NCBI GenBank assembly: GCA_051531975.1
Contig: JAOPTT010000006.1
Coordinates: 656 to 64,655, forward strand
From: Spirochaetaceae bacterium
GTDB lineage: Bacteria > Spirochaetota > Spirochaetia > DSM-2461
Length of the DNA stretch: 64,000 nt
Reading direction: 5' to 3'
In this document: piece by piece, positions 1 to 64,000 of the stretch
How the letters are laid out: every line of letters starts with the position of its first letter
How positions within the stretch are numbered: the stretch's first letter is position 1
The notes under the pieces: model-generated
The model's input: only the letters and a program-made list of their open reading frames with translations
The model's database searches: none
What the model was told of the DNA's origin: nothing
Translations under genes and position numbers: made by a program

Positions 1-39
1 GCTAAAATGGCTGAATTAGCTATGATCATGACTAAATAA
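1..39 (+). CDS. 3' end of an upstream gene (…AKMAELAMIMTK*), product unknown
   Basis: Open frame from base 1 to TAA at 37-39, followed by a terminator; too short to assign. Confidence 0.45.
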   Translation, partial: AKMAELAMIMTK

Positions 40-60
40 TATTTATTATATTAGTTATTT

Positions 61-89
61 AAACCCCTTCCTTTGGTTGGGGTTTTTTT
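61..89 (+). terminator. Rho-independent terminator
   Basis: AAACCCC (61-67) pairs with GGGGTTT (79-85), T-run to 89. Confidence 0.75.
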
Positions 90-163
90 ATGTAAAAAAA
101 GGTTCAAATAATATCCCATATTATAGCAGGACTTCGAGTATTTGATGTAAAAACTAAATACTT

Positions 164-192
164 TTGACAAGCTAATACTACTATGGCATACT
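164..192 (+). promoter_or_regulatory. sigma70-type promoter of the CotH operon (probably leaderless transcript)
   Basis: TTGACA(164-169)-N17-CATACT(187-192) with TG extension; ATG at 199, no Shine-Dalgarno. Confidence 0.55.
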
Positions 193-198
193 GCATTA

Positions 199-2529
199 AT
201 GAGATATGTAAAAACATTTTTATATTTAATAATATTATTTTTAACCAGTTGTTATAGTGTTAAAACAAATAATAATTCCATTGTAATTAATGAAGTAGTC
301 AGTCGAAATAGTGGTTCAAGTTACGATATAAATGGTAAATCCTCAGACTGGATTGAGATTTACAATAGTGGTAAAAGAAAAATAAATCTTGAAGGTTACT
401 CTTTGTCAGTTTCTGAATCAGATAATCCAATTTATCTGTTTAATAAATCATTTATCAGAGGTGGAGAGACATTAATTATTTGGTGTTCAGCAAATGATAG
501 CGTAAACACTGACTTGGAGTTACATGCACCTTTTAAGATTAGTGGTTCAGGGGAAGTTATAACTTTAACAGACCCTGATGGTAAAGTTGTTGATAAAATT
601 GAAGTTCCTGAGTTAGATTCAGATGTAAGCTTCGGAAGACCCATTTCCAATATTGACCAGCTTGTAATTTTATCAAATAGTACTCCAGGAAAGTTAAATA
701 ACAGTGATGAAAGACTAAATGATACTCAAAGTACTATACCTTTATTTTCTACAAATGGTGGGTTCTATGCTACAGTATTTAATCTTGAATTAAGTTGTTT
801 AGAGAATGAAGTTATTTATTATACTACAGATGGTTCTATTCCTACTTTAGATTCTAATCTATATAAAAATTCGATTAAAATATCTGATGCATCTGCTTCG
901 CCAAACGAACTTTCAACAATAGAAGGTACTGCTGTTTGGTCTATAGCACCTAAAGAAAAATTATATAAAGGTTCTGTTATTAGAGCTATTACATATTCTA
1001 AGGGACACCCAATTAGCGATGTAGTTACAAATACTTATTTTATATCTGATAAATTAAATAAAAGGTATAGTATGCCAGTAGTTTCTATATCAACAAACTC
1101 TGAGAATCTTTTCGATTTTAATCGTGGTATTTATATGCTAGGTAAAATAAATAAAGATTGGGTCAAAAACAGTCCCAAAGAGAAAATACAAGGGGATAAT
1201 CCAGCTAACTTTAATCAAAGAGGTAAGGGTTGGGCTATTCCATTTCATATGGAGTATTACGATTTAGATGGTAAATCTTCTTTGTCAAATGGAGGACTAC
1301 TAAGGATATTAGGTGGATGGTCTAGAGCAAACCCAGTAAAATCCCTTAGACTCGACTTTAATGAACCAATTAAAAACATAATTTATCCAGATTTAGATAT
1401 CAAAGAACTTAATTCAATTGTATTAAGAACAGGAGCTAATGATTGGGATCATACAATATTTAGAGACACTTTAATGACATCAATTGTAGATGATTTAATG
1501 GAAACTCAAGAATCTAAACCTGCAATTGTATTTATTAATGGAGAATACTGGGGTATTCATAATATCAGAGAAAGAATGAATCAGAGTTATTTTAAAAACC
1601 ATTTTAATATCCCTATAAAGAATATTGTTGTTTTGGAAAACGAAGGTGAAGTTGCTGAGGGTGATTCCAAAGGTGCAGAATCGTATAAAAAGATTTTGGA
1701 TTTCATAGAAAATAATGATCTATCAATAACAACAAATTATGAATATATAAAATCTAAAATTGATATTGAAAACTTTGTTGATTATTTCGCAACTCAAATA
1801 TATTATGCCAATAGTGATTGGCCTGGTAATAATATTCGATTCTGGCACGATGAAAAAAATGATTCTAAGTGGCGATGGATGTTATATGATACTGACTTTG
1901 GTTTAGGTCTATATGACTGGACTGGAGGGGTTCATCACGATACATTTGATCTTGTTATGAATCCTAATGGACCAGATTGGCCAAATCCTCCATGGTCTAC
2001 TCTGTTATTCAGATCTTTAATATCAAATAGTGATTTTAAACTTTTGTTTTTAAATAGATTTTGTGACCTCTTAAATAGTCGTTTTAGTACAATCAATATG
2101 AAAAAAGAACTAAATGAAATTATTGAATTGTATGAACCTGAGATGACTGAACATTTAAATAGATGGGGTAATCCAAATGATAATCTAAATAGATGGAAGT
2201 CTAAAACTGAAATAATATCAGGATTTGTTTCACAAAGACCAAAATTGATAAGAGAAAAAATTTCAAGAAAATTTGGACTTAAAGGATCTGTTAAATTAGA
2301 AATAAATATTAAAAATGGTTCTGTGAATGTAAATACAATAAATAACTTGGAAAGTAATTGGTCTGGAGTTTATTTTAAAAACACAGCTATCACGATAAAA
2401 GCTATACCGAATGAAGGATATACTTTTACCGGTTGGGAAGGTCTTACTGGTAGTACAAATCCAGTTATACAGATTAAATTAGATAAAAACTCTATATTAA
2501 CACCACTTTTTGTAAAGGATGATAAATGA
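199..2529 (+). CDS. CotH kinase family lipoprotein (lamin-tail domain, chitobiase/FN3-like domain, CotH kinase, C-terminal repeat domain)
   Basis: Lipobox LTSC; LTD-like IVINEV..DWIEIYN; IYYTTDGSIP; CotH-type VFINGEYWGIHNIRE, NSDWPGNN, WRWMLYDTD; AIPNEGYTFTGW. Confidence 0.88.
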   Translation: MRYVKTFLYLIILFLTSCYSVKTNNNSIVINEVVSRNSGSSYDINGKSSDWIEIYNSGKRKINLEGYSLSVSESDNPIYLFNKSFIRGGETLIIWCSANDSVNTDLELHAPFKISGSGEVITLTDPDGKVVDKIEVPELDSDVSFGRPISNIDQLVILSNSTPGKLNNSDERLNDTQSTIPLFSTNGGFYATVFNLELSCLENEVIYYTTDGSIPTLDSNLYKNSIKISDASASPNELSTIEGTAVWSIAPKEKLYKGSVIRAITYSKGHPISDVVTNTYFISDKLNKRYSMPVVSISTNSENLFDFNRGIYMLGKINKDWVKNSPKEKIQGDNPANFNQRGKGWAIPFHMEYYDLDGKSSLSNGGLLRILGGWSRANPVKSLRLDFNEPIKNIIYPDLDIKELNSIVLRTGANDWDHTIFRDTLMTSIVDDLMETQESKPAIVFINGEYWGIHNIRERMNQSYFKNHFNIPIKNIVVLENEGEVAEGDSKGAESYKKILDFIENNDLSITTNYEYIKSKIDIENFVDYFATQIYYANSDWPGNNIRFWHDEKNDSKWRWMLYDTDFGLGLYDWTGGVHHDTFDLVMNPNGPDWPNPPWSTLLFRSLISNSDFKLLFLNRFCDLLNSRFSTINMKKELNEIIELYEPEMTEHLNRWGNPNDNLNRWKSKTEIISGFVSQRPKLIREKISRKFGLKGSVKLEINIKNGSVNVNTINNLESNWSGVYFKNTAITIKAIPNEGYTFTGWEGLTGSTNPVIQIKLDKNSILTPLFVKDDK

Positions 2530-3200
2530 ATTTTGAGCAAATATTACTAGAGATAGGTTATAATAATATAAGTATACAGACAGGATTTATTCGGTTGATA
2601 ACATCAGGTTTATTAGGTTTTATGATATCTCTAATATTTAAAAAATATAACACAAAAGAAGAATCACAAACTGCGATGATTCAATCTCTTATATTCCTAA
2701 ATATGACTATATGCTTGGCTATGATGGCAATCGGTAATAATCTAGCAAGTGCATTTGGATTAGTTGGAGCAGTATCTATTATACGTTTTAGAACATCTGT
2801 TAAAAGTGCACGTGATATGGCTTTTGTATTTTTTACAATTGTAATTGGTATGGCCTGTGGATTAGGATTTATTCTATTATCTATATTAAGTCTGTTAATT
2901 GTGGGATCTATAATGTTGCTTGTATTTAAAACATCATATGGACACTCTAAAAATATCTATATGTTATTCAAATTAAAAGTATCATATAACGATACAATTT
3001 CTCATAGAAAAAATATTGAAAATATTCTAAAAGACAGTGGTATTATTTTTAAAGTTTCTGGAGCAAAAATAGAGGAAACTAAATCATCAATAAGTTTTAA
3101 TATTAAGCTTATTAGTATAGATGACTTTGAAATATTAAGTTCAAAATTATATGAAGGATGTAAACTAAATAATTTAAAGTTACAATTGGTAGAGCTTTAG
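2526..3200 (+). CDS. DUF4956 family membrane protein
   Basis: Hydrophobic helices with IGNNLASAFGLVGAVSIIRFRT motif; ATGA overlap with the CotH gene. Confidence 0.85.
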   Translation: MNFEQILLEIGYNNISIQTGFIRLITSGLLGFMISLIFKKYNTKEESQTAMIQSLIFLNMTICLAMMAIGNNLASAFGLVGAVSIIRFRTSVKSARDMAFVFFTIVIGMACGLGFILLSILSLLIVGSIMLLVFKTSYGHSKNIYMLFKLKVSYNDTISHRKNIENILKDSGIIFKVSGAKIEETKSSISFNIKLISIDDFEILSSKLYEGCKLNNLKLQLVEL

Positions 3201-3992
3201 ATGAATCATAGTTTTAAAAGAAAAGAAGAAAAATATATATTAAACGAAAATATAGCACAGGATGTAATAGAATTTATAAATACTGTAATGCCTATCTCTA
3301 ATTATAACAATAATGGTTACATTGATATTAGAACAACATATCTAGAAAGTTCAGATCATTATATATATCATCTTAAAAAGCTCAAAAAAAAGAGTCGATT
3401 CAAAATTAGGATTAGAGAATATGGATTTGATGGTCTATTTAAAGATTATGTTTGGGTCGAACTAAAAGAAAAAGTTAATGGTGAAGGATATAAAAATAGA
3501 TTTAAAGTTAATAAATCTGATGTTTTAGATTTTATGAATGGTGGAAACTTAATAGACAACATTATTTTAAAAAATAGAAAAATTGATCCAGAATATCTTA
3601 TACATTTATATACAACTATTCAGAAGTTAATAGCAGAATTGAATTTAAAACCATTATTAGTTGTTCAATATAAAAGAATAGCTTTTGATACAGGATTAAA
3701 GGGTGGGGTTCGTTTTACTTTTGATAAGGATATTATTAGTGCTAAAGTTGATTTTGACTGCCTTTTTAAACCATTAGAAAATTTTAAAAGATACAAATCA
3801 AATAAAATGATAATGGAGCTTAAAACATGGGGCATATATCCTGAATTAATGGTTAAATTAAAAAAGAAATTTAACATTAAAAGAAAGAAATATTCTAAAT
3901 TTATTTTTGGGATGGAAGCTAATTGTTTTAACTTTACACATCCACCATTATCTTTAGAACAAGAGTATAATCAAATAATTTTTGAGGTATAG
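3201..3992 (+). CDS. VTC / polyphosphate polymerase domain protein (CYTH/TTM fold)
   Basis: RKEEKY, KIRIREY, VELKEK, YKRIAF, VRFTFDKDI, IMELK, YSKF motifs. Confidence 0.85.
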   Translation: MNHSFKRKEEKYILNENIAQDVIEFINTVMPISNYNNNGYIDIRTTYLESSDHYIYHLKKLKKKSRFKIRIREYGFDGLFKDYVWVELKEKVNGEGYKNRFKVNKSDVLDFMNGGNLIDNIILKNRKIDPEYLIHLYTTIQKLIAELNLKPLLVVQYKRIAFDTGLKGGVRFTFDKDIISAKVDFDCLFKPLENFKRYKSNKMIMELKTWGIYPELMVKLKKKFNIKRKKYSKFIFGMEANCFNFTHPPLSLEQEYNQIIFEV

Positions 3993-5336
3993 ATGAATAT
4001 TAAAAGAGAAAACTTTCCAACAGATTTTGTATTTGGTACAGCAACATCTTCTTATCAGATTGAAGGTGGGTATAATCTTGATGGTAGAAAGCCATCTATC
4101 TGGGATGATTTTACAAGAATTCCAGGTAATATTAAAGATTTCAGTAGTGGAGATATTGCATGTGATCATTACCATAACTTTAAATCTGATATGGATTTAG
4201 TTAATAACGTAGGTTTTAATGCTTATCGGTTTAGTACATCCTGGTCTAGGGTTATTTCTAATACTTCTGGCAAGTTGAATATAAAGGGTTTAGATTTTTA
4301 CGATAGATTAGTTGATGATATGATTGGTAAAAATATAGATCCATATTTAACTCTTTATCATTGGGATTTACCTAGCTTTTTACAGGAGAACGGTGGTTGG
4401 TTAAACCGTGATACAGCTAAACATTTTCAAGATTATGCATACTTAATGGTGGAGAAGTTAGGTGATAGGGTAAATAACTGGTTAACTCATAATGAGATGT
4501 GGTGCACAAGTTTTTTATCTCATCAGGTCGGTATTTTTGCTCCAGGAGAGAAAAACCTACCCAATGCACTAACTGTTGCTCATCATGTATTATTAAGTCA
4601 TGGTTTAGCTTTGGAATCCATGAGGGATAGTTCAAATGAGATAAAAATTGGTATAGCACCTAATTATTTACCATGTTATCCATCTTCAGAATCTGAAAAT
4701 GATGTTAAGGCAGCTACTTTATTTGACGGTTATTTTAATAGGTGGTTTTTAGACCCATTAACAGGCCGAGGTTATCCTAAGGATATTGTAGAAATTTGTA
4801 AAAATATTATGCCAGATATTGAATCTGGGGACATGGACATAATTTCAGGTGATTTAGATATATTAGGTGTTAATTATTATAATTCAAATTGGTTTGAATA
4901 TGATGAATTAAATTCTTTTTTCCCATGTAGAAAAAAGCAACCTGACGGTCTTTGGGAAACAGCGGATAGGGATGTATATGCACCAGGGTTGTATGATACT
5001 TTAGAACGTCTATATAAAGATTATAAATTTGAAAATTTGTATATAACAGAAAATGGAGCTGCAACTAATGATATTGTTGAAGTTGATTCAACAGGTAACA
5101 AAGTTGTACATGATGATCTAAGAGTCAGATATTTAAAAGAACATTTTGAACAAGCCCAGAAAGCAATTAAAGATGGAATCCCTTTAAAAGGTTATTTTGT
5201 TTGGAGTTTAATGGATAATTTTGAATGGGCAGCTGGGTATACTCTTAGATATGGTATTCATTATACAGATTATAAAACCCAGGAAAGAATACCTAAAGAT
5301 TCTGCAAAATGGCTAAAAAAAATATTAGATGTATAA
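3993..5336 (+). CDS. GH1 beta-glucosidase
   Basis: FVFGTATSSYQIEG, acid/base THNE, nucleophile ITENG, WSLMDNFEW. Confidence 0.93.
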   Translation: MNIKRENFPTDFVFGTATSSYQIEGGYNLDGRKPSIWDDFTRIPGNIKDFSSGDIACDHYHNFKSDMDLVNNVGFNAYRFSTSWSRVISNTSGKLNIKGLDFYDRLVDDMIGKNIDPYLTLYHWDLPSFLQENGGWLNRDTAKHFQDYAYLMVEKLGDRVNNWLTHNEMWCTSFLSHQVGIFAPGEKNLPNALTVAHHVLLSHGLALESMRDSSNEIKIGIAPNYLPCYPSSESENDVKAATLFDGYFNRWFLDPLTGRGYPKDIVEICKNIMPDIESGDMDIISGDLDILGVNYYNSNWFEYDELNSFFPCRKKQPDGLWETADRDVYAPGLYDTLERLYKDYKFENLYITENGAATNDIVEVDSTGNKVVHDDLRVRYLKEHFEQAQKAIKDGIPLKGYFVWSLMDNFEWAAGYTLRYGIHYTDYKTQERIPKDSAKWLKKILDV

Positions 5337-5507
5337 AATAGATATAGTATTCTACGTATTTGATATAACATTGTAAATCAAAAAAATATGCCCGTGATGG
5401 ATCCAATATATCATAGAAGTCTATAACTCTTAAGCAAGGTAAATTTAGATCAATTTGAAACTAATATAATTAACTGGAAATTAATCAAATCTCAGAGACA
5501 TTATATT

Positions 5508-6587
5508 TTGAATAGGTTAAAATCAGATATGATTCAATATAAAAAAATAGTAGTTATTTCAGACATAGAAAGTGAATTAGCCGACATATTAGTTCAAAGA
5601 TTAGTTTATAGAATGTTAAGTTATATTATTCCGGATCTAATTATAATAATTGATGATGAAAATATTTTAACAAATAAAACATTAGATATATTAAACAGTC
5701 AACCAGTACCTTTTATTGTTGTTCCAAATATAAATGAGACAATATATCAAAATTTATACGGTTTTAAGTTTCCAAAATTCTCAGAAAGCCCATTTTCATA
5801 TGTTGTTGTTGATAATTTAGTTGCCCGTAAGATTAAAAAATATAACCTTGTAATGGATAAAGATTTAAATCTAGAAGATAACCATATGCATACTCAGTTT
5901 GCTTATTGTGGAGAAAATATGGAGATATCAAAAAATATTCATCTTGCAAAGCTGTTTGGTCTAAAGAAAATAATTATTACAGAACATGCCGATCAGCTAT
6001 ACATGAATAGTAAAAATTATACTGATATAGAGTGTTATTCCATAGGCATTAAGCATGCAGATGAAATTGACTATAGAATGGATGAATATATAGATTTAAA
6101 AAATAAATTTAGCGATGACTTTGTACGATTTGGTGTAGAAGTAGGTGTGGATTTTAATGGTAATCTACTAATAAAAGATGAAGATTTAAAACATTTTGAT
6201 TTCCTGTTAGGTTCAATGCATCTCTTAGAAGATTTAACACCAGAGGTTTTTATTTCTATACTGGAAAAATTATTAAAGAAAAATATTGATGTTTTAGCTC
6301 ATCCGTTTAGAATATTTAAAAGAAACGGTAAAGAGTTACCAGAAATGCTATTTAAACCAACAGCAAAACTTTTAAAACAGTATAATACCGCCGCAGAAAT
6401 TAATTTTCATACTAATGAGCCTCCTGTAGCATTTATTAAAGAGTGTTTAAAATTAGGAGTTAAATTTAGTTTTGGTTCAGATTCTCATAATTTAGCTGAG
6501 ATTGGTGACTTCAGTTATCATATCAACTTATTAAAAGAGGCTGGTTTTAAAGGTGATTTACAAGAAATTTTATGGAGTAAAAAGTAA
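5508..6587 (+). CDS. PHP domain protein with degenerate N-terminal region (start uncertain, ATG at 5529 possible)
   Basis: DNHMHT, ITEH, GSMH, VLAHP, FGSDSH PHP metal motifs. Confidence 0.75.
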   Translation: MNRLKSDMIQYKKIVVISDIESELADILVQRLVYRMLSYIIPDLIIIIDDENILTNKTLDILNSQPVPFIVVPNINETIYQNLYGFKFPKFSESPFSYVVVDNLVARKIKKYNLVMDKDLNLEDNHMHTQFAYCGENMEISKNIHLAKLFGLKKIIITEHADQLYMNSKNYTDIECYSIGIKHADEIDYRMDEYIDLKNKFSDDFVRFGVEVGVDFNGNLLIKDEDLKHFDFLLGSMHLLEDLTPEVFISILEKLLKKNIDVLAHPFRIFKRNGKELPEMLFKPTAKLLKQYNTAAEINFHTNEPPVAFIKECLKLGVKFSFGSDSHNLAEIGDFSYHINLLKEAGFKGDLQEILWSKK

Positions 6588-6649
6588 TTCAGCAAGAGGT
6601 AAAACTTGTTAGAATAAAATAATAACAGGAATATGAATATTGGGGTTTT

Positions 6650-7621
6650 ATGAATAGTTATTTCAAAGATTTAATAATTAAGAATACAGGTGCATCTTCT
6701 TTAGGTGAGTTTGAAGTAATTCAAAATTTGTGGAGTAATTATGGTGAAATTATACGATATAAGCTAATTGGGGCAGAGTTTAATAGTATTGTTATTAAAC
6801 ATATTAAACTTTCAGAATCAGAGAATCATCCTAGGGGATGGAATACTAATATTTCTCATGATAGAAAAGTAACATCCTACAAAGTTGAATGTGCATGGTA
6901 TAAATATTGGAGTTCTAAATGTGATTTCAAATGTCGAATACCAAAATGTATAATGATGGATTCTAAGGATGGAGAAGTATTAATAGTTCTTGAGGATTTA
7001 AATGACTCAGGTTATCCAATACGTAAAACTAATGTTAATATTTCAGAAATTAAATTATGCATTGAGTGGTTAGCTAACTTTCATGGTACTTTTATTAATA
7101 CAGATCCTAAAGAACTTTGGAGTAAAGGGACATATTGGCACTTACAAACTAGACCAGACGAATTAAAAGCTTTACAGGACAAACATTTAAAAAAATATGC
7201 CCATATAATCGATAAAAAACTTGATGATGCCAAATATAAAACTATTGTACATGGAGATTCAAAATTAGCAAATTTTTGCTTTTCGACGGACTCAAAATCT
7301 GTTGCCGCAGTAGATTTTCAGTATGTTGGTGGAGGAGTTGGTGTTAAAGACTTAGCTTATTTTATTGGAAGTTGCCTTTATGAAGAGGATTGTGAGAAAT
7401 ATGAAACTGAGTTATTAGATCACTATTTTAAAGTATTAAAAGGTAGACTTTTGGAGGTTAAATCAACTGTAAATATAGAAGACTTGGAGTTTAACTGGAG
7501 GGAGTTATATCCAGTCGCATGGACAGACTTTCATAGATTTTTAAAAGGCTGGAGTCCAGGTCATTGGAAAATTAATAGTTATAGTGAAAAGTTAAGCAAA
7601 GAGGTTCTAAGTAATTTATGA
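6650..7621 (+). CDS. APH/choline/ecdysteroid-kinase-like phosphotransferase
   Basis: [22 protein letters not shown] kinase motifs. Confidence 0.82.
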
Positions 7622-8436
7622 TTTTAACAAAAGACAACCTTATTTTTTTGCAAAAAAAGGCAGAGATTGCCGTAATAAAAGCTGGTGAAATTATTACAGA
7701 ATACAAAAAAAAAGGATTTAAAGTTAATACTAAAATTGCTGGATCTTCAATAGCATCTCAAGTAGTTACAGAGGTCGACATTCTTTGCCAAGAGACAATA
7801 TTAGATGTTTTAAATGAGACTATAGTACACTTTGATTTAGGGCTATTAACAGAAGAGTTGGCTGACGATTCTAGTAGATTAATTAAAGATTATTTCTGGT
7901 GTTTAGACCCATTAGATGGTACACAATGTTTTATAGAAAAAGAGTATGGTTTTTCTGTTTCTATTGCACTAGTTAATAAGCAGGGGGGTGCATTGATAGG
8001 TGTAGTTCTTGATCCAGTAAAAAACGATCTATATTCTGCTCTTAAAGGAGAAGGTTTATATAAAAACAATAAACCTTGGTCACCAATTATTAAGACTGAT
8101 AATACAATCAAGAATATCATTGTTGACCCAAGTTTTAAAATTAAAGATTATAAAAATATAAAGTTTATGCAGTATGGTGGAGCAGTATTAAATGCAATTC
8201 AAGTATTAGAAGGTAAAGCTGATTGTTATTTAAAACTTCCTAAAAATAGTCTAGGAGGTGGCAGTATATGGGATTTTGCAGCAACAGTTGCAATATTTAA
8301 TGAATGTAATGCCATATCTAGTGATATAGCAGGAAACCAAATATTTCTAAACAACCCAAATACTACTTTTATGAACGGAACAGGTGTATTTTATTCTTTA
8401 GGGACCAATATTTCAAATTTACAATTTATTAAGTAA
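7618..8436 (+). CDS. Inositol monophosphatase / CysQ family phosphatase
   Basis: [29 protein letters not shown] overlap with the kinase. Confidence 0.85.
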
Positions 8437-8443
8437 AGTATAA

Positions 8444-8950
8444 TTATTCTAGTATTTCACTTGATTCTTCCTTAATAGAATTTAACTCACTACTATTTAA
8501 TATCTTATTTATGTTAAGAAGCATAACAAATTCATTATTTATCTGACCCATACCAATAATGAATTCAGTATCTATAGGTATCCCTATTTTAGGAGGTGGT
8601 TCGATATTTTGTTGTTCAATCGTTTCAACCTTTTGGACAGAGTCTGTAAAGATACCAATAGTTAATGTTCCTTGATTTTCATTAAGATCATCGATCTCTG
8701 TAACAATTATATTGTTTCTTTGGTTTTCTTCCTGGTTTTCCATTTTAAACTTTATTTTTAAATCAATTACAGGAACAACACTACCTCTAAGATTTATTAC
8801 TCCACACATAAAATCTGGCATACGTGGTACTGTTGTAAGAACCGTTGCCTCTAAAACTTCTTTGGTATTAAGAATATTTATTCCGTATTTTTCTTTACCA
8901 AGTGTGAAGGTTAAATACTGGTTTTGAACAACAATGTTTTGTTCTATCAT
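8444..8950 (-). CDS. cheW: Chemotaxis coupling protein CheW
   Basis: QYLTFTL, VPRMPDFMCGVINLRGSVVPVIDL. Confidence 0.93.
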   Translation of the reverse strand: MIEQNIVVQNQYLTFTLGKEKYGINILNTKEVLEATVLTTVPRMPDFMCGVINLRGSVVPVIDLKIKFKMENQEENQRNNIIVTEIDDLNENQGTLTIGIFTDSVQKVETIEQQNIEPPPKIGIPIDTEFIIGMGQINNEFVMLLNINKILNSSELNSIKEESSEILE

Positions 8951-8959
8951 TCATTTCTC

Positions 8960-11029
8960 CTAAAACTTATTATAGTCATCATCTAATTCATCATTAAACT
9001 CAGAGTAACTTTCATCTGTATTTGAATTAATATTCACACTATTATTTTTGTTGTTTGGTATTTGTTGCATTTTATTTATAGTCAGTTTTTCTTTGGAAAT
9101 ATCCATATTTAAAGAGTTCTTTTCTTCAGAACCAGAAACTTTAAAGAAACTAATTGTATCTTTTAATATAACCGCTTGAGCACTTAGTTCTTCAGCCATA
9201 GATGAAGACTCTTCTGAAACTGCAGCATTCTGCTGAATTACTCTATCGAGTTGCATAATCGCTTGATTTATCTGTTCAGCACCTGAGTTCTGCTCATTAC
9301 TTGATGCACTAATTTCTTGAACTAACTCTGCTGTATGTTTAATATCTGGAATCATTTCTTTTATAGTTTTCCCAGCTTTTTCTGCAATATCAACACTATT
9401 TGTTGCTAACTGATTTATCTCTGAGGCTGCAACCTGACTTCGTTCCGCTAGTTTTCCAACCTCGGATGCTACAACAGCAAAACCTTTTCCATATTCACCT
9501 GCTCTGGCAGCTTCAATAGATGCATTTAATGCCAATAGATTCGTATTTCTTGCAATCTCTTCAATAATATTTATTTTGGAAGCTATATCCTTCATTGCTT
9601 GTACAGTTTTATTCACTGCATCACCACCATTTTCTGCATCAACTGCAGATTTGATAGCTATCTTTTCTGTTTGTACAGAATTATCTGCATTCCTTCTTAT
9701 ATTAGATACCATCTCTTCCATTGAAGACGATATTTCTTCTATGGATGCTGCTTGTTCAGATGCACCTTGAGCCATCTGATTTGAAGTATCACTTAATTGA
9801 TTGCTTCCTGAAGCAACATTGTAAGAACTACTATAAACACTTTCAACGATCTCTTTTAGTTTATTAACCATAGTCCCTAGAACTCTTGTTAGGTCACCCA
9901 TTTCATCTGTTCTTTCAGAAGTCAGGGCAATAGATAAGTCACCTTTGCTAATTTTTTTTGCCAAAGAAATATTTTGGCTAATTGAACCAAGAAGTGATCT
10001 AGATATTAACAGAGTACTGATAATTGAAACTAAAATAGAAACAATAACAATAATTAAATAGTTACTAATTATCTTGTTAATTTGACCAGTCATAAGATCT
10101 TTTTCATTTACAGCTCTTTCATCTTGCATCTGGCCAAGTTTATCTATTGCATCTCGCATTATAGCGAACTTTTCTTTACTATTTACAACAGCAGTTTTAC
10201 GTCTATTTATATCAGAGAATATCTCAACTGATAAATCCATTGATTTTCTACTTTCTACTTTCCATAAATTAAAATATGTTTGGAAATCATTAGATAAATC
10301 AATAGCAATTTGACCACTTAACTCAGCAGCTTGAATTACACGTTCACCTGTTTGAGAGATATTTTCAAGGTTACTCTCATTATAATTATCTAATAACTCT
10401 TTTGTTTCTGCATCTTCTGCCTGTAGTTGTGACAGATATGCTTGATATGCATCTCTATCTCCATTAAGAACAAGTGATAACGCCTCTTCAAGTTCCCTTC
10501 TTCTGTTGGCTGATATATTATTATCTAATTGATTGTTAATTAATTCTCCAAGCTGATCTATATTATCTCGCATATTATCAAATGCTGAAACAGCATCCGA
10601 AGAAGTTTTTTTAATTTCAATTGAGTCATCAATTAATTCCAAAGAGCCAATTAAAATGCTTCTAGTATATTTTTCCCACTCTTTATATTCAGTTTTGAAT
10701 ATGTTAAATGAATCCTTCATAATTGGAGTAAAGTTTTCTCCAGGACCTGTAACTCTATCCCAAACTTGCTTAAGATTTTCAATATTATTTTTATCAAGAT
10801 TTTGTAATTCTTTTTTTGATATACTTTTTAATGATTCTTGTTCTGATACAAGAACTTGATACGCATCTCTATCCGCGTTTAGCAGTATGGCTCTATCATC
10901 TTCAAAATCCATTAATACTGTTATATCCTGTTTTAGGTTACTAAAACCCATAAATCCTATTAAGAATATTATTACAATACCAATTAATGGAACTCCAATA
11001 ATCATACTGAACTGACCCTTTAATTTCAT
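8960..11029 (-). CDS. Methyl-accepting chemotaxis protein with duplicated periplasmic helical sensor, HAMP and C-terminal pentapeptide DYNKF
   Basis: Two TM helices, HAMP (DEMGDL), [30 protein letters not shown] tip. Confidence 0.93.
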
Positions 11030-11271
11030 CTATTACTCCATTTTAATATAATTTTTAACTTTAATTATTTTAATACTAGTTTATGTTATATATATATGTC
11101 AAAGATTTCTAAATTAATATTACATTAATAATAAGTTTTGTTTATATTAAAAGAATTAGTACAATAATTATATATTATTATTTTTTTTGTTATTAAGTTA
11201 TACTCAAATAAGTTTCGTGAAAGAGTGTGTTTATTCATAATAATTAAGATTAAAAATAAAGAGGAGTTGTA

Positions 11272-11835
11272 ATGATTTATAGACAGCAAATAGATGATTT
11301 TACTCCAAAAAATGAACAAGAAAAGATGGATAAAAGTATAATTATAGATTATATAGATCAGTTCCAGTCAACGGTTTTAACACGAGCAAATCGTATCGCA
11401 CATATGACTAGCTCTGGATTAATTCTAAATGAAGATTTGTCTAGAGTTTTAGTTATACATCATAAATTATATAATAATTGGGGTTGGACTGGAGGCCATT
11501 CTGATGGTGATGAAGATCTACTTAAAACTGCAATCAGAGAAGCAAAGGAAGAAACTGGTATTACTGAGATAACTCCACTAACATCAAATATTTTAACTTT
11601 AGACATTCTCCCTGTTTGGGGGCATATTAAAAAAGGACACTATGTTTCTGCTCATTTACATCTGAACGTTGCTTTTGTTTTAATTGCATGTCCTAAACAG
11701 AAACTAATTTTAAATCAAGAAGAAACAAGTGGAGTAAAATGGATTAATGCCTCTGAGATTGGTTCTTATTCTAATGAGCCCGTTTTAATTGATATTTATA
11801 AAAAGTTAATAAAAAGAGCACATGAGTTAAGATAG
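11272..11835 (+). CDS. NUDIX hydrolase
   Basis: GGHSDGDEDLLKTAIREAKEETG Nudix box; SD GAGGAG. Confidence 0.9.
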   Translation: MIYRQQIDDFTPKNEQEKMDKSIIIDYIDQFQSTVLTRANRIAHMTSSGLILNEDLSRVLVIHHKLYNNWGWTGGHSDGDEDLLKTAIREAKEETGITEITPLTSNILTLDILPVWGHIKKGHYVSAHLHLNVAFVLIACPKQKLILNQEETSGVKWINASEIGSYSNEPVLIDIYKKLIKRAHELR

Positions 11836-12354
11836 ATGTTTAATATTAAATTATATAAAAATGATAACTTAAACCTTAACGGAACAACAAAAAAAAGAAT
11901 TGCCATAAGAGCTGTTATAGAACATTCAGGGAAGATTTTATTAGTCCACTCTTCAGTAAATGGCGACTATAAATTTCCCGGTGGTGGTGTAGAAAAAGGC
12001 GAAACCTTCAATCAAACACTAATTAGAGAAGTATTAGAAGAAAGTGGATATCACGTGATAAATATTTTTGAAGAGATGGGAATTGTAGATGAATTTGATC
12101 ATCCAATGGATAAACAATATGACTATTTTTATATGATATCTCATTATTTTAGATGTGATGTTGATCTAAATGATAAACATAGACAAAATTTAGCTTTTTA
12201 TGAAGATGAACTAGGTTTTCTACCAGTTTGGGTTGATTTAGACAAAGCTATAAATACCAATAAAAACATATTAAATCTTGGAACAATAGCACCTCCATGG
12301 ACAGAAAGAGAGACCAGAGTATTGGAATTATTAAAAAATATGAAAAAAAAATGA
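11836..12354 (+). CDS. NUDIX hydrolase
   Basis: PGGGVEKGETFNQTLIREVLEESG Nudix box. Confidence 0.9.
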   Translation: MFNIKLYKNDNLNLNGTTKKRIAIRAVIEHSGKILLVHSSVNGDYKFPGGGVEKGETFNQTLIREVLEESGYHVINIFEEMGIVDEFDHPMDKQYDYFYMISHYFRCDVDLNDKHRQNLAFYEDELGFLPVWVDLDKAINTNKNILNLGTIAPPWTERETRVLELLKNMKKK

Positions 12355-12446
12355 TTTAGTTTTCCAAGACTTAATACATTTTGCATTTATTAATTACTAC
12401 TGAAAAATTAAAATTTATGTTAATATAATTAAAGGAGTAGCAGTTT

Positions 12447-13202
12447 ATGAAACATATAATTATTCTTCTGTTTATATGTAGTAGTTTCATTTTTTCTGAA
12501 AAGCAGAAATTGCTTTTTGTTACTGATGTAAACTTTGCTCCATATTCATTTAAATCAGATGATAAGATTGTTGGTTTTGATATTGATATAATTAAAGAGA
12601 TTGAAAAAAGATTAGATATCGAAATTGAAGTTAAGGGATTCCCATGGAAACGAACTCTAAAACTTATTGAATCTGGTGCTGCCCATGGAGGTTTTTCACT
12701 TTTTAAAACTGATTCCAGGGAGAAGTGGTCAACCTTTACACTTTATCCAATTCATAAAAGTCAGTTTAATATATTTACAAGAAAAGGCGATGAATTTAAA
12801 TATACGAAAGTCTCAGATCTCATTGGAAAAAAAGTTGGCTTAAATCGTGGGTTTGCGATTAGTGATAAATTTGATCAGATGAGTGATAGTGGAGAAATCA
12901 ACGTTATTGAATCTGAGGGTTCTGATACTAATTTTAAACTTTTACAAAATGGTAGAATAGATTGTTATATTGGAAACTATTTTAATTCATTATATTTTCT
13001 TAATAAAAATGATCTCAGGAGTTATTTTTCAATATTACCAAATGAAATTGTACCATCTCGAGATGCTTTTATTGTAATTTCCAATAAAGGTTCGATGAAC
13101 AATAAGGGTGAAATTTTATTTAAAATAAATAAAACTCTAAGAGATATGTATAAAGATGGTACTTACGATCTGATTATCAAACAATATATCGGTATTCAAT
13201 AA
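12447..13202 (+). CDS. Orphan periplasmic solute-binding protein (amino-acid PBP type 2 / SBP family 3)
   Basis: Signal peptide; FAPYSF, GFDIDII, PWKR, LQNGRID; no permease or ATPase nearby. Confidence 0.82.
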   Translation: MKHIIILLFICSSFIFSEKQKLLFVTDVNFAPYSFKSDDKIVGFDIDIIKEIEKRLDIEIEVKGFPWKRTLKLIESGAAHGGFSLFKTDSREKWSTFTLYPIHKSQFNIFTRKGDEFKYTKVSDLIGKKVGLNRGFAISDKFDQMSDSGEINVIESEGSDTNFKLLQNGRIDCYIGNYFNSLYFLNKNDLRSYFSILPNEIVPSRDAFIVISNKGSMNNKGEILFKINKTLRDMYKDGTYDLIIKQYIGIQ

Positions 13203-13302
13203 TTTATTAACACCTCAATTCTTATTAAATATAAATATTAGTTTAAACTTAATAAGGTAATCAAAACTTCAATAGAAATCAAAAACTCTTTTTAGTTCAT
13301 GT

Positions 13303-13357
13303 GCAACTTTTTAAGCATTATTGCAACATATATTTCAACTATAGCAAACAAAGTAGC
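13303..13357 (+). promoter_or_regulatory. Candidate upstream activator array (three GCA-N8-TGC-like boxes)
   Basis: GCAACTTTTTAAGC(13303), GCAACATATATTTC(13323), GCAAACAAAGTAGC(13344); last GC is 42 bp before the -24 GG. Confidence 0.55.
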
Positions 13358-13395
13358 ATGTAGAAGTAATTTCTCATTAATCTTAGCAAAAATTA

Positions 13396-13412
13396 CTGGC
13401 ATAGATATTGCA
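13396..13412 (+). promoter_or_regulatory. sigma54 (-24/-12) promoter
   Basis: CTGGCATAGATATTGCA, GG-N10-GC. Confidence 0.78.
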
Positions 13413-13454
13413 TATAATTTTTAAGCTTTGAATTATAGAAAAAGGAAACATATA

Positions 13455-14120
13455 ATGTTGAATAAAACGTATAATGATAAATGGCAAAATATTGTAAATA
13501 TGATGGCTGAGCTCATAGATGTTCCTGCTGCATTGATAATGAAAATTGATGAAGATAATATAAAAGTATGTATTTCTAGTGAAACAGTCGGTAATCCCTA
13601 TAAAGTTAATGATAAAAATAATTTGCATAACTCAGGTCTGTATGGTGAAACAGTTATAAATTCCAATAATGAGTTATTAGTACCTGATGCTAGAAAATCA
13701 CTATTATGGAAAAAAAATCCTGAAATCAAACTAAATATGTACTCCTACTTAGGCTACCCAATCCATAATCCAGATAATACAATTTTTGGAACTTTGTGTG
13801 TTTTGGATAATAAAGAAAATTTTTATTCAGTTATATTTAGAAAAATTCTAATAAACCTTAGAGAAATAATTGAAGATGACTTAAAAAAGATTTACTTAAA
13901 TGGTGATTTAGGTACGAAACATAAAAATGTTACAGAATATGTCGAAGGAACTAATGATTTCAGAAATATATTAAGAATTTGTGCTAATTGTAAAAATGTT
14001 AAAAATAAGAATGGTGATTGGATAGAAATTGAAGAATATATTGAAAGTAATACTGATACTGATATTACACATAGTTTATGCAAAAAATGTGTTAATAAAT
14101 TATATGGAGATTTGATATAA
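13455..14120 (+). CDS. GAF domain protein with C-terminal CxxC…HxxCxxC zinc-ribbon-like domain
   Basis: YLGYPI..FGTLCVLD GAF end; ICANCK…THSLCKKC; ATG 13455 after AAGGA preferred over TTG 13428. Confidence 0.78.
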   Translation: MLNKTYNDKWQNIVNMMAELIDVPAALIMKIDEDNIKVCISSETVGNPYKVNDKNNLHNSGLYGETVINSNNELLVPDARKSLLWKKNPEIKLNMYSYLGYPIHNPDNTIFGTLCVLDNKENFYSVIFRKILINLREIIEDDLKKIYLNGDLGTKHKNVTEYVEGTNDFRNILRICANCKNVKNKNGDWIEIEEYIESNTDTDITHSLCKKCVNKLYGDLI

Positions 14121-14482
14121 TGAAAAAATGCAGTTTAATATTATTAGTTGATGATGATCTTATGACTCTTAAAGTAGGGGAAGTATTACTTCAGGATCTT
14201 GGATATACGGTAATTACTGTTGAAAATGGATTGGAAGCTTTAAAAATACTAAAAAATAGAAATATTGATTTAATTATATTAGATATGAATATGCCAAAAT
14301 TAAATGGACTAGAAACCCTCATAAAGATTAAGGAATTAGATAGTTCAAATAAAGTTATTATATGTTCAGGATATATCAGTTCTAAAAGTGAATTACTTCT
14401 ATATAAAAATGGTATCTTAGAAATTCTTAAAAAGCCATATAAAATAGACGATTTAGAAAGAGTCCTTTTAAAATTCATATAA
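14120..14482 (+). CDS. Single-domain response regulator
   Basis: VDDD, ILDMNMP, CSG, KKPY. Confidence 0.88.
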   Translation: MKKCSLILLVDDDLMTLKVGEVLLQDLGYTVITVENGLEALKILKNRNIDLIILDMNMPKLNGLETLIKIKELDSSNKVIICSGYISSKSELLLYKNGILEILKKPYKIDDLERVLLKFI

Positions 14483-14569
14483 TATAGAAATAATTTGAGT
14501 ATTTGTATGTCTTTCAATAATACCTATTTTTATGAAAATCTTCATCATAATAGAAATATCTTAATTAGC

Positions 14570-16018
14570 TTATGTTTTAGATTTATTTAATCTTCTATTT
14601 AAAGCTTGTCTACTAATCCCTAATAGTTCAGAAGCATGTAATTGATTATTATTTGACCTTTTCATCGCTTCTTTTATTAGCAGTGTTTCTGCCTGATTAA
14701 AAGTTGGAAAAGGCGTTTTTATTATAAGATTGTCGCAATCAACTTCATTAAATTCAGTGGAATGTGATTCTATTATATCGTTTGATTTGATAAATTTTTC
14801 TATCTTTGGATTCTTTTTTGTTACTCTTAATTTTGAAATAATATGTTCTAGGAGAAGTTCTGAATTTTGTGAAAGAGTTACAGCGTTAAACGCAATATTT
14901 TTTATTTCTCTTACATTCCCTGGAAAATCATAAGCCTTTAAAGATTTATAAACATCTAGAGGTATATTATCTATAACTTTATTTAAATCGTTGCAAGCCA
15001 TTTTAACAAAATGGTTAAATAGTGTGAATATATCATCAGGTCTTTCTCGTAACGGTGGTATTTCAAAACCATGGGTTTCTAATCGGTAGTACAAATCCTT
15101 TCTGAAAAGCCCCTCATCGATTAATTTATGCAGATCTCTATGAGTAGCAAATATAATTTTTGCATTTGTTTTAAGGAGTTTATCTGAACCTACTTGTCTA
15201 TATTCATTTTCCTGAATTATCCTTAATAATATATTCTGTAATTCCAAGCTTAAATCACCTATTTCATCTAAAAAAAGTGTACCATTTTCAGCAGATTTTA
15301 TTAATCCATTTCTATTTAATGCTGCACCAGTAAAGGCACCTTTTACATGACCACATAAGGCATCTTTAAAGTTTTCATTGTTATAACTAGAAACATCCAT
15401 TGCAATGAAAGATCCTGTACAGTTACTCATATCGTGTATTGATTTAGCAAATAATTCTTTTCCGACCCCTGTTTCTCCTGTAATTAATACGGGATATGTA
15501 GATTCTGAGATTGCAGCAATATAGTGAAAAAGTTTGGTAATTTTTTTATTTGTCGTAATTATTGATGAAAAGACTTCTGGTGTTTTTAATTTCTCTTCAA
15601 AAAACTCTTTTTTAAGATTATTAAATGATGTGCTTAATTCAGCAAAATCGAGGGCTTTAGTTATAGATGTAGAGGCTCTTTCCAAATTAATTGGTTTTAC
15701 AAGGTAATCAGAAGCACCACTCTTCATAACCTTTATTACAGATTCAATATCATTAGAACCTGTCATGATGATTACTGGAATTTGAGGATTTTCCTCATTT
15801 ACTATTGTTAGAATTTTTAAACCACTAGTATCAGGTAAATGCAAATCTAAAAGAATTAAATCTACACTGTTCTCTTTTATATAATTCAGTGCAGGTTTAC
15901 CATTATAGAATTTTATAATTTTAGTATAACCTTCAGAATTTAGGAACATAATCATGCTATTGATAATCATTTCATCATCATCAACAATCAAGATAGTTTT
16001 GTCAGTTTTATTTAGCAT
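14570..16018 (-). CDS. sigma54-dependent enhancer-binding response regulator (REC-AAA+-Fis HTH)
   Basis: REC LLDLHLP; Walker A GETGVGKE; GHVKGAFTGA; Walker B LFLDEIGD; FPGNVRE; LLGISRQALNRRL. Confidence 0.92.
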   Translation of the reverse strand: MLNKTDKTILIVDDDEMIINSMIMFLNSEGYTKIIKFYNGKPALNYIKENSVDLILLDLHLPDTSGLKILTIVNEENPQIPVIIMTGSNDIESVIKVMKSGASDYLVKPINLERASTSITKALDFAELSTSFNNLKKEFFEEKLKTPEVFSSIITTNKKITKLFHYIAAISESTYPVLITGETGVGKELFAKSIHDMSNCTGSFIAMDVSSYNNENFKDALCGHVKGAFTGAALNRNGLIKSAENGTLFLDEIGDLSLELQNILLRIIQENEYRQVGSDKLLKTNAKIIFATHRDLHKLIDEGLFRKDLYYRLETHGFEIPPLRERPDDIFTLFNHFVKMACNDLNKVIDNIPLDVYKSLKAYDFPGNVREIKNIAFNAVTLSQNSELLLEHIISKLRVTKKNPKIEKFIKSNDIIESHSTEFNEVDCDNLIIKTPFPTFNQAETLLIKEAMKRSNNNQLHASELLGISRQALNRRLNKSKT

Positions 16019-16270
16019 TTTTATTAATCCTTTGGTTAGTGAATACTATTAATATAATTAGAAATAATCTCAACTATATAACAATTTAATAATAATAAAT
16101 TTTTACATTAAAAATAGAATTTATTGAAGTATAACACAATTTTCAAAGAAAGTGATAATATAGATATTGCATGATGTATAATGATTGCAACTTCACTAAA
16201 ACTGTAAATGTTTTTTACAATATAAAACTGTTCTTTCGAATAATTTAAAAAGTTAAAATAAGGAAATAGA

Positions 16271-17545
16271 ATGAAAAAAAATCAAGAGTTGATCGATGGA
16301 TATATCATGATAGTTGATGACAATTCGATAAATGTAGATCAATTGAAAAAAATATTAGGAGTAGAGAAGTATGAAGTCAAGGCATTTGCAAATAGTAAAG
16401 TCGCTTTAAATACTGCTCTATCAAGTTCTCCGAGTTTAATACTTGTAGATATTGATATGCCAGAAATGGATGGATTTGAGTTTTGCCGTTTATTTAAAGA
16501 ATGTCCTGATAAATCTGAAGTCCCGATAATATTTATACGTTCACATGCTGATACCACAGATATAATAAATATATTTGAGGCTGGTGCAGCCGATTATATA
16601 ACTAAACCATTCCAGAACACAGAAGTTTTAGCAAGAATTAGTACCCATCTAGAACTTTATATCACTAAAATTCATCTTGATGAGTTAGTTCAAAAAAGTT
16701 CTTATGGTACTATTTATAATGTTACTGAAAAATATCAGATGCAAGAAATAATGATAAAGAATGAAAAAATTATTTCAATGGGTAGATTGGCGACTGGTAT
16801 GGCTCATGAAATTAGAAATCCTTTATCTGCAATATCACAGTTCTTCCAGATGATGGCAAGAAAACTAAATTATGATCTGGATAATTCTACAAATATTAAA
16901 GCCGCAGAGGACGCAGGTACAACAATTGAATCAATAAAACATTTTATAACTTCCATAAATATAACTCCAATGTTTGAATCAATAGATATATGCATAAACC
17001 GAATTGTAAAAATTATTGATAATATGCATAAATTTTCCCAGAAAGGTATAGGAATAAAAATATTAACAAACTTACCAATACTAATTAATAACACTTTAGA
17101 TATAATACTTTTGGGAATTTCCTCTAATCAGGAGTTTAGTTATAAACATATTAATATTGTTAAGCAATATGATAATAATATTCCAGATATTATGTGTTTC
17201 GATTCAAAAATACAACAGGTCATTCTCAATATTTTACATAATGGTGCAGATATTATGATGAACAATGGAATAGAGAATCCTCAATTTACTATAAGAATTA
17301 AGTATACTGAGGGGGTACAAATGATATCTATTGAAATTGAAGATAATGGGCCGGGAATATCTGATGAAATTCGTAGTCGTATCTTTGAACCATTTTTTAC
17401 TACTAAGCCTGATAGTGAAGGAACAGGTTTGGGATTAAGTATATCAAACTTTATTATCACTAAAGACCACGGAGGTGAATTACTTGTTGAATCTCAGATG
17501 GGAAAAGGTGCTAAATTCATAATTAATTTACCATTAATTTTATAA
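16271..17545 (+). CDS. Hybrid REC-histidine kinase
   Basis: N-terminal REC (LVDIDMP); H-box GMAHEIRNPL; EDNGPGI, FEPFFTTK, GTGLGL. Confidence 0.9.
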   Translation: MKKNQELIDGYIMIVDDNSINVDQLKKILGVEKYEVKAFANSKVALNTALSSSPSLILVDIDMPEMDGFEFCRLFKECPDKSEVPIIFIRSHADTTDIINIFEAGAADYITKPFQNTEVLARISTHLELYITKIHLDELVQKSSYGTIYNVTEKYQMQEIMIKNEKIISMGRLATGMAHEIRNPLSAISQFFQMMARKLNYDLDNSTNIKAAEDAGTTIESIKHFITSINITPMFESIDICINRIVKIIDNMHKFSQKGIGIKILTNLPILINNTLDIILLGISSNQEFSYKHINIVKQYDNNIPDIMCFDSKIQQVILNILHNGADIMMNNGIENPQFTIRIKYTEGVQMISIEIEDNGPGISDEIRSRIFEPFFTTKPDSEGTGLGLSISNFIITKDHGGELLVESQMGKGAKFIINLPLIL

Positions 17546-17667
17546 ATTAAAATATAGATACTTTTCTTTTTTATGTGTTATTAAATCTTAGTGTCACCAA
17601 TTTAATAGAAAATTAAATTTTGCATTTTGCGCAAATCAATTTCTGTTTTTCCTTTTACTAAAATAAC

Positions 17668-17684
17668 TTGGCATAATTATTGCA
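17668..17684 (+). promoter_or_regulatory. sigma54 (-24/-12) promoter
   Basis: TTGGCATAATTATTGCA, GG-N10-GC. Confidence 0.75.
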
Positions 17685-17718
17685 AAACATTTTATATAAA
17701 AATATTATTGGGGAAAAG

Positions 17719-19581
17719 ATGAAATTAAGAACAAAACTATATAGTGGTTTTTCTATATTGACAATTTTGGCATCGGTTGTAGGTATCACAGCATTAGTTA
17801 TTGCCAGTCAGGTCAAAGCTCAAAGTTCTCTATCGGCAGAGTATATGACTTCTACGATTCAGATTAACAATATGTATGAATCCCATTTGAAATGGAAAGC
17901 CAGTGTTGAAAAAACATTTTTATTTAATCTAGATCAAATAAATGTGCAATTTGATGGACATAAATGTGGATTTGGTACCTACTTTTACGGAAAACCTTTT
18001 GAAGAATTAAAAACCTTAACACCCAAAACAGCCATGATTTTAGCAGAAGCGGAAGAGGCACATTTGGATCTACACAGCTCTGTTCAGACAATAAATGATA
18101 GTTGGGTTCCAATTCATTCAGGTCTGTTGGCAAAACTTCAATTAAGCCTTATACAACACAAACAGTGGTCATTAAATATCTTAACATCTATTGCTACAAA
18201 TAGTAAAATCACAGTTCAGGAAGATCCGACAAAATGTGACTTTGGTAAATTCCTAGGAAGCACTGAAAGTCTAAATGTGGAAAAAATCTGGCCACTTTAC
18301 AGTGAAAAAATATCAGAAATTAAAAATGAACATGAAAAACTACATAGTTTGGTAGATGTAATAAAAATTAGCGATGATACAAATGAACAGGTTAATATCT
18401 TTGAATATCAGCTTTTACCTATTTTATCTGATGTATCACAAAAATTTACTTTTGTAATAAATGAAGAACTAAAACTTGAGAATATTCAGGGTGAAGCAAT
18501 CATCTTTTTTAAAAATAAGACAACTATATATCTCACAAAAGTTCTTGATAAACTAAATAAAGCCACAATACAGCTTTCAAATGAAAGAAAAAAATCTAAT
18601 ATACTATTAGATGAAATACTAACTAAACAAACTTTTATAGTAATTATTGTATTATTATTAATTATTATACTAGCAGTTTTATTAAGTCTAATAATTACAA
18701 GTAGTATATTAAAACAACTTGGTGTTGATCCGGAAGAAATTTTGAAAATATCAAATTTAATAACTAATGGAGAGCTAAATATCAGTTTTGATGAAACAAA
18801 GCCTCTGGTAGGTGTGCATAAATCACTCTTTAGTATGGTTGATAAACTTAAGGATGTGGTATCAGGAATATTATCTAGTTCAGATACTGTTTCATCAGGT
18901 AGTAGTCAATTAAGTGATACAGCAAATCAGATATCCCAGGGTGCGTCTGAACAGGCATCTTCTATTGAAGAGATTTCATCCTCCATGGAAGAGATGGTTT
19001 CAAATATAAGAAAAAATTCTGATAATTCAATACAAACAGAGAAGATAGCATTAAAAACATCGACAGATGCTGAGGCAGGTAGCTTAGCTGTTATAGAAAC
19101 AGTCAATGCTATGCAAAATATCGCTATTAAAATTAACATAATTGAAGAGATCGCTAGAAATACAAATCTTCTTGCATTAAATGCCTCAATAGAAGCTGCA
19201 AGAGCCGGAGAGTATGGTAAGGGATTCGCTGTTGTTGCATCTGAAGTTGGAAAACTTGCAGAACGTAGCCAGATAGCAGCGACTGAAATTAATGAGCTTG
19301 CAGTGAGTAGTGTAAATACTGCTGTAGTCGCCGGAGAAACAATAACTGCAATGTTACCAGATATTCAAAATACTGGGGAACTTGTACAGGAGATAAATGC
19401 TTCATGCAATGAACAAAACGCAGGTTCTGAACAGATTAAACAAGCCATTGTACAGTTAGATAAAGTTATACAGCAAAGTGCAGCGGTTTCTGAGGAATCA
19501 TCTTCTATGGCGGAAGAACTTAGCAGTCAGGCTAAAGTTCTAAAAGATATAATTAGTTTTTTTAAAATGACAACAATATAA
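17719..19581 (+). CDS. MCP with two CZB (zinc-binding) domains between its TM helices
   Basis: ATG 17719 after GGGGA (TTG 17680 lies inside the promoter); HLKW…CGFG…HLDLH and HKQW…CDFG…HEKLH; MCP tip. Confidence 0.9.
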
Positions 19582-19709
19582 AAATATAGTCCAAAGAAAA
19601 GTTTCCTAGTAAAATAATGTGGATCTATCGATTAAAGTCATTAATACTATAAAAATACTAAAATAAAATATCAAGTTTTGCATAAATTTATCATTAATAT
19701 CAATAGTTG

Positions 19710-19783
19710 TATTGTTGAATCTATAGCATCTTTTGTTGCATCTACAGCATATTTTGTTGCATCTACAGCATGTTTTGTTGCAT
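19710..19783 (+). repeat. 21-bp tandem repeat (TTTTGTTGCATCTACAGCATN, ~3.5 copies) forming a candidate upstream activator array
   Basis: Units at 19710, 19731, 19752 and 19773 (partial); boxes GCATCTTTTGTTGC, GCATATTTTGTTGC, GCATGTTTTGTTGC. Confidence 0.85.
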
Positions 19784-19832
19784 GTTTTGTAGAAAATCAC
19801 ATATTTTTTTAAATATTGAACAGAGTAAAAAC

Positions 19833-19849
19833 TTGGCACAGCTTTTGCA
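19833..19849 (+). promoter_or_regulatory. sigma54 (-24/-12) promoter
   Basis: TTGGCACAGCTTTTGCA, near-consensus TGGCAC-N5-TTGCA. Confidence 0.88.
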
Positions 19850-19878
19850 AATAATAAGTGTAATTATAGGAGATACTT

Positions 19879-21651
19879 ATGAAATTAAGAACAATATTTA
19901 ACTGGATAATGGTAATTGCTATCATATTAACCGCAAGTTATCTGTATGTAAACGTACAAAGAAATAACATAGTTAATAGCATAGATTTAAAACATAGTGA
20001 AAGATATTTAGCATTTTCAATTGCTGATGAATTTCGACATACTTCTATGAATTTAACTCGTTTTGCCAGAACTTACTCAGCTACAGGTGAACAAAAGTAT
20101 TGGGATGATTATTGGTATATCGTTAATTGGAGGGGTGGAAATGTCAAAAGACCTGAAAATCTTCATAAAGAATTATATCCAGGGGAGAAAATACCTCAAT
20201 TAGATATTATGAAAATAATTGGTTTTACTGATAGTGAGTTTGAGATGTTAAATGAAATTGGAAACATGTCTAATGATTTAATTAATCTTGAGACCCAAGC
20301 AATGGATTCAATAAAATCTAATGAAATAGTTGATGGTCCTGAAACTCCAAAAGATGGTGAAAATGTTTCTGAATTCGCTATAAGAATATTATATAATAAT
20401 ATATATCATAAAGAAGTATATAAAATTTGGGGTACAGTGGAAGAATTTGTAGAAATTCTTGATGAAAGAATATTTCTTGAGTTAGAGACGCTGGAAAATC
20501 AGGAGAATATCATAAATATAGTATCTATTATTATATTATTTGTAATTGTCCTAGGTATAATAGCATTAATAGTATTTCTAATTAGAACAGTATTAAACAG
20601 GCATATTGGTGGTGAACCTTCTGAGGCTGTTGATATTGCACAGAGGATATCAAAAGGTTATTTAGATATAGATTTGAACTCACATAGTAATATTGGTTTA
20701 ATAGGAGCCATGCTTGTTATGGTGGAAAACCTTAGAAATATTGTGACAGAGGTAAGGGGTAGTTCAAAGAATGTAGCATCTGGTAGTGGTCAACTTAGCG
20801 ATACAGCAAATCTAATGTCCCAAGGAGCATCGGAGCAGGCATCTTCCATAGAAGAGATCTCATCATCAATGGAAGAGATGGTATCAAACATTAAACGTAA
20901 TGCAGACAATTCAGCACAAACTGAAAAGATAGCTAGAAAATCTGCAATAGATGCTGAAAATGGTGGGGATGCAGTTAATAAAACCGTTGATGCAATGCGT
21001 CAAATTGCTTCTAAAATAAATATAATTGAAGAGATCGCACGTAATACAAACCTATTAGCACTTAATGCCTCAATTGAAGCTGCTAGAGCTGGAGAGTATG
21101 GTAAAGGATTTGCTGTAGTAGCTTCAGAAGTTGGGAAATTAGCAGAGCGTAGTCAGTTGGCGGCTTCTGAAATAAATGAATTGGCAAGTGGTAGTGTAAA
21201 AGTAGCCGAAAATGCTGGGACTACTATTATGGCCATGATTCCAGATATTCAGCACACAGCTGAGTTAATACAGGAGATCAGTGCTTCAAGTAATGAACAA
21301 AATGCAGGTGCAGAACAGATCAATCAAGCTATTATGCAGTTAGATAAAATTATACAGCAAAATGCAGCAGTATCTGAAGAATCATCTTCAATGGCAGAAG
21401 AATTAAGTAGTCAATCGGAATTATTAAAAGATGTTATTAGCTTTTTCAAAATGTCTGATTCAGATGATAATATGAATCAGAAGAAATCCATTTCTAAAAT
21501 TTCACCCCAAATTTTAAAACAGAAAAATAATAATACTATGCAAAAGCCTAAACATTTGAATGTTAAAACAGGCTTGGATATTTCATTAGATGGAGATGAA
21601 CATTATACAGAGCATAACGATCTTTTAGACAAAGATTATGAGCAATTTTAG
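19879..21651 (+). CDS. Methyl-accepting chemotaxis protein, pentapeptide DYEQF
   Basis: Two TM helices, helical sensor [21 protein letters not shown] tip. Confidence 0.93.
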
Positions 21652-21660
21652 GAGATATAA

Positions 21661-22170
21661 ATGAGTGATGTTAGCGTATTATTAATTAACCAGTATTTAT
21701 CTTTTACATTAGGCAAAGAAAAATATGGAATAAATATAACAAATGCAAGAGAGGTTCTTGAAGCTACTGAACTGACAAAAGTTCCAAGGATGCCAGAGTT
21801 TATGTGTGGTGTAATCAACTTAAGAGGTAGTGTAGTTCCTGTTATAGATCTTAAGACAAAATTTAAGATGGGTAATACCGATGATAATGAAAAAAATAAT
21901 ATTATCGTTACAGAAATTGATGACCTAGATGATGGAGATGGAAAACTTACAATAGGTATTTATACAGATTCTGTACAAAAAGTCCTTACAATAGAGCCTG
22001 ATGATATAGAGTCTGCACCTAAAATAGGAATTCAGATAAATACAGAATTTATTCATGGTATGGGAAAAGTTAACGATGAGTTTGTCATACTATTAAATAT
22101 TAATAAGATATTAAATAGCAACGATCTTAGTATTATTAATAAAAATAATGATGATGCTGAAGAAGGCTAA
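21661..22170 (+). CDS. cheW: CheW
   Basis: VPRMPEFMCGVINLRGSVVPVIDL. Confidence 0.93.
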   Translation: MSDVSVLLINQYLSFTLGKEKYGINITNAREVLEATELTKVPRMPEFMCGVINLRGSVVPVIDLKTKFKMGNTDDNEKNNIIVTEIDDLDDGDGKLTIGIYTDSVQKVLTIEPDDIESAPKIGIQINTEFIHGMGKVNDEFVILLNINKILNSNDLSIINKNNDDAEEG

Positions 22171-22253
22171 GTATCAAATACAAAAATAGAAGATGTTTTA
22201 TACAACCTATTTATCTGGGTAGTTAATATTTTACTTAAAATTTCAAAACTCTC

Positions 22254-22303
22254 AATTTATTTACACCATATTTGAATTTATATAAATATGGTGTAAATAA
22301 ATT
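22254..22303. repeat. Perfect 20-bp inverted repeat with 10-nt loop (terminator or operator)
   Basis: AATTTATTTACACCATATTT (22254-22273) / AAATATGGTGTAAATAAATT (22284-22303). Confidence 0.8.
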
Positions 22304-22338
22304 TATGGTAAAGGAATTATTTTATAAATTGAGGAAAA

Positions 22339-24210
22339 TTGGTGAAAATAACATATAAAATATTAATACCAACAATAATAATGCTTTTAATTTCAGTAAC
22401 CCTAATCTCATTTATTGGTTATACAAATATTACGAGAGAAATGGATGAAGTAATGAAGGTTACAACAGAAAATACACTTGATGATATAGTAACTCAAGTT
22501 AATAATGTGGATAAAGAATCAAAGGCTTTAAAGTTATCATTGAATAATGGATTTCTAAGAATAGCTAGATCTGTATCGGTTTTAATAGAGAGAGATGAGA
22601 GTATTCTCACAACGGATAATATGGTTGATCTTGTAAAAAAAATTGGAATAGATGAAATACATGTTATAGATAGTGATGGAGTATTATTTGCTGGATCTAT
22701 ACCAGGTTTTTATGGTTTTGATTTTAATACATCTGACCAAACAAAACCCTTTCTTAGAATGCTAAATGATAATACATATGAACTTGCACAAGATCCTGAA
22801 ATTCGTGCAGTGGATAGTGTTTTATTTCAATATATTGGAGTACCACTTAAAAATAGAGGTGGATTAGTCCAGATAGGAGTGCAACCAAAAGAGTTGCAGA
22901 CATTACTGGAAAGAAGCTCATTACAATACATTATAAAAAACCACCAATATAAATCCGGAGGGTATGCCTACGTTATTTCACCAGAAGAAGAAAAAACTAT
23001 AGCACATGTATATTCAGACAGAATTGGTACAGATATGATGTCTTTTGATTTTAGTCAAAAAATTATTGAGGAACAAAACGGTAGTTTTGAATATATTTAC
23101 AATGATGTTGACTTATTTACCAGTTTTAAACTGACTCCATCTGGGATTATTGTTACAGTCATACCAATAGATGTATACACCAAAAACCTTGGAACAGTTA
23201 TATTTTCTTTAATTTTAACTTCAGCTTTATCTCTAATAATACTTACAGGTGTAATGATTATTTTATTAAAAATTATAGTTTCACCAATTGGTATAGTTAA
23301 TTCAGCATTAGAAAAAATTGCTGCTGGTGATTTAAGTATTAATATTAGTAAGAAACTTCTCTCACAGAATGATGAAGTTGGAAATCTTGCAATATCACTT
23401 AATAGAATGATTGTAAAATTACATGAAGTTGTTATGAGTGTAAGAATTAGTTCGGATAATGTTGCATCCGGAAGTGGTCAACTAAGTGATACTGCAAATC
23501 AGATGTCACAAGGTGCTTCAGTGCAGGCTTCATCTATAGAAGAAGTTTCATCTTCTATGGAAGAGATGGTTTCTAACATTAGAAGAAATGCTGACAATTC
23601 AGCTCAAACTGACAAGATTGCAAGAAAATCAGCAGTAGATGCTAAAAATGGTGGAGATGCTGTAAATAAAACTGTTCAGGCTATGAAGGATATTGCTTCA
23701 AAAATTAATATTATAGAAGAGATTGCTAGAAATACAAATCTTCTTGCACTAAATGCTTCTATTGAAGCAGCTAGAGCTGGAGAGTATGGTAAAGGCTTTG
23801 CAGTTGTAGCATCAGAAGTAGGAAAACTTGCTGAGCGTAGTCAGTTGGCAGCTTCAGAGATTAATGAACTTGCCACAGGTAGTGTTCAAATAGCTGAAAA
23901 AGCCGGAATAACTATTAACGAGATGATCCCTGATATAATGCATACAGCAGAACTCATCCAAGAGATAAGTGCATCAAGTAATGAACAAAACGCAGGTTCA
24001 GACCAGATAAATCAAGCAATTATACAGTTAGATAAAGTAATTCAGCAAAATGCGGCAGTATCAGAAGAATCATCCGCCATGGCTGAAGAACTAAACAGTC
24101 AGGCTATGATTCTAGAAGATGTTATTAGCTTCTTTAAAATTGCAACGGCCTCTAATGATCAGGGTCAAAATATTGCTCTTTCAAATATGGAACCATTAAA
24201 ATTAAAATAA
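22339..24210 (+). CDS. MCP with Cache-like periplasmic sensor and HAMP, no pentapeptide
   Basis: TM1, DEIHVID…QYIGV…GYAYVI Cache-like region, TM2, HAMP DEVGNL, MCP tip. Confidence 0.9.
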
Positions 24211-24223
24211 AAAATTAATTTGA

Positions 24224-24279
24224 GCACATTTCTTTGCTTTAACTGCAACATGTTTTGCAGTTAAAGCAAATTTAGTTGC
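24224..24279 (+). promoter_or_regulatory. Candidate upstream activator array (three boxes, 21-bp period), also forming a 16-bp perfect inverted repeat at 24233-24270
   Basis: GCACATTTCTTTGC(24224), GCAACATGTTTTGC(24245), GCAAATTTAGTTGC(24266); last GC is 42 bp before the -24 GG. Confidence 0.7.
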
Positions 24280-24317
24280 ATTTAAATTATTCTAAACCAT
24301 ATATTTTTGACTAATAG

Positions 24318-24334
24318 TTGGCATCAATATTGCA
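24318..24334 (+). promoter_or_regulatory. sigma54 (-24/-12) promoter of che cluster 1
   Basis: TTGGCATCAATATTGCA, GG-N10-GC. Confidence 0.82.
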
Positions 24335-24366
24335 TTCAATAGTTTATTGGTATATAGGAGTTATAA

Positions 24367-26376
24367 ATGAAATTAAAGTCAAAGATTATAATGGGTTTTA
24401 GCACAGTTATTATTATGCTGCTAATCGTAAGCATAGTTGCATTTGTAGCTTTAAGTGGAGCATCTCAAGGTTTCACAGAGTATAGGGGCCTAGCTAGGGA
24501 TACAAACCTTGCAGGAAGACTACAGGCTAATATGTTAATGGTTAGAATGAACGTAAAAGACTATATAATTACTGGAAGTCAAAAAGATCATGACCAGTAT
24601 ACAGATTATGTAGAAAAAATGAATGGATTTTTAGAAGAAGCTCAAGATGAAATACAAAAACCTGAACGAGCAGCCTTAGTAGACGATGTTGATGAAACAG
24701 TAGCATTATATGAATCTTCTTTTGATGAAGTAGTAGACTATAAGTCAGAAAGAGAGGAAATTGTAAATAATAATTTAAATATTAATGGTCCTACAATGGA
24801 AAATAAGCTATCAGAGATTATGGATTCAGCTAATGATGATGGAGATGTTGTAGTTACATATGCAGCCAGCGTTGCAACAAGGCATCTACTTCTTGCTAGA
24901 CTCTATGTTATTAAATATTTAGATAATAACAAAAAAGAGTATGCCGATAGAGTGGATTCTGAAATGAAAATACTTGATGAATATGTTGTTATTTTAAGAA
25001 ATGAGATAGATGATAATCATAGATTAAATCTACTTGTAGAAATGGATGAAATACACTCTGTTTACTGGGATGGATTTAAAAGATTAGTAACTGTAATAAC
25101 AAATAGAAATGATATTATAGATAATCAGTTAGATATCCATGGACCTGAAATTGCTGGTTGGGTTGAAGAAGTAAAGCTTTCAATCAAAGCTGATCAAGAT
25201 ACCTTAGGACCAAAGCTTCAAAGCAGTAATGCATTTTTCATTACTATTGTAGTTGTTGTTTCAATCATAGCTATATTAATTGGAATATTATTAGCACTGT
25301 TTATTACTACTAGTGTTTTAAAACAGTTAGGAGTAGATCCCGCAGAGATTGCAGAAATAGCAACTTCAATTGGAAAAGGTAATTTAAAAATTAACTTTGA
25401 TACAGGAAGAACCCTTGTAGGAGTACATCAATCTTTACATTCTATGGTACAAAAACTACAAGAGGTAGTGCAAAATGTACGGAATAGCTCAAATAATGTA
25501 GCATCTGGTAGTGGTCAACTTAGTGATACAGCAAATCAGATGTCCCAAGGAGCATCGGAACAGGCATCTTCAATCGAAGAGATCTCATCATCTATGGAAG
25601 AGATGGTATCAAATATTAAGCGTAATGCAGACAATTCAGCACAAACTGAAAAAATAGCAAGAAAATCCGCTATAGATGCTGAGAATGGTGGGGATGCTGT
25701 TAATAAAACCGTTGATGCAATGCGTCAAATTGCATCCAAAATAAATATAATTGAAGAGATCGCACGTAATACAAACCTATTAGCACTTAATGCCTCAATA
25801 GAAGCTGCTAGAGCCGGAGAGTACGGTAAAGGATTTGCTGTAGTAGCTTCAGAAGTTGGAAAATTAGCAGAGCGTAGTCAGTTAGCGGCTTCTGAAATAA
25901 ATGAATTAGCAAGTGGAAGTGTTAAGATTGCAGAAGATGCAGGAACTACAATCATGGCTATGATTCCGGATATTCAGCATACCGCAGAGTTAATTCAGGA
26001 AATAAGTGCTTCTAGTAATGAACAAAATTCAGGTGCGGAACAGATAAATCAAGCGATTATGCAGTTAGATAAAGTAATACAACAAAATGCAGCAGTATCT
26101 GAAGAATCATCTTCAATGGCTGAAGAGTTAAGTGGGCAATCTGAATTATTAAAAGAAGTAATAAGTTTCTTCAAAATGTCAAATTTAGATGAAGCCAAGT
26201 ATCAGAATAAAGCTATCTCAGGTATAAATTCTTCAAAATTAAAACCTAAACATAATGATACTGTGCAAAAGAAAATGTCTTTGGATATCAATAAAGGTTT
26301 GGATATTTCCTTAGATGGAGATGAACATTATACAGAGCATAACGATCTTTTAGATAAAGATTATGAGCAATTTTAG
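24367..26376 (+). CDS. MCP with large helical (HBM-like) sensor, pentapeptide DYEQF
   Basis: Two TM helices flanking ~255 aa helical domain; MCP tip. Confidence 0.92.
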
Positions 26377-26385
26377 GAGATATAA

Positions 26386-26895
26386 GTGAGTGATGTCAGC
26401 GAATTATTAATTAATCAGTATTTATCTTTTACATTAGGAAAAGAAAAATATGGAATAAATATAACAAATGCCAGAGAGGTTCTTGAAGCTACTGAACTTA
26501 CAAAAGTTCCAAGAATGCCAGAGTTTATGTGTGGTGTAATTAACTTAAGAGGTAGTGTAGTTCCAGTTATAGATCTTAAGTCCAAATTTAAAATGGGCAA
26601 TACAGGTGACAATGAAAAAAATAATATCATTGTTACCGAAATAGATGAACTTGATGGTGGAGGTGAGAAACTTACTATAGGTATTTACACAGATTCTGTT
26701 CAAAAAGTTCTGACTATTGAACCTGATGATATAGAAGCCGCACCTAAAATAGGTATTCAAATAAATACAGAATTTATTCACGGTATGGGAAAAGTTAACG
26801 ATGAGTTTGTAATCCTGTTAAATATTAATAAGATATTAAATAGTAACGATCTAAATGTTATTAATAATCATGATGATGAAATAGACGAGGAATAA
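26386..26895 (+). CDS. cheW: CheW
   Basis: Near-identical to the 21661 CheW; GTG start. Confidence 0.93.
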   Translation: MSDVSELLINQYLSFTLGKEKYGINITNAREVLEATELTKVPRMPEFMCGVINLRGSVVPVIDLKSKFKMGNTGDNEKNNIIVTEIDELDGGGEKLTIGIYTDSVQKVLTIEPDDIEAAPKIGIQINTEFIHGMGKVNDEFVILLNINKILNSNDLNVINNHDDEIDEE

Positions 26896-26896
26896 G

Positions 26897-27220
26897 ATGC
26901 CAAAAAAAACTGATAATGTTGTTGTAATAACAGATGACTTAATAATTAATCATGTTGATGAAATTAGAGAACTTTTAATAAAAACTTTAAAAAAACAAAA
27001 AAAATTAGAAGTTGTTCTCTCTTCTATTAATAGAATTGATATCTCTGGATTACAACTACTTGTCAGTTTAAGCAATGAAGCCTTTTTAGCAAAAAAAGAA
27101 ATCCTTTATTCTGGTGTATTTAAGGATAGCTTTTTGTTTGATATCAATAAAGTTTCTTTTGCTCAAAATATTTTGACAAATGCAGAGGACTTACAAAATT
27201 TTATAAAGGATGTAGTTTAG
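26897..27220 (+). CDS. STAS domain protein
   Basis: LSSINRIDISGLQLL STAS motif; directly upstream of cheA. Confidence 0.78.
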   Translation: MPKKTDNVVVITDDLIINHVDEIRELLIKTLKKQKKLEVVLSSINRIDISGLQLLVSLSNEAFLAKKEILYSGVFKDSFLFDINKVSFAQNILTNAEDLQNFIKDVV

Positions 27221-27230
27221 AAGGTAAAAT

Positions 27231-29318
27231 ATGGATGAAGTAAATTTTATAAATATATTTAAAGAAGAAGCATTAGAACTCTTAGGGAATTTAGAAGATT
27301 TTCTTCTTGAATTAGAGTCAAATCCAGATGATGAAGAGTTAATATCTGCAGTGTTTAGAGCAATGCATACTGTTAAGGGTTCTGCAGGTATGGTTGGTTT
27401 AAATAATATCTCTACATTTACACATGAAGTTGAATCAATTCTTGAATCAATAAGATCTGGTAAGGCTAAGGTTAATAAGGATTTTATAGATTATACATTA
27501 AAATCTAGGGATATTATATTAACAATGATCAATGATTCAGGATATATATTTCCAGATCAAGATTCATTCTTCTTAGAATTTAAAAAGTCTTTAAATATTA
27601 AGGATGAAGATGAATTAGATAATAATAACAAAGAACCTCAACTAGATAATCAAGAACCAAAAATATATAAAATTACATTTAAACCAGAACCACGAATATT
27701 TTTCTCAGGAACCAACCCTGTAGCATTAGTACATGAAGTTCTTGAATTTGGAGAGGGTATAGTAATTCCCCATTACAAAAAAATTCCATCAATATCAGAA
27801 ATACATACTGAAGAGTGTTATGTTTATTGGGATATCTATGTTTCAACATTAAAAAATATTAATAAAATACAGGAAGTTTTTATATTTATTGATGATCAAT
27901 CTGAATTAATAATTGAAGAATGGAATTTTGATAATGATGAAGAAATACCGGAAAAACTTGGAAATATTTTAGTAAAAAGTGGTAGTATAAATCAGAAAGA
28001 ATTAGACATTGCATTAAAAGCACAATATAAACTTGGAGAAATTCTTGTTAACGAGAGTATGTTATCCGAACATGAAGTTAAAAATGCTTTAAAAACGCAA
28101 AATTTTATAAATAAGAGCAAATCGAATAAGATAGATTTATTAAAGGGTGTTACAGATAATATTAAAGTAAGTTCTAATAAACTTGATAGTTTAATTGATC
28201 TTGTTGGTGAAATTGTAACTATATATGCACAGATGTTACAGATGAGTCACGAATCTAGTGATACAAAACTAATAGCGATTATTGAAAGATTTGGTCTCTT
28301 AACCGAAGAGTTAAGGGATAATTCCATGAGTATGAGAATGTTGCCTATAGGTTCTACATTTTCTAGATTTAGACGTCTTGTCAGAGATTTATCAGGAGAA
28401 TTAGGGAAAAAGATAGAGTTGATAACAGAAGGTGCTGATACAGAACTTGATAAAAATGTAATAGAGCAATTACATGATCCCCTTGTTCATATTATAAGAA
28501 ATTGTATCGACCATGGTATAGAACACCCGGATTTAAGGGTCAAAAACGGTAAAAAGGAAACAGGAACAATAAAGTTGTCTGCAATACATGCAGGAGCATC
28601 TGTACAGATTATAATTGAAGATGATGGTGGTGGTCTAAGTAGAGACAAAATATTAAAAAAAGCTATTTCAAAAGGACTTGTTAAGAGTGATATTGATTAT
28701 TCAGATGAAGAGCTCTTTAACCTTATTTTTTCTCCAGGATTTTCTACTGCTACGAGTATAACTAATGTCTCAGGTAGAGGTGTTGGGCTTGATGTTGTAA
28801 AAAAACAGATAGAACAACTTAAAGGTCATGTCTCTATTACAAGTGAGGAAGGGGTGTATACAAAAATAACCCTGGTATTACCTATAACTCTAGCTATTAT
28901 TGAAGGACTGTTAGTAAAAATTGCTGGAGACTCATATGTTATACCACTAAGCAGTGTTGAAGCCTGTGTTGAATTAAAAAAGGAAAATAAAGATTTTAAT
29001 TCTGGAAAACATGTTATAACTTTTAGGGATAAACTTGTACCGTATATAGATTTAAGAACATTTTTTGATGTTAAAAGTGAGCGTGAATCTATTGAACAAA
29101 TAGTTATTGTTAATTCAAACAGTTCACAGATAGGTCTATTGGTTGATACTGTAGTCGGTGGTAATCAGACTGTTATTAAACCACTTGGTTCAATGTATCA
29201 ACATATAAAAGAGATATCCGGAGCTGCAATTTTAGGTAATGGTTCTGTAGCATTGGTATTTGATATAGAACAACTTGTTAAGGTTGTTCAAGATTTAGAG
29301 GAATGTTATGACATATGA
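27231..29318 (+). CDS. cheA: Chemotaxis histidine kinase CheA
   Basis: Hpt FRAMHTVKG; LIDLVGE; HIIRNCIDHGIE; DDGGG; VSGRGVGLDVV; C-terminal CheW-like domain. Confidence 0.96.
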   Translation: MDEVNFINIFKEEALELLGNLEDFLLELESNPDDEELISAVFRAMHTVKGSAGMVGLNNISTFTHEVESILESIRSGKAKVNKDFIDYTLKSRDIILTMINDSGYIFPDQDSFFLEFKKSLNIKDEDELDNNNKEPQLDNQEPKIYKITFKPEPRIFFSGTNPVALVHEVLEFGEGIVIPHYKKIPSISEIHTEECYVYWDIYVSTLKNINKIQEVFIFIDDQSELIIEEWNFDNDEEIPEKLGNILVKSGSINQKELDIALKAQYKLGEILVNESMLSEHEVKNALKTQNFINKSKSNKIDLLKGVTDNIKVSSNKLDSLIDLVGEIVTIYAQMLQMSHESSDTKLIAIIERFGLLTEELRDNSMSMRMLPIGSTFSRFRRLVRDLSGELGKKIELITEGADTELDKNVIEQLHDPLVHIIRNCIDHGIEHPDLRVKNGKKETGTIKLSAIHAGASVQIIIEDDGGGLSRDKILKKAISKGLVKSDIDYSDEELFNLIFSPGFSTATSITNVSGRGVGLDVVKKQIEQLKGHVSITSEEGVYTKITLVLPITLAIIEGLLVKIAGDSYVIPLSSVEACVELKKENKDFNSGKHVITFRDKLVPYIDLRTFFDVKSERESIEQIVIVNSNSSQIGLLVDTVVGGNQTVIKPLGSMYQHIKEISGAAILGNGSVALVFDIEQLVKVVQDLEECYDI

Positions 29319-30174
29319 TCTTCTAGAAAAAAATATGTCTAATAAAACATTTCAACTTTTCAGAGATTTTATTCAGACACATATTGGAATAACTATAGCT
29401 GACTCTAAAAAAATTATGGTTGAATCTAGGCTGTTAAAAAGATTAAAGGCACTAAACTATACCAACTATAGTGAATATGCTGACTATTTTTTTAGTCCAA
29501 AAGGGCAAATGAATGAATTAGCCAGGTTCATTGAGTGTATAACAACAAATAAAACAGATTTTTTTAGAGAAGTTGAACATTTTAACTTCCTTTCAAACCA
29601 TGTATTACCAGAATTAATAGAAATGAAGTTACATGGAGAAATAAGATTGTGGTCAGGAGCATCATCAACTGGTGAAGAAGCATATACAATGGCTATGTTC
29701 ATGGAAGAGTTCCTTGAAAAACATCCTAGTAATAAATATAAAATTCTAGCTACTGATATTTCAGAAGAAGTGCTAGATAAGGGTCAAAAAGCAATTTATT
29801 CAATTAATGATTGTTATCCAATTCCTATAAATTTCAAAAAAAAATATTGCCTGATGAGTAGAAACCGTGATATTCCCACAATTAGAATTAACAAATATCT
29901 AAGAAAAAAAGTTCTATTTAGACAAATTAATTTAACAGCGGATTCATATATGATAAAAAAACAATATCATGTAATATTTTTGAGAAATGTGATGATCTAT
30001 TTTAATAAGGAGATACAAAGTAAAATCCTTAATAATTTGTATAAACACCTGCACCCTGAAGGATATCTTTTTTTAGGGCATTCTGAAAATTTACCTAATA
30101 CTTCAATTCCTTTTAAAAGGGTGGGCCCCTCAATATATGTAAAAAAGGAGAAAATAATTAATGGACAAAATTAA
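29308..30174 (+). CDS. cheR: CheR methyltransferase
   Basis: [41 protein letters not shown]. Confidence 0.95.
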
Positions 30175-31219
30175 TATAATGATTATTGATGATTCTGCAG
30201 TAGTTCGAGGAGTTTTAACAAAACTAATATCCTCTGAAAAGGATATTAATCTACTGTGTACAGCAGCAGATCCTTATATTGCAGTAAAAAAACTTAGAGA
30301 GATGGTCCCAGATGTAATTATTCTTGATATAGAAATGCCAAGAATGGATGGATTAACTTTTTTAAAAAAACTTATGAGTCAACATCCCATTCCTGTAATT
30401 ATATGCAGTAGTAAAACTGAGGCTGGTTCTGCAAATGTATTAAATGCACTGGAATTCGGAGCTGTGGATATAATTAAAAAACCCCAGATAGGGACAAAAC
30501 AATTTTTAGAAGAGTCTAGAGATTTAATTTGTGATGCTATTAGGGCTGCAAGCCAGACAAATATTAATAAAATAGTTAAGCCTATAGAAGTAACCAAAAA
30601 ATTAAACGCTGATGTTATAATTGCAAAACCTACAACTTTGAACTCTATAGACACAACAGAACAAATAATTGTTGTAGGTGCTTCTACTGGAGGTACAGTA
30701 GCTTTAAAAATATTCCTTGAATCTCTACCATTAGATTCACCAGGCGTTGTTATTGTACAACACATGCCTGAAAACTTTACTGCTGCATTTGCAGAAAGAT
30801 TAAATGAGTCTTGTACCATACAAGTCAAAGAAGCTAAAAACAATGACTCGGTATTAAGAGGTTCTGCTCTAATTGCTCCAGGGAACAAACATACTCTCTT
30901 AAAGAGAAGTGGAAGCAGGTATTATGTTGAAATAGTAGGTGGTCCTTTAGTCTCTAGGCATAGACCCTCTGTTGATGTTTTATTTAGATCTACAGCAAGA
31001 TACGCTGGACAAAATGCCATTGGAGTTATTATGACTGGTATGGGGGATGATGGTGCTCAGGGTTTGCTAGAGATGAAAACAGCTGGATCTTATACTATTG
31101 CCCAGGATGAAAAAAGTTGTGTTGTATTTGGAATGCCTAAAGAAGCAATAAAAAAAGATGCCCACTGTGCTATTGTTCAGCTAAACAATATTTCAAATCA
31201 CATTCTAAGTAAAATATAA
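30161..31219 (+). CDS. cheB: CheB methylesterase (REC-CheB)
   Basis: [29 protein letters not shown]. Confidence 0.96.
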
Positions 31220-31247
31220 TTATATAAAGTAGTGAAGGTTAGTAATA

Positions 31248-32819
31248 ATGAATCTTGAAATTAAAAAATCAACAAACTCAAATATTATTCAAGGTTATCC
31301 ATTGGAAACTGTAAAAAAGCTTGAAATAGGTATAGAAAATAGTCCAGTTTCAATAATTATAACTGATAAAAATGGCTTAATTGAATATGTAAATAGAAAA
31401 TTTTGTACTATAACTGAGTATTGCAAAGAAGAAGTAATAGGAAAAAATCCCAATATCTTAAAAAGTGATTATCATGATGATGAATTTTATAAGTATATGT
31501 GGAAATTAATAAAAAGCGGAAAAGAGTGGAAAGGTATAATAAAAAATAGAAAAAAAAGAGGAGATCTGTTTTGGGAAGAAGCTAATATTACCCCAATTTT
31601 TGGCAGTGATAATATCATAAGTAATTATATATGTACAAAACATGATATATCATTAGAAGTAAAACAAGAACAGGAAATCAAAACTTTAAAGGAAGTTTTA
31701 AAACATAAAAATAAAATAGATGCAGTAGGTCAATTAGCTGGTGTAATTGCACATGATTTTAATAATATATTAAGTGGAATAATAAATTTAGCAGAATTAC
31801 TTAAAATAGGAACAGACAGTTTTAACCAAAAAGAAATTGATTATATAGATCTTATTTTACAATCTGCAGATGACGCAACAAATTTGACACAAATACTGGA
31901 ATCATTAAATAATAGGCTAGATATTAAATTAAAAGAATTAGACATATCAGAATTCTTAGATAATTTTATGGATAGTTTACGTTATACCTTAGAAGATAAA
32001 TATCATATAGAATATATTAATAAATATAGTAGTATTTTTATTAATGGGAATTGTTCTGAATTATTAACTTCTTTAAGTAATATTATTGAAAATGCTACTA
32101 GCTCCATGAAAAATGGTGGTGAAATAACAATAGAATTGGATTTAATAGAATTAGATAAAAAAGAATGCTTAAATTTTATAAATTCTGTCTCTCCTGGTAG
32201 ATATTGTTCTATCTCAATTAGTGATAATGGCCATGGTATTTCTTTAGAAAAAATGCAAAATATTTTTAATCCATTTTTTAAAATAAACTCAAATAAAAAA
32301 TTATCTGGATTAGGTTTATATACAGTAAATGGCTGTTTAAAAGATCATAATGGTGCTGTAAATATAAAAAGTATTTTAGATAAAGGAACTACTGTTACCT
32401 TATACTTTCCAATAACTGATAATAGTGGAAACACCAAAATAGCCCCCCCTAACTATTTATGTAAAACAATCCTATTAGTAGATGATGAAAAAATTAATAG
32501 AATTACGGGGAAAGATTTATTAGAACATATTGGATTTAAAGTTTTGTTAGCGTCTGATGGTGATGAGGCTGTAAAAATATATAGTAAAAAACATTTAAGT
32601 ATTGATTTAGTTTTAATTGATATGGTAATGCCAAAAATGAATGGTTTTGATGCATTTAATGCCATGAAAAATATTGATCATAAATGCAAAGGTATAATTT
32701 TATCAGGATATTTAGATTATGTAAAAATACAAGATTTAATCGATAGCGGTATCTTAGCCATTTTAAGTAAACCTTACAGTATTAATGAACTTGAGCAAGT
32801 AATTAATGAAAATATATAA
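31248..32819 (+). CDS. Cytoplasmic PAS-histidine kinase-REC hybrid
   Basis: PAS (ITDKNGLIEYVN), IAHDFNNIL, DNGHGI, GLGL, C-terminal REC IDMVMP. Confidence 0.88.
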   Translation: MNLEIKKSTNSNIIQGYPLETVKKLEIGIENSPVSIIITDKNGLIEYVNRKFCTITEYCKEEVIGKNPNILKSDYHDDEFYKYMWKLIKSGKEWKGIIKNRKKRGDLFWEEANITPIFGSDNIISNYICTKHDISLEVKQEQEIKTLKEVLKHKNKIDAVGQLAGVIAHDFNNILSGIINLAELLKIGTDSFNQKEIDYIDLILQSADDATNLTQILESLNNRLDIKLKELDISEFLDNFMDSLRYTLEDKYHIEYINKYSSIFINGNCSELLTSLSNIIENATSSMKNGGEITIELDLIELDKKECLNFINSVSPGRYCSISISDNGHGISLEKMQNIFNPFFKINSNKKLSGLGLYTVNGCLKDHNGAVNIKSILDKGTTVTLYFPITDNSGNTKIAPPNYLCKTILLVDDEKINRITGKDLLEHIGFKVLLASDGDEAVKIYSKKHLSIDLVLIDMVMPKMNGFDAFNAMKNIDHKCKGIILSGYLDYVKIQDLIDSGILAILSKPYSINELEQVINENI

Positions 32820-32932
32820 ATGAAAAAAATTGTTATATAAATTGGAAAGTTTATAGGATTAATGAAGGAATAATTAAGTGAGTTTAAGTTGGAATTACCC
32901 CAATGGCATATTTTTAATAAAGGATAAACTTT

Positions 32933-33517
32933 ATGAATAAAAAGTTTTATAGAAAGTCAAATATTAAAACAATTTATTCTGGAGAATACTATGTTACTAA
33001 GAAAAATGAAATAATATCAACTGTACTTGGTTCATGTATCTCCGTATGTTTATACGATAAAGTTAATAATATTTGTGGTATAAATCATTTTATGTTGCCC
33101 AAAAATTCCATTATAAATTTTATTGAAAAACAATATGAATTTAAAAGTGAGTTTTTGAGCAGTAATTCATTACGTTATGGAATAAATTCTATGGAAATAC
33201 TAATAAATAAAATATTAGCTATGGGTGGCGAGAAAAAATACATAACAGCAAAAGTATTTGGTGGGGGAAATGTTATAATACATGATCAAAATAAAAAAAC
33301 TATAGGAGAACAAAATATAGACTTCATATTAGGCTTTTTAAAAGCTGAAAATATTGAAATCTTAAACAAGAATATTGGAGGTTGTATAGGTCGTAAACTT
33401 CTATATAATACTAAAAATAATTCTGTTTATATTAAAAAAATTCCTATCATGAATATAGAGAAAATAGAAGCAAACCCAATCAATATAGAGGCTGCAGGAA
33501 GTATTACAATATTTTAG
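32933..33517 (+). CDS. cheD: Chemoreceptor glutamine deamidase CheD
   Basis: TVLGSCISVCL, GINHFMLP, RYG, AKVFGGG. Confidence 0.93.
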   Translation: MNKKFYRKSNIKTIYSGEYYVTKKNEIISTVLGSCISVCLYDKVNNICGINHFMLPKNSIINFIEKQYEFKSEFLSSNSLRYGINSMEILINKILAMGGEKKYITAKVFGGGNVIIHDQNKKTIGEQNIDFILGFLKAENIEILNKNIGGCIGRKLLYNTKNNSVYIKKIPIMNIEKIEANPINIEAAGSITIF

Positions 33518-33540
33518 TGATCTCTAACGATAATATCTTT

Positions 33541-33596
33541 GCAATAATAGTTGCGTGAATATTCTAATATGTTGCTAATAAAGCAATAATTGTTGC
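33541..33596 (+). promoter_or_regulatory. Candidate upstream activator array (three boxes, 21-bp period)
   Basis: GCAATAATAGTTGC(33541), TTCTAATATGTTGC(33562), GCAATAATTGTTGC(33583); last GC is 42 bp before the -24 GG. Confidence 0.68.
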
Positions 33597-33634
33597 ACTT
33601 CATCAATTATTTCACCTATTTATATAATCAGAAC

Positions 33635-33651
33635 TTGGCACTAAAAATGCA
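33635..33651 (+). promoter_or_regulatory. sigma54 (-24/-12) promoter
   Basis: TTGGCACTAAAAATGCA, GG-N10-GC. Confidence 0.8.
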
Positions 33652-33702
33652 TTTAAATTTTAAATGTATCAAATATATTACAAAATAAAGAAGGTAGAAT
33701 AA

Positions 33703-34068
33703 ATGAAAACTATATTTGCAGTTGACGATTCCGTGACACTAAGAGCTTCTCTCAATTATACACTTACAAAAGCAGGATATGATGTAAAATTAGCCGAGGA
33801 TGGCGTAATAGCATTGGATAAGATATCTAATTATACAGATAAAATTGATTGTTTTCTGTTTGATATCAACATGCCAAATATGGATGGTATAACACTTATT
33901 AAAAAAGTTCGAGAAATTTCAAGGTTTAAATTTACACCAATTTTGTTTCTAACAACGGAAAGTCAGGAATCAAAGAAAATGGAAGGTAAGGCCGCTGGTG
34001 CTTCTGGTTGGATTATTAAGCCCTTTGATCCATTAACATTAATTTCAACGTTAAAAAAATTCGATTAA
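33703..34068 (+). CDS. cheY: CheY-like response regulator
   Basis: VDDS, FDINMPNMDG, FTPILFLTTE, GWIIKPF. Confidence 0.88.
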   Translation: MKTIFAVDDSVTLRASLNYTLTKAGYDVKLAEDGVIALDKISNYTDKIDCFLFDINMPNMDGITLIKKVREISRFKFTPILFLTTESQESKKMEGKAAGASGWIIKPFDPLTLISTLKKFD

Positions 34069-34117
34069 GGTATTTTTAAATATATCGAAAGAATATTATG
34101 GGTGAGAAGGAATATAT

Positions 34118-35374
34118 ATGATCCAGAAAATAATGGTTTCACTAATTTTATTAATGAATATAATAACTGGGTTTTTATCAAGTTTAATGAAATTTAATTT
34201 ATTCTTAAATATTTTATTATCTTTGACTTTGTTAGTTATTTTATTTTTAAAAAAAGAGAAAATAAAAATAGTCGAGATTGAGAAAGAAATTAATGAGAAA
34301 ATTGTTGTTAAAAAAGAAGAAAGTGTAGAAAACAAAATTATAGACCCGTATGAAACAATTAGACCTAAAACCTGTCATAGTTGTTCCGAGCAAATCTATT
34401 TTATAAAACAGAGTCTGCCTATTATAAAAAAGCTTTCAGAGAATTCACAGAAATTTGAAGAAGAGACTATAGATAGTCTCTTTCGAGATTTTGAAAACAT
34501 ATGGACCGAGAGTGAAACTATAGTAAAACAATCAAAAGATTCTATGAAATCTATATTTGATCCCGGTATTGAAAATAATCTAGGTTATGTATTGAACGCT
34601 TCAAAAGAGATAAATAGTGATTTTTCAAGTTTTATACCAGTATTAAGCGAGATGAACAAGCTTGCAGATAGCTTTATTAAAACCTCTATTGATAGCTTTA
34701 ATACAATTACTAAAACTACAAAAGATATTGTTGAGTTATCGGAGCAGGTTAAAGTTATCTCTATAAATGTTCGAATTGAAGCTGCTAGAGTAAAAGATAG
34801 TGGTGGTTTTAAAGTATTAGGTAATGATATTTCAAATTTTGCTGAAAAAACTGCTAAAGTTGCGAACTCTACTAATCAACAGATAAAAGAAACTTTGTCT
34901 CAAATTAATATTCTCAAGCAGGATCTTTCATTTAAATTAAATAATGTTGAAAATATGGCTAAAAATATATATGTAAAAATATCACCCTTTGAGGACATTT
35001 TAGGATCATCATCTGGTGCGATAATGGGAATTATTAAAAACTTAAATAGTGTATCAAGCAGTCTTCAAAATAATTTAAATAAATCTATTACAAAACTACA
35101 ATACCAGGATATTACTAGTCAGGAATCTGATCATGTGTTGCAATTTTTAGAACATATAGGTGAGTATGGATTTTTTAATAGAGATTTGGGTTTATACCTA
35201 TCAGAAGAGAAAAAAAATGATATTAGAAAAAGTATTATAAATTATTTAGAAGGCATTAGCACCACAAATAATGAAGAAATTGAGATTTTAGCGTTTACTA
35301 ATTTATGGGGGCTTGATATCGATATAAAAAATAGATTAAATATCAAAGCTTCTGATGAGGTAACTCTTTTTTGA
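34118..35374 (+). CDS. Atypical short MCP-like protein with CheZ-like QYQDxxxQ motif
   Basis: N-terminal hydrophobic hairpin; divergent tip ISINVRIEAARVKDSGGF; LQYQDITSQ; ends DEVTLF. Confidence 0.75.
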   Translation: MIQKIMVSLILLMNIITGFLSSLMKFNLFLNILLSLTLLVILFLKKEKIKIVEIEKEINEKIVVKKEESVENKIIDPYETIRPKTCHSCSEQIYFIKQSLPIIKKLSENSQKFEEETIDSLFRDFENIWTESETIVKQSKDSMKSIFDPGIENNLGYVLNASKEINSDFSSFIPVLSEMNKLADSFIKTSIDSFNTITKTTKDIVELSEQVKVISINVRIEAARVKDSGGFKVLGNDISNFAEKTAKVANSTNQQIKETLSQINILKQDLSFKLNNVENMAKNIYVKISPFEDILGSSSGAIMGIIKNLNSVSSSLQNNLNKSITKLQYQDITSQESDHVLQFLEHIGEYGFFNRDLGLYLSEEKKNDIRKSIINYLEGISTTNNEEIEILAFTNLWGLDIDIKNRLNIKASDEVTLF

Positions 35375-35424
35375 ATTTGAATTAAATATATAATTCAAAA
35401 AAGTTTATAAAAGGACATAATAAT

Positions 35425-37338
35425 TTGAAAAAACCAGGAATACTTTTACATTTTTTACCATTTATAATACTAGTTAGTTTTCTAATAGGTGCATATACAG
35501 ACTTTTCAAGGAAAGTTTCAGATGAAAGACATGATATGATTCAGCAATTGGCATTAACCGAATCAAATATAAATAAAGTGACAAACTATAATATAAGTAA
35601 GATGATCGGTGTGGCTACTTATATAGGTCTTAACACTGATGTAGATATTGAGGAGTTAGATTATTTTGTTCAAAAAGTTTTACCATCAGAAAATAATATA
35701 ATTAGTAATATTGGAATATTTGAGGATACAAAAGCAATCTATTTATACCCTTATGAACCAAATAAAAGTATGATCAACATTAATTTAGCTGAACTTCCAG
35801 CCTTTAGAGATGATGCTTTTATAGTTAAAAATGATTTTGAAGTTGTTATAACACAGCCAGATGAAGTAATTCAAGGTGGTGTAGGCATTGTTACTAGGTT
35901 ACCTATCGTTCTACCTAATGGTTTATACTGGGGACAAATAGGTTATATGATGAAACTTGACGATATAGTTGAAAGTTTATTTCTTAATACTGATAAATAT
36001 ACTTATTTAATAACACAATATAATAATTATAATAGCCTTACACATATTGTTTATGATTCTGGGTTTGAAGATAACTTTTTAGTAGATGAGGTTGTTATCA
36101 ATCTACCATCAGGATTTTGGATTGTTAATATAGCATATAATAATCTGTTTGAGCTTATTTCTCCTGTATTTTATATTATGATATTTTCTTCAATTTTATT
36201 TTTTGGGTTATCAATATATATTATTTCTAAGTTTAAAAGAAGTGAAAGACAATTACATTCAATAATGGATAGTATTAGTGCCTTTATATTTGTAATGACT
36301 GATACAGGAGTTTTTTTATCAGTAAACAAATCTATGCTAAATAGTTTAGGGTTAAATGAAAAAGATATCATAGGCAAATCATACAAAAATGATTCTCTAA
36401 AAGATTTACCGGGTTTTAATTTTTTTGAGAACTTTAAATTTAAAAATATTAATGAAATATATAGTGCATATGATGTAAGTTATTTAGACCAATATAATGA
36501 AAAAAAGTGGGTTCATATAACACTACAACGAATCAAAATTAATACATTTGGTGAACCAGTCATTATCGGGACTTCAATAGATCTCACCAAAGAGAAGGAA
36601 TTACAAGAAACAGTTATTCATGAAAAAAAAATGGCAGCAGTTGGACGCATGGCTGGTGGAATTGCACATGATTTTAATAATAATTTATTACAAATACAAA
36701 GTGCTAAGGATCTTTTACTTATCAATAATGAATCTTTTAATAAAAAAAGTTTAGAATATATAGATATCATTCAATTAGCTAGTGATAAGTTATCTAATTT
36801 AACTTCCAAGTTATCATCTTATTCTAAGAAAGGTTCATGGATTAAATCACCAGTTGATTTCCACAAATTAATTGTTAATCTTATTAGTGAAAATAAAACT
36901 AAATTTTCTGGGAATGTTACCATTATTCAAGAATTAACTGCAATATTATATTCTGTTCTAGGGGATATTAAGGAGTTAGAAAAAGCAGTATATAATATTA
37001 TTTTAAACTCTATTGAGTCGTTTTCTAATAATGGTGAAATTAAAATTAACACAAAAAATATTATTATTGATACAAAAGTTAAAATAAATAATAACTTTAC
37101 TTTATCCCCTGGTAATCATTTAATTATTGAAATTGAAGATAATGGGTGCGGAATAAATGAAGAAATAGTTGATAATATTTTTGATCCATTTGTTACTACA
37201 AAAGAAATTGGTAAAGGTCTAGGATTATCTGCTGTTATGGGTATAATCTCAGATCATAATGGATCAATAGATATTAAAAGTCAGGTTGGTATTAAAACCA
37301 ATATTAAAATAACTCTACCGGTATTATTAAATGTTTAA
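35425..37338 (+). CDS. Membrane sensor histidine kinase (CHASE-like, PAS, HisKA, HATPase)
   Basis: TM-flanked region with IQGGVGIVTRLPI…YWG; PAS; IAHDFNN; EDNGCGI, GKGLGL. Confidence 0.87.
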   Translation: MKKPGILLHFLPFIILVSFLIGAYTDFSRKVSDERHDMIQQLALTESNINKVTNYNISKMIGVATYIGLNTDVDIEELDYFVQKVLPSENNIISNIGIFEDTKAIYLYPYEPNKSMININLAELPAFRDDAFIVKNDFEVVITQPDEVIQGGVGIVTRLPIVLPNGLYWGQIGYMMKLDDIVESLFLNTDKYTYLITQYNNYNSLTHIVYDSGFEDNFLVDEVVINLPSGFWIVNIAYNNLFELISPVFYIMIFSSILFFGLSIYIISKFKRSERQLHSIMDSISAFIFVMTDTGVFLSVNKSMLNSLGLNEKDIIGKSYKNDSLKDLPGFNFFENFKFKNINEIYSAYDVSYLDQYNEKKWVHITLQRIKINTFGEPVIIGTSIDLTKEKELQETVIHEKKMAAVGRMAGGIAHDFNNNLLQIQSAKDLLLINNESFNKKSLEYIDIIQLASDKLSNLTSKLSSYSKKGSWIKSPVDFHKLIVNLISENKTKFSGNVTIIQELTAILYSVLGDIKELEKAVYNIILNSIESFSNNGEIKINTKNIIIDTKVKINNNFTLSPGNHLIIEIEDNGCGINEEIVDNIFDPFVTTKEIGKGLGLSAVMGIISDHNGSIDIKSQVGIKTNIKITLPVLLNV

Positions 37339-39568
37339 ATATATAACTCCAATAATATATTGGCTTTTGATTACATCATGGTCGATTATCTTTATTCTTT
37401 ATATAAAAAGAATAATAAAAAAAACAATAAGTGATAGATTAGTATTTATATTAGTAATTATATTGTCTCTAGATGCTTTTAGGTCATTATTTGAAAGTTC
37501 ATATTTTGGGATATGGTTTACTTCTTTATCTGGGATCATCAATATTAAATACTATAATTTATTATCTCAACCAGAACTAGTTTTTATACCAAAAATATTA
37601 AATTTGATTGTCGCAATATTAACAATTTTTATAATCATTAGAAAATGGATACCAGAGGAAACAAATCGAGTAAAAAACTTTGAACACAAAAATAATTTAA
37701 ATGATTTAATTTTATCAAAAATACCTGTTTCTGTTTTAATAACTGATAAAAATGGTGTAATTGAATATGTTAACAAACAATTTTGTAGTTTAACAGGTTA
37801 TGATGAGAAGGAAATTATTGGTAAAGATACTAATATTTTAAAAAGTGATTTAACTCCAAAATCAACTTATGAAGAAATGTGGTCAACAATTGAACATGGT
37901 AATGAATGGTTTGGATATTTCACAAATAAGAAAAAAAATGGAGAGATCTATTATGAGAGTGCAAGAATTAAACCATTAATTGATTCAGAAAATAATATAA
38001 CTAGTTATCTAGCTATTAAAGAAGATATTACAAAACAACACAATATTGAATTAGAAAAAAATATGTTAATTGAAGCAATAGAGCAATTATCAGCATCTGT
38101 TGAAATCCTTGATACAACTGGTAAAATTACATATGTGAATAATACATTTTTGTCTAATACTGGGTTTGATAGGGAATGTGTTTTAGGAACATATTCAAAA
38201 GAGTTCTTGGATGAAAATAAAGAGCAAAACAATATGTTAATAGACATATTATTATCGGGGGAATCATATAATCTAAGTAACATTGTTTCAAAAAATACTC
38301 GTGGTTTTATTGTAGAAGATGTAATAATTTCTCCAGTATTAAATAATTTAGGAAAAATTATTAACTTTACAACAATAAGGAAGAATGTTACAGACAATTT
38401 TAACATATCAAACGAAAAGAAAGAGTTAAGTGATCAAATTAATCAAATGCAAAGATTAGAGTCTCTTGGCCAATTAGTTGGTGGTGTAGCTCATGATTTT
38501 AATAATATATTAACAGGTATTACATCATCTGTTGAACTAATATTATTGAATCCCAATGAAATTAAGTCTAAACATCAAAAATATATAAATATAATCAAAA
38601 CATCAAGTATACGAGCTGTTGATCTAACTAAGCAATTACTAAAATTTAGTAAAAATAACGTAAATGAACTAAAACCTTTAAAATTAAAAATGGTATTAAA
38701 TGAAACTGTAAATCTATTGAAACAAACAATAGATAAGTCCATTTCAATCAATTTATATAATAATTTTAGTAATGACCATATCTTAGGTAATTATTCCACA
38801 CTACAGAGTGTTCTTCTTAATATTGGAATCAATGCAAGTCATGCAATTAGTGGTGAAGGAATAATTAAATACAATATTTCAAATATTTTTTTAAGTAATA
38901 AAATTATATTAAATAATAACTTGAATGTAAAACCTGGTGAATATTGCCTTATAGATATAACAGATACTGGGAGTGGAATATCAAAAGATAATATAGGAAA
39001 AATATTTGAACCTTTTTTCACAACTAAACCGGAAGATATTGGGACTGGTTTAGGTTTATCATCATCTCAAAGGATAATTCAAGACCACGATGGATGTATC
39101 ACTGTTAATTCAGAGATCGGACAAGGTGCACAATTTCATATATATTTACCTGTCATTAAGTCAAAAGAAAAATTAGTATCAATAATTAAGGATGATAATA
39201 TTATTGGTTCAGGTAATATCTTGTTTGTTGATGATGAAGACATTAATAGAGTCTTAGGTAAAGAATTACTTGAATCCATTGGATATACTGTAGCTATCGC
39301 ATCAAATGGTCTAGAAGCCTTAGAATTATATTCTAGTCATACAGAAACCTATGATTTGATTTTATTAGATATGATGATGCCTGGATTAAGTGGAGAAGAA
39401 GTTTTTCATAAGTTAAAAGAAATTAACCCGTCGTGTAACATTGTTATAATATCTGGATATATTCATGAAAAAAATATATCTAAATTAAAAGAAAAAGGAC
39501 TTAGTGGAGTTATTAAAAAACCTTATACAATAAATCAGCTGGGTTTATTAATAAAAGAAATTATATAA
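37331..39568 (+). CDS. Membrane PAS-PAS-histidine kinase-REC hybrid
   Basis: N-terminal TM helices, two PAS domains, VAHDFNNIL, DTGSGI, GTGLGL, REC LLDMMMP. Confidence 0.9.
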   Translation: MFKYITPIIYWLLITSWSIIFILYIKRIIKKTISDRLVFILVIILSLDAFRSLFESSYFGIWFTSLSGIINIKYYNLLSQPELVFIPKILNLIVAILTIFIIIRKWIPEETNRVKNFEHKNNLNDLILSKIPVSVLITDKNGVIEYVNKQFCSLTGYDEKEIIGKDTNILKSDLTPKSTYEEMWSTIEHGNEWFGYFTNKKKNGEIYYESARIKPLIDSENNITSYLAIKEDITKQHNIELEKNMLIEAIEQLSASVEILDTTGKITYVNNTFLSNTGFDRECVLGTYSKEFLDENKEQNNMLIDILLSGESYNLSNIVSKNTRGFIVEDVIISPVLNNLGKIINFTTIRKNVTDNFNISNEKKELSDQINQMQRLESLGQLVGGVAHDFNNILTGITSSVELILLNPNEIKSKHQKYINIIKTSSIRAVDLTKQLLKFSKNNVNELKPLKLKMVLNETVNLLKQTIDKSISINLYNNFSNDHILGNYSTLQSVLLNIGINASHAISGEGIIKYNISNIFLSNKIILNNNLNVKPGEYCLIDITDTGSGISKDNIGKIFEPFFTTKPEDIGTGLGLSSSQRIIQDHDGCITVNSEIGQGAQFHIYLPVIKSKEKLVSIIKDDNIIGSGNILFVDDEDINRVLGKELLESIGYTVAIASNGLEALELYSSHTETYDLILLDMMMPGLSGEEVFHKLKEINPSCNIVIISGYIHEKNISKLKEKGLSGVIKKPYTINQLGLLIKEII

Positions 39569-39666
39569 TTAAAATATATAACATGAAACATATTATAAGG
39601 GGCTGCATATATTATTTTATAATAAAATGAATAAAATAATTCCTGGTTTGTATATATAGTAGGAGT

Positions 39667-40188
39667 ATGTACATGAATAGAAAAATTAAAGAGAAAGAAC
39701 TTTTTAATTTAATGGTTAAAACCCATTATTCAAGAGTTTTAAATACAGCTGTTTACTATCTTAAAAATAGAACAGAAGCTGAAGATATTACTCAAGATGT
39801 TTTTTTAAAGGCCTTCCAAAAATTAGATTTTTCTAAAACTGATAAGAATAGTTTTCCTATACTTTTTCTAATTACTAAAAACCTCTGTTTTAACAAATTA
39901 AAAAGTAAAGGTTGGAAAGAGAATACATTTTTTGAATATGAAATCCCTACTAATAATCTTAATCCCGAAGATGCCTTTTTTAAAAAAGAGAATATCTCTT
40001 TAATTAATAAAGCCATTCAAAATTTAAAAGAAAAGGATAGAGAGGTTCTCATTTTAAAACATTTCCAAGATTGTTCTTATTCAGAAATCAGTGAAATATT
40101 ACATATTCCTATTGGGACTGTTATGTCTAGATTATTTAATGCTCGAAAAAAATTAGAGCAGTTACTAAAAGGAGAATATGATGAATAA
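39667..40188 (+). CDS. ECF RNA polymerase sigma factor
   Basis: AEDITQDVF region 2; SYSEISEILHIPIGTVMSRLFNAR region 4. Confidence 0.92.
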   Translation: MYMNRKIKEKELFNLMVKTHYSRVLNTAVYYLKNRTEAEDITQDVFLKAFQKLDFSKTDKNSFPILFLITKNLCFNKLKSKGWKENTFFEYEIPTNNLNPEDAFFKKENISLINKAIQNLKEKDREVLILKHFQDCSYSEISEILHIPIGTVMSRLFNARKKLEQLLKGEYDE

Positions 40189-40624
40189 TTGTGAAGAGTT
40201 TGAACTAAGTGTTCAAGCATTAGCCGATTCAGAATTAGTATTAATTGATACTGATAAACAGATGTTATTTGAGCATCTTTCGAATTGTAAAAGTTGTAGA
40301 GAATTGTATACATCTACAGTTAAATTGAATCAGAGTATAAAAATGAGTGGTGGAAGTACTCCATCGGATAAATGGTTAGATGAGTTAAATAAAAAAAAGA
40401 GTAGGACAATTTGGCAAAGAGCAGGTATTATTTTAATAATAATTCCATACATACTTATTCTTACTATAGGTATACAAGAACTTTTTGCTGATAATTCAGA
40501 AAGTTTCCTATTAAAGGTATGTATCGGGGGCATTTCATTTGGGTTTATAGTGTTATTAGTACGTACTATAATTGATAGAATAAAAGAATCTAAGAATGAT
40601 AAATATAGAGAGGTAATAAGATGA
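40178..40624 (+). CDS. Zinc-binding (ZAS) membrane anti-sigma factor
   Basis: HLSNCKSC (HxxxCxxC) plus two TM helices; overlaps the ECF gene. Confidence 0.85.
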   Translation: MMNNCEEFELSVQALADSELVLIDTDKQMLFEHLSNCKSCRELYTSTVKLNQSIKMSGGSTPSDKWLDELNKKKSRTIWQRAGIILIIIPYILILTIGIQELFADNSESFLLKVCIGGISFGFIVLLVRTIIDRIKESKNDKYREVIR

Positions 40625-40935
40625 TAATAGTAACATCGGATAATATTGAAGGAAAAAAGATTACAGATGTAAAAGGTCTAGTTAAAGGAAATACAATAAG
40701 AGCAAGAAATATTGGTCGAGATATATTAGCTGGTTTAAAAAATATTATTGGTGGAGAAGTTACTGATTATACAAAGATGATGGCAGAATCTAGAGAACAG
40801 GCTCTTGATAGAATGGAAGAATCTGCTAAAGATCTTGGTGCTAATGCAATAGTAGCTGTTCGATTTGTAACGACAAGTGTTATGGATGGAGCTGCGGAAC
40901 TATTAGCATATGGTACAGCTGTAGTTATAGAATAA
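40621..40935 (+). CDS. ybjQ: YbjQ / UPF0145 family protein
   Basis: GLKNIIGGE…ESREQALDRM…GANAIVAVRF…AYGTAV. Confidence 0.9.
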   Translation: MIIVTSDNIEGKKITDVKGLVKGNTIRARNIGRDILAGLKNIIGGEVTDYTKMMAESREQALDRMEESAKDLGANAIVAVRFVTTSVMDGAAELLAYGTAVVIE

Positions 40936-40958
40936 ATAATTTATAATAAATCTTAGAG

Positions 40959-41429
40959 TTATTTTGATAATAATTTGGTTATATATTTCTCAATTTCTCT
41001 AGGTTTAACCATAGGAGCAAAACGTTTAACAGGAATTCCTTTTTTATCTATAATAAATTTAGTAAAATTCCATTTTATTTTTCTACCAAACATGCCCTTT
41101 AAATTCTCTTTCAAAAATGTAAAAACAATATTTTCGTGGGGACCATTTACATCAATTTTTTCTAATATTGGAAATGTTACTCCATAATTTAGAGAACAAA
41201 ATTCTGTAGCAGCTTTTTGATCCCCAGGTTCCTGATAAGCAAACTGATTACAAGGATAACCTAATATAACTAACCCTTGTTCTTTATATCTTTTGTAAAG
41301 TAATTCTAATTCCTTAAATTGAGGAGTATATCCACACTTACTTGCCGTATTAACAATAAGTATTACCTTACCGTGATATTCAATAAACGCTTCATCATTT
41401 AAATCATATATACTATTTAACATATTCAC
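40959..41429 (-). CDS. Glutathione peroxidase family protein (Cys type)
   Basis: VNTASKCG, YPCNQF, IKWNFTKF. Confidence 0.92.
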   Translation of the reverse strand: MNMLNSIYDLNDEAFIEYHGKVILIVNTASKCGYTPQFKELELLYKRYKEQGLVILGYPCNQFAYQEPGDQKAATEFCSLNYGVTFPILEKIDVNGPHENIVFTFLKENLKGMFGRKIKWNFTKFIIDKKGIPVKRFAPMVKPREIEKYITKLLSK

Positions 41430-41481
41430 ATCCTTGTGTTTATAGTAATTTTTACCACGTAATTAATATAAAGTTAAGCTT

Positions 41482-42699
41482 CTACTTCTTTTTTTTCGGT
41501 TTTTTTGGCTTTAAAGCCTTAATTCTAGGGGATGGCATAAGATCTACAGTCGGTTCGAACCCATCAATGACTTTTCTTTTAATATATGTTTGGATTTGTC
41601 TCTCTATTTTTACTAGATATTCAAATTCATCTTCACTTGCAAAAGAGATTGAAATCCCTGATTCACCAGCTCTTCCTGTTCTACCAATTCTGTGGATATA
41701 ATTCTCAGGTACTTGAGGTAGATCATAATTAATTACAATAGGTAATGATTTTATATCGATACCTCTAGAAGCTAAATCAGTTGCAACTAATATTTGAGTT
41801 TCTCCATCTTTAAAATTATCTAATGAATTAGTTCGTGAAAACTGAGTTTTTTTACCATGAATAGAATCAACAATAACTCCTTTACTTTCAAGAAATCTAC
41901 ATAGCCTATCAACTCTATTTTGGCTTTTTGCAAAGACTAAAACTTTATCCCACTTGTTTTGTTTAAAAAGATGTAATAAAAGATGGGTTTTATTACTTTT
42001 GTCTACAGGATATAACCACTCTTCAATGGTATCAGCAGTAGTAATTTCTTCTTCGACTCTAATATCAATTGGATTGTATAAAATCTTTTCAGATAATATT
42101 CTTATTTCTTCTGGGAAAGTAGCAGAAAACATTAGATTTTGTCTTTTTTTAGGAAGTAGTTTAATTATTTTATCTAACTCTTCAGTAAATCCCATATCAA
42201 GTAATTTATCAGCTTCATCTAGGACTAAAGTATCTAAGCAGTCAAAATTTAGTGCATTTTTTTCAAATAAGTCTAATAATCTACCTGGAGTTGCTATTAA
42301 TATATCTGCTCCACCACGTAATTTTTGCATCTGAGGGTTTATATTAACGCCTCCTAAAACTATCTCAACTTTAATATTTAAGTATTTACTATAAGTATTA
42401 ACACTTTCACCAACTTGAACTGCAAGTTCCCTTGTTGGTACTAATATTAATGATCTTATACCCTGGTTTCTTTGAACTAATTTCTTAGTGATTTTTTGTA
42501 ATATAGGTAGAGTAAAACTGGCTGTTTTACCAGTCCCAGTTTGAGATATAGCAATTAGATCTTTATTTTTTAATAATAATGGTATTGCTCTATTTTGAAT
42601 TTCAGTTGGGGTAATATACCCTTTCTCATTTACTGCTTTACATATCTCTTTTGTTAAACCTAGTGCTTTAAAGTCATTTATATTCTCTGTCATTTTCAT
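41482..42699 (-). CDS. DEAD-box RNA helicase (RhlE-like); true start may be 42693
   Basis: Q motif, SQTGTGKT, PTRELA, DEAD, SAT, HRIGRTGR. Confidence 0.93.
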   Translation of the reverse strand: MKMTENINDFKALGLTKEICKAVNEKGYITPTEIQNRAIPLLLKNKDLIAISQTGTGKTASFTLPILQKITKKLVQRNQGIRSLILVPTRELAVQVGESVNTYSKYLNIKVEIVLGGVNINPQMQKLRGGADILIATPGRLLDLFEKNALNFDCLDTLVLDEADKLLDMGFTEELDKIIKLLPKKRQNLMFSATFPEEIRILSEKILYNPIDIRVEEEITTADTIEEWLYPVDKSNKTHLLLHLFKQNKWDKVLVFAKSQNRVDRLCRFLESKGVIVDSIHGKKTQFSRTNSLDNFKDGETQILVATDLASRGIDIKSLPIVINYDLPQVPENYIHRIGRTGRAGESGISISFASEDEFEYLVKIERQIQTYIKRKVIDGFEPTVDLMPSPRIKALKPKKPKKKK

Positions 42700-42927
42700 A
42701 TTATATTTAAATTTGAAATATATTACAAATCACTGTTTAATAATTATACTTTTATAGGAAAACTTAAGTAAAAAATCCATCTGATTTATCTTTAAAGCTA
42801 ATTATTATTTGCATTACATTGTAAAATTTGACTTATATATACTCATGTCTTAGAATTTAAAATAATAGTTATGGAATATTTGATGAGCATTTAAAATGTA
42901 AAATATTATGTATAAGGACATGACAAT

Positions 42928-43290
42928 ATGAAATCGATATTTGCAGTTGATGATAGTTCTACTGTAAGGGCTATGCTGGGGAATGTGTTAATAAAAGCTG
43001 GGTATTCTCTACATTTTGCTGAGGATGGAGTTATAGCTTTAGATATGATTAATAAAAGTTCATATAAAATAGATCTTTTTATATTTGATGTTAACATGCC
43101 TAATATGGATGGTATCGCTCTAATTAAAGATGTGAGAAAAATATCTAAATTTAAATATACTCCAGTTTTGTTTTTAACATCTGAGTCCCAATTAGTTAAT
43201 GAAGGAAAGCTAGCAGGTGCTACTGGTTGGATTGTGAAGCCTATAAATGATGATTTGTTGTTAAGTGTAATTAAAAGATTTATTAAATGA
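42928..43290 (+). CDS. cheY: CheY-like response regulator
   Basis: VDDS, FDVNMPNMDG, GWIVKP. Confidence 0.83.
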   Translation: MKSIFAVDDSSTVRAMLGNVLIKAGYSLHFAEDGVIALDMINKSSYKIDLFIFDVNMPNMDGIALIKDVRKISKFKYTPVLFLTSESQLVNEGKLAGATGWIVKPINDDLLLSVIKRFIK

Positions 43291-43335
43291 AAATTATATA
43301 TTTGTTAAATTAAAATTAATATATTAGGGGATTTT

Positions 43336-45090
43336 ATGAAATTAAGAAAAGTTTTTAATTGGATCATGTTCGTAGCTGTATTATTAACATTAAGTTATGT
43401 TTATATAACTATGTTGAGAAACAATGTAGTTGAAAAAATTGATGAAAAACATAATGAGCGTTTTTTGTCTTTTGCAATCGCTGATGAGTTTAGACAAACA
43501 TCTGCAAATCTGACAAGATTTGCAAGAACATATTCTGCAACAGGTGATCAAAAGTATTGGGATGAGTATTGGGCACTTGTTGGTTGGAGTTCTGGAGAGA
43601 CTCCAAGACCTGATTTTGTCCATTCTGATCTTTATCCAGGAGAAAAAATAAAAGAGTTAGATGTTATGGCTAGGGTTGGCCTAACAGAAGATGAACTTAT
43701 ACAACTTGGTGCGATAATAGGCCTATCAAATGATCTAATATTATTAGAAGATCAAGCTATGCAATCTGTACAATCAGGTACTTTTGTTGATGGACCTGAA
43801 GAGATTTATGAAGATGAAAATATTAATAGTTTTGCAGTAAGAATATTATATGATAAAACATATCATGATGTTATTTATCAGATTATTGAGGAAGTTGATG
43901 CATATATACGTGAATTAGATGTACGAATATTTAATCAACTAAATGTATTAGAAAGCCAAGAAACTTTTATTAATACAATTGCGATGATTATACTCGCGAT
44001 TTTAGTAATTTGTATTTTTTCTCTTATTATATATTTAAATAAATATATCCTAAATAAAGTTCTAGGTGGTGAGCCTGTAACTATTGGAGAAATGGCTAAA
44101 AATATTGCCAAGGGAGATCTTAATATAGATTTAATTCATAAAGATAGTATTGGATTAATGGGCGAAATGGTAACAATGACAAATAACTTCCGTGATGTTG
44201 TTTCTGAAGTTCGAAATAGCTCAAATAATGTTGCTTCAGGCAGTAGCCAACTTAGTGAGACATCTAATCAAATGTCCCAAGGAGCCACTGAACAAGCAGC
44301 TGCTATTGAAGAAATATCATCATCCATGGAAGAGATGGTTTCAAATATAAGACGAAATGCAGATAACTCTATACAAACTGAAAAGATAGCAAGAAAATCT
44401 GCTGTTGATGCAGAAAATGGTGGAAGTGCAGTTAATAAAACAGTCCAAGCTATGAAAGATATCGCATCAAAAATTAATATTATTGAGGAGATTGCTAGGA
44501 ATACAAATCTACTTGCACTAAATGCATCAATTGAAGCAGCTAGAGCAGGTGAATATGGAAAAGGATTTGCAGTTGTTGCATCAGAAGTTGGAAAACTTGC
44601 CGAACGTAGTCAGTTAGCGGCTTCTGAGATAAATGGACTTGCAACAAATAGTGTTCAAATCGCTGAACAAGCTGGAGTTACTATAAACGATATGATTCCA
44701 GATATAATTCATACTGCTGAATTAATACAGGAAATTAGTGCTTCTAGTAATGAACAAAACTCTGGAGCAGAACAGATCAATGCTGCCATAATGCAGCTTG
44801 ATAAAGTTATACAGCAAAATGCGTCTGTTTCTGAGGAATCATCTTCAATGGCAGAAGAGCTTAATGGTCAATCTATGTTACTAAAAGAAGCAATTAGTTT
44901 TTTTAAAGCGGGTAATTCAAATGATACAATTAAAAAAAACCGCGTAGATCATACAACTAAAAGTTTACCTTCTAGACACATTATAAAAGAGCCAAAACAG
45001 AGAGCCAAAGGTGTTAATTTAAAAATGAACGATAGTGAACAATATAGTTTATATGATGATGAATTAGATAGTGACTATGAGGCATTTTAG
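43336..45090 (+). CDS. MCP (sensor paralogous to the 19879 MCP), pentapeptide DYEAF
   Basis: [18 protein letters not shown] sensor; MCP tip. Confidence 0.93.
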
Positions 45091-45099
45091 GAGAATCTT

Positions 45100-45621
45100 A
45101 TGAATGATAATAATGTCCAGGTACTAAATCAGTATTTAACATTTACTTTAAATAATGAAAAGTATGGTATTGATATTGTAAATACCAGAGAAGTTCTTGA
45201 AACCACAGAATTAACAAAAGTTCCTAGAATGCCTGACTTTATGTGTGGTGTTATAAACTTAAGAGGTAGTGTTGTTCCCGTAATTGACCTGAAACTAAAG
45301 TTCAATATGGGGAGTTTAACTGATAATGAGAGAAATAATGTAATTGTAACCGAGATTAATGATCTAGATAGTGGTGACGAGAAACTAACAATTGGTATTT
45401 TTTGTGATTCTGTTCAGAAAGTTTTGACAATTGAACCAGAAAATATAGAGTCCGCCCCAAAGATTGGGATACCAATAAATACGGAGTTTATTCATGGAAT
45501 GGGAAAGGTTAAGGATGAGTTTATAATATTATTAAACATAAATAAAATTCTGACTAGTAAAGATCTTAATCAAATCGTTTCTGATGGTGATGAATCAAAT
45601 GAGGAATCTGATGGCAATTAA
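45100..45621 (+). CDS. cheW: CheW
   Basis: VPRMPDFMCGVINLRGSVVPVIDL. Confidence 0.93.
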   Translation: MNDNNVQVLNQYLTFTLNNEKYGIDIVNTREVLETTELTKVPRMPDFMCGVINLRGSVVPVIDLKLKFNMGSLTDNERNNVIVTEINDLDSGDEKLTIGIFCDSVQKVLTIEPENIESAPKIGIPINTEFIHGMGKVKDEFIILLNINKILTSKDLNQIVSDGDESNEESDGN

Positions 45622-45934
45622 AAAAGGAACAACCATATTATTAGGTAATGAGCTAATTATTGAAGTTATAGACTCTAAAAAATTAGATTTTTTAGAATAT
45701 CTTGAAAAGGGAAATAGTTTTAAAATAGATTTTTCGGAAATAAAAAAAATAGATATTATTGGTCTGCAGTTCATTATTTCTTTTTATAAAGAAGTAACTA
45801 AGGCAGGGAAAAAAATTAAATTTTCTGGTGTTTTTACTGATGAATTTATTGAAGAATTAAACAGCATTATTTTTACTTTGGATAGAATTAATAATACAAA
45901 TGATCTATCCAATCTAATTAAAGAGGTAATTTAG
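45611..45934 (+). CDS. STAS domain protein
   Basis: IDFSEIKKIDIIGLQF; ATG 45611 after GAGGA; paralog of the 26897 gene. Confidence 0.75.
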   Translation: MAIKKGTTILLGNELIIEVIDSKKLDFLEYLEKGNSFKIDFSEIKKIDIIGLQFIISFYKEVTKAGKKIKFSGVFTDEFIEELNSIIFTLDRINNTNDLSNLIKEVI

Positions 45935-45940
45935 AGGTCG

Positions 45941-48001
45941 ATGATGGAAGATGGTAGATTTATACAAATTTTTAAAGATGAGGCACTAGAGCTATTAGGA
46001 CAATTAGAGGACTCTTTATTAGAACTTGAAGCTAGTCCTAAAGACGAGGAGCTTATATCTGCAGTTTTTAGAGTTATGCATACAATAAAAGGTTCGGCTG
46101 GAATGGTTGGCTTAGAAGCTATTTCAGAGTTTACACATGAGGTTGAATCAATATTTGAGGAAATAAGATCTGGTAATATTATTGTCTCAAAAAGTTTTAT
46201 TGATTATACACTAAGATCTAGGGATATAATATTAGAGATGATAAATGATCCAGACTATAGATTTCAAGACTCTGAATCTTTCTTTTCAGGTTTCAAGAAT
46301 TCAATTAACAAAAGAACTGAAATTACTAAAACTGATTTACATCCAAAAACATATAGGATTATATTTAAACCAGATCCTGAAATCTTTTTTACTGGGACAG
46401 ATCCATTAAGAATGATACAAGAAATTCTTGAGCTAGGTGAAGGGGTCGTAATGCCTTTTTACCGTGAGATACCAAAGTTTACTGATTTTATCCCACAGCA
46501 GTGTTATATTTATTGGGAAATTTATCTAACAACTACAGAAAAAATAAATAAAATTCATGATGTTTTTATTTTTTTAAACGAGAAATCTTCTATTACAGTA
46601 GAAGAGTGGAATCATGAAATAGAAGACCCTAATCCTCAGAAACTTGGTCATTTACTTGTTAAAAGTGGACTACTAAAAGATAGTGATATTAATAATGCAC
46701 TCGATAAGCAGCCAATGCTTGGTGAAATTCTTATAAAAAAAGATATTTTAACTAAACATGAGGTGAAAAATGCATTAAAGGCTCAATCATATATAAACGA
46801 AAAGAAAAGTAACAAAGTAGAAACTAAAATATCAAATAGTTTAAGAATAAATTCTAATAAGCTTGATAGTCTTATAGATTTAGTTGGTGAAATTGTAACT
46901 ATTTATGCTCAAATGTTACAAATGAGTCATGAATCAGAGGATTCAAAGCTAGTATCTATAATAGAACGATTTGGTATGTTAACAGAAGATCTAAGGGATA
47001 CTTCCATGAGTATGCGCATGGTACCAATTGGTTCTACATTTTCAAGGTTCAAAAGGTTAGTTAGAGATCTTTCTGGTGAACTTGGGAAAAAAATTGAACT
47101 TGTTACTGAGGGAGCTGAAACAGAACTTGATAAAAATGTGATAGAGCAACTTAATGAGCCTTTAGTACATATAATTAGGAATTGTATAGATCATGGTATA
47201 GAAAGTCCTGAAATCAGAACCAAGAATGGAAAAAGTGAATCAGGTGTAATAAAATTAAGTGCGATTCATTCTGGAACAACAGTTCAAATCGTTATTGAAG
47301 ATAATGGTGGCGGATTAAGTAGAGATAAAATATATAATAAAGCCATTTCTCGAGGATTAATACAAAAAACTGATGAGATATCTAATAAAGATCTTTTTAA
47401 CTTAATTTTTGCACCAGGATTTTCTACTGCTGAAAATATTACAAAGGTTTCAGGTAGAGGTGTTGGACTTGATGCTGTAAAAAAACAGATAGAATTACTT
47501 AAAGGTCATGTATATATAGATAGTAAAGAAGGTGAGTTTACAAAATTTACTCTTGTTTTACCAATAACTTTAGCTATAATCGAAGGCCTTTTAGTTCAGA
47601 TTGAAAAAGAGTCTTTTGTAATTCCACTTGGAGCAGTGGAAGCTTGTGTTGAGTTAATGGATGAAAACAAAGACTTAAAGTCTGGTCGAAATGTAATAAC
47701 TTTTAGAGATAAATTAGTTCCATATATTGATCTAAGAAAATTTTTTAGTATTAAAAGTCAAAGGCAGACAATTGAGCAAATAGTAATTGTTAATTCAAAT
47801 CATCGTCAGATTGGATTACTTGTTGATAGCGTAATAGGAAGTCATCAAACTGTTATCAAATCACTCGGAAATATGTATCGAGGAGTACAAGAGATCTCAG
47901 GAGCAGCGATTTTAGGTAATGGTTCAGTTGCTTTAGTTTTTGATGTGGAGAAACTTGTTAGAGTAGTTGAAAAAACAGAAAGTATTTATGCTATTACATA
48001 A
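45941..48001 (+). CDS. cheA: CheA (second paralog)
   Basis: FRVMHTIKG, HIIRNCIDHGIE, VSGRGVGLD. Confidence 0.96.
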   Translation: MMEDGRFIQIFKDEALELLGQLEDSLLELEASPKDEELISAVFRVMHTIKGSAGMVGLEAISEFTHEVESIFEEIRSGNIIVSKSFIDYTLRSRDIILEMINDPDYRFQDSESFFSGFKNSINKRTEITKTDLHPKTYRIIFKPDPEIFFTGTDPLRMIQEILELGEGVVMPFYREIPKFTDFIPQQCYIYWEIYLTTTEKINKIHDVFIFLNEKSSITVEEWNHEIEDPNPQKLGHLLVKSGLLKDSDINNALDKQPMLGEILIKKDILTKHEVKNALKAQSYINEKKSNKVETKISNSLRINSNKLDSLIDLVGEIVTIYAQMLQMSHESEDSKLVSIIERFGMLTEDLRDTSMSMRMVPIGSTFSRFKRLVRDLSGELGKKIELVTEGAETELDKNVIEQLNEPLVHIIRNCIDHGIESPEIRTKNGKSESGVIKLSAIHSGTTVQIVIEDNGGGLSRDKIYNKAISRGLIQKTDEISNKDLFNLIFAPGFSTAENITKVSGRGVGLDAVKKQIELLKGHVYIDSKEGEFTKFTLVLPITLAIIEGLLVQIEKESFVIPLGAVEACVELMDENKDLKSGRNVITFRDKLVPYIDLRKFFSIKSQRQTIEQIVIVNSNHRQIGLLVDSVIGSHQTVIKSLGNMYRGVQEISGAAILGNGSVALVFDVEKLVRVVEKTESIYAIT

Positions 48002-48032
48002 AATAGATAATGCAATTTATAGAGGTATTAAA

Positions 48033-48866
48033 ATGTCCTCTGTAGATTTTAGTAAAATTCAGAATTATATTGGTGATACTATAGGAATCAATATTCCTTT
48101 AACAAAAAAATTAATGGTTGAAACAAGATTATTAAAAAGATTAAAAGCTCTAAAAATGACTAATTATGATGAATATACAAAGTACCTATTTAGCAAAGAA
48201 GGTCAAAGTATTGAAATACCTAGGTTTATAGACTGTATTACTACTAATAAAACTGATTTTTTCAGAGAGGAAGATCATTTTGATTTTTTAGTTAAAAATG
48301 TTTATCCAGATCTGATTAAAAAATTTAGATTTAAAGAGATAAATTTATGGTCTGCAGCAGCTTCAACAGGGGTTGAAGCATATACTATTGCAATGATTAC
48401 AGATAATTATCTACTAAATTATTCAGGAATTAATTTTAATATTCTTGCTTCTGATATATCTGAACAGGTTTTAAATATTGGAAAAAGGGCTGTTTATTCT
48501 ATCGAAGATTGTAAGCCCATCACAGGAATATTTAAAAAAAGGTATTGTCTTATTAGTAAAGATAAAGAAAAACCAACTGTAAGGATAAAAAAATATTTGA
48601 GACAAAAAGTTAATTTTAATATTATTAATCTAATTGATGACAACTATGAAATTGAAAAATTATATCATGTTATTTTTCTAAGAAATGTGATGATTTATTT
48701 TAATATGGAGACACAACTTTCAATTCTAAAAAAGTTATATAAATATTTACATCCAGAAGGTTATCTATTTTTAGGGCACTCAGAAAAGGTTCCTGAAAGT
48801 TTATCATTATTTAAAAGGGTTGGACCTTCAATATACGTAAAAAAGGAGAAAACTTTTAATGGATAA
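48033..48866 (+). CDS. cheR: CheR (second paralog); alternative start 47988
   Basis: [38 protein letters not shown] before ATG 48033. Confidence 0.93.
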
Positions 48867-49932
48867 TATAATTAAAATAATGATTGTTGATGATTCTGCT
48901 GTTGTCCGTAGTACATTTGCAGAGATAATATCTAATGAGAAGGATATTGATATATTATCTACAGCTGCTGATCCATATATCGCTGCAAAGAAACTACAAG
49001 AAAATATACCAGATGTTATCATCCTTGATATAGAAATGCCAAGAATGGATGGACTCACTTTTCTAAAGAAACTTATGTCTCAATATCCTATCCCAGTAAT
49101 AATTTGTAGCAGTAAAAGTGAAAAAGGATCAACAAATGCCATTAGAGCTTTAGATTATGGCGCTGTTGATATTATTCAGAAACCTCAAGTTGGAACAAAA
49201 GTATTTTTAGAAGAATCTAGAAAGTTAATCTGTGATTCTATTAGAGCTGCGAGTTTAGTAAAATCAAAAAAAGTAGTAGTACCTATTACTGTTACACCAA
49301 AACATAGTGCCGATGTTATAATGTCAAAGCCGATTAATAATAGATCAATCGAAACTACAGAGAAATTAATAGTTGTAGGAGCATCCACAGGTGGTACGGT
49401 GGCATTGAAGGTTTTTTTAGAGCAACTACCACTTGATTCTCCTGGTATTGTTATCGTTCAGCATATGCCTGAAAAATTCACAGAACAGTTTGCTAAAAGA
49501 TTAAATGAAACTTGTACAATTACAGTTAAAGAAGCAAAAAATAATGATTCAATATTAAGGGGTACAGCTCTGATTGCACCTGGTAATAAACATGTTTTAC
49601 TTAAAAGAAGTGGTAGTAGATATTATGTCGAACTTAATAATGGACCATTAGTATCTAGGCACAGGCCTTCGGTTGATGTTCTATTTAGATCAACAGCAAG
49701 ATATGCAGGTAGTAATGCTATAGGAATAATTATGACTGGTATGGGGGATGATGGTGCAGAAGGTCTATTAGAGATGAAAAATTCTGGAGCTTATACTGTA
49801 GCTCAGGATGAAAAAAGTAGTGTTGTTTTTGGAATGCCAAAAGAGGCCATAAAAAGGAATGCTCATTGTAAGATTATGGAACTAGATGCAATTGCTAAAC
49901 ATATAATGTCTAAGTTTAAGGTAATGATATAA
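48859..49932 (+). CDS. cheB: CheB (second paralog)
   Basis: [29 protein letters not shown]. Confidence 0.96.
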
Positions 49933-50103
49933 TTATATATGAATATTAACTAATTTTTATTTAGCAAATTAAATATAATAATCCTATTTTATAGTTATTA
50001 TTGTAGTCAAAGTATTTACAGAATAATTTGACTTTGCTAATTTTTTGGATTAAATTTTAATATAGATATAAATAAATATAAATAAATATAAAAAAGAGGT
50101 CCC

Positions 50104-50469
50104 ATGAAAACAATATTTGCAGTAGATGACTCTGTTACTATAAGATCAACACTTAGCTATACCCTCACTAATGCAGGATTTGATGTACAATTAGCCGAAG
50201 ATGGTGTAATAGCTTTAAAGAAATTAGAGACATTCACAGATAAGATAGATGCTTTCCTCTTTGATGTTAATATGCCCAATATGGATGGCTTAACATTGAT
50301 TAAAAAAGTACGTGAATTACCAAAATATAAGTTTACACCTATATTATTTCTGACTACAGAAACTCAAGCCTCAAAAAAAATAATAGCTCAAGAAGCTGGA
50401 GCAACAGGGTGGATAGTTAAACCTTTTGATGCAGATGTTTTAATTTCTACATTAAAAAGATTTATTTAG
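50104..50469 (+). CDS. cheY: CheY-like response regulator (paralog of 33703)
   Basis: VDDS, FDVNMPNMDG, FTPILFLTTE, GWIVKPF. Confidence 0.88.
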   Translation: MKTIFAVDDSVTIRSTLSYTLTNAGFDVQLAEDGVIALKKLETFTDKIDAFLFDVNMPNMDGLTLIKKVRELPKYKFTPILFLTTETQASKKIIAQEAGATGWIVKPFDADVLISTLKRFI

Positions 50470-50537
50470 TATATAACTAAAGAACTCTGTAATAAATAAT
50501 ACAGAATTAAAACTTTAATACTATTCAAGGAGAATAT

Positions 50538-51788
50538 GTGATCAGAATCACGATTTTATTGTTGATTATAACTTTAAATGTTGTTGGTATATTTTTTAAC
50601 AATTTTACAAATATCACATCTATATTATCTATATTAATGGTTTTGTATCTTTTTTATGTAACAAGAAATAGAAAGAATATGTCTGAACAACCTATAGAAA
50701 AAGAAATTGTTGAATTAGAAATTAATACACCTAAAGATGATATATCTGAAGTTATTATAGAAGATAAATCTGAGATAGATTCAAATAACCAATATTCAGA
50801 AAATTTCTTTTATATTAAAGAGTGCCTTCACGTTATTGAAAACTTATCAATTAATACTAGGAAGTTTGAAGAAGATACTCTTCAATCTCTTTTTAAAGAA
50901 TTTGAAGAAATTTGGTCGGAAAGTGAAGTTATTGTTAGAGATACTAAGGAATCTATGAAATCCATATTTGATGCTAATTCCAAGGATAATCTAGCATATG
51001 TTCTAAATACTTCCAAAGAAATAAATAATGATTTCACCAATTTTATTCCAGTTTTAAACGTTATGAATAATGTAGCTGATAAATTTATCCAAACATCAAT
51101 AGAGAGTTTTGATACAATTACAAAAACGACTAAAGATATTGTTGATTTAGCTGAACAGGTTAAAGTTATTTCGATAAATGTTAGAATTGAAGCTGCAAGG
51201 GTGAAGGATAGTGGTGGTTTTAAAGTATTAGGTAATGACATATCAAATTTTGCTGAAAGAACTTCTAAGGTTGCATTATCAACGAATGAGCAGATAAAAA
51301 CGACTATGCAGGTCATAGATAGTTTGAAATCTGAACTGTCACAGCAATTAGATAGTGTTAAAAATCAAGCTCAGTCTATATTTGCAAAAGTTTCTCCTTT
51401 TGAAAAAATACTATACTCGTCTTCAGAATCTGTAATGGATGTAATAAAAAAACTTAATATTATATCAGGAGAACTTCAATCAAATCTTAGGAATTCAATA
51501 TCTAAATTACAATATCAGGACATAACAAACCAAGAATCAGATCATTTAATTCAAATATTAAAACAGATTGAAAAAGTAGAATTATCTAATTTAAATTTTG
51601 ATGAAACATTAACAATGGAAAAAAAGAAAGATATTAGAGAAAGAATAATTAATTATTTAAAGGATATAAGTACTACATCAAATGAAGAAAATGAAGTTGA
51701 AAGACTAGCAAAACAATGGGGTGTTCGTATTGTTGTAGATACAAGAAAACCTGGAAAAGAGAATGATGATGGTGTTATCTTATTTTGA
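50538..51788 (+). CDS. Atypical short MCP-like protein with CheZ-like motif (paralog of 34118)
   Basis: ISINVRIEAARVKDSGGF; LQYQDITNQ; ends DGVILF. Confidence 0.75.
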   Translation: MIRITILLLIITLNVVGIFFNNFTNITSILSILMVLYLFYVTRNRKNMSEQPIEKEIVELEINTPKDDISEVIIEDKSEIDSNNQYSENFFYIKECLHVIENLSINTRKFEEDTLQSLFKEFEEIWSESEVIVRDTKESMKSIFDANSKDNLAYVLNTSKEINNDFTNFIPVLNVMNNVADKFIQTSIESFDTITKTTKDIVDLAEQVKVISINVRIEAARVKDSGGFKVLGNDISNFAERTSKVALSTNEQIKTTMQVIDSLKSELSQQLDSVKNQAQSIFAKVSPFEKILYSSSESVMDVIKKLNIISGELQSNLRNSISKLQYQDITNQESDHLIQILKQIEKVELSNLNFDETLTMEKKKDIRERIINYLKDISTTSNEENEVERLAKQWGVRIVVDTRKPGKENDDGVILF

Positions 51789-51848
51789 ATTGTTTGTTTA
51801 ATGAATAACACAGTTTAATAATTACAGTAAAAATGATAAGTTTATCAT

Positions 51849-52040
51849 ATGAATGGACAAAATAGAGAAAATATAAAGCCTGGTATAGAGGTTAAAATTG
51901 TACAAAAGCACCACCAAAGAAGTGGTGAGTTAACAGAAGGGATAGTTAAAGACCTACTAACTAAGTCTAGTTATCATCCCCATGGAATAAAAGTAAGACT
52001 AGAATCTGGTATAGTAGGCCGTGTTCAGGAAGTTATTTAA
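51849..52040 (+). CDS. YwbE family protein
   Basis: GIVKDLLTKSSYHPHGIKVRLESGIVGRV. Confidence 0.88.
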   Translation: MNGQNRENIKPGIEVKIVQKHHQRSGELTEGIVKDLLTKSSYHPHGIKVRLESGIVGRVQEVI

Positions 52041-53137
52041 TTACAAAGGGCTTCAATAATATCTTTGTATATATTGAACCCTTCTACTAGCTGATTTATT
52101 TCTATGTATTCATCGGTTGTGTGAGCTTGTTTAATAGAACCTGGACCTAAAATAATAGGCTGAAATATATTTGAAAATTGTGACGCATCTGTTAAGTACG
52201 ATACAGTCTCAGATTTTCTCCCAGTTATTTTTTCTGATTTAGTTACAACTGGAGATTTTGGATCTGTGTGTAACGAATCATATAATACAGAACTAATTTC
52301 TAATCCTAATCTTTTTGCTTCTACTGAAATCTCTTCAATTACATCCTTAGTTCGAGCATCTGGCATTGATCTAAAACAAATTTTACATCTACTCCTAGCA
52401 GCTGTTACATTCATTGCACAATTAAAATCGCTTAAAGTTAAGTTAAGTGTATTTGTTGGTGGTTCAAAACTACTATTTTGATAAGTCTTATCTGTATCAT
52501 ATTTTGTTTTAAGCCCAGAAATAAAAGACATAAAAGGAATCATTTTAAAATTAGCACTTTGACCAATATTTGTACTAGAATGGGCAGCTTTTCCATAGGC
52601 TGTAACAACTATCTGTCCAACTCCTTTATGGGCATAAACAGGTTTTAACTCTGTAGGTTCTGTAGCAATTCCCCACTGAGGAGGAAAATCCTTTAACATT
52701 TTTGAATGTTTAGCTATAAACTCAGCACCTTCACAACCAATTTCTTCATCTGATGTGATAATAAAAGTAATTGGTTTTTTTGTTATTTCAAATTGTAATG
52801 CTGCTAACACAGAAGCAGCTGCAGGGCCCTTCATATCACAAGCACCTCGACCATATAATTTATTGTCTACTACTTTAGGAAATAGCCCAGAATCTTCAGC
52901 TATTGGAACTGTATCTGAATGTATTAAAAAAGCCAAACCACCTATACCACTTCCTTTTCTAGCAATTAAATTATATTTATCAATATTATTAGGATCTTTG
53001 TATGTTAATAATTCAGTTATATAGCCAGCTTCTACAAGGAGTTCTTTATATATATCTATTATATTTTTATTACATGTAGAACTTACACTATTAATCTCTA
53101 TTAGCTTTTTTGTTAATGTTATTAGTTTCTCTCTCAT
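52037..53137 (-). CDS. argE: M20 metallopeptidase, acetylornithine deacetylase-like
   Basis: HSDTVP, GRGACDMKG, DEEIG, TEPT, GPGSIKQAHTTDE. Confidence 0.78.
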   Translation of the reverse strand: MREKLITLTKKLIEINSVSSTCNKNIIDIYKELLVEAGYITELLTYKDPNNIDKYNLIARKGSGIGGLAFLIHSDTVPIAEDSGLFPKVVDNKLYGRGACDMKGPAAASVLAALQFEITKKPITFIITSDEEIGCEGAEFIAKHSKMLKDFPPQWGIATEPTELKPVYAHKGVGQIVVTAYGKAAHSSTNIGQSANFKMIPFMSFISGLKTKYDTDKTYQNSSFEPPTNTLNLTLSDFNCAMNVTAARSRCKICFRSMPDARTKDVIEEISVEAKRLGLEISSVLYDSLHTDPKSPVVTKSEKITGRKSETVSYLTDASQFSNIFQPIILGPGSIKQAHTTDEYIEINQLVEGFNIYKDIIEALCN

Positions 53138-53253
53138 ATATATAGTATAAAATATTAAAAAATAATTAAAAAGAGTAGTCTCTTTGATGTATTTTATAAA
53201 TTATTATATTTTTATTGCGGATTTTCTCATTATATGTAACTATAATTGTAATT

Positions 53254-53712
53254 ATGGATATAGATGAAACATCATTAAAGATTTTAAAAAAGCTAGAAGA
53301 TGGTAGAGCTTCATTTCAGAAAATTGCAGATTCTCTCTCAATTGCTGAAGGAACTGTTCGAAGTAGGGTTACCGGTTTAATTGATGCAGGAATATTAGAA
53401 GTTAGAGGTTTAGTGGATCTAGAAGCATTAAAAGGTTACAACATGGTTCAAGTTGGTATTAAATTATCAACAATGGATCTTATTGGAAAAGGCGAAGAGA
53501 TAAGCAAACTTCCTAGTATATTAAATGTACTTGTTGTTACTGGACGTTTTGATTTAATGGCTACAGTTTTGTTAAGTAATGATTATAAATTAGCTGACTT
53601 CTATATGAAAGAGATGAATACAGTTTCTGATATTCAAGGTGTAGAAACATTTGTTGTATATAAAGAATTTAATACAAAAATACCATGTACGGCAATAAAG
53701 GAGATTATGTGA
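53254..53712 (+). CDS. Lrp/AsnC family transcriptional regulator
   Basis: DGRASFQKIADSLSIAEGTVRSRV HTH; VTGRFDL; ATG 53254 preferred over TTG 53215. Confidence 0.88.
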   Translation: MDIDETSLKILKKLEDGRASFQKIADSLSIAEGTVRSRVTGLIDAGILEVRGLVDLEALKGYNMVQVGIKLSTMDLIGKGEEISKLPSILNVLVVTGRFDLMATVLLSNDYKLADFYMKEMNTVSDIQGVETFVVYKEFNTKIPCTAIKEIM

Positions 53713-54872
53713 AAACAACAACTTTGTATAATAGACATAAAGAATTGAACGCTACATTTTCTGAGTTTGGTGGATATAATATGCCTTTATGGTATGGATC
53801 AGCAAAAGAGGAACATATCAGTGTTATTAAATCAGTAGGTCTTTTTGATACTAGCCACATGTCTGTATTTACAATTACTGGCCGAGATTCATTAAATTTA
53901 CTTAAAAGAGCATTTTCTAGGGATATTGATGAACTAAAAATTGGGAAGTCTGTTTATGGACTTTTTCAAAATAGTGAATTAGGTGTTATTGATGATACAC
54001 TTATATATCATTTGGAAAATTTAAGTTATATGGTTGTTGTAAATGCAGGGATGTCTGAAATAATTATATCCCATCTACTTTCATTCAAATTTAATGATAT
54101 AAAAATTGATAATTACACTGATAAGTTAGCAAAAATAGACATTCAAGGTCCTAAATCAATAAAAATAATGGAAAAACTCTTTGATTCAACACTGTTTGAT
54201 CTGTTCCCTTATTTTTCATTTAAAGGGAATTTTATTGATAGTGAAATAAAATTTAATAATCAACCTATTTTAATTTCAAGGTCCGGATATACAGGTGAGT
54301 TTGGTTTTGAACTATATGTCGATAGTAAGTGTGCTTCTGATCTATGGGATTCATTATTATTAAATGGTGAAGAATTTGACATTATACCCTGTGGGTTAGC
54401 TGCTAGGGATTCATTAAGGGTTGGTGCAGGTCTACCACTTTCTCACCAGGATATTGGAAATTGGAAGTTTTGTAACAATCCATGGAATTTTGCTGTAACA
54501 AATAGTGTTAAAAGCAGTGATAGTTATACATATGCCTACGTTGGATATGATGTAAGGAAACTACATGCAGAAAAAACTGGAAATGTAATATATCAATCAG
54601 ATAGTATAGGTGAGGTTTTAACATGTATATCAGAAGTATCTTTAACTAGAATTCAAGATACTGTTTTATCTGTAAACTCACCTGATCTTCCACATGACTA
54701 TAAAATAAAGGGTCTTGTTGCTGGATTTATTAAAGTTAATAGACCTCTAGATTATAACACAATAATATTTATTACAGATGGTAAAAGAGAACTTAAAGTA
54801 GAAGTTGTAGAGAGTATTAGACCTCATAGAACTGCTAGGAAATCGATAAAAAATATAAGGAGTTTTAAATGA
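53709..54872 (+). CDS. gcvT: Glycine cleavage system aminomethyltransferase T
   Basis: FGGYNMPLWY, LFDTSHM, SRSGYTGEFGFE, GLAARDSLR; GTG 53709 after AGGAG. Confidence 0.92.
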   Translation: MKTTTLYNRHKELNATFSEFGGYNMPLWYGSAKEEHISVIKSVGLFDTSHMSVFTITGRDSLNLLKRAFSRDIDELKIGKSVYGLFQNSELGVIDDTLIYHLENLSYMVVVNAGMSEIIISHLLSFKFNDIKIDNYTDKLAKIDIQGPKSIKIMEKLFDSTLFDLFPYFSFKGNFIDSEIKFNNQPILISRSGYTGEFGFELYVDSKCASDLWDSLLLNGEEFDIIPCGLAARDSLRVGAGLPLSHQDIGNWKFCNNPWNFAVTNSVKSSDSYTYAYVGYDVRKLHAEKTGNVIYQSDSIGEVLTCISEVSLTRIQDTVLSVNSPDLPHDYKIKGLVAGFIKVNRPLDYNTIIFITDGKRELKVEVVESIRPHRTARKSIKNIRSFK

Positions 54873-55213
54873 AATTTGCAAAAACACACGAATGGGTAAA
54901 AAAAGATGGAGATATCTTTTTAGTTGGTATATCTGATTTTGCACAAAAACAGTTAGGGGATATTGTATTTGTAGATTTTCCAGAAGTTGGTGATAATATA
55001 GATCAAGATGACTCATTAGGTGAATTAGAGTCATCTAAAGCTGTTTCTGAATTGAATATGCCATTTACAGGAGAAGTAATAGAGTTAAATGAAGAACTTG
55101 AAGACTCTCCAGAACTTATTAACTCCGACCCACATAAAACTTGGATTGTTAAAATTAGAGCTGAAAACCCAGAAGATTTTAATACATTATCTGATAAAGA
55201 AGAAACTCCGTGA
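54869..55213 (+). CDS. gcvH: Glycine cleavage system H protein
   Basis: HEWV, GISDFAQKQLGDIVFV, lipoyl Lys in ESSKAVSE. Confidence 0.95.
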   Translation: MKFAKTHEWVKKDGDIFLVGISDFAQKQLGDIVFVDFPEVGDNIDQDDSLGELESSKAVSELNMPFTGEVIELNEELEDSPELINSDPHKTWIVKIRAENPEDFNTLSDKEETP

Positions 55214-56499
55214 GGTACCTATCCCATACTGCTAATGATATCTCAAAAATGTTAGCAGTAATTGGTAAGGAATCAATATACGATCTGTTTGATCACATAC
55301 CTGATGATGTTAAAATTACTGAGGATTTAAAACTTCCTACAGAATTATCAGAGTGGGAATTAGAGGAACATCTAAATGATTTAGCACAAAAAAATATTAA
55401 TAAAAAATCATATTTAGGTGGAGGAAGTTATAATCACTATATACCAAATATTATCCAATATTTAACTTCAAGGTCAGAGTTTTTAACGTCTTATACACCT
55501 TATCAGCCAGAAATATCCCAAGGTACATTGCAATCTCTTTTTGAATTTCAGACATACGTCTCTAATTATCTTGGAATGGATTATAGTAATGCATCTATGT
55601 ATGACGGTGCGACTAGTTTTGCTGAGGCAGTATTGTTATCAACTAGGGTTACCAAAAGAAAAAAAATTGTTGTTTCGAAGGCTATTAATCCAAAATATAT
55701 TGATGTATTAAAAACATATGTTACTAGTTTAGGTATAGAGATAATTTATTTAGATTATAACAAGCATGGAGAAACAGATCTAACTAATATGCCAGATCTG
55801 TCTGATGTTGCATCAATATCAATACAATCTCCTAACTATTTTGGTGTAATAGAAAAACAAGAGCTTATTAAACCAATTATCAAAACTGAAAAAACACTTT
55901 TTATATCGTTATTTTCTGAAATTTTATCATACGGGCTGTTTAAACCTCCTGGAGAATTTGCAGCAGATATTGCGTGTGGAGAGGGTCAGAGTTTTGGTAT
56001 AAATCAAAGTTTTGGTGGCCCATCCCTTGGGATATTTGCATTTAATAAAAAGTACTTAAGAAATGTTCCAGGAAGACTTGTTGGACAGAGTATTGATATA
56101 AATGAACAACGTAGTTTTTCATTAACATTGGCTACTCGTGAACAGCATATCAGACGAGATAAAGCTACAAGTAATATATGTTCAAATCAAGGTCTTTGTA
56201 CATTATCCGCAATTATCTATATGTCTTTATTAGGTGGTAATGGACTTAATGAGTTGGCAAAAGTAAATTACCAGAATAGTAGTTATTTAAAGAGTGCTTT
56301 AATAGATGCTGGGTATGAAATAATTTTTAGTAGTGAAACATTTAATGAGTTTGTTGTTAAATCTAAAAAAATATTACCAGGTATAAGTCTGGAGAGTACT
56401 TATCCAGAATTAAAGGACTGTTATTTAATAACAGTAACAGAGGTTTTTAATAAAACTGAATTAGATATGTTTATATCAGACTTAGGAGGTAATGTATGA
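55210..56499 (+). CDS. gcvPA: Glycine dehydrogenase subunit 1
   Basis: TSYTPYQPEISQG, NASMYDG, TREQHIRRDKATSNICSNQ. Confidence 0.95.
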   Translation: MRYLSHTANDISKMLAVIGKESIYDLFDHIPDDVKITEDLKLPTELSEWELEEHLNDLAQKNINKKSYLGGGSYNHYIPNIIQYLTSRSEFLTSYTPYQPEISQGTLQSLFEFQTYVSNYLGMDYSNASMYDGATSFAEAVLLSTRVTKRKKIVVSKAINPKYIDVLKTYVTSLGIEIIYLDYNKHGETDLTNMPDLSDVASISIQSPNYFGVIEKQELIKPIIKTEKTLFISLFSEILSYGLFKPPGEFAADIACGEGQSFGINQSFGGPSLGIFAFNKKYLRNVPGRLVGQSIDINEQRSFSLTLATREQHIRRDKATSNICSNQGLCTLSAIIYMSLLGGNGLNELAKVNYQNSSYLKSALIDAGYEIIFSSETFNEFVVKSKKILPGISLESTYPELKDCYLITVTEVFNKTELDMFISDLGGNV

Positions 56500-57935
56500 T
56501 CTATGATGAACCTCTATTATGGGAAAAATCAGATGGATTAGGTTTAGGTTTTTCAATGCCAACACCGGTAGAGAATAGTACTTTACCAGATTCAAAATAT
56601 CTCAGAGGAAATATTAATTTACCAGGTTTTAGTGAACCTGAGGTTAGTAGACATTTTACAAGGTTATCTACCTGGAATTATGGGTTAGATACCGATATTT
56701 ACCCTTTAGGATCTTGTACAATGAAATATAATCCTAAAATACACGAGAAACTCGCTTCAATTAGTGGTTTTACAAAAAATCACCCATTACAATCAGATGA
56801 AACTTCCCAGGGTTCCTTAGAGATTTTATATAAAACTGGTGAATATTTAAAAGAAATTACAGGAATGGATGATGTTACTCTTCAACCTGCTGCTGGTGCA
56901 CATGGTGAATTAGTTGCTATGTTAATGTTTAAAAAATATCATGAATCCCGGGGTGAAAATAGAGATACTATATTAATACCTGATTCTGCCCATGGAACCA
57001 ATCCTGCATCCGCTTCTTTATGTGGTTTTAAAGTTAAGGTTATTCCTTCAAATAAGGATGGTATATTAACTCCTAATGCTGTTAAAAATCTTATGGATGA
57101 AACTGTGGCAGGTATTATGATTACAAATCCAAATACTTTAGGTATATTTGAAATTCATATAAAAGAGATAGCAGAAATCATTCATGCTGGCGGTGGTTTA
57201 GTTTATGCCGATGGCGCAAACTTAAACGCTATAATGGGCATTGTAAAAATGGGGGATACAGGGGTTGATGCGATGCATCTTAATCTACATAAAACATTTT
57301 CAACTCCCCATGGAGGAGGAGGTCCTGGAGCAGGTCCTGTTTGTGTAAAAAAACATCTTTCTGAGTATCTTCCTCTACCAAGAGTGATATATAAAAATAA
57401 TAAATATAGTCTAGAATATAATTATAAAAATTCTATAGGAAAGGTTCATGGATTTTATGGTAATTTTAGTGTCATTTTAAAAGCCTATTGTTACATTTTA
57501 TCTATGGGAGCGACTGGTCTTAAAAATACCAGTTTATATGCTGTTTTAAATGCTAATTATATTAGGGCGAGTATAAAAGATTTTTATCATTTACCATATG
57601 AATCAGCTTCAATGCACGAAGTTCTATTTACTGACTTAAAACAAGTTGATTCTGGTGTTAATACTTTGGATATTGCTAAAAGATTAATCGAGAATGGAAT
57701 ACATCCTCCTACTATATATTTTCCATTAGTAGTTAGTGGAGCAATGTTAATGGAACCAACAGAAACAGAATCTTTAACATCATTAGACAATTTTATAAAG
57801 ATATTAATTAATACAGCTTCTGAAGCAAAAACAGATCCAAAAAAATTGCATAATGCTCCAACAAATTGTAAAAGAAATAGAGTTAATGAAACATTAGCAG
57901 CAAGAAATCCAATTTTAAAGGGAGAAGTTCTATAA
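56496..57935 (+). CDS. gcvPB: Glycine dehydrogenase subunit 2
   Basis: YPLGSCTMKYNP, HGTNPAS, PLP Lys in HLNLHKTFSTPHGGGGPG. Confidence 0.95.
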   Translation: MIYDEPLLWEKSDGLGLGFSMPTPVENSTLPDSKYLRGNINLPGFSEPEVSRHFTRLSTWNYGLDTDIYPLGSCTMKYNPKIHEKLASISGFTKNHPLQSDETSQGSLEILYKTGEYLKEITGMDDVTLQPAAGAHGELVAMLMFKKYHESRGENRDTILIPDSAHGTNPASASLCGFKVKVIPSNKDGILTPNAVKNLMDETVAGIMITNPNTLGIFEIHIKEIAEIIHAGGGLVYADGANLNAIMGIVKMGDTGVDAMHLNLHKTFSTPHGGGGPGAGPVCVKKHLSEYLPLPRVIYKNNKYSLEYNYKNSIGKVHGFYGNFSVILKAYCYILSMGATGLKNTSLYAVLNANYIRASIKDFYHLPYESASMHEVLFTDLKQVDSGVNTLDIAKRLIENGIHPPTIYFPLVVSGAMLMEPTETESLTSLDNFIKILINTASEAKTDPKKLHNAPTNCKRNRVNETLAARNPILKGEVL

Positions 57936-58033
57936 TTTCCAAGAAGTTAGATCCTGTATTATTAAATTATAAAAAGTCTATTAGACATCTGTATAATTTG
58001 ATAGTATAGGTCAATCTTTATATTGGAGTAATT

Positions 58034-58741
58034 ATGAATTTAGAAGTTGATGTACATACACATACCACTGCAAGTGGACACGCTTATTCATCTTTAAATG
58101 AAATGGCTGAGGCTGCATCTAAAAAGGATATTAAAATAATGGGTACTACTGATCACGGTCCCAAAATGCCTGGTGGTGCTCATCTATATCATTTTCATAA
58201 TATAAGAGTAATCCCTGAGTTTATTTCAGGTGTTCGTATATTAAAAGGAATAGAAGCAAATATAATAGATTTTAAAGGTGGATTAGATGCTCCTGTTGAA
58301 CTATTAAAAGAGATGGAACTTGTAATCGCAAGTTTCCATGGCCCATGTATTGAACCAGCTGGAATCACAAAGACTACTGATGCGCTATTAAAATTAATGG
58401 AAAATAGATATGTAAATATAATAGGTCATCCAGAGGATAGAAGATTTAAATTTGATCTTGAAAGTGTCGTTTCTAGTTCTAAAACAAATAAAACTCTTTT
58501 AGAAGTTAACAATAGTTCTTTATTACCAACAACTTTTAGAGAAGATAGTAGAAATGGAATTATATCTATATTAGAAGAGTGTGGAAGACAAAGTGTGCAA
58601 GTTGTATTTGGTTCAGATGCACATCATACATCAAGTGTTGGAAGATTTGATATGGTTAAGGCATTGATAAAAGAAATTGGATTCCCTGAATCACTTATAA
58701 TTAATAGATCTAGTTCTGAATTTTTAAAATATATAACATAA
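58034..58741 (+). CDS. PHP family phosphatase (YcdX-like)
   Basis: DVHTHTTASGHAYS, TDHGP, GIEAN, GSDAH. Confidence 0.88.
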   Translation: MNLEVDVHTHTTASGHAYSSLNEMAEAASKKDIKIMGTTDHGPKMPGGAHLYHFHNIRVIPEFISGVRILKGIEANIIDFKGGLDAPVELLKEMELVIASFHGPCIEPAGITKTTDALLKLMENRYVNIIGHPEDRRFKFDLESVVSSSKTNKTLLEVNNSSLLPTTFREDSRNGIISILEECGRQSVQVVFGSDAHHTSSVGRFDMVKALIKEIGFPESLIINRSSSEFLKYIT

Positions 58742-58794
58742 GGTATAAAAATAAGTTGATTAAATATAATATCAACCTATAATAAAAGAAATTA

Positions 58795-60741
58795 ATGCTA
58801 AAAAGAACTCTACTTGCAATTTTATTAATAACAATCTCTCTTTGTCTCTTTTCAAATGTTGAAAAAGGAGTAATTGATCTTTCGAATTACGATTTTAATA
58901 CCGATGAACCTTTAGACCTTTCAGGAGAGTGGATATTAAAACAGGATAATAGAAATGATATATTTTCTAATGTACCTGGTGGCTGGATAGGTCACAAAGG
59001 TGAAGTAACTTACATAATAAATATAATTAGTAGTGGAGCTAAACGTCTAATTATTGCACCATCTCAAATAAATTCAAAATATAAACTTTTTCATAATGGA
59101 ATACAGATTGCTAGCGATGATCAAAATAGACCAAGATATATTCCAATTGAACTAATAAATGGAATTAACAAATTAGAATTTAATATTACAAATTATACCG
59201 ATGTATTTAGTGGGTTTAGAAATCACCCTTATATTGGGAACTTTAATACTATGATGAGAAAACATGAGAGGAATATTTTAAAAGATACCTTTTTTAGTGG
59301 TGCCTCATTTATTATGTTTATCTTTTTTGTAGTACTTTTTCTACATTATAAAAAAGATAGGTCTATGTTATATTTTGCCTTAATATGTATTAATTTTGCA
59401 GTTAGGAGTTTTGTTACAAATGATAAAGTTATATTTTATTATTTACCTAATTTGTCCTACGATATATGCAATAAACTTGAATACTTAACCATTTATATTC
59501 TTCCTTTATTACTTCTTCTGTTTCTTTATAATTATTTTAAAAAGGCTAAAAAAGATAAGTTATTTTTAATTTTTACAATTATCTCTATTGTATATCCATT
59601 GTCAGCGCTACTATTTACACCAGCACTATATATGAAGTTATCTATCTCTTTTTATATATATATATGTATTTTTTCAGTTTATATAATAATCAAATTAGTC
59701 TTTTATACTATCAATAGATATCGTGACTCTTTAAAGTTATCAGTAAGTCTGTTATGCCTATGTTTTGCAGGAATTTATGATATTAATATTATCTTTAACA
59801 GTTCTTCTGTAACTCTCATTTTACCTGGTTCAATGATTATTTTTATCATGTTTATGTCTTTTATAGTATCAAAAAGAGAGATTGATAATACAAAACAAAT
59901 TGAAAAATTATCATCTGAGACTCTTAAAGTAAATAAATACTTAAGTAAATTTGTTCCAAATCATTTTATTGAAACAGTTGGTATGGGTAATATATTAGAA
60001 ATAAAAAAAGGTGATGGTATGGAGAAGGATATGACAGTTCTTTTTGCTAGTATCAAAAATTTTAAAAAAGACTTAAAGCTATATAATCCAGAAGAGAGTG
60101 TAGAACTACTAAATAGATGCTTTTCAGTTATATCACCAATAATTTCAAGTAATAATGGGTTTATTGATAAATTTATTGATGAAACATTAATGGCTGTATT
60201 CCCCGGAAAACCTGAAGATGCTATCGATGCAATAATACAGATAAACATAGAGTTGAAAATGTATAATAGCTCTAATAGTGAGGATCGACCAATTGAGATA
60301 AGATCTGGAATACATATAGGTAAACAATTTATTGGAATAGTTGGGGATGATAAAAGAGTAGATGCAACAGTAATATCAAAAGTTGTTAATACCGCTAGTC
60401 GTATTAATTCATTTACAAATAAAATTGATAGAAATATTTTAATAAGTGATGATGTATATCAACGTTTATCAAATAAAAATGGATATGAAACTAAGTTTAT
60501 GGGAAAGGTTAAACTAAAAGGAAATAAAAATTTCATCGGAATTCATTGTATATATATTGATGATATGGATGAGGCTGATAATCTTTTTAGTATGACAATG
60601 ACCAGACTAGGTAATAGTAGTTTAGATAAAATAGAGAATGTTTTACTAAATATTAAAAGTATGTACAAAGATCATACGCCTTCTTTATATTACTTAGAAT
60701 TAATTCAAAGAAATAAAACATTGGAGGATATAGAAAAATGA
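58795..60741 (+). CDS. Membrane (7TM-DISM-like) class III nucleotide cyclase subunit lacking the metal-binding Asp residues
   Basis: Signal peptide, extracellular domain, multiple TM helices, KFVP, VLFASIKNF, IDKFIDE, GIHIG, TVISKVVNTASRI. Confidence 0.85.
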   Translation: MLKRTLLAILLITISLCLFSNVEKGVIDLSNYDFNTDEPLDLSGEWILKQDNRNDIFSNVPGGWIGHKGEVTYIINIISSGAKRLIIAPSQINSKYKLFHNGIQIASDDQNRPRYIPIELINGINKLEFNITNYTDVFSGFRNHPYIGNFNTMMRKHERNILKDTFFSGASFIMFIFFVVLFLHYKKDRSMLYFALICINFAVRSFVTNDKVIFYYLPNLSYDICNKLEYLTIYILPLLLLLFLYNYFKKAKKDKLFLIFTIISIVYPLSALLFTPALYMKLSISFYIYICIFSVYIIIKLVFYTINRYRDSLKLSVSLLCLCFAGIYDINIIFNSSSVTLILPGSMIIFIMFMSFIVSKREIDNTKQIEKLSSETLKVNKYLSKFVPNHFIETVGMGNILEIKKGDGMEKDMTVLFASIKNFKKDLKLYNPEESVELLNRCFSVISPIISSNNGFIDKFIDETLMAVFPGKPEDAIDAIIQINIELKMYNSSNSEDRPIEIRSGIHIGKQFIGIVGDDKRVDATVISKVVNTASRINSFTNKIDRNILISDDVYQRLSNKNGYETKFMGKVKLKGNKNFIGIHCIYIDDMDEADNLFSMTMTRLGNSSLDKIENVLLNIKSMYKDHTPSLYYLELIQRNKTLEDIEK

Positions 60742-62717
60742 TAAAAAAAATCCTCTATATTTTATTACTGTTGTTACTATATTCATGTAATGTTAATAAA
60801 AATATTGTTGAAGTTAATGGGAAATGGGAACTATATAACAACAAATTTATATTATCTGAACCATCTAATACAGTAGAATTACCTGATTCTAAACTCTATT
60901 TCTCTGGATCAAATAAAGAAATAGCAACAAATAAAAATTATGAGTTTGGATCTATAAAACAGAAATTAAATGTTATACCTAATAATAACTATTCACTTTA
61001 TTTTTCCGGAGTACATTCCGCTTCGAAGATATGGATAGATGGTGAACTCTTAGGTGAATTTGGTACTATTGGAAAAACTTTAAATAGTTCTGAACCTGAT
61101 ATTAGACGAGGGTTAATCAATTTTACTCCCCAAAAGAAATCGGTGGATTTAGTAATTGAATTTTCTCATTTCTATTTCAATACTAAATATCTATTTAAAT
61201 GGATTGTTTTAGGTAATACATCAGATATCGTAAGGTTATATATAAAAAGTCAAAGTAAAGATTATATAACCTTTGGTTTATTAATAATTTGCTCATTTTT
61301 GTTTTTATTAATTTATATTATAAACCGCAAAAACTCATACAATTTATTTTTATCTCTTTTTTCTATCTCTTATGGCTTAAGATCTTTTTTAATGAAAAAT
61401 ACAACTCTTTATTACATGATTCCATCACTTAAGTGGGAATATATTTATATGATAACAAAAGCCAGTGAACTATGGGCATTGTCTTTTATATTACTATTTT
61501 TTCGATCTTTGTTTCCTGAAGAACTAGATAATATTGTAACCAAAATTATAGTCTCAGCTACATTGGTTATGTCACTACTAACTTTTATCCCTCTTGAATA
61601 TTTTAATAAACATAATGTTCTGCTAGTTTTTCATATTTTAGTATTAATTTCAGGTGTTTATATTATATCTAGGTTATTAAAAACTGTACAAAAATATCGA
61701 AGTTATGCCGTTCCTGCAATGATTACAGTAATATTTTTCTTTTCAACTATAGTTTTCGACATTTTTGCGAGTAGAATAATGGTAATATTTGATTATTATA
61801 GTGCTCAATTTGTTTTTCTTCTAATTATAACAATGTTTCTAATGATAGGTAAAAACAGATCTGATACAAGTCGAAGTGTGGCTCACAAGCAAAAAATGAA
61901 TTTGTTAACAAGAGAAACTTTCTCAAAGTTTGTTCCAATTGAAATTCTAAGTAGAGTTAACAATAGTCAGTTAATAGATAGACCTCCTGGTGATTTTATT
62001 CTTGAAGCAATAACAATGGTTTACATCGATATCAGAGATTTTACTAAATTATCAGAAGGTTTATCTCCAACAGACAATTTTAAATTGATAAACGATTTTT
62101 ATTCTATTGTAGGAGAACATGTAAACAGTAATCATGGGTATATAGAATCTTATGGTGGGGATGGTGTTAAGGCTATTTTTTCAGATAATCCATTAGATGC
62201 TATTAATACAACACTAAATATTAGTAGAGATGTTGCAAAAAGTTCAGGTATAAAAATTGGTATGTCTATACATTTTGGTAAAGTTGTATTAGGTACAATT
62301 GGTGGGAAAAATAGAATCCAAGCAACAGCTATATCTGAAGTAACAAGAATTTTAGGAGTTATGGATAATTTTAATTCAAAAATGGGTATAGAAATACTTA
62401 TTACTGAAGTTATATATAAAAGTTCAAATATTCATTATCAAAAAACAATATATTTAGGTCCAGTTATATTAAAGGATGAAGAAGAACCGGTTAATCTATA
62501 TCAAGTTATTCCAGATGATTTTCATATTGATCCATTATTTAGAGAATCTTTCTCCGATGCAGTGGATATGATTCAAAAAAAGAGTTATTCAAAAGCTTTA
62601 AGTATCTTTTATTTAGCTCAGCGATATAATCCAACTCATTTACTTACAAAATACTATGTTAAGCAACTGGAAAATTTTGTTAAATTAGATCAGTTAACCT
62701 TTACTCTAAAGCTTTAG
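60738..62717 (+). CDS. Membrane (7TM-DISM-like) class III nucleotide cyclase subunit lacking the Lys/Asn/Arg residues
   Basis: Lipobox-like LYSC, multiple TM helices, KFVP, VYIDIRDFT, IESYGGDG, SIHFG, TAISEVTRILGV, TPR-like tail. Confidence 0.85.
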   Translation: MIKKILYILLLLLLYSCNVNKNIVEVNGKWELYNNKFILSEPSNTVELPDSKLYFSGSNKEIATNKNYEFGSIKQKLNVIPNNNYSLYFSGVHSASKIWIDGELLGEFGTIGKTLNSSEPDIRRGLINFTPQKKSVDLVIEFSHFYFNTKYLFKWIVLGNTSDIVRLYIKSQSKDYITFGLLIICSFLFLLIYIINRKNSYNLFLSLFSISYGLRSFLMKNTTLYYMIPSLKWEYIYMITKASELWALSFILLFFRSLFPEELDNIVTKIIVSATLVMSLLTFIPLEYFNKHNVLLVFHILVLISGVYIISRLLKTVQKYRSYAVPAMITVIFFFSTIVFDIFASRIMVIFDYYSAQFVFLLIITMFLMIGKNRSDTSRSVAHKQKMNLLTRETFSKFVPIEILSRVNNSQLIDRPPGDFILEAITMVYIDIRDFTKLSEGLSPTDNFKLINDFYSIVGEHVNSNHGYIESYGGDGVKAIFSDNPLDAINTTLNISRDVAKSSGIKIGMSIHFGKVVLGTIGGKNRIQATAISEVTRILGVMDNFNSKMGIEILITEVIYKSSNIHYQKTIYLGPVILKDEEEPVNLYQVIPDDFHIDPLFRESFSDAVDMIQKKSYSKALSIFYLAQRYNPTHLLTKYYVKQLENFVKLDQLTFTLKL

Positions 62718-62722
62718 TTCTG

Positions 62723-62751
62723 TTGACAGATAAAATCTTACTGTGTAAACT
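62723..62751 (+). promoter_or_regulatory. sigma70 promoter of yebC-ruvC-ruvA
   Basis: TTGACA-N17-TAAACT. Confidence 0.65.
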
Positions 62752-62780
62752 TTTGAAACAATTAAGATTAAGGAGTCTGC

Positions 62781-63494
62781 ATGTCAGGACATAGTAAATG
62801 GGCAACTATTAAACATAAAAAAGGTGCACTCGATGCAAAACGAGGTAAGATATTTTGTAAAATTATAAAAGAGATTACTGTTGCTGCAAGAATGGGTGGT
62901 GGGGATGCTGAAACAAATCCTAGATTAAGGACTTCTTTGTTAAAAGCAAAAGCTGCAAATATGCCAAAAGATAACATTGCTAGAGCAATTAAAAAGGGTT
63001 GTGGTGAAACTGATGGTGCAATCTTTATGGAACTTGTTTATGAAGGTTATGGTCAAGGTGGAGTTGGTCTTATTATTGAGGCTCTTACAGATAATAAAAA
63101 TAGAACAAGTGCCGATGTTAAATCTATTTTAACAAAAGGTGGAGGTCAAATTGCAACACCAGGAGCTGTTTCTTATCAGTTTAATAGAAAAGGTGTTCTA
63201 ACATACGATTTAGAAGCAACTGATTTTGACGCAATTTTTGAAACAGCACTTGAAGCTGGAGCTGAAGATGTTACAAATGAGGGAGTAATTGAAGTAATTA
63301 CAGAACCTGGAGACTTTGAAAATGTATTAAATGCATTAGAAGAAGCTAACTTCGCTCATCTAGGTGCAGAGATTACAATGGTTCCAGATGCAACTATAGA
63401 ACTCAACGAAGAGAAAACTGAAAAGCTACTATCTCTTATTGATAAGCTAGAAGATCACGAAGATATACAAAATGTATCTTCAAACCTTGCCTAA
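62781..63494 (+). CDS. yebC: YebC/PmpR family protein
   Basis: MSGHSKWATIKHKKGALDAKRGK, YEGYG, TDNKNRT. Confidence 0.95.
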   Translation: MSGHSKWATIKHKKGALDAKRGKIFCKIIKEITVAARMGGGDAETNPRLRTSLLKAKAANMPKDNIARAIKKGCGETDGAIFMELVYEGYGQGGVGLIIEALTDNKNRTSADVKSILTKGGGQIATPGAVSYQFNRKGVLTYDLEATDFDAIFETALEAGAEDVTNEGVIEVITEPGDFENVLNALEEANFAHLGAEITMVPDATIELNEEKTEKLLSLIDKLEDHEDIQNVSSNLA

Positions 63495-63977
63495 GTGGTA
63501 AGAGTTATAGGTATAGACCCTGGCCTTGCTAATACAGGTTGGGGTATTATAGAAACCGATGGAATTAGATTTAGATATCTAGCCCATGGTACAATTGAAA
63601 CAAAAAGTGAATTAAAATCTACAATTCGACTAAAAGAGATATATAGCCAGTTACAGGAAGTTATAGTAGAGTATAAGCCAACACATTCAGGTGTTGAGAC
63701 TCTATATTTTGCAAAAAATGTTTCATCGGCACTGCCTGTTGCTCAAGCAAGAGGTGTTCAGCTTTTAACCCTGGGTAATAATGGTATTATAACAGGGGAG
63801 TATACTCCTATTCAGATTAAACAAGCAGTTGTTGGTAATGGTCGAGCAACAAAAAAACAGGTTCAGGAAATGGTAAAGTTATTATTAAAACTTAAATCTA
63901 TTCCAAAACCTGATCATGCCGCTGATGCTTTAGCTGCGGCAATATGCCATGTGCATAGTGTGAGGGTAAATGTATAA
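63495..63977 (+). CDS. ruvC: Holliday junction resolvase RuvC
   Basis: IGIDPG, VETLYF, QARGV, PDHAADALA. Confidence 0.95.
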   Translation: MVRVIGIDPGLANTGWGIIETDGIRFRYLAHGTIETKSELKSTIRLKEIYSQLQEVIVEYKPTHSGVETLYFAKNVSSALPVAQARGVQLLTLGNNGIITGEYTPIQIKQAVVGNGRATKKQVQEMVKLLLKLKSIPKPDHAADALAAAICHVHSVRVNV

Positions 63978-64000
63978 TAGTTTAACAGGTAAAATTACAG
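63970..64000 (+). CDS. ruvA: 5' fragment of RuvA (runs off the window)
   Basis: MYNSLTGKIT after GAGGG, overlapping the ruvC end; conserved yebC-ruvC-ruvA order. Confidence 0.7.
   Translation, partial: MYNSLTGKIT

Follow-up and report, generated by a model that had tools for sequence, protein, structure and literature searches.

Box arrays before four predicted sigma54 promoters of a spirochaete chemosensory cluster: probable upstream activator sequences of the adjacent NtrC-like activator

Several systems described in the available portions of the papers cited here come close to the arrangement that we report. At E. coli norVW, NorR has three successive palindromes upstream of a sigma54 promoter, and a model in which three dimers yield one hexamer has been put forward (PMC2831303); by hand count on the 66-bp oligonucleotide in that paper, the starts of the GT-N7-AC sites are separated by 21 and 24 bp. 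Among clostridial regulons of bacterial enhancer-binding proteins (bEBPs), 32 of 39 groups have several upstream activator sequences (UAS), with triples spaced by 18 and 21 bp for AorR and by 28 and 23 bp for BldR, and the site predicted for OrdR has the same GCA-N8-TGC core as the boxes treated here (PMC6615313). AdhR has three sites, all of which contribute (PMC7017808), and in Desulfovibrio vulgaris the autoregulated DVU1419 has an EMSA-validated palindrome with GCA...TGC ends that is often paired (PMC3333781; PMC4641369). Regarding chemosensory genes, che clusters of Geobacter are under sigma54 control, with no activator site identified in the part of the article at hand (PMC2577667), and che genes of Borrelia are under Rrp2-RpoN-RpoS control (PMC10703414).

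The locus presented here lies in a stretch of 64,000 nt from a Spirochaetaceae bacterium, hereafter the window, from the start of which all coordinates count. A preliminary description of this DNA had listed five GG-N10-GC promoters; all five are present, intergenic and upstream of genes, but each GG lies two bases beyond the position given for it, at 13398, 17670, 19835, 24320 and 33637. The corresponding sigma54 -24/-12 sites, all on the forward strand, precede the GAF and REC genes (13397..13412), a CZB-domain MCP (17669..17684), an MCP-cheW pair (19834..19849), the core che operon (24319..24334) and cheY (33636..33651). Triplets of a 14-bp box with the core GCA-N8-TGC stand before four of the five: array A (13303..13357; boxes at 13303, 13323 and 13344), array C (19726..19781; 19726, 19747 and 19768), array D (24224..24279; 24224, 24245 and 24266) and array E (33541..33596; 33541, 33562 and 33583), none of them assigned a strand. 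All 12 boxes are where they had been placed, with steps of 21 and 21 bp, or 20 and 21 bp in array A, and the same agreement holds for the distances of 42, 55, 42 and 42 bp from the G of the last box to the first G of the promoter. Equally real is the 12-bp-offset repeat at 19780, in which a further, weak box (4.2 bits) overlaps the array, at 41 bp from the GG. At 17670, which had been counted as a further member of the regulon, neither the matrix scan nor box inspection found an array, and this promoter probably lies outside the array regulon.

In array A, the box centres are at about -113.5, -93.5 and -72.5 relative to the predicted start, and array C repeats a 21-bp unit almost perfectly in tandem (non-core identity 0.67-0.92). 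The linkers between boxes and promoters are 78-85% AT, with a best IHF match of 6-7 out of 9 consensus positions, and the genome holds one HU/IHF-family gene. Box 33562 is a half box, with the right half only (TTC...TGC), and each box of array A carries one or two mismatches; the irregularity of these boxes and of box 24224 had been understated in the preliminary description.

The arrays are real and not the product of chance. When a triple-box matrix was run over the 5.46-Mb genome, those of the window took ranks 1 to 4 (38-53 bits, the next best match reaching 21), and with leave-one-out matrices every omitted array still came within the top four genome-wide, array E by a narrow margin (26.8 against 23.6). 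A mismatch rule applied to 494 kb of intergenic DNA returned five arrays, three in the window and two elsewhere, against a mean of 0 in six Markov resamples; the rule missed array E because box 33562 is incomplete. Spacers and linkers are 0.30-0.49 identical between arrays (null mean 0.33, 95th percentile 0.46), with one of six array pairs above the null (the linkers of D and E, slightly alike, p=0.03). Near-background spacers combined with a retained geometry therefore argue for selection on boxes and spacing.

The cluster is an accessory chemosensory system under four predicted sigma54 promoters, its operon extents being predicted from gene spacing. All on the forward strand, the predicted targets are a GAF-domain gene and a stand-alone receiver gene (13428..14482) for the array A promoter; an MCP and cheW (19879..22170) for that of array C; a predicted operon of MCP, cheW, STAS, cheA, cheR, cheB, PAS-kinase-REC and cheD (24367..33517), in which a 114-bp gap separates cheD from the preceding gene; and another with cheY, a short MCP-like protein and two sensor kinases (33703..39568). 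The likely binder of the boxes, a REC-AAA-Fis bEBP (14570..16018, reverse strand), and a divergent REC-HisKA-HATPase kinase (16271..17545, forward strand), which is a candidate partner, share an upstream region with neither box nor sigma54 site. The genome contains rpoN (C13). STAS, CheD and short MCPs are features of chemosensory class F8, with which the cluster was compared by gene content only. The term F8 is absent from the available part of the Borrelia paper (PMC10703414).

Judged by its domains and motifs, the protein encoded at 14570-16018 is an NtrC-like bEBP. The Pfam domains PF00072, PF00158, PF25601 and PF02954 score above cut-off, and receiver residues D13/D14 and D58, Walker A, GAFTGA, Walker B and R-finger motifs and a Fis-type HTH with the recognition helix LGISRQALNRR were located; KDALCGH stands in place of ESELFGH, a variant of the subfamily's DTLFGH. 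None of the 25 matches listed passed the cut-off of a named equivalog (NtrC, AtoC, LuxO, NorR, ZraR, PrdR), the best score being that for NtrC (325 against a cut-off of 559), with NorR at 240 bits against an NCBIfam cut-off of 476; among solved structures none represents the subfamily, the best matches being generic NtrC-family proteins. In our tree, from which Rrp2 is absent, the activator falls outside the group containing the other 13 bEBPs of the genome, none of which has the ISRQAL helix. It forms one clade (support 100/99) with orthologues from four genomes (G005, G010, G014 and G018), all sharing the helix LGISRQALN[KR]R, and the subfamily signature (DTLFGH...GAFTGA plus helix ISRQALN) occurs in at least 283 related stretches.

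This activator likely binds the boxes, as far as sequence comparison can indicate. The preliminary description had proposed it as the binder, and the motif found beside its relatives, the genome-wide promoter matches and the co-occurrence in orthologue genomes agree on that candidate. Gibbs sampling on 25 sigma54 promoters located just downstream of HTH relatives in other lineages, with no DNA of the window, gave TGCAAC-N4-GTTGCA (14.5 bits at width 18, the shuffled control reaching 7.9 at width 16). A palindromic Gibbs run at width 16 converged off-register. The scan of the genome for boxes with sigma54 sites, using this independent matrix at 7 bits or more, flagged four of 27 intergenic sigma54 sites, precisely the four array promoters of the window. 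Successive boxes score 6.3, 15.4 and 9.3 bits in array A, <5 (box 24224), 16.6 and 12.1 in array D, and 15.9, <5 (box 33562) and 16.4 in array E. The matrix's figure of 23 out of 25 comes from its training set, and only one of eight held-out promoters with weaker consensus was recovered at 9 bits or more. The motif is not exclusive to the subfamily, because its GCA-N8-TGC core is also predicted for the unrelated clostridial OrdR.

In the genomes compared, the box tracks the activator, being kept upstream of sigma54 sites together with the orthologue and missing without it. In these four genomes, which carry the closest orthologues, the box precedes the activator's own operon; box and sigma54 site stand before a receiver gene that is directly upstream of the activator in three of the four, the G014 contig ending after the receiver gene. 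A box also precedes the sigma54 site of a group-2 sigma paralogue in all four and that of an MCP in two, the G018 MCP having MCP 19879 as its best match in the window genome (58%). Unlike its orthologues, the window activator lacks both a box and a sigma54 site in front of its own gene. A close orthologue of the activator is missing from congeners G001 and G003; their counterpart of the MCP-cheW-(STAS)-cheA-cheR-cheB operon is without a sigma54 site, and no sequence within 200 bp of it scores above 3.9 bits as a box. G003 is an imperfect control because its genome is 71% complete and the second paralogue of the window is the nearer one to its CheA. The window's own paralogous cluster (42928-51788) has neither box nor sigma54 site.

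The spacing of the boxes is less constant than the box itself, as the gap between boxes varies across genomes from 4 to 7 bp and more. Orthologue boxes occur as pairs separated by 20-21 bp or ~30 bp and lying 43-55 bp from the GG; of 11 promoters with boxes that were inspected in the four genomes, not one has the 21-bp-step triple. Distant relatives have a distal box ~165 bp from the GG, in many cases followed 18 bp further on by a weak second box, and another box at ~80 bp; offsets of 18 and ~85 bp are seen, those of 21 and 42 bp not being above background. The strict triple pattern was found in none of 40 relatives, and the pair pattern matched eight of 41 genomes. Discarded among the pair matches were those of G026 and G030 and the second ones of G014 and G018, which are one common 22-bp-step stretch lacking a promoter, and that of G025, also lacking one. 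A loose pattern of box plus sigma54 site matched 17 of 41 genomes, many times in coding DNA, and its matches were counted only where promoter context was present.

A metagenome scan for two boxes with a sigma54 site gave 11 loci. Set aside were three simple repeats, three loci inside or overlapping ORFs with no activator seen, three near-identical copies of one high-GC promoter and one further site, the last four having no activator in the nearby DNA examined. The sole informative locus, L212, has an OrdR-type activator unrelated to that of the window and three GCA-N8-TGC boxes 81, 62 and 41 bp from the GG, a layout almost as in the window; the scan found no further 21-bp triple with a window-type activator.

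We consider it highly probable that the four arrays are upstream activator sequences of the adjacent activator, driving the four predicted sigma54 promoters. Dimers of the REC-AAA-Fis activator would bind boxes of the TGCAAC-N4-GTTGCA type; phosphorylated by one of the local kinases, the activator would oligomerise and open the four predicted promoters of the chemosensory system, and, as in NorR and AdhR, several adjacent boxes would most likely raise occupancy and aid ring assembly. We infer direct binding, sigma54 dependence, phosphorylation by a local kinase and the operon extents. The enhancer type is ordinary and well precedented, a sigma54 enhancer with its cognate bEBP, and the exact 21-bp triple is the version of the window genome, not a family requirement. 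In this regard, the view of the boxes as sigma54 upstream activator sequences is supported by co-occurrence and motif scans, but that of three same-face boxes as the defining design is not supported, since orthologues differ. Nor do three boxes for one hexamer make a new principle, as that model was already published for NorR (PMC2831303) and the layout is not conserved.

A stricter version, which refines this explanation and names no other binder, is that three same-face boxes are all needed and pre-assemble one hexamer in a NorR-like manner, the 21-bp step and 42-bp distance being fixed. It is conceivable, though doubtful. The step is kept in four arrays and the distance in three despite diverged spacers, L212 has its three boxes at similar distances under an unrelated activator, and, in the available parts of the two papers, NorR needs all three sites (PMC2831303) and loss of any AdhR site severely impairs its promoters (PMC7017808). 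However, three sites are not conserved across orthologues (0/11 promoters, and 0/40 relatives by the strict pattern), distant relatives use 18-bp and ~85-bp offsets with 21 and 42 bp at background, arrays D and E each contain a weak box, and array C may have arisen by recent tandem duplication. Rather unlikely, taken jointly, is a selected "short-reach" enhancer in which four helical turns separate -24 from the last of three same-face boxes at about -72, -93 and -114 and a DNA-templated hexamer would reach sigma54 over a 40-bp AT-rich bend without an IHF loop, and which would have evolved on four occasions in the window genome upon capture of the accessory chemosensory system by a newly acquired activator, and independently in L212 with its unrelated OrdR-type activator. 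Were this design true, hexamer templating and phasing could be tested directly on the four arrays as naturally occurring variants that share one geometry.

It is improbable that the activator acts elsewhere and another regulator binds the boxes, be it one of the 13 further bEBPs in the genome or a LysR-like protein on the inter-box TGC-N7-GCA dyad. That dyad fits T-N11-A, the LysR motif, and the core of the boxes is also the one predicted for OrdR-type proteins; yet the box was recovered de novo beside HTH relatives and follows the presence and absence of the activator, the inter-box gap varies while the box is constant, and the ISRQAL helix is found in none of the 13. The near-perfect repeat of array C and the slight likeness of the D and E linkers (p=0.03) would also suit arrays that arose neutrally by tandem duplication, or by copying of a single ancestral promoter, and have no present function, a reading to which we give hardly any credence: arrays A, D and E are at background identity outside the box ends, all four arrays keep a fixed distance to intact sigma54 sites, and distant lineages have retained the motif. 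A Borrelia-like Rrp2-RpoS cascade was rejected for the window genome because its sigma54-preceded group-2 sigma (C18) lacks the box and the orthologue of the g3-target sigma (C16) lacks a sigma54 site.

Regulation of the arrays by the adjacent activator would give a widespread bEBP subfamily its predicted binding site, TGCAAC-N4-GTTGCA. A literature search on both half-sites with sigma54 and enhancer returned nothing on the subfamily by title or abstract start, the available part of the D. vulgaris site table has no group of this type, and we did not find a binding site described for the subfamily. Our findings also suggest regulon rewiring, as the che operon is predicted to be under sigma54/bEBP control here, but neither in the two congeners nor in the paralogous copy of the window genome. 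Since the mechanism is textbook, the value lies in annotation and in a neat test set, not in a new principle.

With respect to known systems, the locus resembles norVW in having three palindromic sites upstream of a sigma54 promoter, whereas NorR has a GAF/NO sensor, an 11-bp core and an IHF site; in the window, the activator has a receiver domain, the core is 14 bp long and the targets are chemosensory. It shares with AdhR, AorR, BldR and OrdR a local bEBP with multiple UAS; in the accessible part of the clostridial work, however, most UAS are 100-250 bp away from the promoter, compared with 40-95 bp in the window, and the targets are metabolic. The OrdR-type protein of L212 differs from the window activator in its PAS-type input (by family matches) and ISRQNL helix, as opposed to a receiver and ISRQAL. 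DVU1419 is likewise a receiver-type bEBP, and its HTH is the closest by eye among 36 (17/34 residues; PMC4641369, as far as available), but its site is GCA-N6-TGC instead of N8, its pairs are 23-38 bp apart and its targets are not chemosensory. As described in the portions at hand for Geobacter and Borrelia, a sigma54 pathway stands upstream of accessory chemosensory genes, with the difference that control in Borrelia runs via RpoS and that in the window is predicted to be direct.

Taken together, the four triplets of GCA-N8-TGC boxes at 13303, 19726, 24224 and 33541 (arrays A, C, D and E) and the sigma54 sites behind them make up a predicted sigma54 regulon that appears real and is well supported at the sequence level. 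The window covers C6:656-64655. Each of the five sigma54 consensus sites and each of the twelve boxes in the preliminary description was found in place. Box centres lie at about -114, -93.5 and -72.5 in arrays A, D and E; those of array C lie at -127.5, -106.5 and -85.5. When boxes were scored as triples with steps of 20-22 bp across the whole genome (5.46 Mb, AT-rich), the four arrays took ranks 1-4 at 38-53 bits, the next hit reaching 21, and in leave-one-out runs every omitted array stayed within the genome top four. Beyond the box ends the arrays diverge about as much as random AT-rich intergenic DNA, the exception being array C, with its internal tandem repeat of recent look. The boxes of array A are degenerate, and 33562 is a half box only. 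No linker between boxes and promoter holds a conspicuous match to the IHF consensus. The predicted promoter at 17670, upstream of a CZB-domain MCP gene, lacks an array; a different imperfect palindrome, containing TTTGCGCAAA, lies at 17619-17640.

The REC-AAA-Fis bEBP encoded at 14570-16018 (minus strand) is the likely cognate activator. The host genome has rpoN and 14 bEBPs; this one has intact catalytic motifs and scores below the cut-off of every named family among the 25 matches listed. Its nearest relatives in 40 genomes are found in G005, G010, G014 and G018, at 50-52%, and an E value of 1e-112 is passed by six proteins in 400 genomes of the class, these four and two at 44%. The five closest activators form one clade with a common recognition helix, LGISRQALN[KR]R (final tree of 28 rows, none dropped).

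An independent motif was obtained from distant relatives. Among 80 loci from the matches listed for the activator HTH alignment, 36 show a sigma54-like site no more than 520 bp beyond the activator gene, and 25 of these promoters were used, leaving out eight weaker sites and three near-duplicates; their record titles cover Spirochaetota, Desulfobacterota, Nitrospirota, Bacteroidetes, Myxococcota, Aminicenantes, Victivallaceae and Cellvibrionaceae. Two Gibbs sampling settings, palindromic at width 18 and free at width 16, yielded TGCAAC-N4-GTTGCA; the palindromic setting at width 16 came out off-register. This matrix, which contains no window DNA, matches 4 of 27 intergenic sigma54 sites genome-wide, precisely those behind the four arrays, which argues for the proposal that the adjacent activator is the candidate box binder. 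Among held-out loci it matches all three near-duplicates and one of eight with weak promoters. Twelve sister-clade loci with other helices showed a strong sigma54 site in five (fetched DNA) and a box above 9 bits in one. The predicted site is new for this widespread activator subfamily, no description of it having been found in the literature and site tables searched.

The regulon falls within an accessory chemosensory cluster (13428-39568) encoding, besides the minus-strand bEBP, GAF, REC, REC-kinase, four MCPs, two CheW, STAS, CheA, CheR, CheB, PAS kinase, CheD, CheY, a short MCP-like protein and two further kinases. A paralogous cluster at 42928-51788 (cheY, MCP, cheW, STAS-like, cheA, cheR, cheB, cheY, short MCP-like), whose CheA is 66% identical to that of the accessory cluster, lacks both sigma54 site and box, and is a duplicate under different control. 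Likewise, the homologous che operon of two congeners without a close activator orthologue (G001, 96% complete; G003, 71%) has neither element. Our findings also point, as a second novelty, to a capture of accessory chemosensory genes that is specific to this lineage. A further MCP-cheW pair, close kin of the cluster MCPs, lies at 8444-11029 (minus strand) with no sigma54 site upstream. Residues 242-290 of the CheA at 27231-29318 match an MshE-related c-di-GMP-binding motif (41.7 vs 38 bits, NCBIfam cut-off); this CheA has two KLGxxL repeats and a CheA on contig C12 one, and the motif is absent from the paralogous CheA at 45941.

Elsewhere the genome holds a separate cheA-cheW-cheX-cheY-like operon, its CheX being what we take it to be from the N-terminal sequence. 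Since, in addition, a Spirochaetaceae locus (L131) carries an activator with the sequence variant typical of the window activator's clade, the host is likely a free-living spirochaete. Sigma54 sites also precede genes that, from their N-terminal sequences, are presumably nifH-, nifE- and nifV-like (C3:274000-292000 and C16:92000-97000), and two bEBPs are presumably NifA-like; the genome is likely that of a nitrogen fixer.

By analogy with established bEBP biology, a kinase would phosphorylate the activator's receiver, dimers at the boxes would then oligomerise, and the oligomer would remodel the sigma54 holoenzyme via GAFTGA, so that four units might be induced jointly: GAF-REC, MCP-cheW, the core che operon, and cheY with its downstream genes.

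In all four orthologue genomes the same box precedes the sigma54 site of the receiver gene before the activator and that of a group-2 (RpoS/RpoD-like) sigma paralogue, a predicted target (L022:4135-5085; L017:15049-15999; L179:3619-4545; L180:2411-3367); in two of them it also precedes that of an MCP-cheW unit. This predicted bEBP-sigma54-sigma cascade is reminiscent of Borrelia. The best match to that sigma in the host genome (C16:33797) is without a sigma54 site. Another group-2 sigma gene of the host (C18:4404-5293) stands behind a strong sigma54 site with this box absent. In G030 (L051), a single box accompanies the sigma54 site of a gene resembling it; both are candidates for an RpoN-to-RpoS link in free-living relatives.

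In the strong form of the triple-box reading, three same-face boxes would template exactly one activator hexamer. Triple phasing is not special for the activator family: 11 promoters with boxes were inspected across the orthologue genomes, and these carry pairs of boxes spaced 20-21 or 30-32 bp and ending 43-55 bp from the GG of the -24 element, the G018 MCP promoter alone showing a weak third. In distant relatives, boxes lie at about 165 and 80 bp from GG, and a partner at 18 bp is enriched (z 3.8, 15 promoters), 21 or 42 bp not. The templated hexamer is given modest odds, kept alive by the recurrence of the compact layout elsewhere. At the metagenome locus L212:6970-7092, three GCA-N8-TGC boxes lie 81, 62 and 41 bp from GG before an ornithine catabolic operon (ord, ortB and oraE above cut-off); the layout resembles that of the window arrays, and the OrdR-type activator there is unrelated to the window bEBP. 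Near-identical high-GC promoters at L202, L205 and L209 have several GCA-N8-TGC-like boxes close to the sigma54 site, with no activator found around them in the fetched DNA. Among known systems, NorR builds one hexamer on three required sites, 21 and 24 bp apart as counted on the oligonucleotide (PMC2831303), AdhR uses three sites (PMC7017808), and the clostridial bEBP tables hold many triples, 18+21 bp among them (PMC6615313).

Follow-up and report, generated by a model that had tools for sequence, protein, structure and literature searches.

A sensor-less, receptor-shaped protein with a CheZ-type motif as a candidate array-docked CheY-P phosphatase in a spirochaete

How is the chemotaxis signal ended by a gene cluster that encodes no recognised CheY phosphatase? 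To our knowledge, che clusters without cheZ, cheC and cheX have no known way to do so. Two such clusters lie in the window, the stretch of 64,000 nucleotides of a Spirochaetaceae bacterium analysed here (GenBank assembly GCA_051531975.1, contig JAOPTT010000006.1, positions 656 to 64,655 of the forward strand), and in each the gene after cheY encodes a receptor-shaped rod that lacks a sensor. The analysis suggests that this rod is probably a CheY-P phosphatase docked in the receptor array.

Two che clusters and their McpA-like genes

The features of the window on which the argument draws are as follows.

24367..33517, plus strand: rest of cluster 1 (mcp, cheW, STAS, cheA, cheR, cheB, hybrid kinase, cheD), with no cheZ, cheX or cheC
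33703..34068, plus strand: cheY of cluster 1, candidate substrate (Pfam, conserved residues)
34118..35374, plus strand: McpA-like protein of 418 aa with a CheZ-type Q-x2-D-x3-Q motif (sequence, Pfam, alignment, AlphaFold2)
34121..34249, plus strand: hydrophobic helical hairpin, residues 2-44, predicted membrane anchor without periplasmic sensor (sequence, model helices)
34418..34471, plus strand: segment at the position of P-x5-L-x2-V-x3-TE-x-A, weakly like CheZ 49-66 (E 0.002-0.006, from distant members)
34757..34831, plus strand: divergent MCP signalling tip (Pfam, conservation, fold searches)
35096..35122, plus strand: LQYQDITSQ, with Q328, D331 (CheZ D143) and Q335 (CheZ Q147) (alignment, hhalign, helix phase)
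35261..35275, plus strand: T-T-x2-E element (T382, E386), for which the tail profile found no CheZ counterpart (alignment, tail profile)
35354..35371, plus strand: acidic-hydrophobic tail DEVTLF (alignment, tail patterns)
42928..49932, plus strand: rest of cluster 2 (cheY-like, mcp, cheW, STAS, cheA, cheR, cheB), with no cheZ, cheX or cheC
50104..50469, plus strand: cheY of cluster 2 (Pfam)
50538..51788, plus strand: paralog of 416 aa, 52% identical to the 34118..35374 product (tip 51168-51242, motif 51507-51533, tail 51768-51785)

The cluster order is mcp-cheW-STAS-cheA-cheR-cheB-(kinase-cheD)-cheY-McpA-like gene, which we take to be F8-like. A preliminary description of this DNA had placed both McpA-like genes directly after cheY in clusters with no recognisable cheZ, cheX or cheC. 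The absence is borne out, there being no Pfam match to any of the three over its cut-off in either cluster; the position holds for both window copies (gaps of 49 bp after cheY 33703-34068 and 68 bp after cheY 50104-50469, the paralog starting with GTG) but is a local feature, as relatives adjoin cheA, cheR or cheB or precede cheY. The CheY encoded at 33703 has D54, N56, T84, E86 and K106, which are invariant among 85 close homologues. A CheY-like gene at the head of cluster 2 (42928-43290), at 62% to this CheY, is a further candidate substrate. Upstream of cluster 1, five MCP genes (8444-11029 and 17680-26895) whose signalling domains are nearly identical, together with recurrent mcp-cheW pairs, point to local duplication.

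The AlphaFold2 model of the 418-aa protein (137-sequence alignment, mean pLDDT 85.8, pTM 0.53) agrees with the claim of a hydrophobic N-terminal hairpin with almost no periplasmic domain, placing helices at residues 2-17 and 21-44 around a 3-residue loop; there follow a disordered linker (48-75), a single long hairpin (85-349), three short helices and a low-confidence tail. The divergent MCP tip is likewise present, with a borderline Pfam MCPsignal (PF00015) score of 34.7 bits against a cut-off of 34.6, the paralog falling just under at 30.2 bits. No sensor or HAMP domain was found in the window proteins (Pfam, E<=0.1). LQYQDITSQ and DEVTLF were both located as claimed, and the paralog keeps the tip, LQYQDITxQ and a DxVxLF tail.

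Elsewhere in the host genome (G000), no protein exceeds the Pfam cut-off for CheZ; 8 CheX and 2 CheC proteins exceed theirs, none of them encoded within either window cluster. The 8 CheX genes, which could act in trans, lie on contigs C4, C6 and C9, several adjoining CheA-like kinases and none in the four clusters studied. A third paralog (423 aa; C12:94374-95645, L002) stands upstream of cheR rather than after cheY and is convergent on a cheA-cheY-mcp-cheW-cheB operon. A fourth, long-type relative (613 aa; C1:171662-173503, L038:6663-8504, minus strand), just before cheY-cheA-cheD, has LQKQDIIHQ, a degenerate tip, a second tip-like segment and the tail GSDITFF. All four similar clusters of the host genome carry one motif-bearing gene each and neither cheX nor cheC, and its cheA-cheW-cheX cluster carries no motif-bearing gene. 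Relatives occupy che clusters or their borders at 10 of 11 loci, the eleventh being an orphan from a genome of the same genus (L030:10339-11610), which no che gene accompanies within 20 kb. The exclusion of other phosphatases is not strict, since three genomes of one genus (L032, L034, L035) keep in one cluster both a motif-bearing gene and, after cheY, an ExxN-bearing CheX-like gene. The named homologues are spirochaetal.

The conserved motif and its likeness to CheZ

CheZ is the enzyme that switches CheY off; in its chemistry an Asp positions CheY-P and a Gln orients the attacking water. Its catalytic motif is DxxxQ (PMC7750401). In the McpA-like family, D-x3-Q is preceded by F/Y-Q, as in CheZ, and Y329, D331 and Q335 stand in register with F141, D143 and Q147 of the E. 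coli enzyme. Across 168 aligned homologues (drawn from 28 close hits and the best 150 of a profile search, two duplicates dropped), Q328 and D331 are present in all and Q335 in 167, figures that come from sequences selected with profiles containing the motif, many of them kin rather than independent. The MCP tip is less conserved (N217 in 165, E221 in 162), and H339 (155), T382 (143), E386 (159) and F418 (146) are further conserved positions. The distance from tip to Asp is 110-111 residues in 138 of the 162 sequences in which both patterns were found. A DxxxQ lying 105-121 residues past the tip occurs in just one of 48 other tip-bearing ORFs of the host genome, so the position of the motif is more than chance.

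Of 301 genomes of the phylum, 28 hold the family by its C-terminal profile. Outside the host genome Q-x2-D-x3-Q is found at 28 of 28 loci (the match printed for L091 being a second, non-homologous one), 21 of which have a che gene or MCP within a short flank. A 134-codon open frame with LQFQDITRQ and no MCP tip (L089:1387-1791), flanked by cheD-cheY-cheX-like and cheY-cheX-like genes, may be a natural tip-less form or a split gene.

The motif residues are predicted to face outward on their helix, with a phase that matches CheZ: Q328 and Q335 point 160 degrees and D331 108 degrees from the hydrophobic face, compared with 165 degrees for D140 and Q147 and 143 degrees for D143 of CheZ. Non-conservation or burial of the D and Q had been named as grounds for rejecting a phosphatase; both residues are conserved and, by this prediction, outward-facing.

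The HMM-HMM comparison with CheZ that had been proposed supports the likeness: hhalign gave 71.6% (E 3.5e-5, 56 columns) for the 89 most distant members against 6 beta/gamma CheZ sequences, versus 0.8% for 13 canonical MCPs. Pfam CheZ (PF04344) matched 46 of the 89 members at E<=0.01 and at most 1 of the 13 canonical MCPs (25 of 31 families listed), with every family score under the 30.7-bit cut-off (13.5 bits for 34118-35374, 18.1 for the paralog and 30.5 for the best locus-derived member). A profile of residues 288-418 built without CheZ scored E. coli CheZ at 14.6 bits and the best non-family ORF or shuffle at 6.3; in the whole set of 5,489 genome ORFs, 500 shuffles and two added proteins, CheZ came sixth, with only family members ahead. 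Other searches returned no CheZ: a 15-sequence C-terminal profile missed 1KMI in the PDB at E<=10 (22 chance hits, none of them CheZ), none of 7 matches of the C-terminal profile among short proteins was marked CheZ, and residues 285-415 of a homologue (P0292) matched 30 Pfam-less ESM Atlas clusters with no CheZ among them. The clusters of about 121-131 aa (best three listed) that resemble this region are fragments or stand-alone forms. In plasmids, tblastn with the window protein, P0142 and the C1 protein gave no match. On CheZ the fold searches were uninformative, the query being a helical rod: CheZ was absent among the Foldseek matches listed, and VIA-align placed 1kmi_Z (rank 49, Z 9.4, rmsd 5.7, 143 aligned) out of register among generic hairpins.

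On the partner helix, which in a CheZ core would correspond to residues 49-74, the pattern of the segment at 34418..34471, as measured in distant members, matches CheZ 49-66 weakly and in register; with a narrow N-helix profile against E. coli CheZ alone the match fails (rank 323). The ends of an alignment to 3g67 place residue 113 near residue 331 in the model hairpin, so that the second CheZ-like segment would sit across from the D/Q motif. The arrangement suggests a CheZ core whose own hairpin is replaced by the MCP tip. Prediction of the complex (2 x residues 84-418, 2 x CheY, Mg) scored 0.47, 0.51 and 0.56, with 0.00 for partner-replaced controls but 0.67 for CheY with an unrelated protein, and is given no weight here.

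The tail is another matter. It had been likened to the CheY-binding C-terminal peptide of CheZ, a 15-residue helix (10.1101/607010), and this part of the proposal fell: among 137 tails pre-selected for a final F, L or W, none has a CheZ-like ending and 132 end in [VIFT]x[LFIMV]F, and the C-terminal tail profile does not find CheZ. The usual tail is missing at 10 of the 28 loci outside the host genome; members at L088-L097, adjoining cheY and often cheA too, keep the motif without a VxLF tail. Two of the four CheD proteins of the host genome end similarly (GSITIF, window 32933-33517; SDITLF, C1:168293-168877), and the CheD of a Vibrio cluster ends DDDVELFG. A docking partner common to the CheD and McpA-like tails is possible. 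The earlier view of an MCP-CheZ hybrid is thereby kept in part, with conservation, CheZ register, outward face and profile against control speaking for it and a tail that is not of the CheZ type speaking against it.

Proposed function and the alternatives to it

Judged by sequence, the family is already known, since the same motif is found in a Vibrio gene in the McpA/CttP slot of an F7 cluster and in a BB0569-family protein. On the family profile the Vibrio aquimaris protein (L037), encoded in the mcpA slot of a cluster with the stage-1 F7 order published by Ortega et al., reaches 155.6 bits (Aer2, 99.6), and it has LQFTDIIVQ 111 residues past the tip and the end EVEFF; the tie to P. aeruginosa PA0180 and V. 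cholerae VCA1088 runs through this gene order and profile match. Two further genomes (G179, G144) encode, between cheB and cheY, a protein with LQFQDRLTQ and the end EGSVILF, and that of G179 belongs to the BB0569 family (NCBIfam NF052273, 1115 bits, cut-off 1000). NF052273 does not match the window proteins, nor the 613-aa C1 protein over 1000 bits; only motif and tail are common. Homologues of the C1 protein occur in 18 of 300 other genomes, all of one family, with cheY adjacent in 17 of the 18; this long subfamily has lost the canonical tip and keeps D, Q, H, T, E and the final F in 19 of 19 members.

We propose that the protein dimerises into a four-helix bundle, that its MCP tip would dock on CheA/CheW, and that the CheZ core would be rebuilt, some 110 residues along the rod from the tip, by the C-terminal helix together with the partner helix P101-E115, the MCP hairpin standing as if in place of CheZ's own. 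D331 would position CheY-P and Q335 would orient the attacking water, while the VxLF tail, being flexible, may serve to hold a partner; the signal would thus be terminated within the array itself. As substrate, the CheY of the same cluster is the most likely. It may also be the CheY of another array, a reading kept in view because McpA is reported in another system's array. TlpC is encoded with one array and located in another (PMC6829392).

The best of the other explanations, unlikely in our estimation, is a non-catalytic array scaffold or bridge whose Q/D/Q/H stripe would bind CheY or some other che protein but not hydrolyse phosphate. CheX does co-occur in some clusters, and loss of BB0569 reportedly disturbs receptor clustering in the work of Zhang et al. 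P. aeruginosa McpA is dispensable for the F7 array, is associated with the F6 array and has been proposed to bridge the two (PMC7184735, 10.1101/653600). Chemotaxis in vitro depends on bb0569 but not on two other genes of that operon, cheW2 and cheY2 (PMC10703414), as would suit a structural role or a different substrate. A pure scaffold, however, does not predict that the two CheZ catalytic positions should be more nearly invariant than the tip itself, nor that D and Q should be kept where the tip decays, as they are in the long subfamily; F7 arrays, moreover, are intact after McpA deletion (PMC7184735).

That the motif is a docking or substrate site for CheD or for CheB/CheR, with the tail as a tether for the enzyme, is improbable. 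The invariant glutamines on the outer helix face, the frequent adjacency of cheR and cheD and the likeness of CheD tails to the family tail would suit such a site. Against it, Q335 is followed by E in only 81 of the 168 homologues, and the methylation-site consensus of MCPs includes no invariant Asp. The CheR pentapeptide fits just 4 of the 137 tails, and that of McpA binds none of four CheR proteins (PMC7184735). A pattern for the methylation consensus proved too strict to tell, being found in 2 of 137 members but also in just 4 of 13 canonical MCPs. Least probable is an ordinary receptor that, lacking a ligand domain, reads a cue from the membrane or the cytoplasm, its CheZ likeness a coiled-coil coincidence, for although the top fold matches of the model are chemoreceptors (Foldseek, VIA-align), CttP/McpA is listed for chloroethylene taxis (PMC9864684) and one canonical MCP (L003) weakly matches Pfam CheZ outside the motif, none of the profile, Pfam and positional controls reproduces the likeness in canonical MCPs, sensor and HAMP domains were not found by Pfam, and the tip is degenerate in the long subfamily.

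Phosphatase action from within the array is the reading we retain as the most probable, and its two-residue (D/Q) prediction makes it testable. A broader proposal, which we hold to be evenly balanced between right and wrong, is that McpA/CttP, BB0569 and the spirochaete proteins form one overlooked superfamily of receptor-rod CheZ-type phosphatases; CheZ and the MCP signalling domain would have a common four-helix core, with the MCP tip at the CheZ hairpin site. Such proteins would provide F7 stage 1-2 and F8-like systems with the signal terminator they are missing, would have given way to free CheZ towards E. coli, and may link two systems, docked in one array while draining the other's CheY. 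Were the phosphatase reading borne out, the long-puzzling McpA and BB0569 proteins, which share the motif, would be explained, the 'atypical receptor' of Pseudomonas, Vibrio and Borrelia would be reassigned to an enzyme role, CheZ chemistry would extend to spirochaetes and the origin of CheZ would be tied to the receptor fold.

A full-text literature search of incomplete coverage, which leaves an earlier mention possible, found no paper giving McpA or BB0569 a DxxxQ motif or a phosphatase role, and the available text of 10.1101/2022.05.07.491037, PMC11253619, PMC12887009, PMC9864684 and 10.1101/2023.01.06.523011 contains no statement of the motif.

Comparison with known systems

McpA-like proteins (P. 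aeruginosa PA0180/CttP, V. cholerae VCA1088) have, like the window proteins, a predicted membrane anchor, no sensor and a conserved C-terminus without the CheR pentapeptide x[HFYW]xx[HFYW]; the role of that C-terminus is called unclear in print, and their co-evolution with F7 is put down to an 'important yet unclear' cause (PMC7184735). In proteobacteria the mcpA-bearing F7 stages have no cheZ, and mcpA is lost at stage 3 while the F6 cheY/cheZ pair is kept (PMC7184735), a pattern that we infer to be tied to phosphatase function. The family is given as confined to F7 systems in the available text of PMC7534058, which names no catalytic motif for it. The window proteins differ in being spirochaetal, in standing after cheY, and in their more divergent tip and longer C-terminal region.

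The BB0569 family shares the motif and the tail, as in the G179 protein (LQFQDRLTQ, end DEGSVILF), encoded just before cheY, and by profile the C1 protein belongs with this long type. Its members differ in their length of about 590-650 aa, in the N-terminal membrane hairpin, of which none was seen, and in the degenerate tip. Canonical MCPs (PF00015) share the tip motif and hairpin fold, whereas the window proteins lack sensor and HAMP domains and carry DxxxQ at a position where other tip-bearing ORFs of the host scarcely have it.

With CheZ (PF04344, PDB 1KMI), the window protein family shares a long amphipathic helix whose outer face bears F/Y-Q-D-x3-Q in register, a weak second match on the partner helix, a flexible linker and a hydrophobic tail with a final Phe. 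Unlike CheZ, it has an MCP hairpin of about 136 additional residues separating the two segments, a membrane-type anchor, the T-T-x2-E element, a sub-cut-off Pfam score and a short VxLF tail in place of the 15-residue C-helix (10.1101/607010). By sequence, then, the window protein appears CheZ-like, falls outside CheZ by score and tail, and is a relative of McpA/CttP and BB0569.

Follow-up and report, generated by a model that had tools for sequence, protein, structure and literature searches.

Can two adjacent bacterial genes, each encoding a class III cyclase with an incomplete catalytic residue set, form one working enzyme between them? The question is raised by genes A and B, which lie on the + strand of a 64,000-nucleotide stretch of marine spirochaete DNA (hereafter the window) and overlap by the sequence ATGA. 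Our data favor a positive answer: A and B probably form an obligate heterodimeric membrane receptor adenylate cyclase with one active site.

Architecture and coupling of the two genes

A and B share a common layout consisting of a signal peptide, a sugar-binding-type ectodomain, a 7TMR-DISM membrane module and a class III cyclase domain (Table 1), and are 25% identical to each other. Both proteins pass the Pfam cut-off for the class III cyclase family PF00211 (Guanylate_cyc, 21.9 bits), A with 70.3 bits and B only barely with 22.1 bits, and both exceed the cut-off for PF07695 (7TMR-DISM_7TM, 29 bits), with 65.3 bits and 34.3 bits, respectively. A search of NCBIfam returned a match to neither A nor B. 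Class III cyclases of the PDB match A at E 4.7e-16 and B at E 5.2e-8 (2w01) and 3e-5 (3r5g), and the only mammalian PDB matches of A fall in the C-terminal catalytic regions of AC5 (8sl3 residues 1071–1247) and AC8. Cys17, within the signal peptide of B, is invariant in 5/5 B-type proteins.

The ATGA overlap that a first-pass annotation of the window had placed at 60738–60741 agrees with the ORF coordinates: the ATG of B (60738–60740) overlaps the TGA of A (60739–60741), and a GGAGG motif sits 10 nt 5' of it. The same arrangement is found at the junctions of all five gene pairs of this kind that we identified (see below), where start and stop overlap by 4 nt (ATGA in three, GTGA in two) and a Shine-Dalgarno-like GGAGG or GAGGA precedes the overlap. 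Scanning the region for promoters and terminators gave nothing above shuffled sequence, with no excess of promoter-like sites (37 detected versus 37.9 expected from shuffles).

Both ectodomains are of one sugar-binding jelly-roll type and are homologous (hhalign 97.5%, 16% identity). The model of the A ectodomain (pLDDT 82.4) resembles the sugar-binding domain found at the N terminus of GH2 glycosidases (Foldseek E 1.7e-6, TMq 0.60). The model of the B ectodomain was poor (pLDDT 56.9) and unusable. Pfam searches of both ectodomains at E values up to 10 detected neither a 7TMR-DISMED-type nor any other domain, and Pfam searches of the ectodomains and C-terminal tails yielded just two chance-level matches (E ~0.08). 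A protein-atlas look-up assigned both ectodomains to unnamed clusters at 0.93–0.95 and to sugar-binding families below 0.9, assignments that serve as leads.

Table 1. Coordinates of the features of the A/B locus within the window and residue boundaries of the two proteins
Feature	Position	Strand	Details
Promoter-like site TTGATT-16-TATAAT	58756..58783	+	12 nt 5' of gene A; 10/12 matches; weak, a lead
Gene A, putative C2-like subunit (substrate and transition-state half)	58795..60741	+	ORF, 648 aa
A Ser419, first metal-Asp position, lost	60049..60051	+	FASI aligned to FSDI of 5x4t
A Lys459, kept; Asp462-Glu463 in place of Gly-Asp	60169..60183	+	DKFIDE aligned to TKFIGD of 5x4t
A Thr525, Asn532 and Arg536, all kept	60367..60402	+	Adenine-side Thr, transition-state Asn/Arg; column alignment
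Translational coupling element	60723..60741	+	GGAGG 60723-60727 in the final codons of A, then ATGA 60738-60741
Gene B, putative C1-like subunit (metal half)	60738..62717	+	ORF, 659 aa
B Asp431, first metal Asp, kept	62028..62030	+	IDIR aligned to SDLR of 2w01 and SDIR of 3r5g
B Ser471 replacing the substrate Lys; second metal Asp retained as Asp475	62148..62162	+	IESYGGD aligned to IDKFVGD of 3r5g
B Thr530, kept; Asn and Arg lost, replaced by Arg537 and Val541, respectively	62325..62360	+	Column alignment
A protein parts			Signal peptide; ectodomain ~22-160; 7TMR-DISM_7TM 164-360; cyclase 411-580; short helical tail
B protein parts			Signal peptide; ectodomain ~18-172; 7TMR-DISM_7TM 176-369; cyclase ~423-595; helical tail

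Complementary catalytic residues in A and B

The catalytic columns were mapped by aligning A with OaPAC (5x4t) and B with Cya2 (2w01) and CyaB (3r5g), and a second time by alignment to the 27 canonical cyclase domains of the same genome. The resulting six-residue patterns are S419/K459/E463/T525/N532/R536 for A and D431/S471/D475/T530/R537/V541 for B. Neither A (S-K-E-T-N-R) nor B (D-S-D-T-R-V) holds the full residue set of a competent homodimer, and the two patterns split in a complementary, C1/C2-like manner, with D431 and D475 in B and K459, T525, N532 and R536 in A. The first-pass annotation had described A as keeping the Lys, the Thr and the Asn/Arg pair, which is what the aligned columns contain, and B as keeping both Asp residues while losing the Lys and the Asn/Arg pair, which the solved cyclases and the paralogues bear out.

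The kept residues are fixed among the orthologues: K459, T525, N532 and R536 are invariant in 5/5 A-type proteins, as are D431 and D475 in 5/5 B-type proteins. The lost positions vary. The first metal-Asp position reads S/S/T/T/N across the five A-type proteins; in the five B-type proteins, the Lys position is occupied by S, S, S, S and R, the Asn position by R, R, R, R and T, and the transition-state Arg position by V, Y, A, K and Q, a spread of residues which indicates that the latter position drifts.

Distribution of the complementary pair

D, D, N and R are intact in 27 of the 29 cyclase domains of this genome, A and B being the only degenerate ones. The first-pass annotation had suggested looking for the same complementary adjacent pair in other genomes, and it was found at four further loci, which brings the total to five loci in 4 of the 38 family genomes, spread over two genera (G000, G001 twice, G003 and G014). 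In 5/5 pairs, the first metal Asp is missing from the upstream gene product, and the downstream gene product is devoid of the Lys, Asn and Arg. Since only two of the 29 domains of the genome are degenerate and the pattern recurs in four further orthologous pairs, it is more than a chance occurrence.

The pair was not found in the same-genus genome G002 (81% complete), and neither an A-type nor a B-type signature was present in the 80 loci returned by a metagenome scan with the B-type alignment. A class-wide search of 401 genomes with P0009 yielded no new B-type protein among the 10 loci classified, those outside G000, G001 and G003 being either canonical or the G045 pair, and searches of genome contigs with B alone and with P0009 alone confirmed a relative in neither case.

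The canonical cyclases of the genome offer an alternative partnership, in which neither A nor B is catalytic and each modulates canonical cyclases by dimerizing with them rather than specifically with the other, the mixed dimers containing one live and one dead site and thereby tuning or gating other 7TMR-DISM cyclases. Candidate partners are at hand, as at least four of the 27 other, catalytically complete cyclase domains occur in a 7TMR-DISM architecture like that of A and B and several of these 7TMR-DISM paralogues are 23–25% identical to B. Moreover, the adjacent genes of G045 encode a degenerate protein (DKDAGG) next to a fully canonical one, and dimers that combine a degenerate with a canonical protein may thus occur in the family. 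We nonetheless consider it unlikely that A and B act in this way, because such a role would leave unexplained the exact complementarity of the losses, the translational coupling at 5/5 loci and the reason why each protein keeps precisely the residues lost by the other.

Residual carboxylates at the metal site of A

A was described in the first-pass annotation as having lost both metal-binding Asp residues. Both positions are indeed substituted (Ser419 and Glu463), but the carboxylates are not all gone: the second metal Asp is replaced by Glu463 and the preceding Gly by a new Asp462, turning GD into DE. An Asp-Glu pair occupies the second metal position in 4/5 A-type proteins, the G014 orthologue having GD, and the more basal A-type proteins (the G014 upstream gene and P0119) combine Asn at the first metal position with a plain Gly-Asp. 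That annotation had also stated that compensating residues at the catalytic positions would argue against its interpretation; Asp462-Glu463 may be of this kind and might coordinate metal non-canonically, and the remaining mapping was as it had reported.

Two carboxylates near the metal site, conserved as Asp-Glu in 4/5 orthologues, together with the retention of K, T, N and R and the good cyclase-profile score of A (70.3 bits), would be compatible with A being an active homodimer whose metal site has been relocated to Asp462/Glu463, B serving as a dead regulatory or inhibitory partner. This is decidedly improbable given that the basal A-type proteins have one carboxylate only (Asn plus Gly-Asp) and that the two Asp residues of B are invariant, a constraint not expected of a dead subunit. 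Furthermore, the experiments described in a portion of PMC4821796 include Rv1625c D300A, a single metal-Asp mutant that is inactive alone.

Within the genus, conservation is highest in the cyclase domain in both A and B (55–69% for A and 53–64% for B, compared with 39–46% and 34–49% for the respective ectodomains), which argues against decay. That the two domains are decaying or repurposed pseudo-enzymes, acting for instance in nucleotide binding or as scaffolds and complementary by coincidence, is therefore very unlikely despite the weak cyclase match of B (22.1 bits) and the rarity of the pair (8 B-like proteins among the best 150 matches of 1.84 billion representatives), as the kept catalytic residues are invariant across roughly 50–75% sequence divergence and the reading frames are intact in 5/5 pairs.

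Predicted structure of the A+B catalytic dimer

We modeled A residues 370–648 together with B residues 380–659, with ATP and two Mg ions riding along. The A+B model reached an ipSAE of 0.86, compared with 0.00 for the best of three controls, a value that may reflect memorization by the predictor, as dimers of this fold have been solved often. In the calibration, 116 of 157 solved complexes attained that mark, as did 2 of 215 mismatched pairs; our run departs from the calibration in its 5-row alignments and riding ligands. The model runs share at least 86% of their contacts, and the pLDDT of the partners is at least 90. The modeled interface comprises A residues 459–462, 531–533, 536 and 575–578 and B residues 434–437, 471–474 and 536–537.

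Modeling of the AA, BB and AB dimers had been put forward in the first-pass annotation as a way to examine its proposal. The AB model delivered a confident interface, but its score does not separate AB from AA, from BB or from A or B combined with another paralogue.

A putative obligate heterodimeric adenylate cyclase

We propose the following mechanism for the A+B heterodimer. A single transcript would give rise to both proteins in a coordinated manner, as the start of B overlaps the stop of A and the B ribosome-binding site lies within the final codons of A. Their cyclase domains would adopt the head-to-tail pairing common to all class III enzymes, and one pocket of the interface would be complete. 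To this pocket B would contribute the metal-binding D431 and D475 along with the phosphate-binding β1–α1 loop, like mammalian C1, and A would contribute Lys459, Thr525, Asn532 and Arg536 along with the Lys-rich 575–578 loop, like mammalian C2. The mirror pocket, lined by Ser419, Asp462 and Glu463 of A and Ser471, Thr530, Arg537 and Val541 of B, is expected to be dead, and may hold an Asp/Glu–Arg contact or act as a regulatory pocket. Asp462-Glu463 of A and Arg537 of B are co-present in the four pairs of one genus and co-absent in the G014 pair. Since the two subunits each bear a separate 7TMR-DISM module and a diverged ectodomain of the sugar-binding type, the output of the enzyme would depend on an asymmetric receptor pair.

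Class IIIb adenylate cyclases are ATP-specific and have a substrate-specifying Lys and a Thr, rather than an Asp, on the base-binding subunit. In the alignment with OaPAC (5x4t), K459 and T525 of A fall in the Lys and Thr columns, pointing to a class IIIb enzyme, and we infer that the product would be cAMP and that each homodimer would be inactive. The obligate heterodimer with one ATP site advanced in the first-pass annotation is favored by the residue split, its conservation, the gene coupling, the constraint on both cyclase domains and the AB model; against it count the retention of Asp462-Glu463 in A, the 27 other cyclase domains of the genome with which A or B could also pair, the occurrence of the pair in only 4 of the 38 family genomes and the marginal Pfam score of B.

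One extension of this proposal is speculative, and we hold it to be doubtful. In it, bacteria would have arrived at the C1/C2 arrangement independently and the dead pocket would have gained a role of its own, either as a heterodimer-specific Asp462-Glu463/Arg537 lock or as an allosteric site, and the two ectodomains, at 16% identity, would make the enzyme an asymmetric, coincidence-detecting two-input sugar receptor, akin to the AND gate for two ligands that the first-pass annotation had suggested.

Relationship to known cyclases

According to PMC4821796, class III adenylate cyclases of bacteria consist of identical subunits and have two equivalent sites, and the one-site C1/C2 organization is a eukaryotic development. 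The C1/C2 principle outlined in parts of PMC4821796 and PMC8815786 assigns the metal Asp residues to C1 and the Lys, the adenine-side residue and the Asn/Arg pair to C2. B would correspond to C1 and A to C2, one site being live and the other pocket degenerate. The resemblance has its limits: mammalian tmACs are single chains that contain two 6TM bundles (TM1-C1-TM2-C2), A and B are the products of two overlapping genes and carry 7TMR-DISM modules and ectodomains, and the adenine-side residue is Thr in A and Asp in the mammalian enzymes. A phylogenetic tree suggests that the pair arose inside the spirochaete 7TMR-DISM cyclase family, which would make its origin independent and not ancestral to mammalian C1/C2.

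The nearest relatives are homodimer-type paralogues from the same family, canonical 7TMR-DISM class III cyclases of identical architecture, and the best matches outside the pair all have the full D-K-D-T-N-R set; A and B, by contrast, each lack half of it and are fixed as an overlapping pair. Rv1625c provides an engineered parallel, as its D300A and R376A variants, in the account given in part of PMC4821796, are separately inactive and active together as a heterodimer, one monomer lacking a metal Asp and the other the transition-state Arg, as A and B respectively do. The Rv1625c pair is however artificial, the wild type being a homodimer; A and B occur naturally, diverged long ago and carry several substitutions each.

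Two-gene obligate class III heterodimers with pseudo-symmetric sites are exemplified by soluble guanylyl cyclase alpha/beta, the C. elegans receptor GCs and chytrid RGC/NeoR (PMC8815786 and the abstract of PMC3591389), and the chytrid heterodimeric cyclase genes are clustered in the genome (PMC8815786, in part). These eukaryotic enzymes make cGMP and use other sensors (haem, rhodopsin), whereas A and B are bacterial; RGC1 and RGC2 moreover keep all catalytic residues, as indicated in a section of PMC8815786, and A and B are each deficient. We also considered Rhodospirillum centenum GcyB/GcyC as a bacterial heterodimeric cyclase and set it aside, as the sections of PMC4681086 consulted present putative or non-catalytic guanylyl cyclase subunits and do not show a complementary cyclase-domain pair. 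The literature searched, mostly outside subscription journals and the principal class III reviews, yielded no account of a natural class III heterodimer encoded by two bacterial genes.

If the proposed heterodimer is correct, A and B would represent a living step between a homodimer and a fused pseudo-heterodimer, reached by duplication and complementary loss and preceding fusion. They would also provide a simple two-protein system for studying how one active site is governed by two unlike receptor halves, as well as an example from bacteria of a second pocket that has degenerated; in the animal enzymes, this pocket is the forskolin or allosteric site. Both genes would receive the label 'adenylate cyclase' in routine annotation, although each product is expected to be inactive by itself.

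Organization of the A/B locus

Genes A and B adjoin each other on the forward strand, and the ORF listing bears out the first-pass annotation of an ATGA overlap, in which the TGA stop of A meets the ATG start of B. The pair is flanked by a PHP-family phosphoesterase gene ending 53 nt upstream of A and by a YebC/TACO1 gene starting 63 nt downstream of B, itself followed by a RuvC-like ORF. The A/B region has a G+C content of ~24-30%, similar to the remainder of the window end. Upstream ORFs (54869-57935) resemble by eye glycine cleavage genes, gcvH and split gcvPA/gcvPB.

The two proteins share a domain order, 7TMR-DISM_7TM followed by a class III cyclase domain (PF00211), and 25% identity across their membrane and cyclase parts (BLASTP E 7e-38); no NCBIfam model matched A or B. 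The invariant C-terminal Leu-Glu-Asp of A (TTGGAGGAT, 60720-60737) also serves as the Shine-Dalgarno sequence of B, so that conservation at the C-terminus of A may partly reflect a nucleotide-level constraint.

Features of the A/B locus and signatures of related cyclases. Six-letter signatures give the residues at metal Asp 1, substrate Lys, metal Asp 2, Thr, Asn and Arg; G-numbers are genomes, L-numbers fetched genome stretches and P-numbers library proteins.
Feature	Location	Strand	Details
Gene A, ORF	58795-60741	+	648 aa (ORF listing)
Gene B, ORF	60738-62717	+	659 aa (ORF listing)
A TGA/B ATG overlap	60738-60741	+	ATGA (sequence)
GGAGG	60723-60727	+	10 nt 5' of B start, within last codons of A
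A 7TMR-DISM_7TM	residues 164-360		65.3 bits (Pfam)
B 7TMR-DISM_7TM	residues 176-369		34.3 bits (Pfam)
A cyclase domain PF00211	residues 411-580		70.3 bits (Pfam)
B cyclase domain PF00211	residues 423-523		22.1 bits, cut-off 21.9 (Pfam)
G001 first locus			upstream A-type SKETNR, downstream B-type DSDTRY
G003			upstream A-type TKETNR, downstream B-type DSDTRA
G001 second locus			upstream A-type TKETNR, downstream B-type DSDTRK
G014 (different genus)			upstream A-type NKDTNR, downstream B-type DRDTTQ
G041 solitary cyclase	L222:1483-3531		DKDGKT
G006 solitary cyclase	L235:1201-3282		DKDSNS
P0001-P0005			B-like, DSDTR. (P0001 is the window's own protein)
P0009			B-like, DSDTQY
P0031			B-like, DRDTTE
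P0105			B-like, DRDTTQ
P0006			cyclase domains DKDTHQ/DKNTSR/DKDTNR
P0007			cyclase domains NKDTNR and DKDTNR
P0008			cyclase domains DKDTNN and DKDTNR
P0010			cyclase domains NKTTNR and DKDTNR

A and B have lost complementary catalytic residues

Catalytic columns were placed by phmmer against PDB sequences. A aligned to OaPAC (5x4t, E 4.7e-16): FASI over FSDI puts Ser419 at the first metal Asp position, DKFIDE over TKFIGD retains Lys459 and replaces Gly-Asp with Asp462-Glu463, and DATVISKVVNTASR over DYTILGDAVNVAAR retains Thr525, Asn532 and Arg536. B aligned to Cya2 (2w01, E 5.2e-8) and Pseudomonas aeruginosa CyaB (3r5g, E 3e-5): IDIR over SDLR and SDIR, respectively, retains Asp431, IESYGGD over IDKFVGD puts Ser471 at the Lys position and retains Asp475, and the QATAISEVTRILGV stretch retains Thr530 with Arg537 at the Asn position and Val541 at the Arg position. 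The same assignments came from a MAFFT alignment that included every cyclase domain of the own genome and from an HMM-based column read-out, and the catalytic codon positions were verified in the window sequence. In the C-terminal Lys loop on the phosphate side, A is rich in Lys (KLKGNKN) and B is acidic (LKDEEE).

The complementary loss is confirmed. B had been described as keeping both metal Asp residues and lacking Lys, Asn and Arg, and A as lacking the first metal Asp and keeping Lys, Thr, Asn and Arg; both descriptions hold. The claimed loss of the second metal Asp in A stands insofar as the Asp is gone, but the change is conservative, from Asp to Glu463 with a new neighboring Asp462.

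PF00211 matched 29 times in the own genome (5.46 Mb, 29 contigs); both Asp residues, Asn and Arg are intact in 27 of these domains, A and B being the only degenerate ones. A solitary paralogue (C14:160211-160804) lacks the Lys alone (DSDTNR), and no partner gene was seen beside it in the stretch fetched. With 29 class III cyclase domains (e.g., C3:273549-274079 and C10:178043-178558), the genome has an unusually big cAMP-signalling repertoire.

The pair is conserved and rare

A genome search with B retrieved two congeneric full-length orthologues, one in G001 (53% identity) and one in G003 (51%), plus a second G001 copy (39%). ORF calling placed an A-type gene immediately upstream of every B-type gene in the G001, G003 and G014 regions, G014 belonging to another genus of the family. 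The first G001 locus and G003 share the gene order of the window (PHP, A, B, YebC, RuvC, RuvA-like, RuvB-like) and carry an additional ~190-aa gene between PHP and A (L042:7507-8082, L043:7299-7871), where the window has the 53-nt spacer alone. This gene has an RHG motif at its start and, on visual inspection, resembles a histidine phosphatase.

Each of the five A/B junctions has a 4-nt overlap, ATGA in three and GTGA in two, with GGAGG or GAGGA 8-12 nt 5' of the B-type start. In five-sequence alignments, K459, T525, N532 and R536 are invariant in the A-type proteins and D431, D475 and T530 in the B-type proteins, whereas the lost catalytic positions of both are variable. Between members of the genus, both proteins are most conserved in the cyclase domain, with 55-69% identity versus 39-46% for the ectodomain in A, and 53-64% versus 34-49% in B. 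Such a pattern would be expected if selection keeps each subunit's half of one common site, and is unlike decay.

Among 38 genomes of the family searched with the B-type alignment (E <= 1e-60), four carry B-type genes: the own genome, G001 (twice), G003 and G014. G002 (81% complete), the remaining one of the four genomes of this genus, yielded no B-type gene. The remaining best family matches are canonical DKDTNR, except for solitary variants in G041 and G006, beside which no partner genes were seen in the stretches fetched, and an adjacent pair in G045, which belongs to another genus of the family (L240:2-1387, 1465-3519), in which a DKDAGG 7TMR-DISM cyclase lies upstream of a canonical DKDTNR gene across a 78-nt gap. 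The G045 pair is of a different kind: its upstream gene keeps D-K-D and lacks Thr, Asn and Arg, its partner is fully canonical, and the two are sisters in the tree.

A contig-database scan (80 loci kept) found A/B-type pairs in L047 and L048 only, whose ORFs and signatures repeat those of L043 and L045 and which were not counted again. A metagenome scan with the B-type alignment yielded no B-type gene among 80 loci, and none of the 10 loci classified from a class-wide search with P0009 (401 genomes) was a new one. Against 1.84 billion representative proteins, the B cyclase region gave 20,216 matches at E <= 0.001 and 10 at E <= 1e-30. Of the best 150 representatives, eight are B-like; at the first metal position, P0119 and a domain of P0007 (NKDTNR in each case) resemble A, and 115 domains read DKDTNR. 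Judged from these sequences, the A/B pair is real, conserved and rare. P0006, P0007, P0008 and P0010 are single chains with two or three cyclase domains, one canonical and the others partly degenerate, and look like fused pseudo-heterodimers.

Origin of the pair

In a quick IQ-TREE analysis (58 rows, membrane and cyclase region, SH-aLRT support only), four A proteins cluster with P0119 (support 100). Eight B proteins group together (100); P0009 attaches to this group next (100), followed by P0031 and the G014 downstream gene (93). Two library sequences duplicate known loci, P0105 matching the G014 downstream protein exactly and P0004 the second G001 copy. Support is 79 for placing the G014 upstream gene with the A lineage, and 85 (not starred) for a clade uniting it with the A and B lineages, which lies among the family's canonical 7TMR-DISM cyclases. 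The most parsimonious history is that a canonical receptor cyclase was duplicated once and the copies then lost complementary residues step by step, which we infer tentatively because support for the deep branches is modest. On the A side, the first metal Asp would have changed to Asn and then to Ser or Thr, together with Gly-Asp to Asp-Glu; the B lineage would have lost Lys, Asn and Arg.

A predicted heterodimer with a single site

A complex of A 370-648 and B 380-659 was modeled from 5-row alignments, and ATP and 2 Mg were included as ligands. The model scored 0.86, versus 0.00 for the best of three controls, a mark attained by 116 of 157 solved complexes and 2 of 215 mismatched pairs in a calibration from which our alignments and added ligands differ. 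Three runs share at least 86% of contacts, with a partner pLDDT of at least 90. The predicted interface comprises catalytic stretches 459-462, 531-533, 536 and 575-578 of A and 434-437, 471-474 and 536-537 of B. Serious caveats attach to this score, which may also reflect memorized structures, as class III cyclase dimers have been solved many times. The model, of the AB pairing alone, supports only the capacity of A and B to assemble as an ordinary cyclase dimer.

Published work (PMC4821796) describes class III cyclases of bacteria as homodimers and mammalian enzymes as pseudo-heterodimers of complementary domains, and reports that Rv1625c D300A and R376A are each inactive and complement one another. 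A review (PMC8815786) describes class III cyclases as homo- or heterodimers and heterodimeric cyclases, such as tmAC, as needing both halves to complete the site. The first-pass proposal of a C1/C2-like heterodimer is partly supported, in agreement with the complementary residues, their conservation, the coupling at five junctions and the predicted AB interface. We consider an A:B heterodimeric cyclase the best explanation, and a reasonably probable one.

The coupled genes would provide A and B together, forming an A:B dimer with a single site built from B D431 and D475 and from A K459, T525, N532 and R536 with the Lys loop. A Lys/Thr pair of this kind characterizes ATP-using class IIIb enzymes, and OaPAC and CyaB have the same residues in alignments with A and B; the expected product is therefore cAMP. 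The mirror pocket would be dead and lined by A Asp462-Glu463 and B Arg537. All four pairs of one genus have these residues in combination and the G014 pair has neither, a covariation across two lineages that may suggest a salt bridge or an allosteric pocket.

A and B resemble mammalian C1/C2 in having complementary catalytic domains but differ in residing on two separate bacterial genes. With this predicted mechanism, they would be a naturally occurring case, in a bacterial receptor family, of the C1/C2 principle carried by two genes. No description of a natural two-gene bacterial class III pair was found in the literature searched, the key older reviews lying outside its coverage.

Sensor domains

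BLASTP detected no similarity between the A and B ectodomains. Their five-sequence profiles match (hhalign probability 97.5%, E 7.3e-12, 16% identity), and the AlphaFold2 model of the A ectodomain (mean pLDDT 82.4) is closest to the N-terminal sugar-binding jelly-roll of GH2 beta-glucuronidases (8ugt, Foldseek E 1.7e-6, TMq 0.60); the B model is poor (pLDDT 56.9). Given the profile match and the fold match of A, the ectodomains are one fold, strongly diverged. This divergence is compatible with two ligands or one asymmetric site, and the AND gate envisaged in the first-pass annotation is speculative.

B Cys17 (60786-60788) is invariant in B and all four orthologues and lies at the signal peptide end in a lipobox-like L-x-x-S-C, which suggests a lipid-modified N-terminus on this 7TM receptor.
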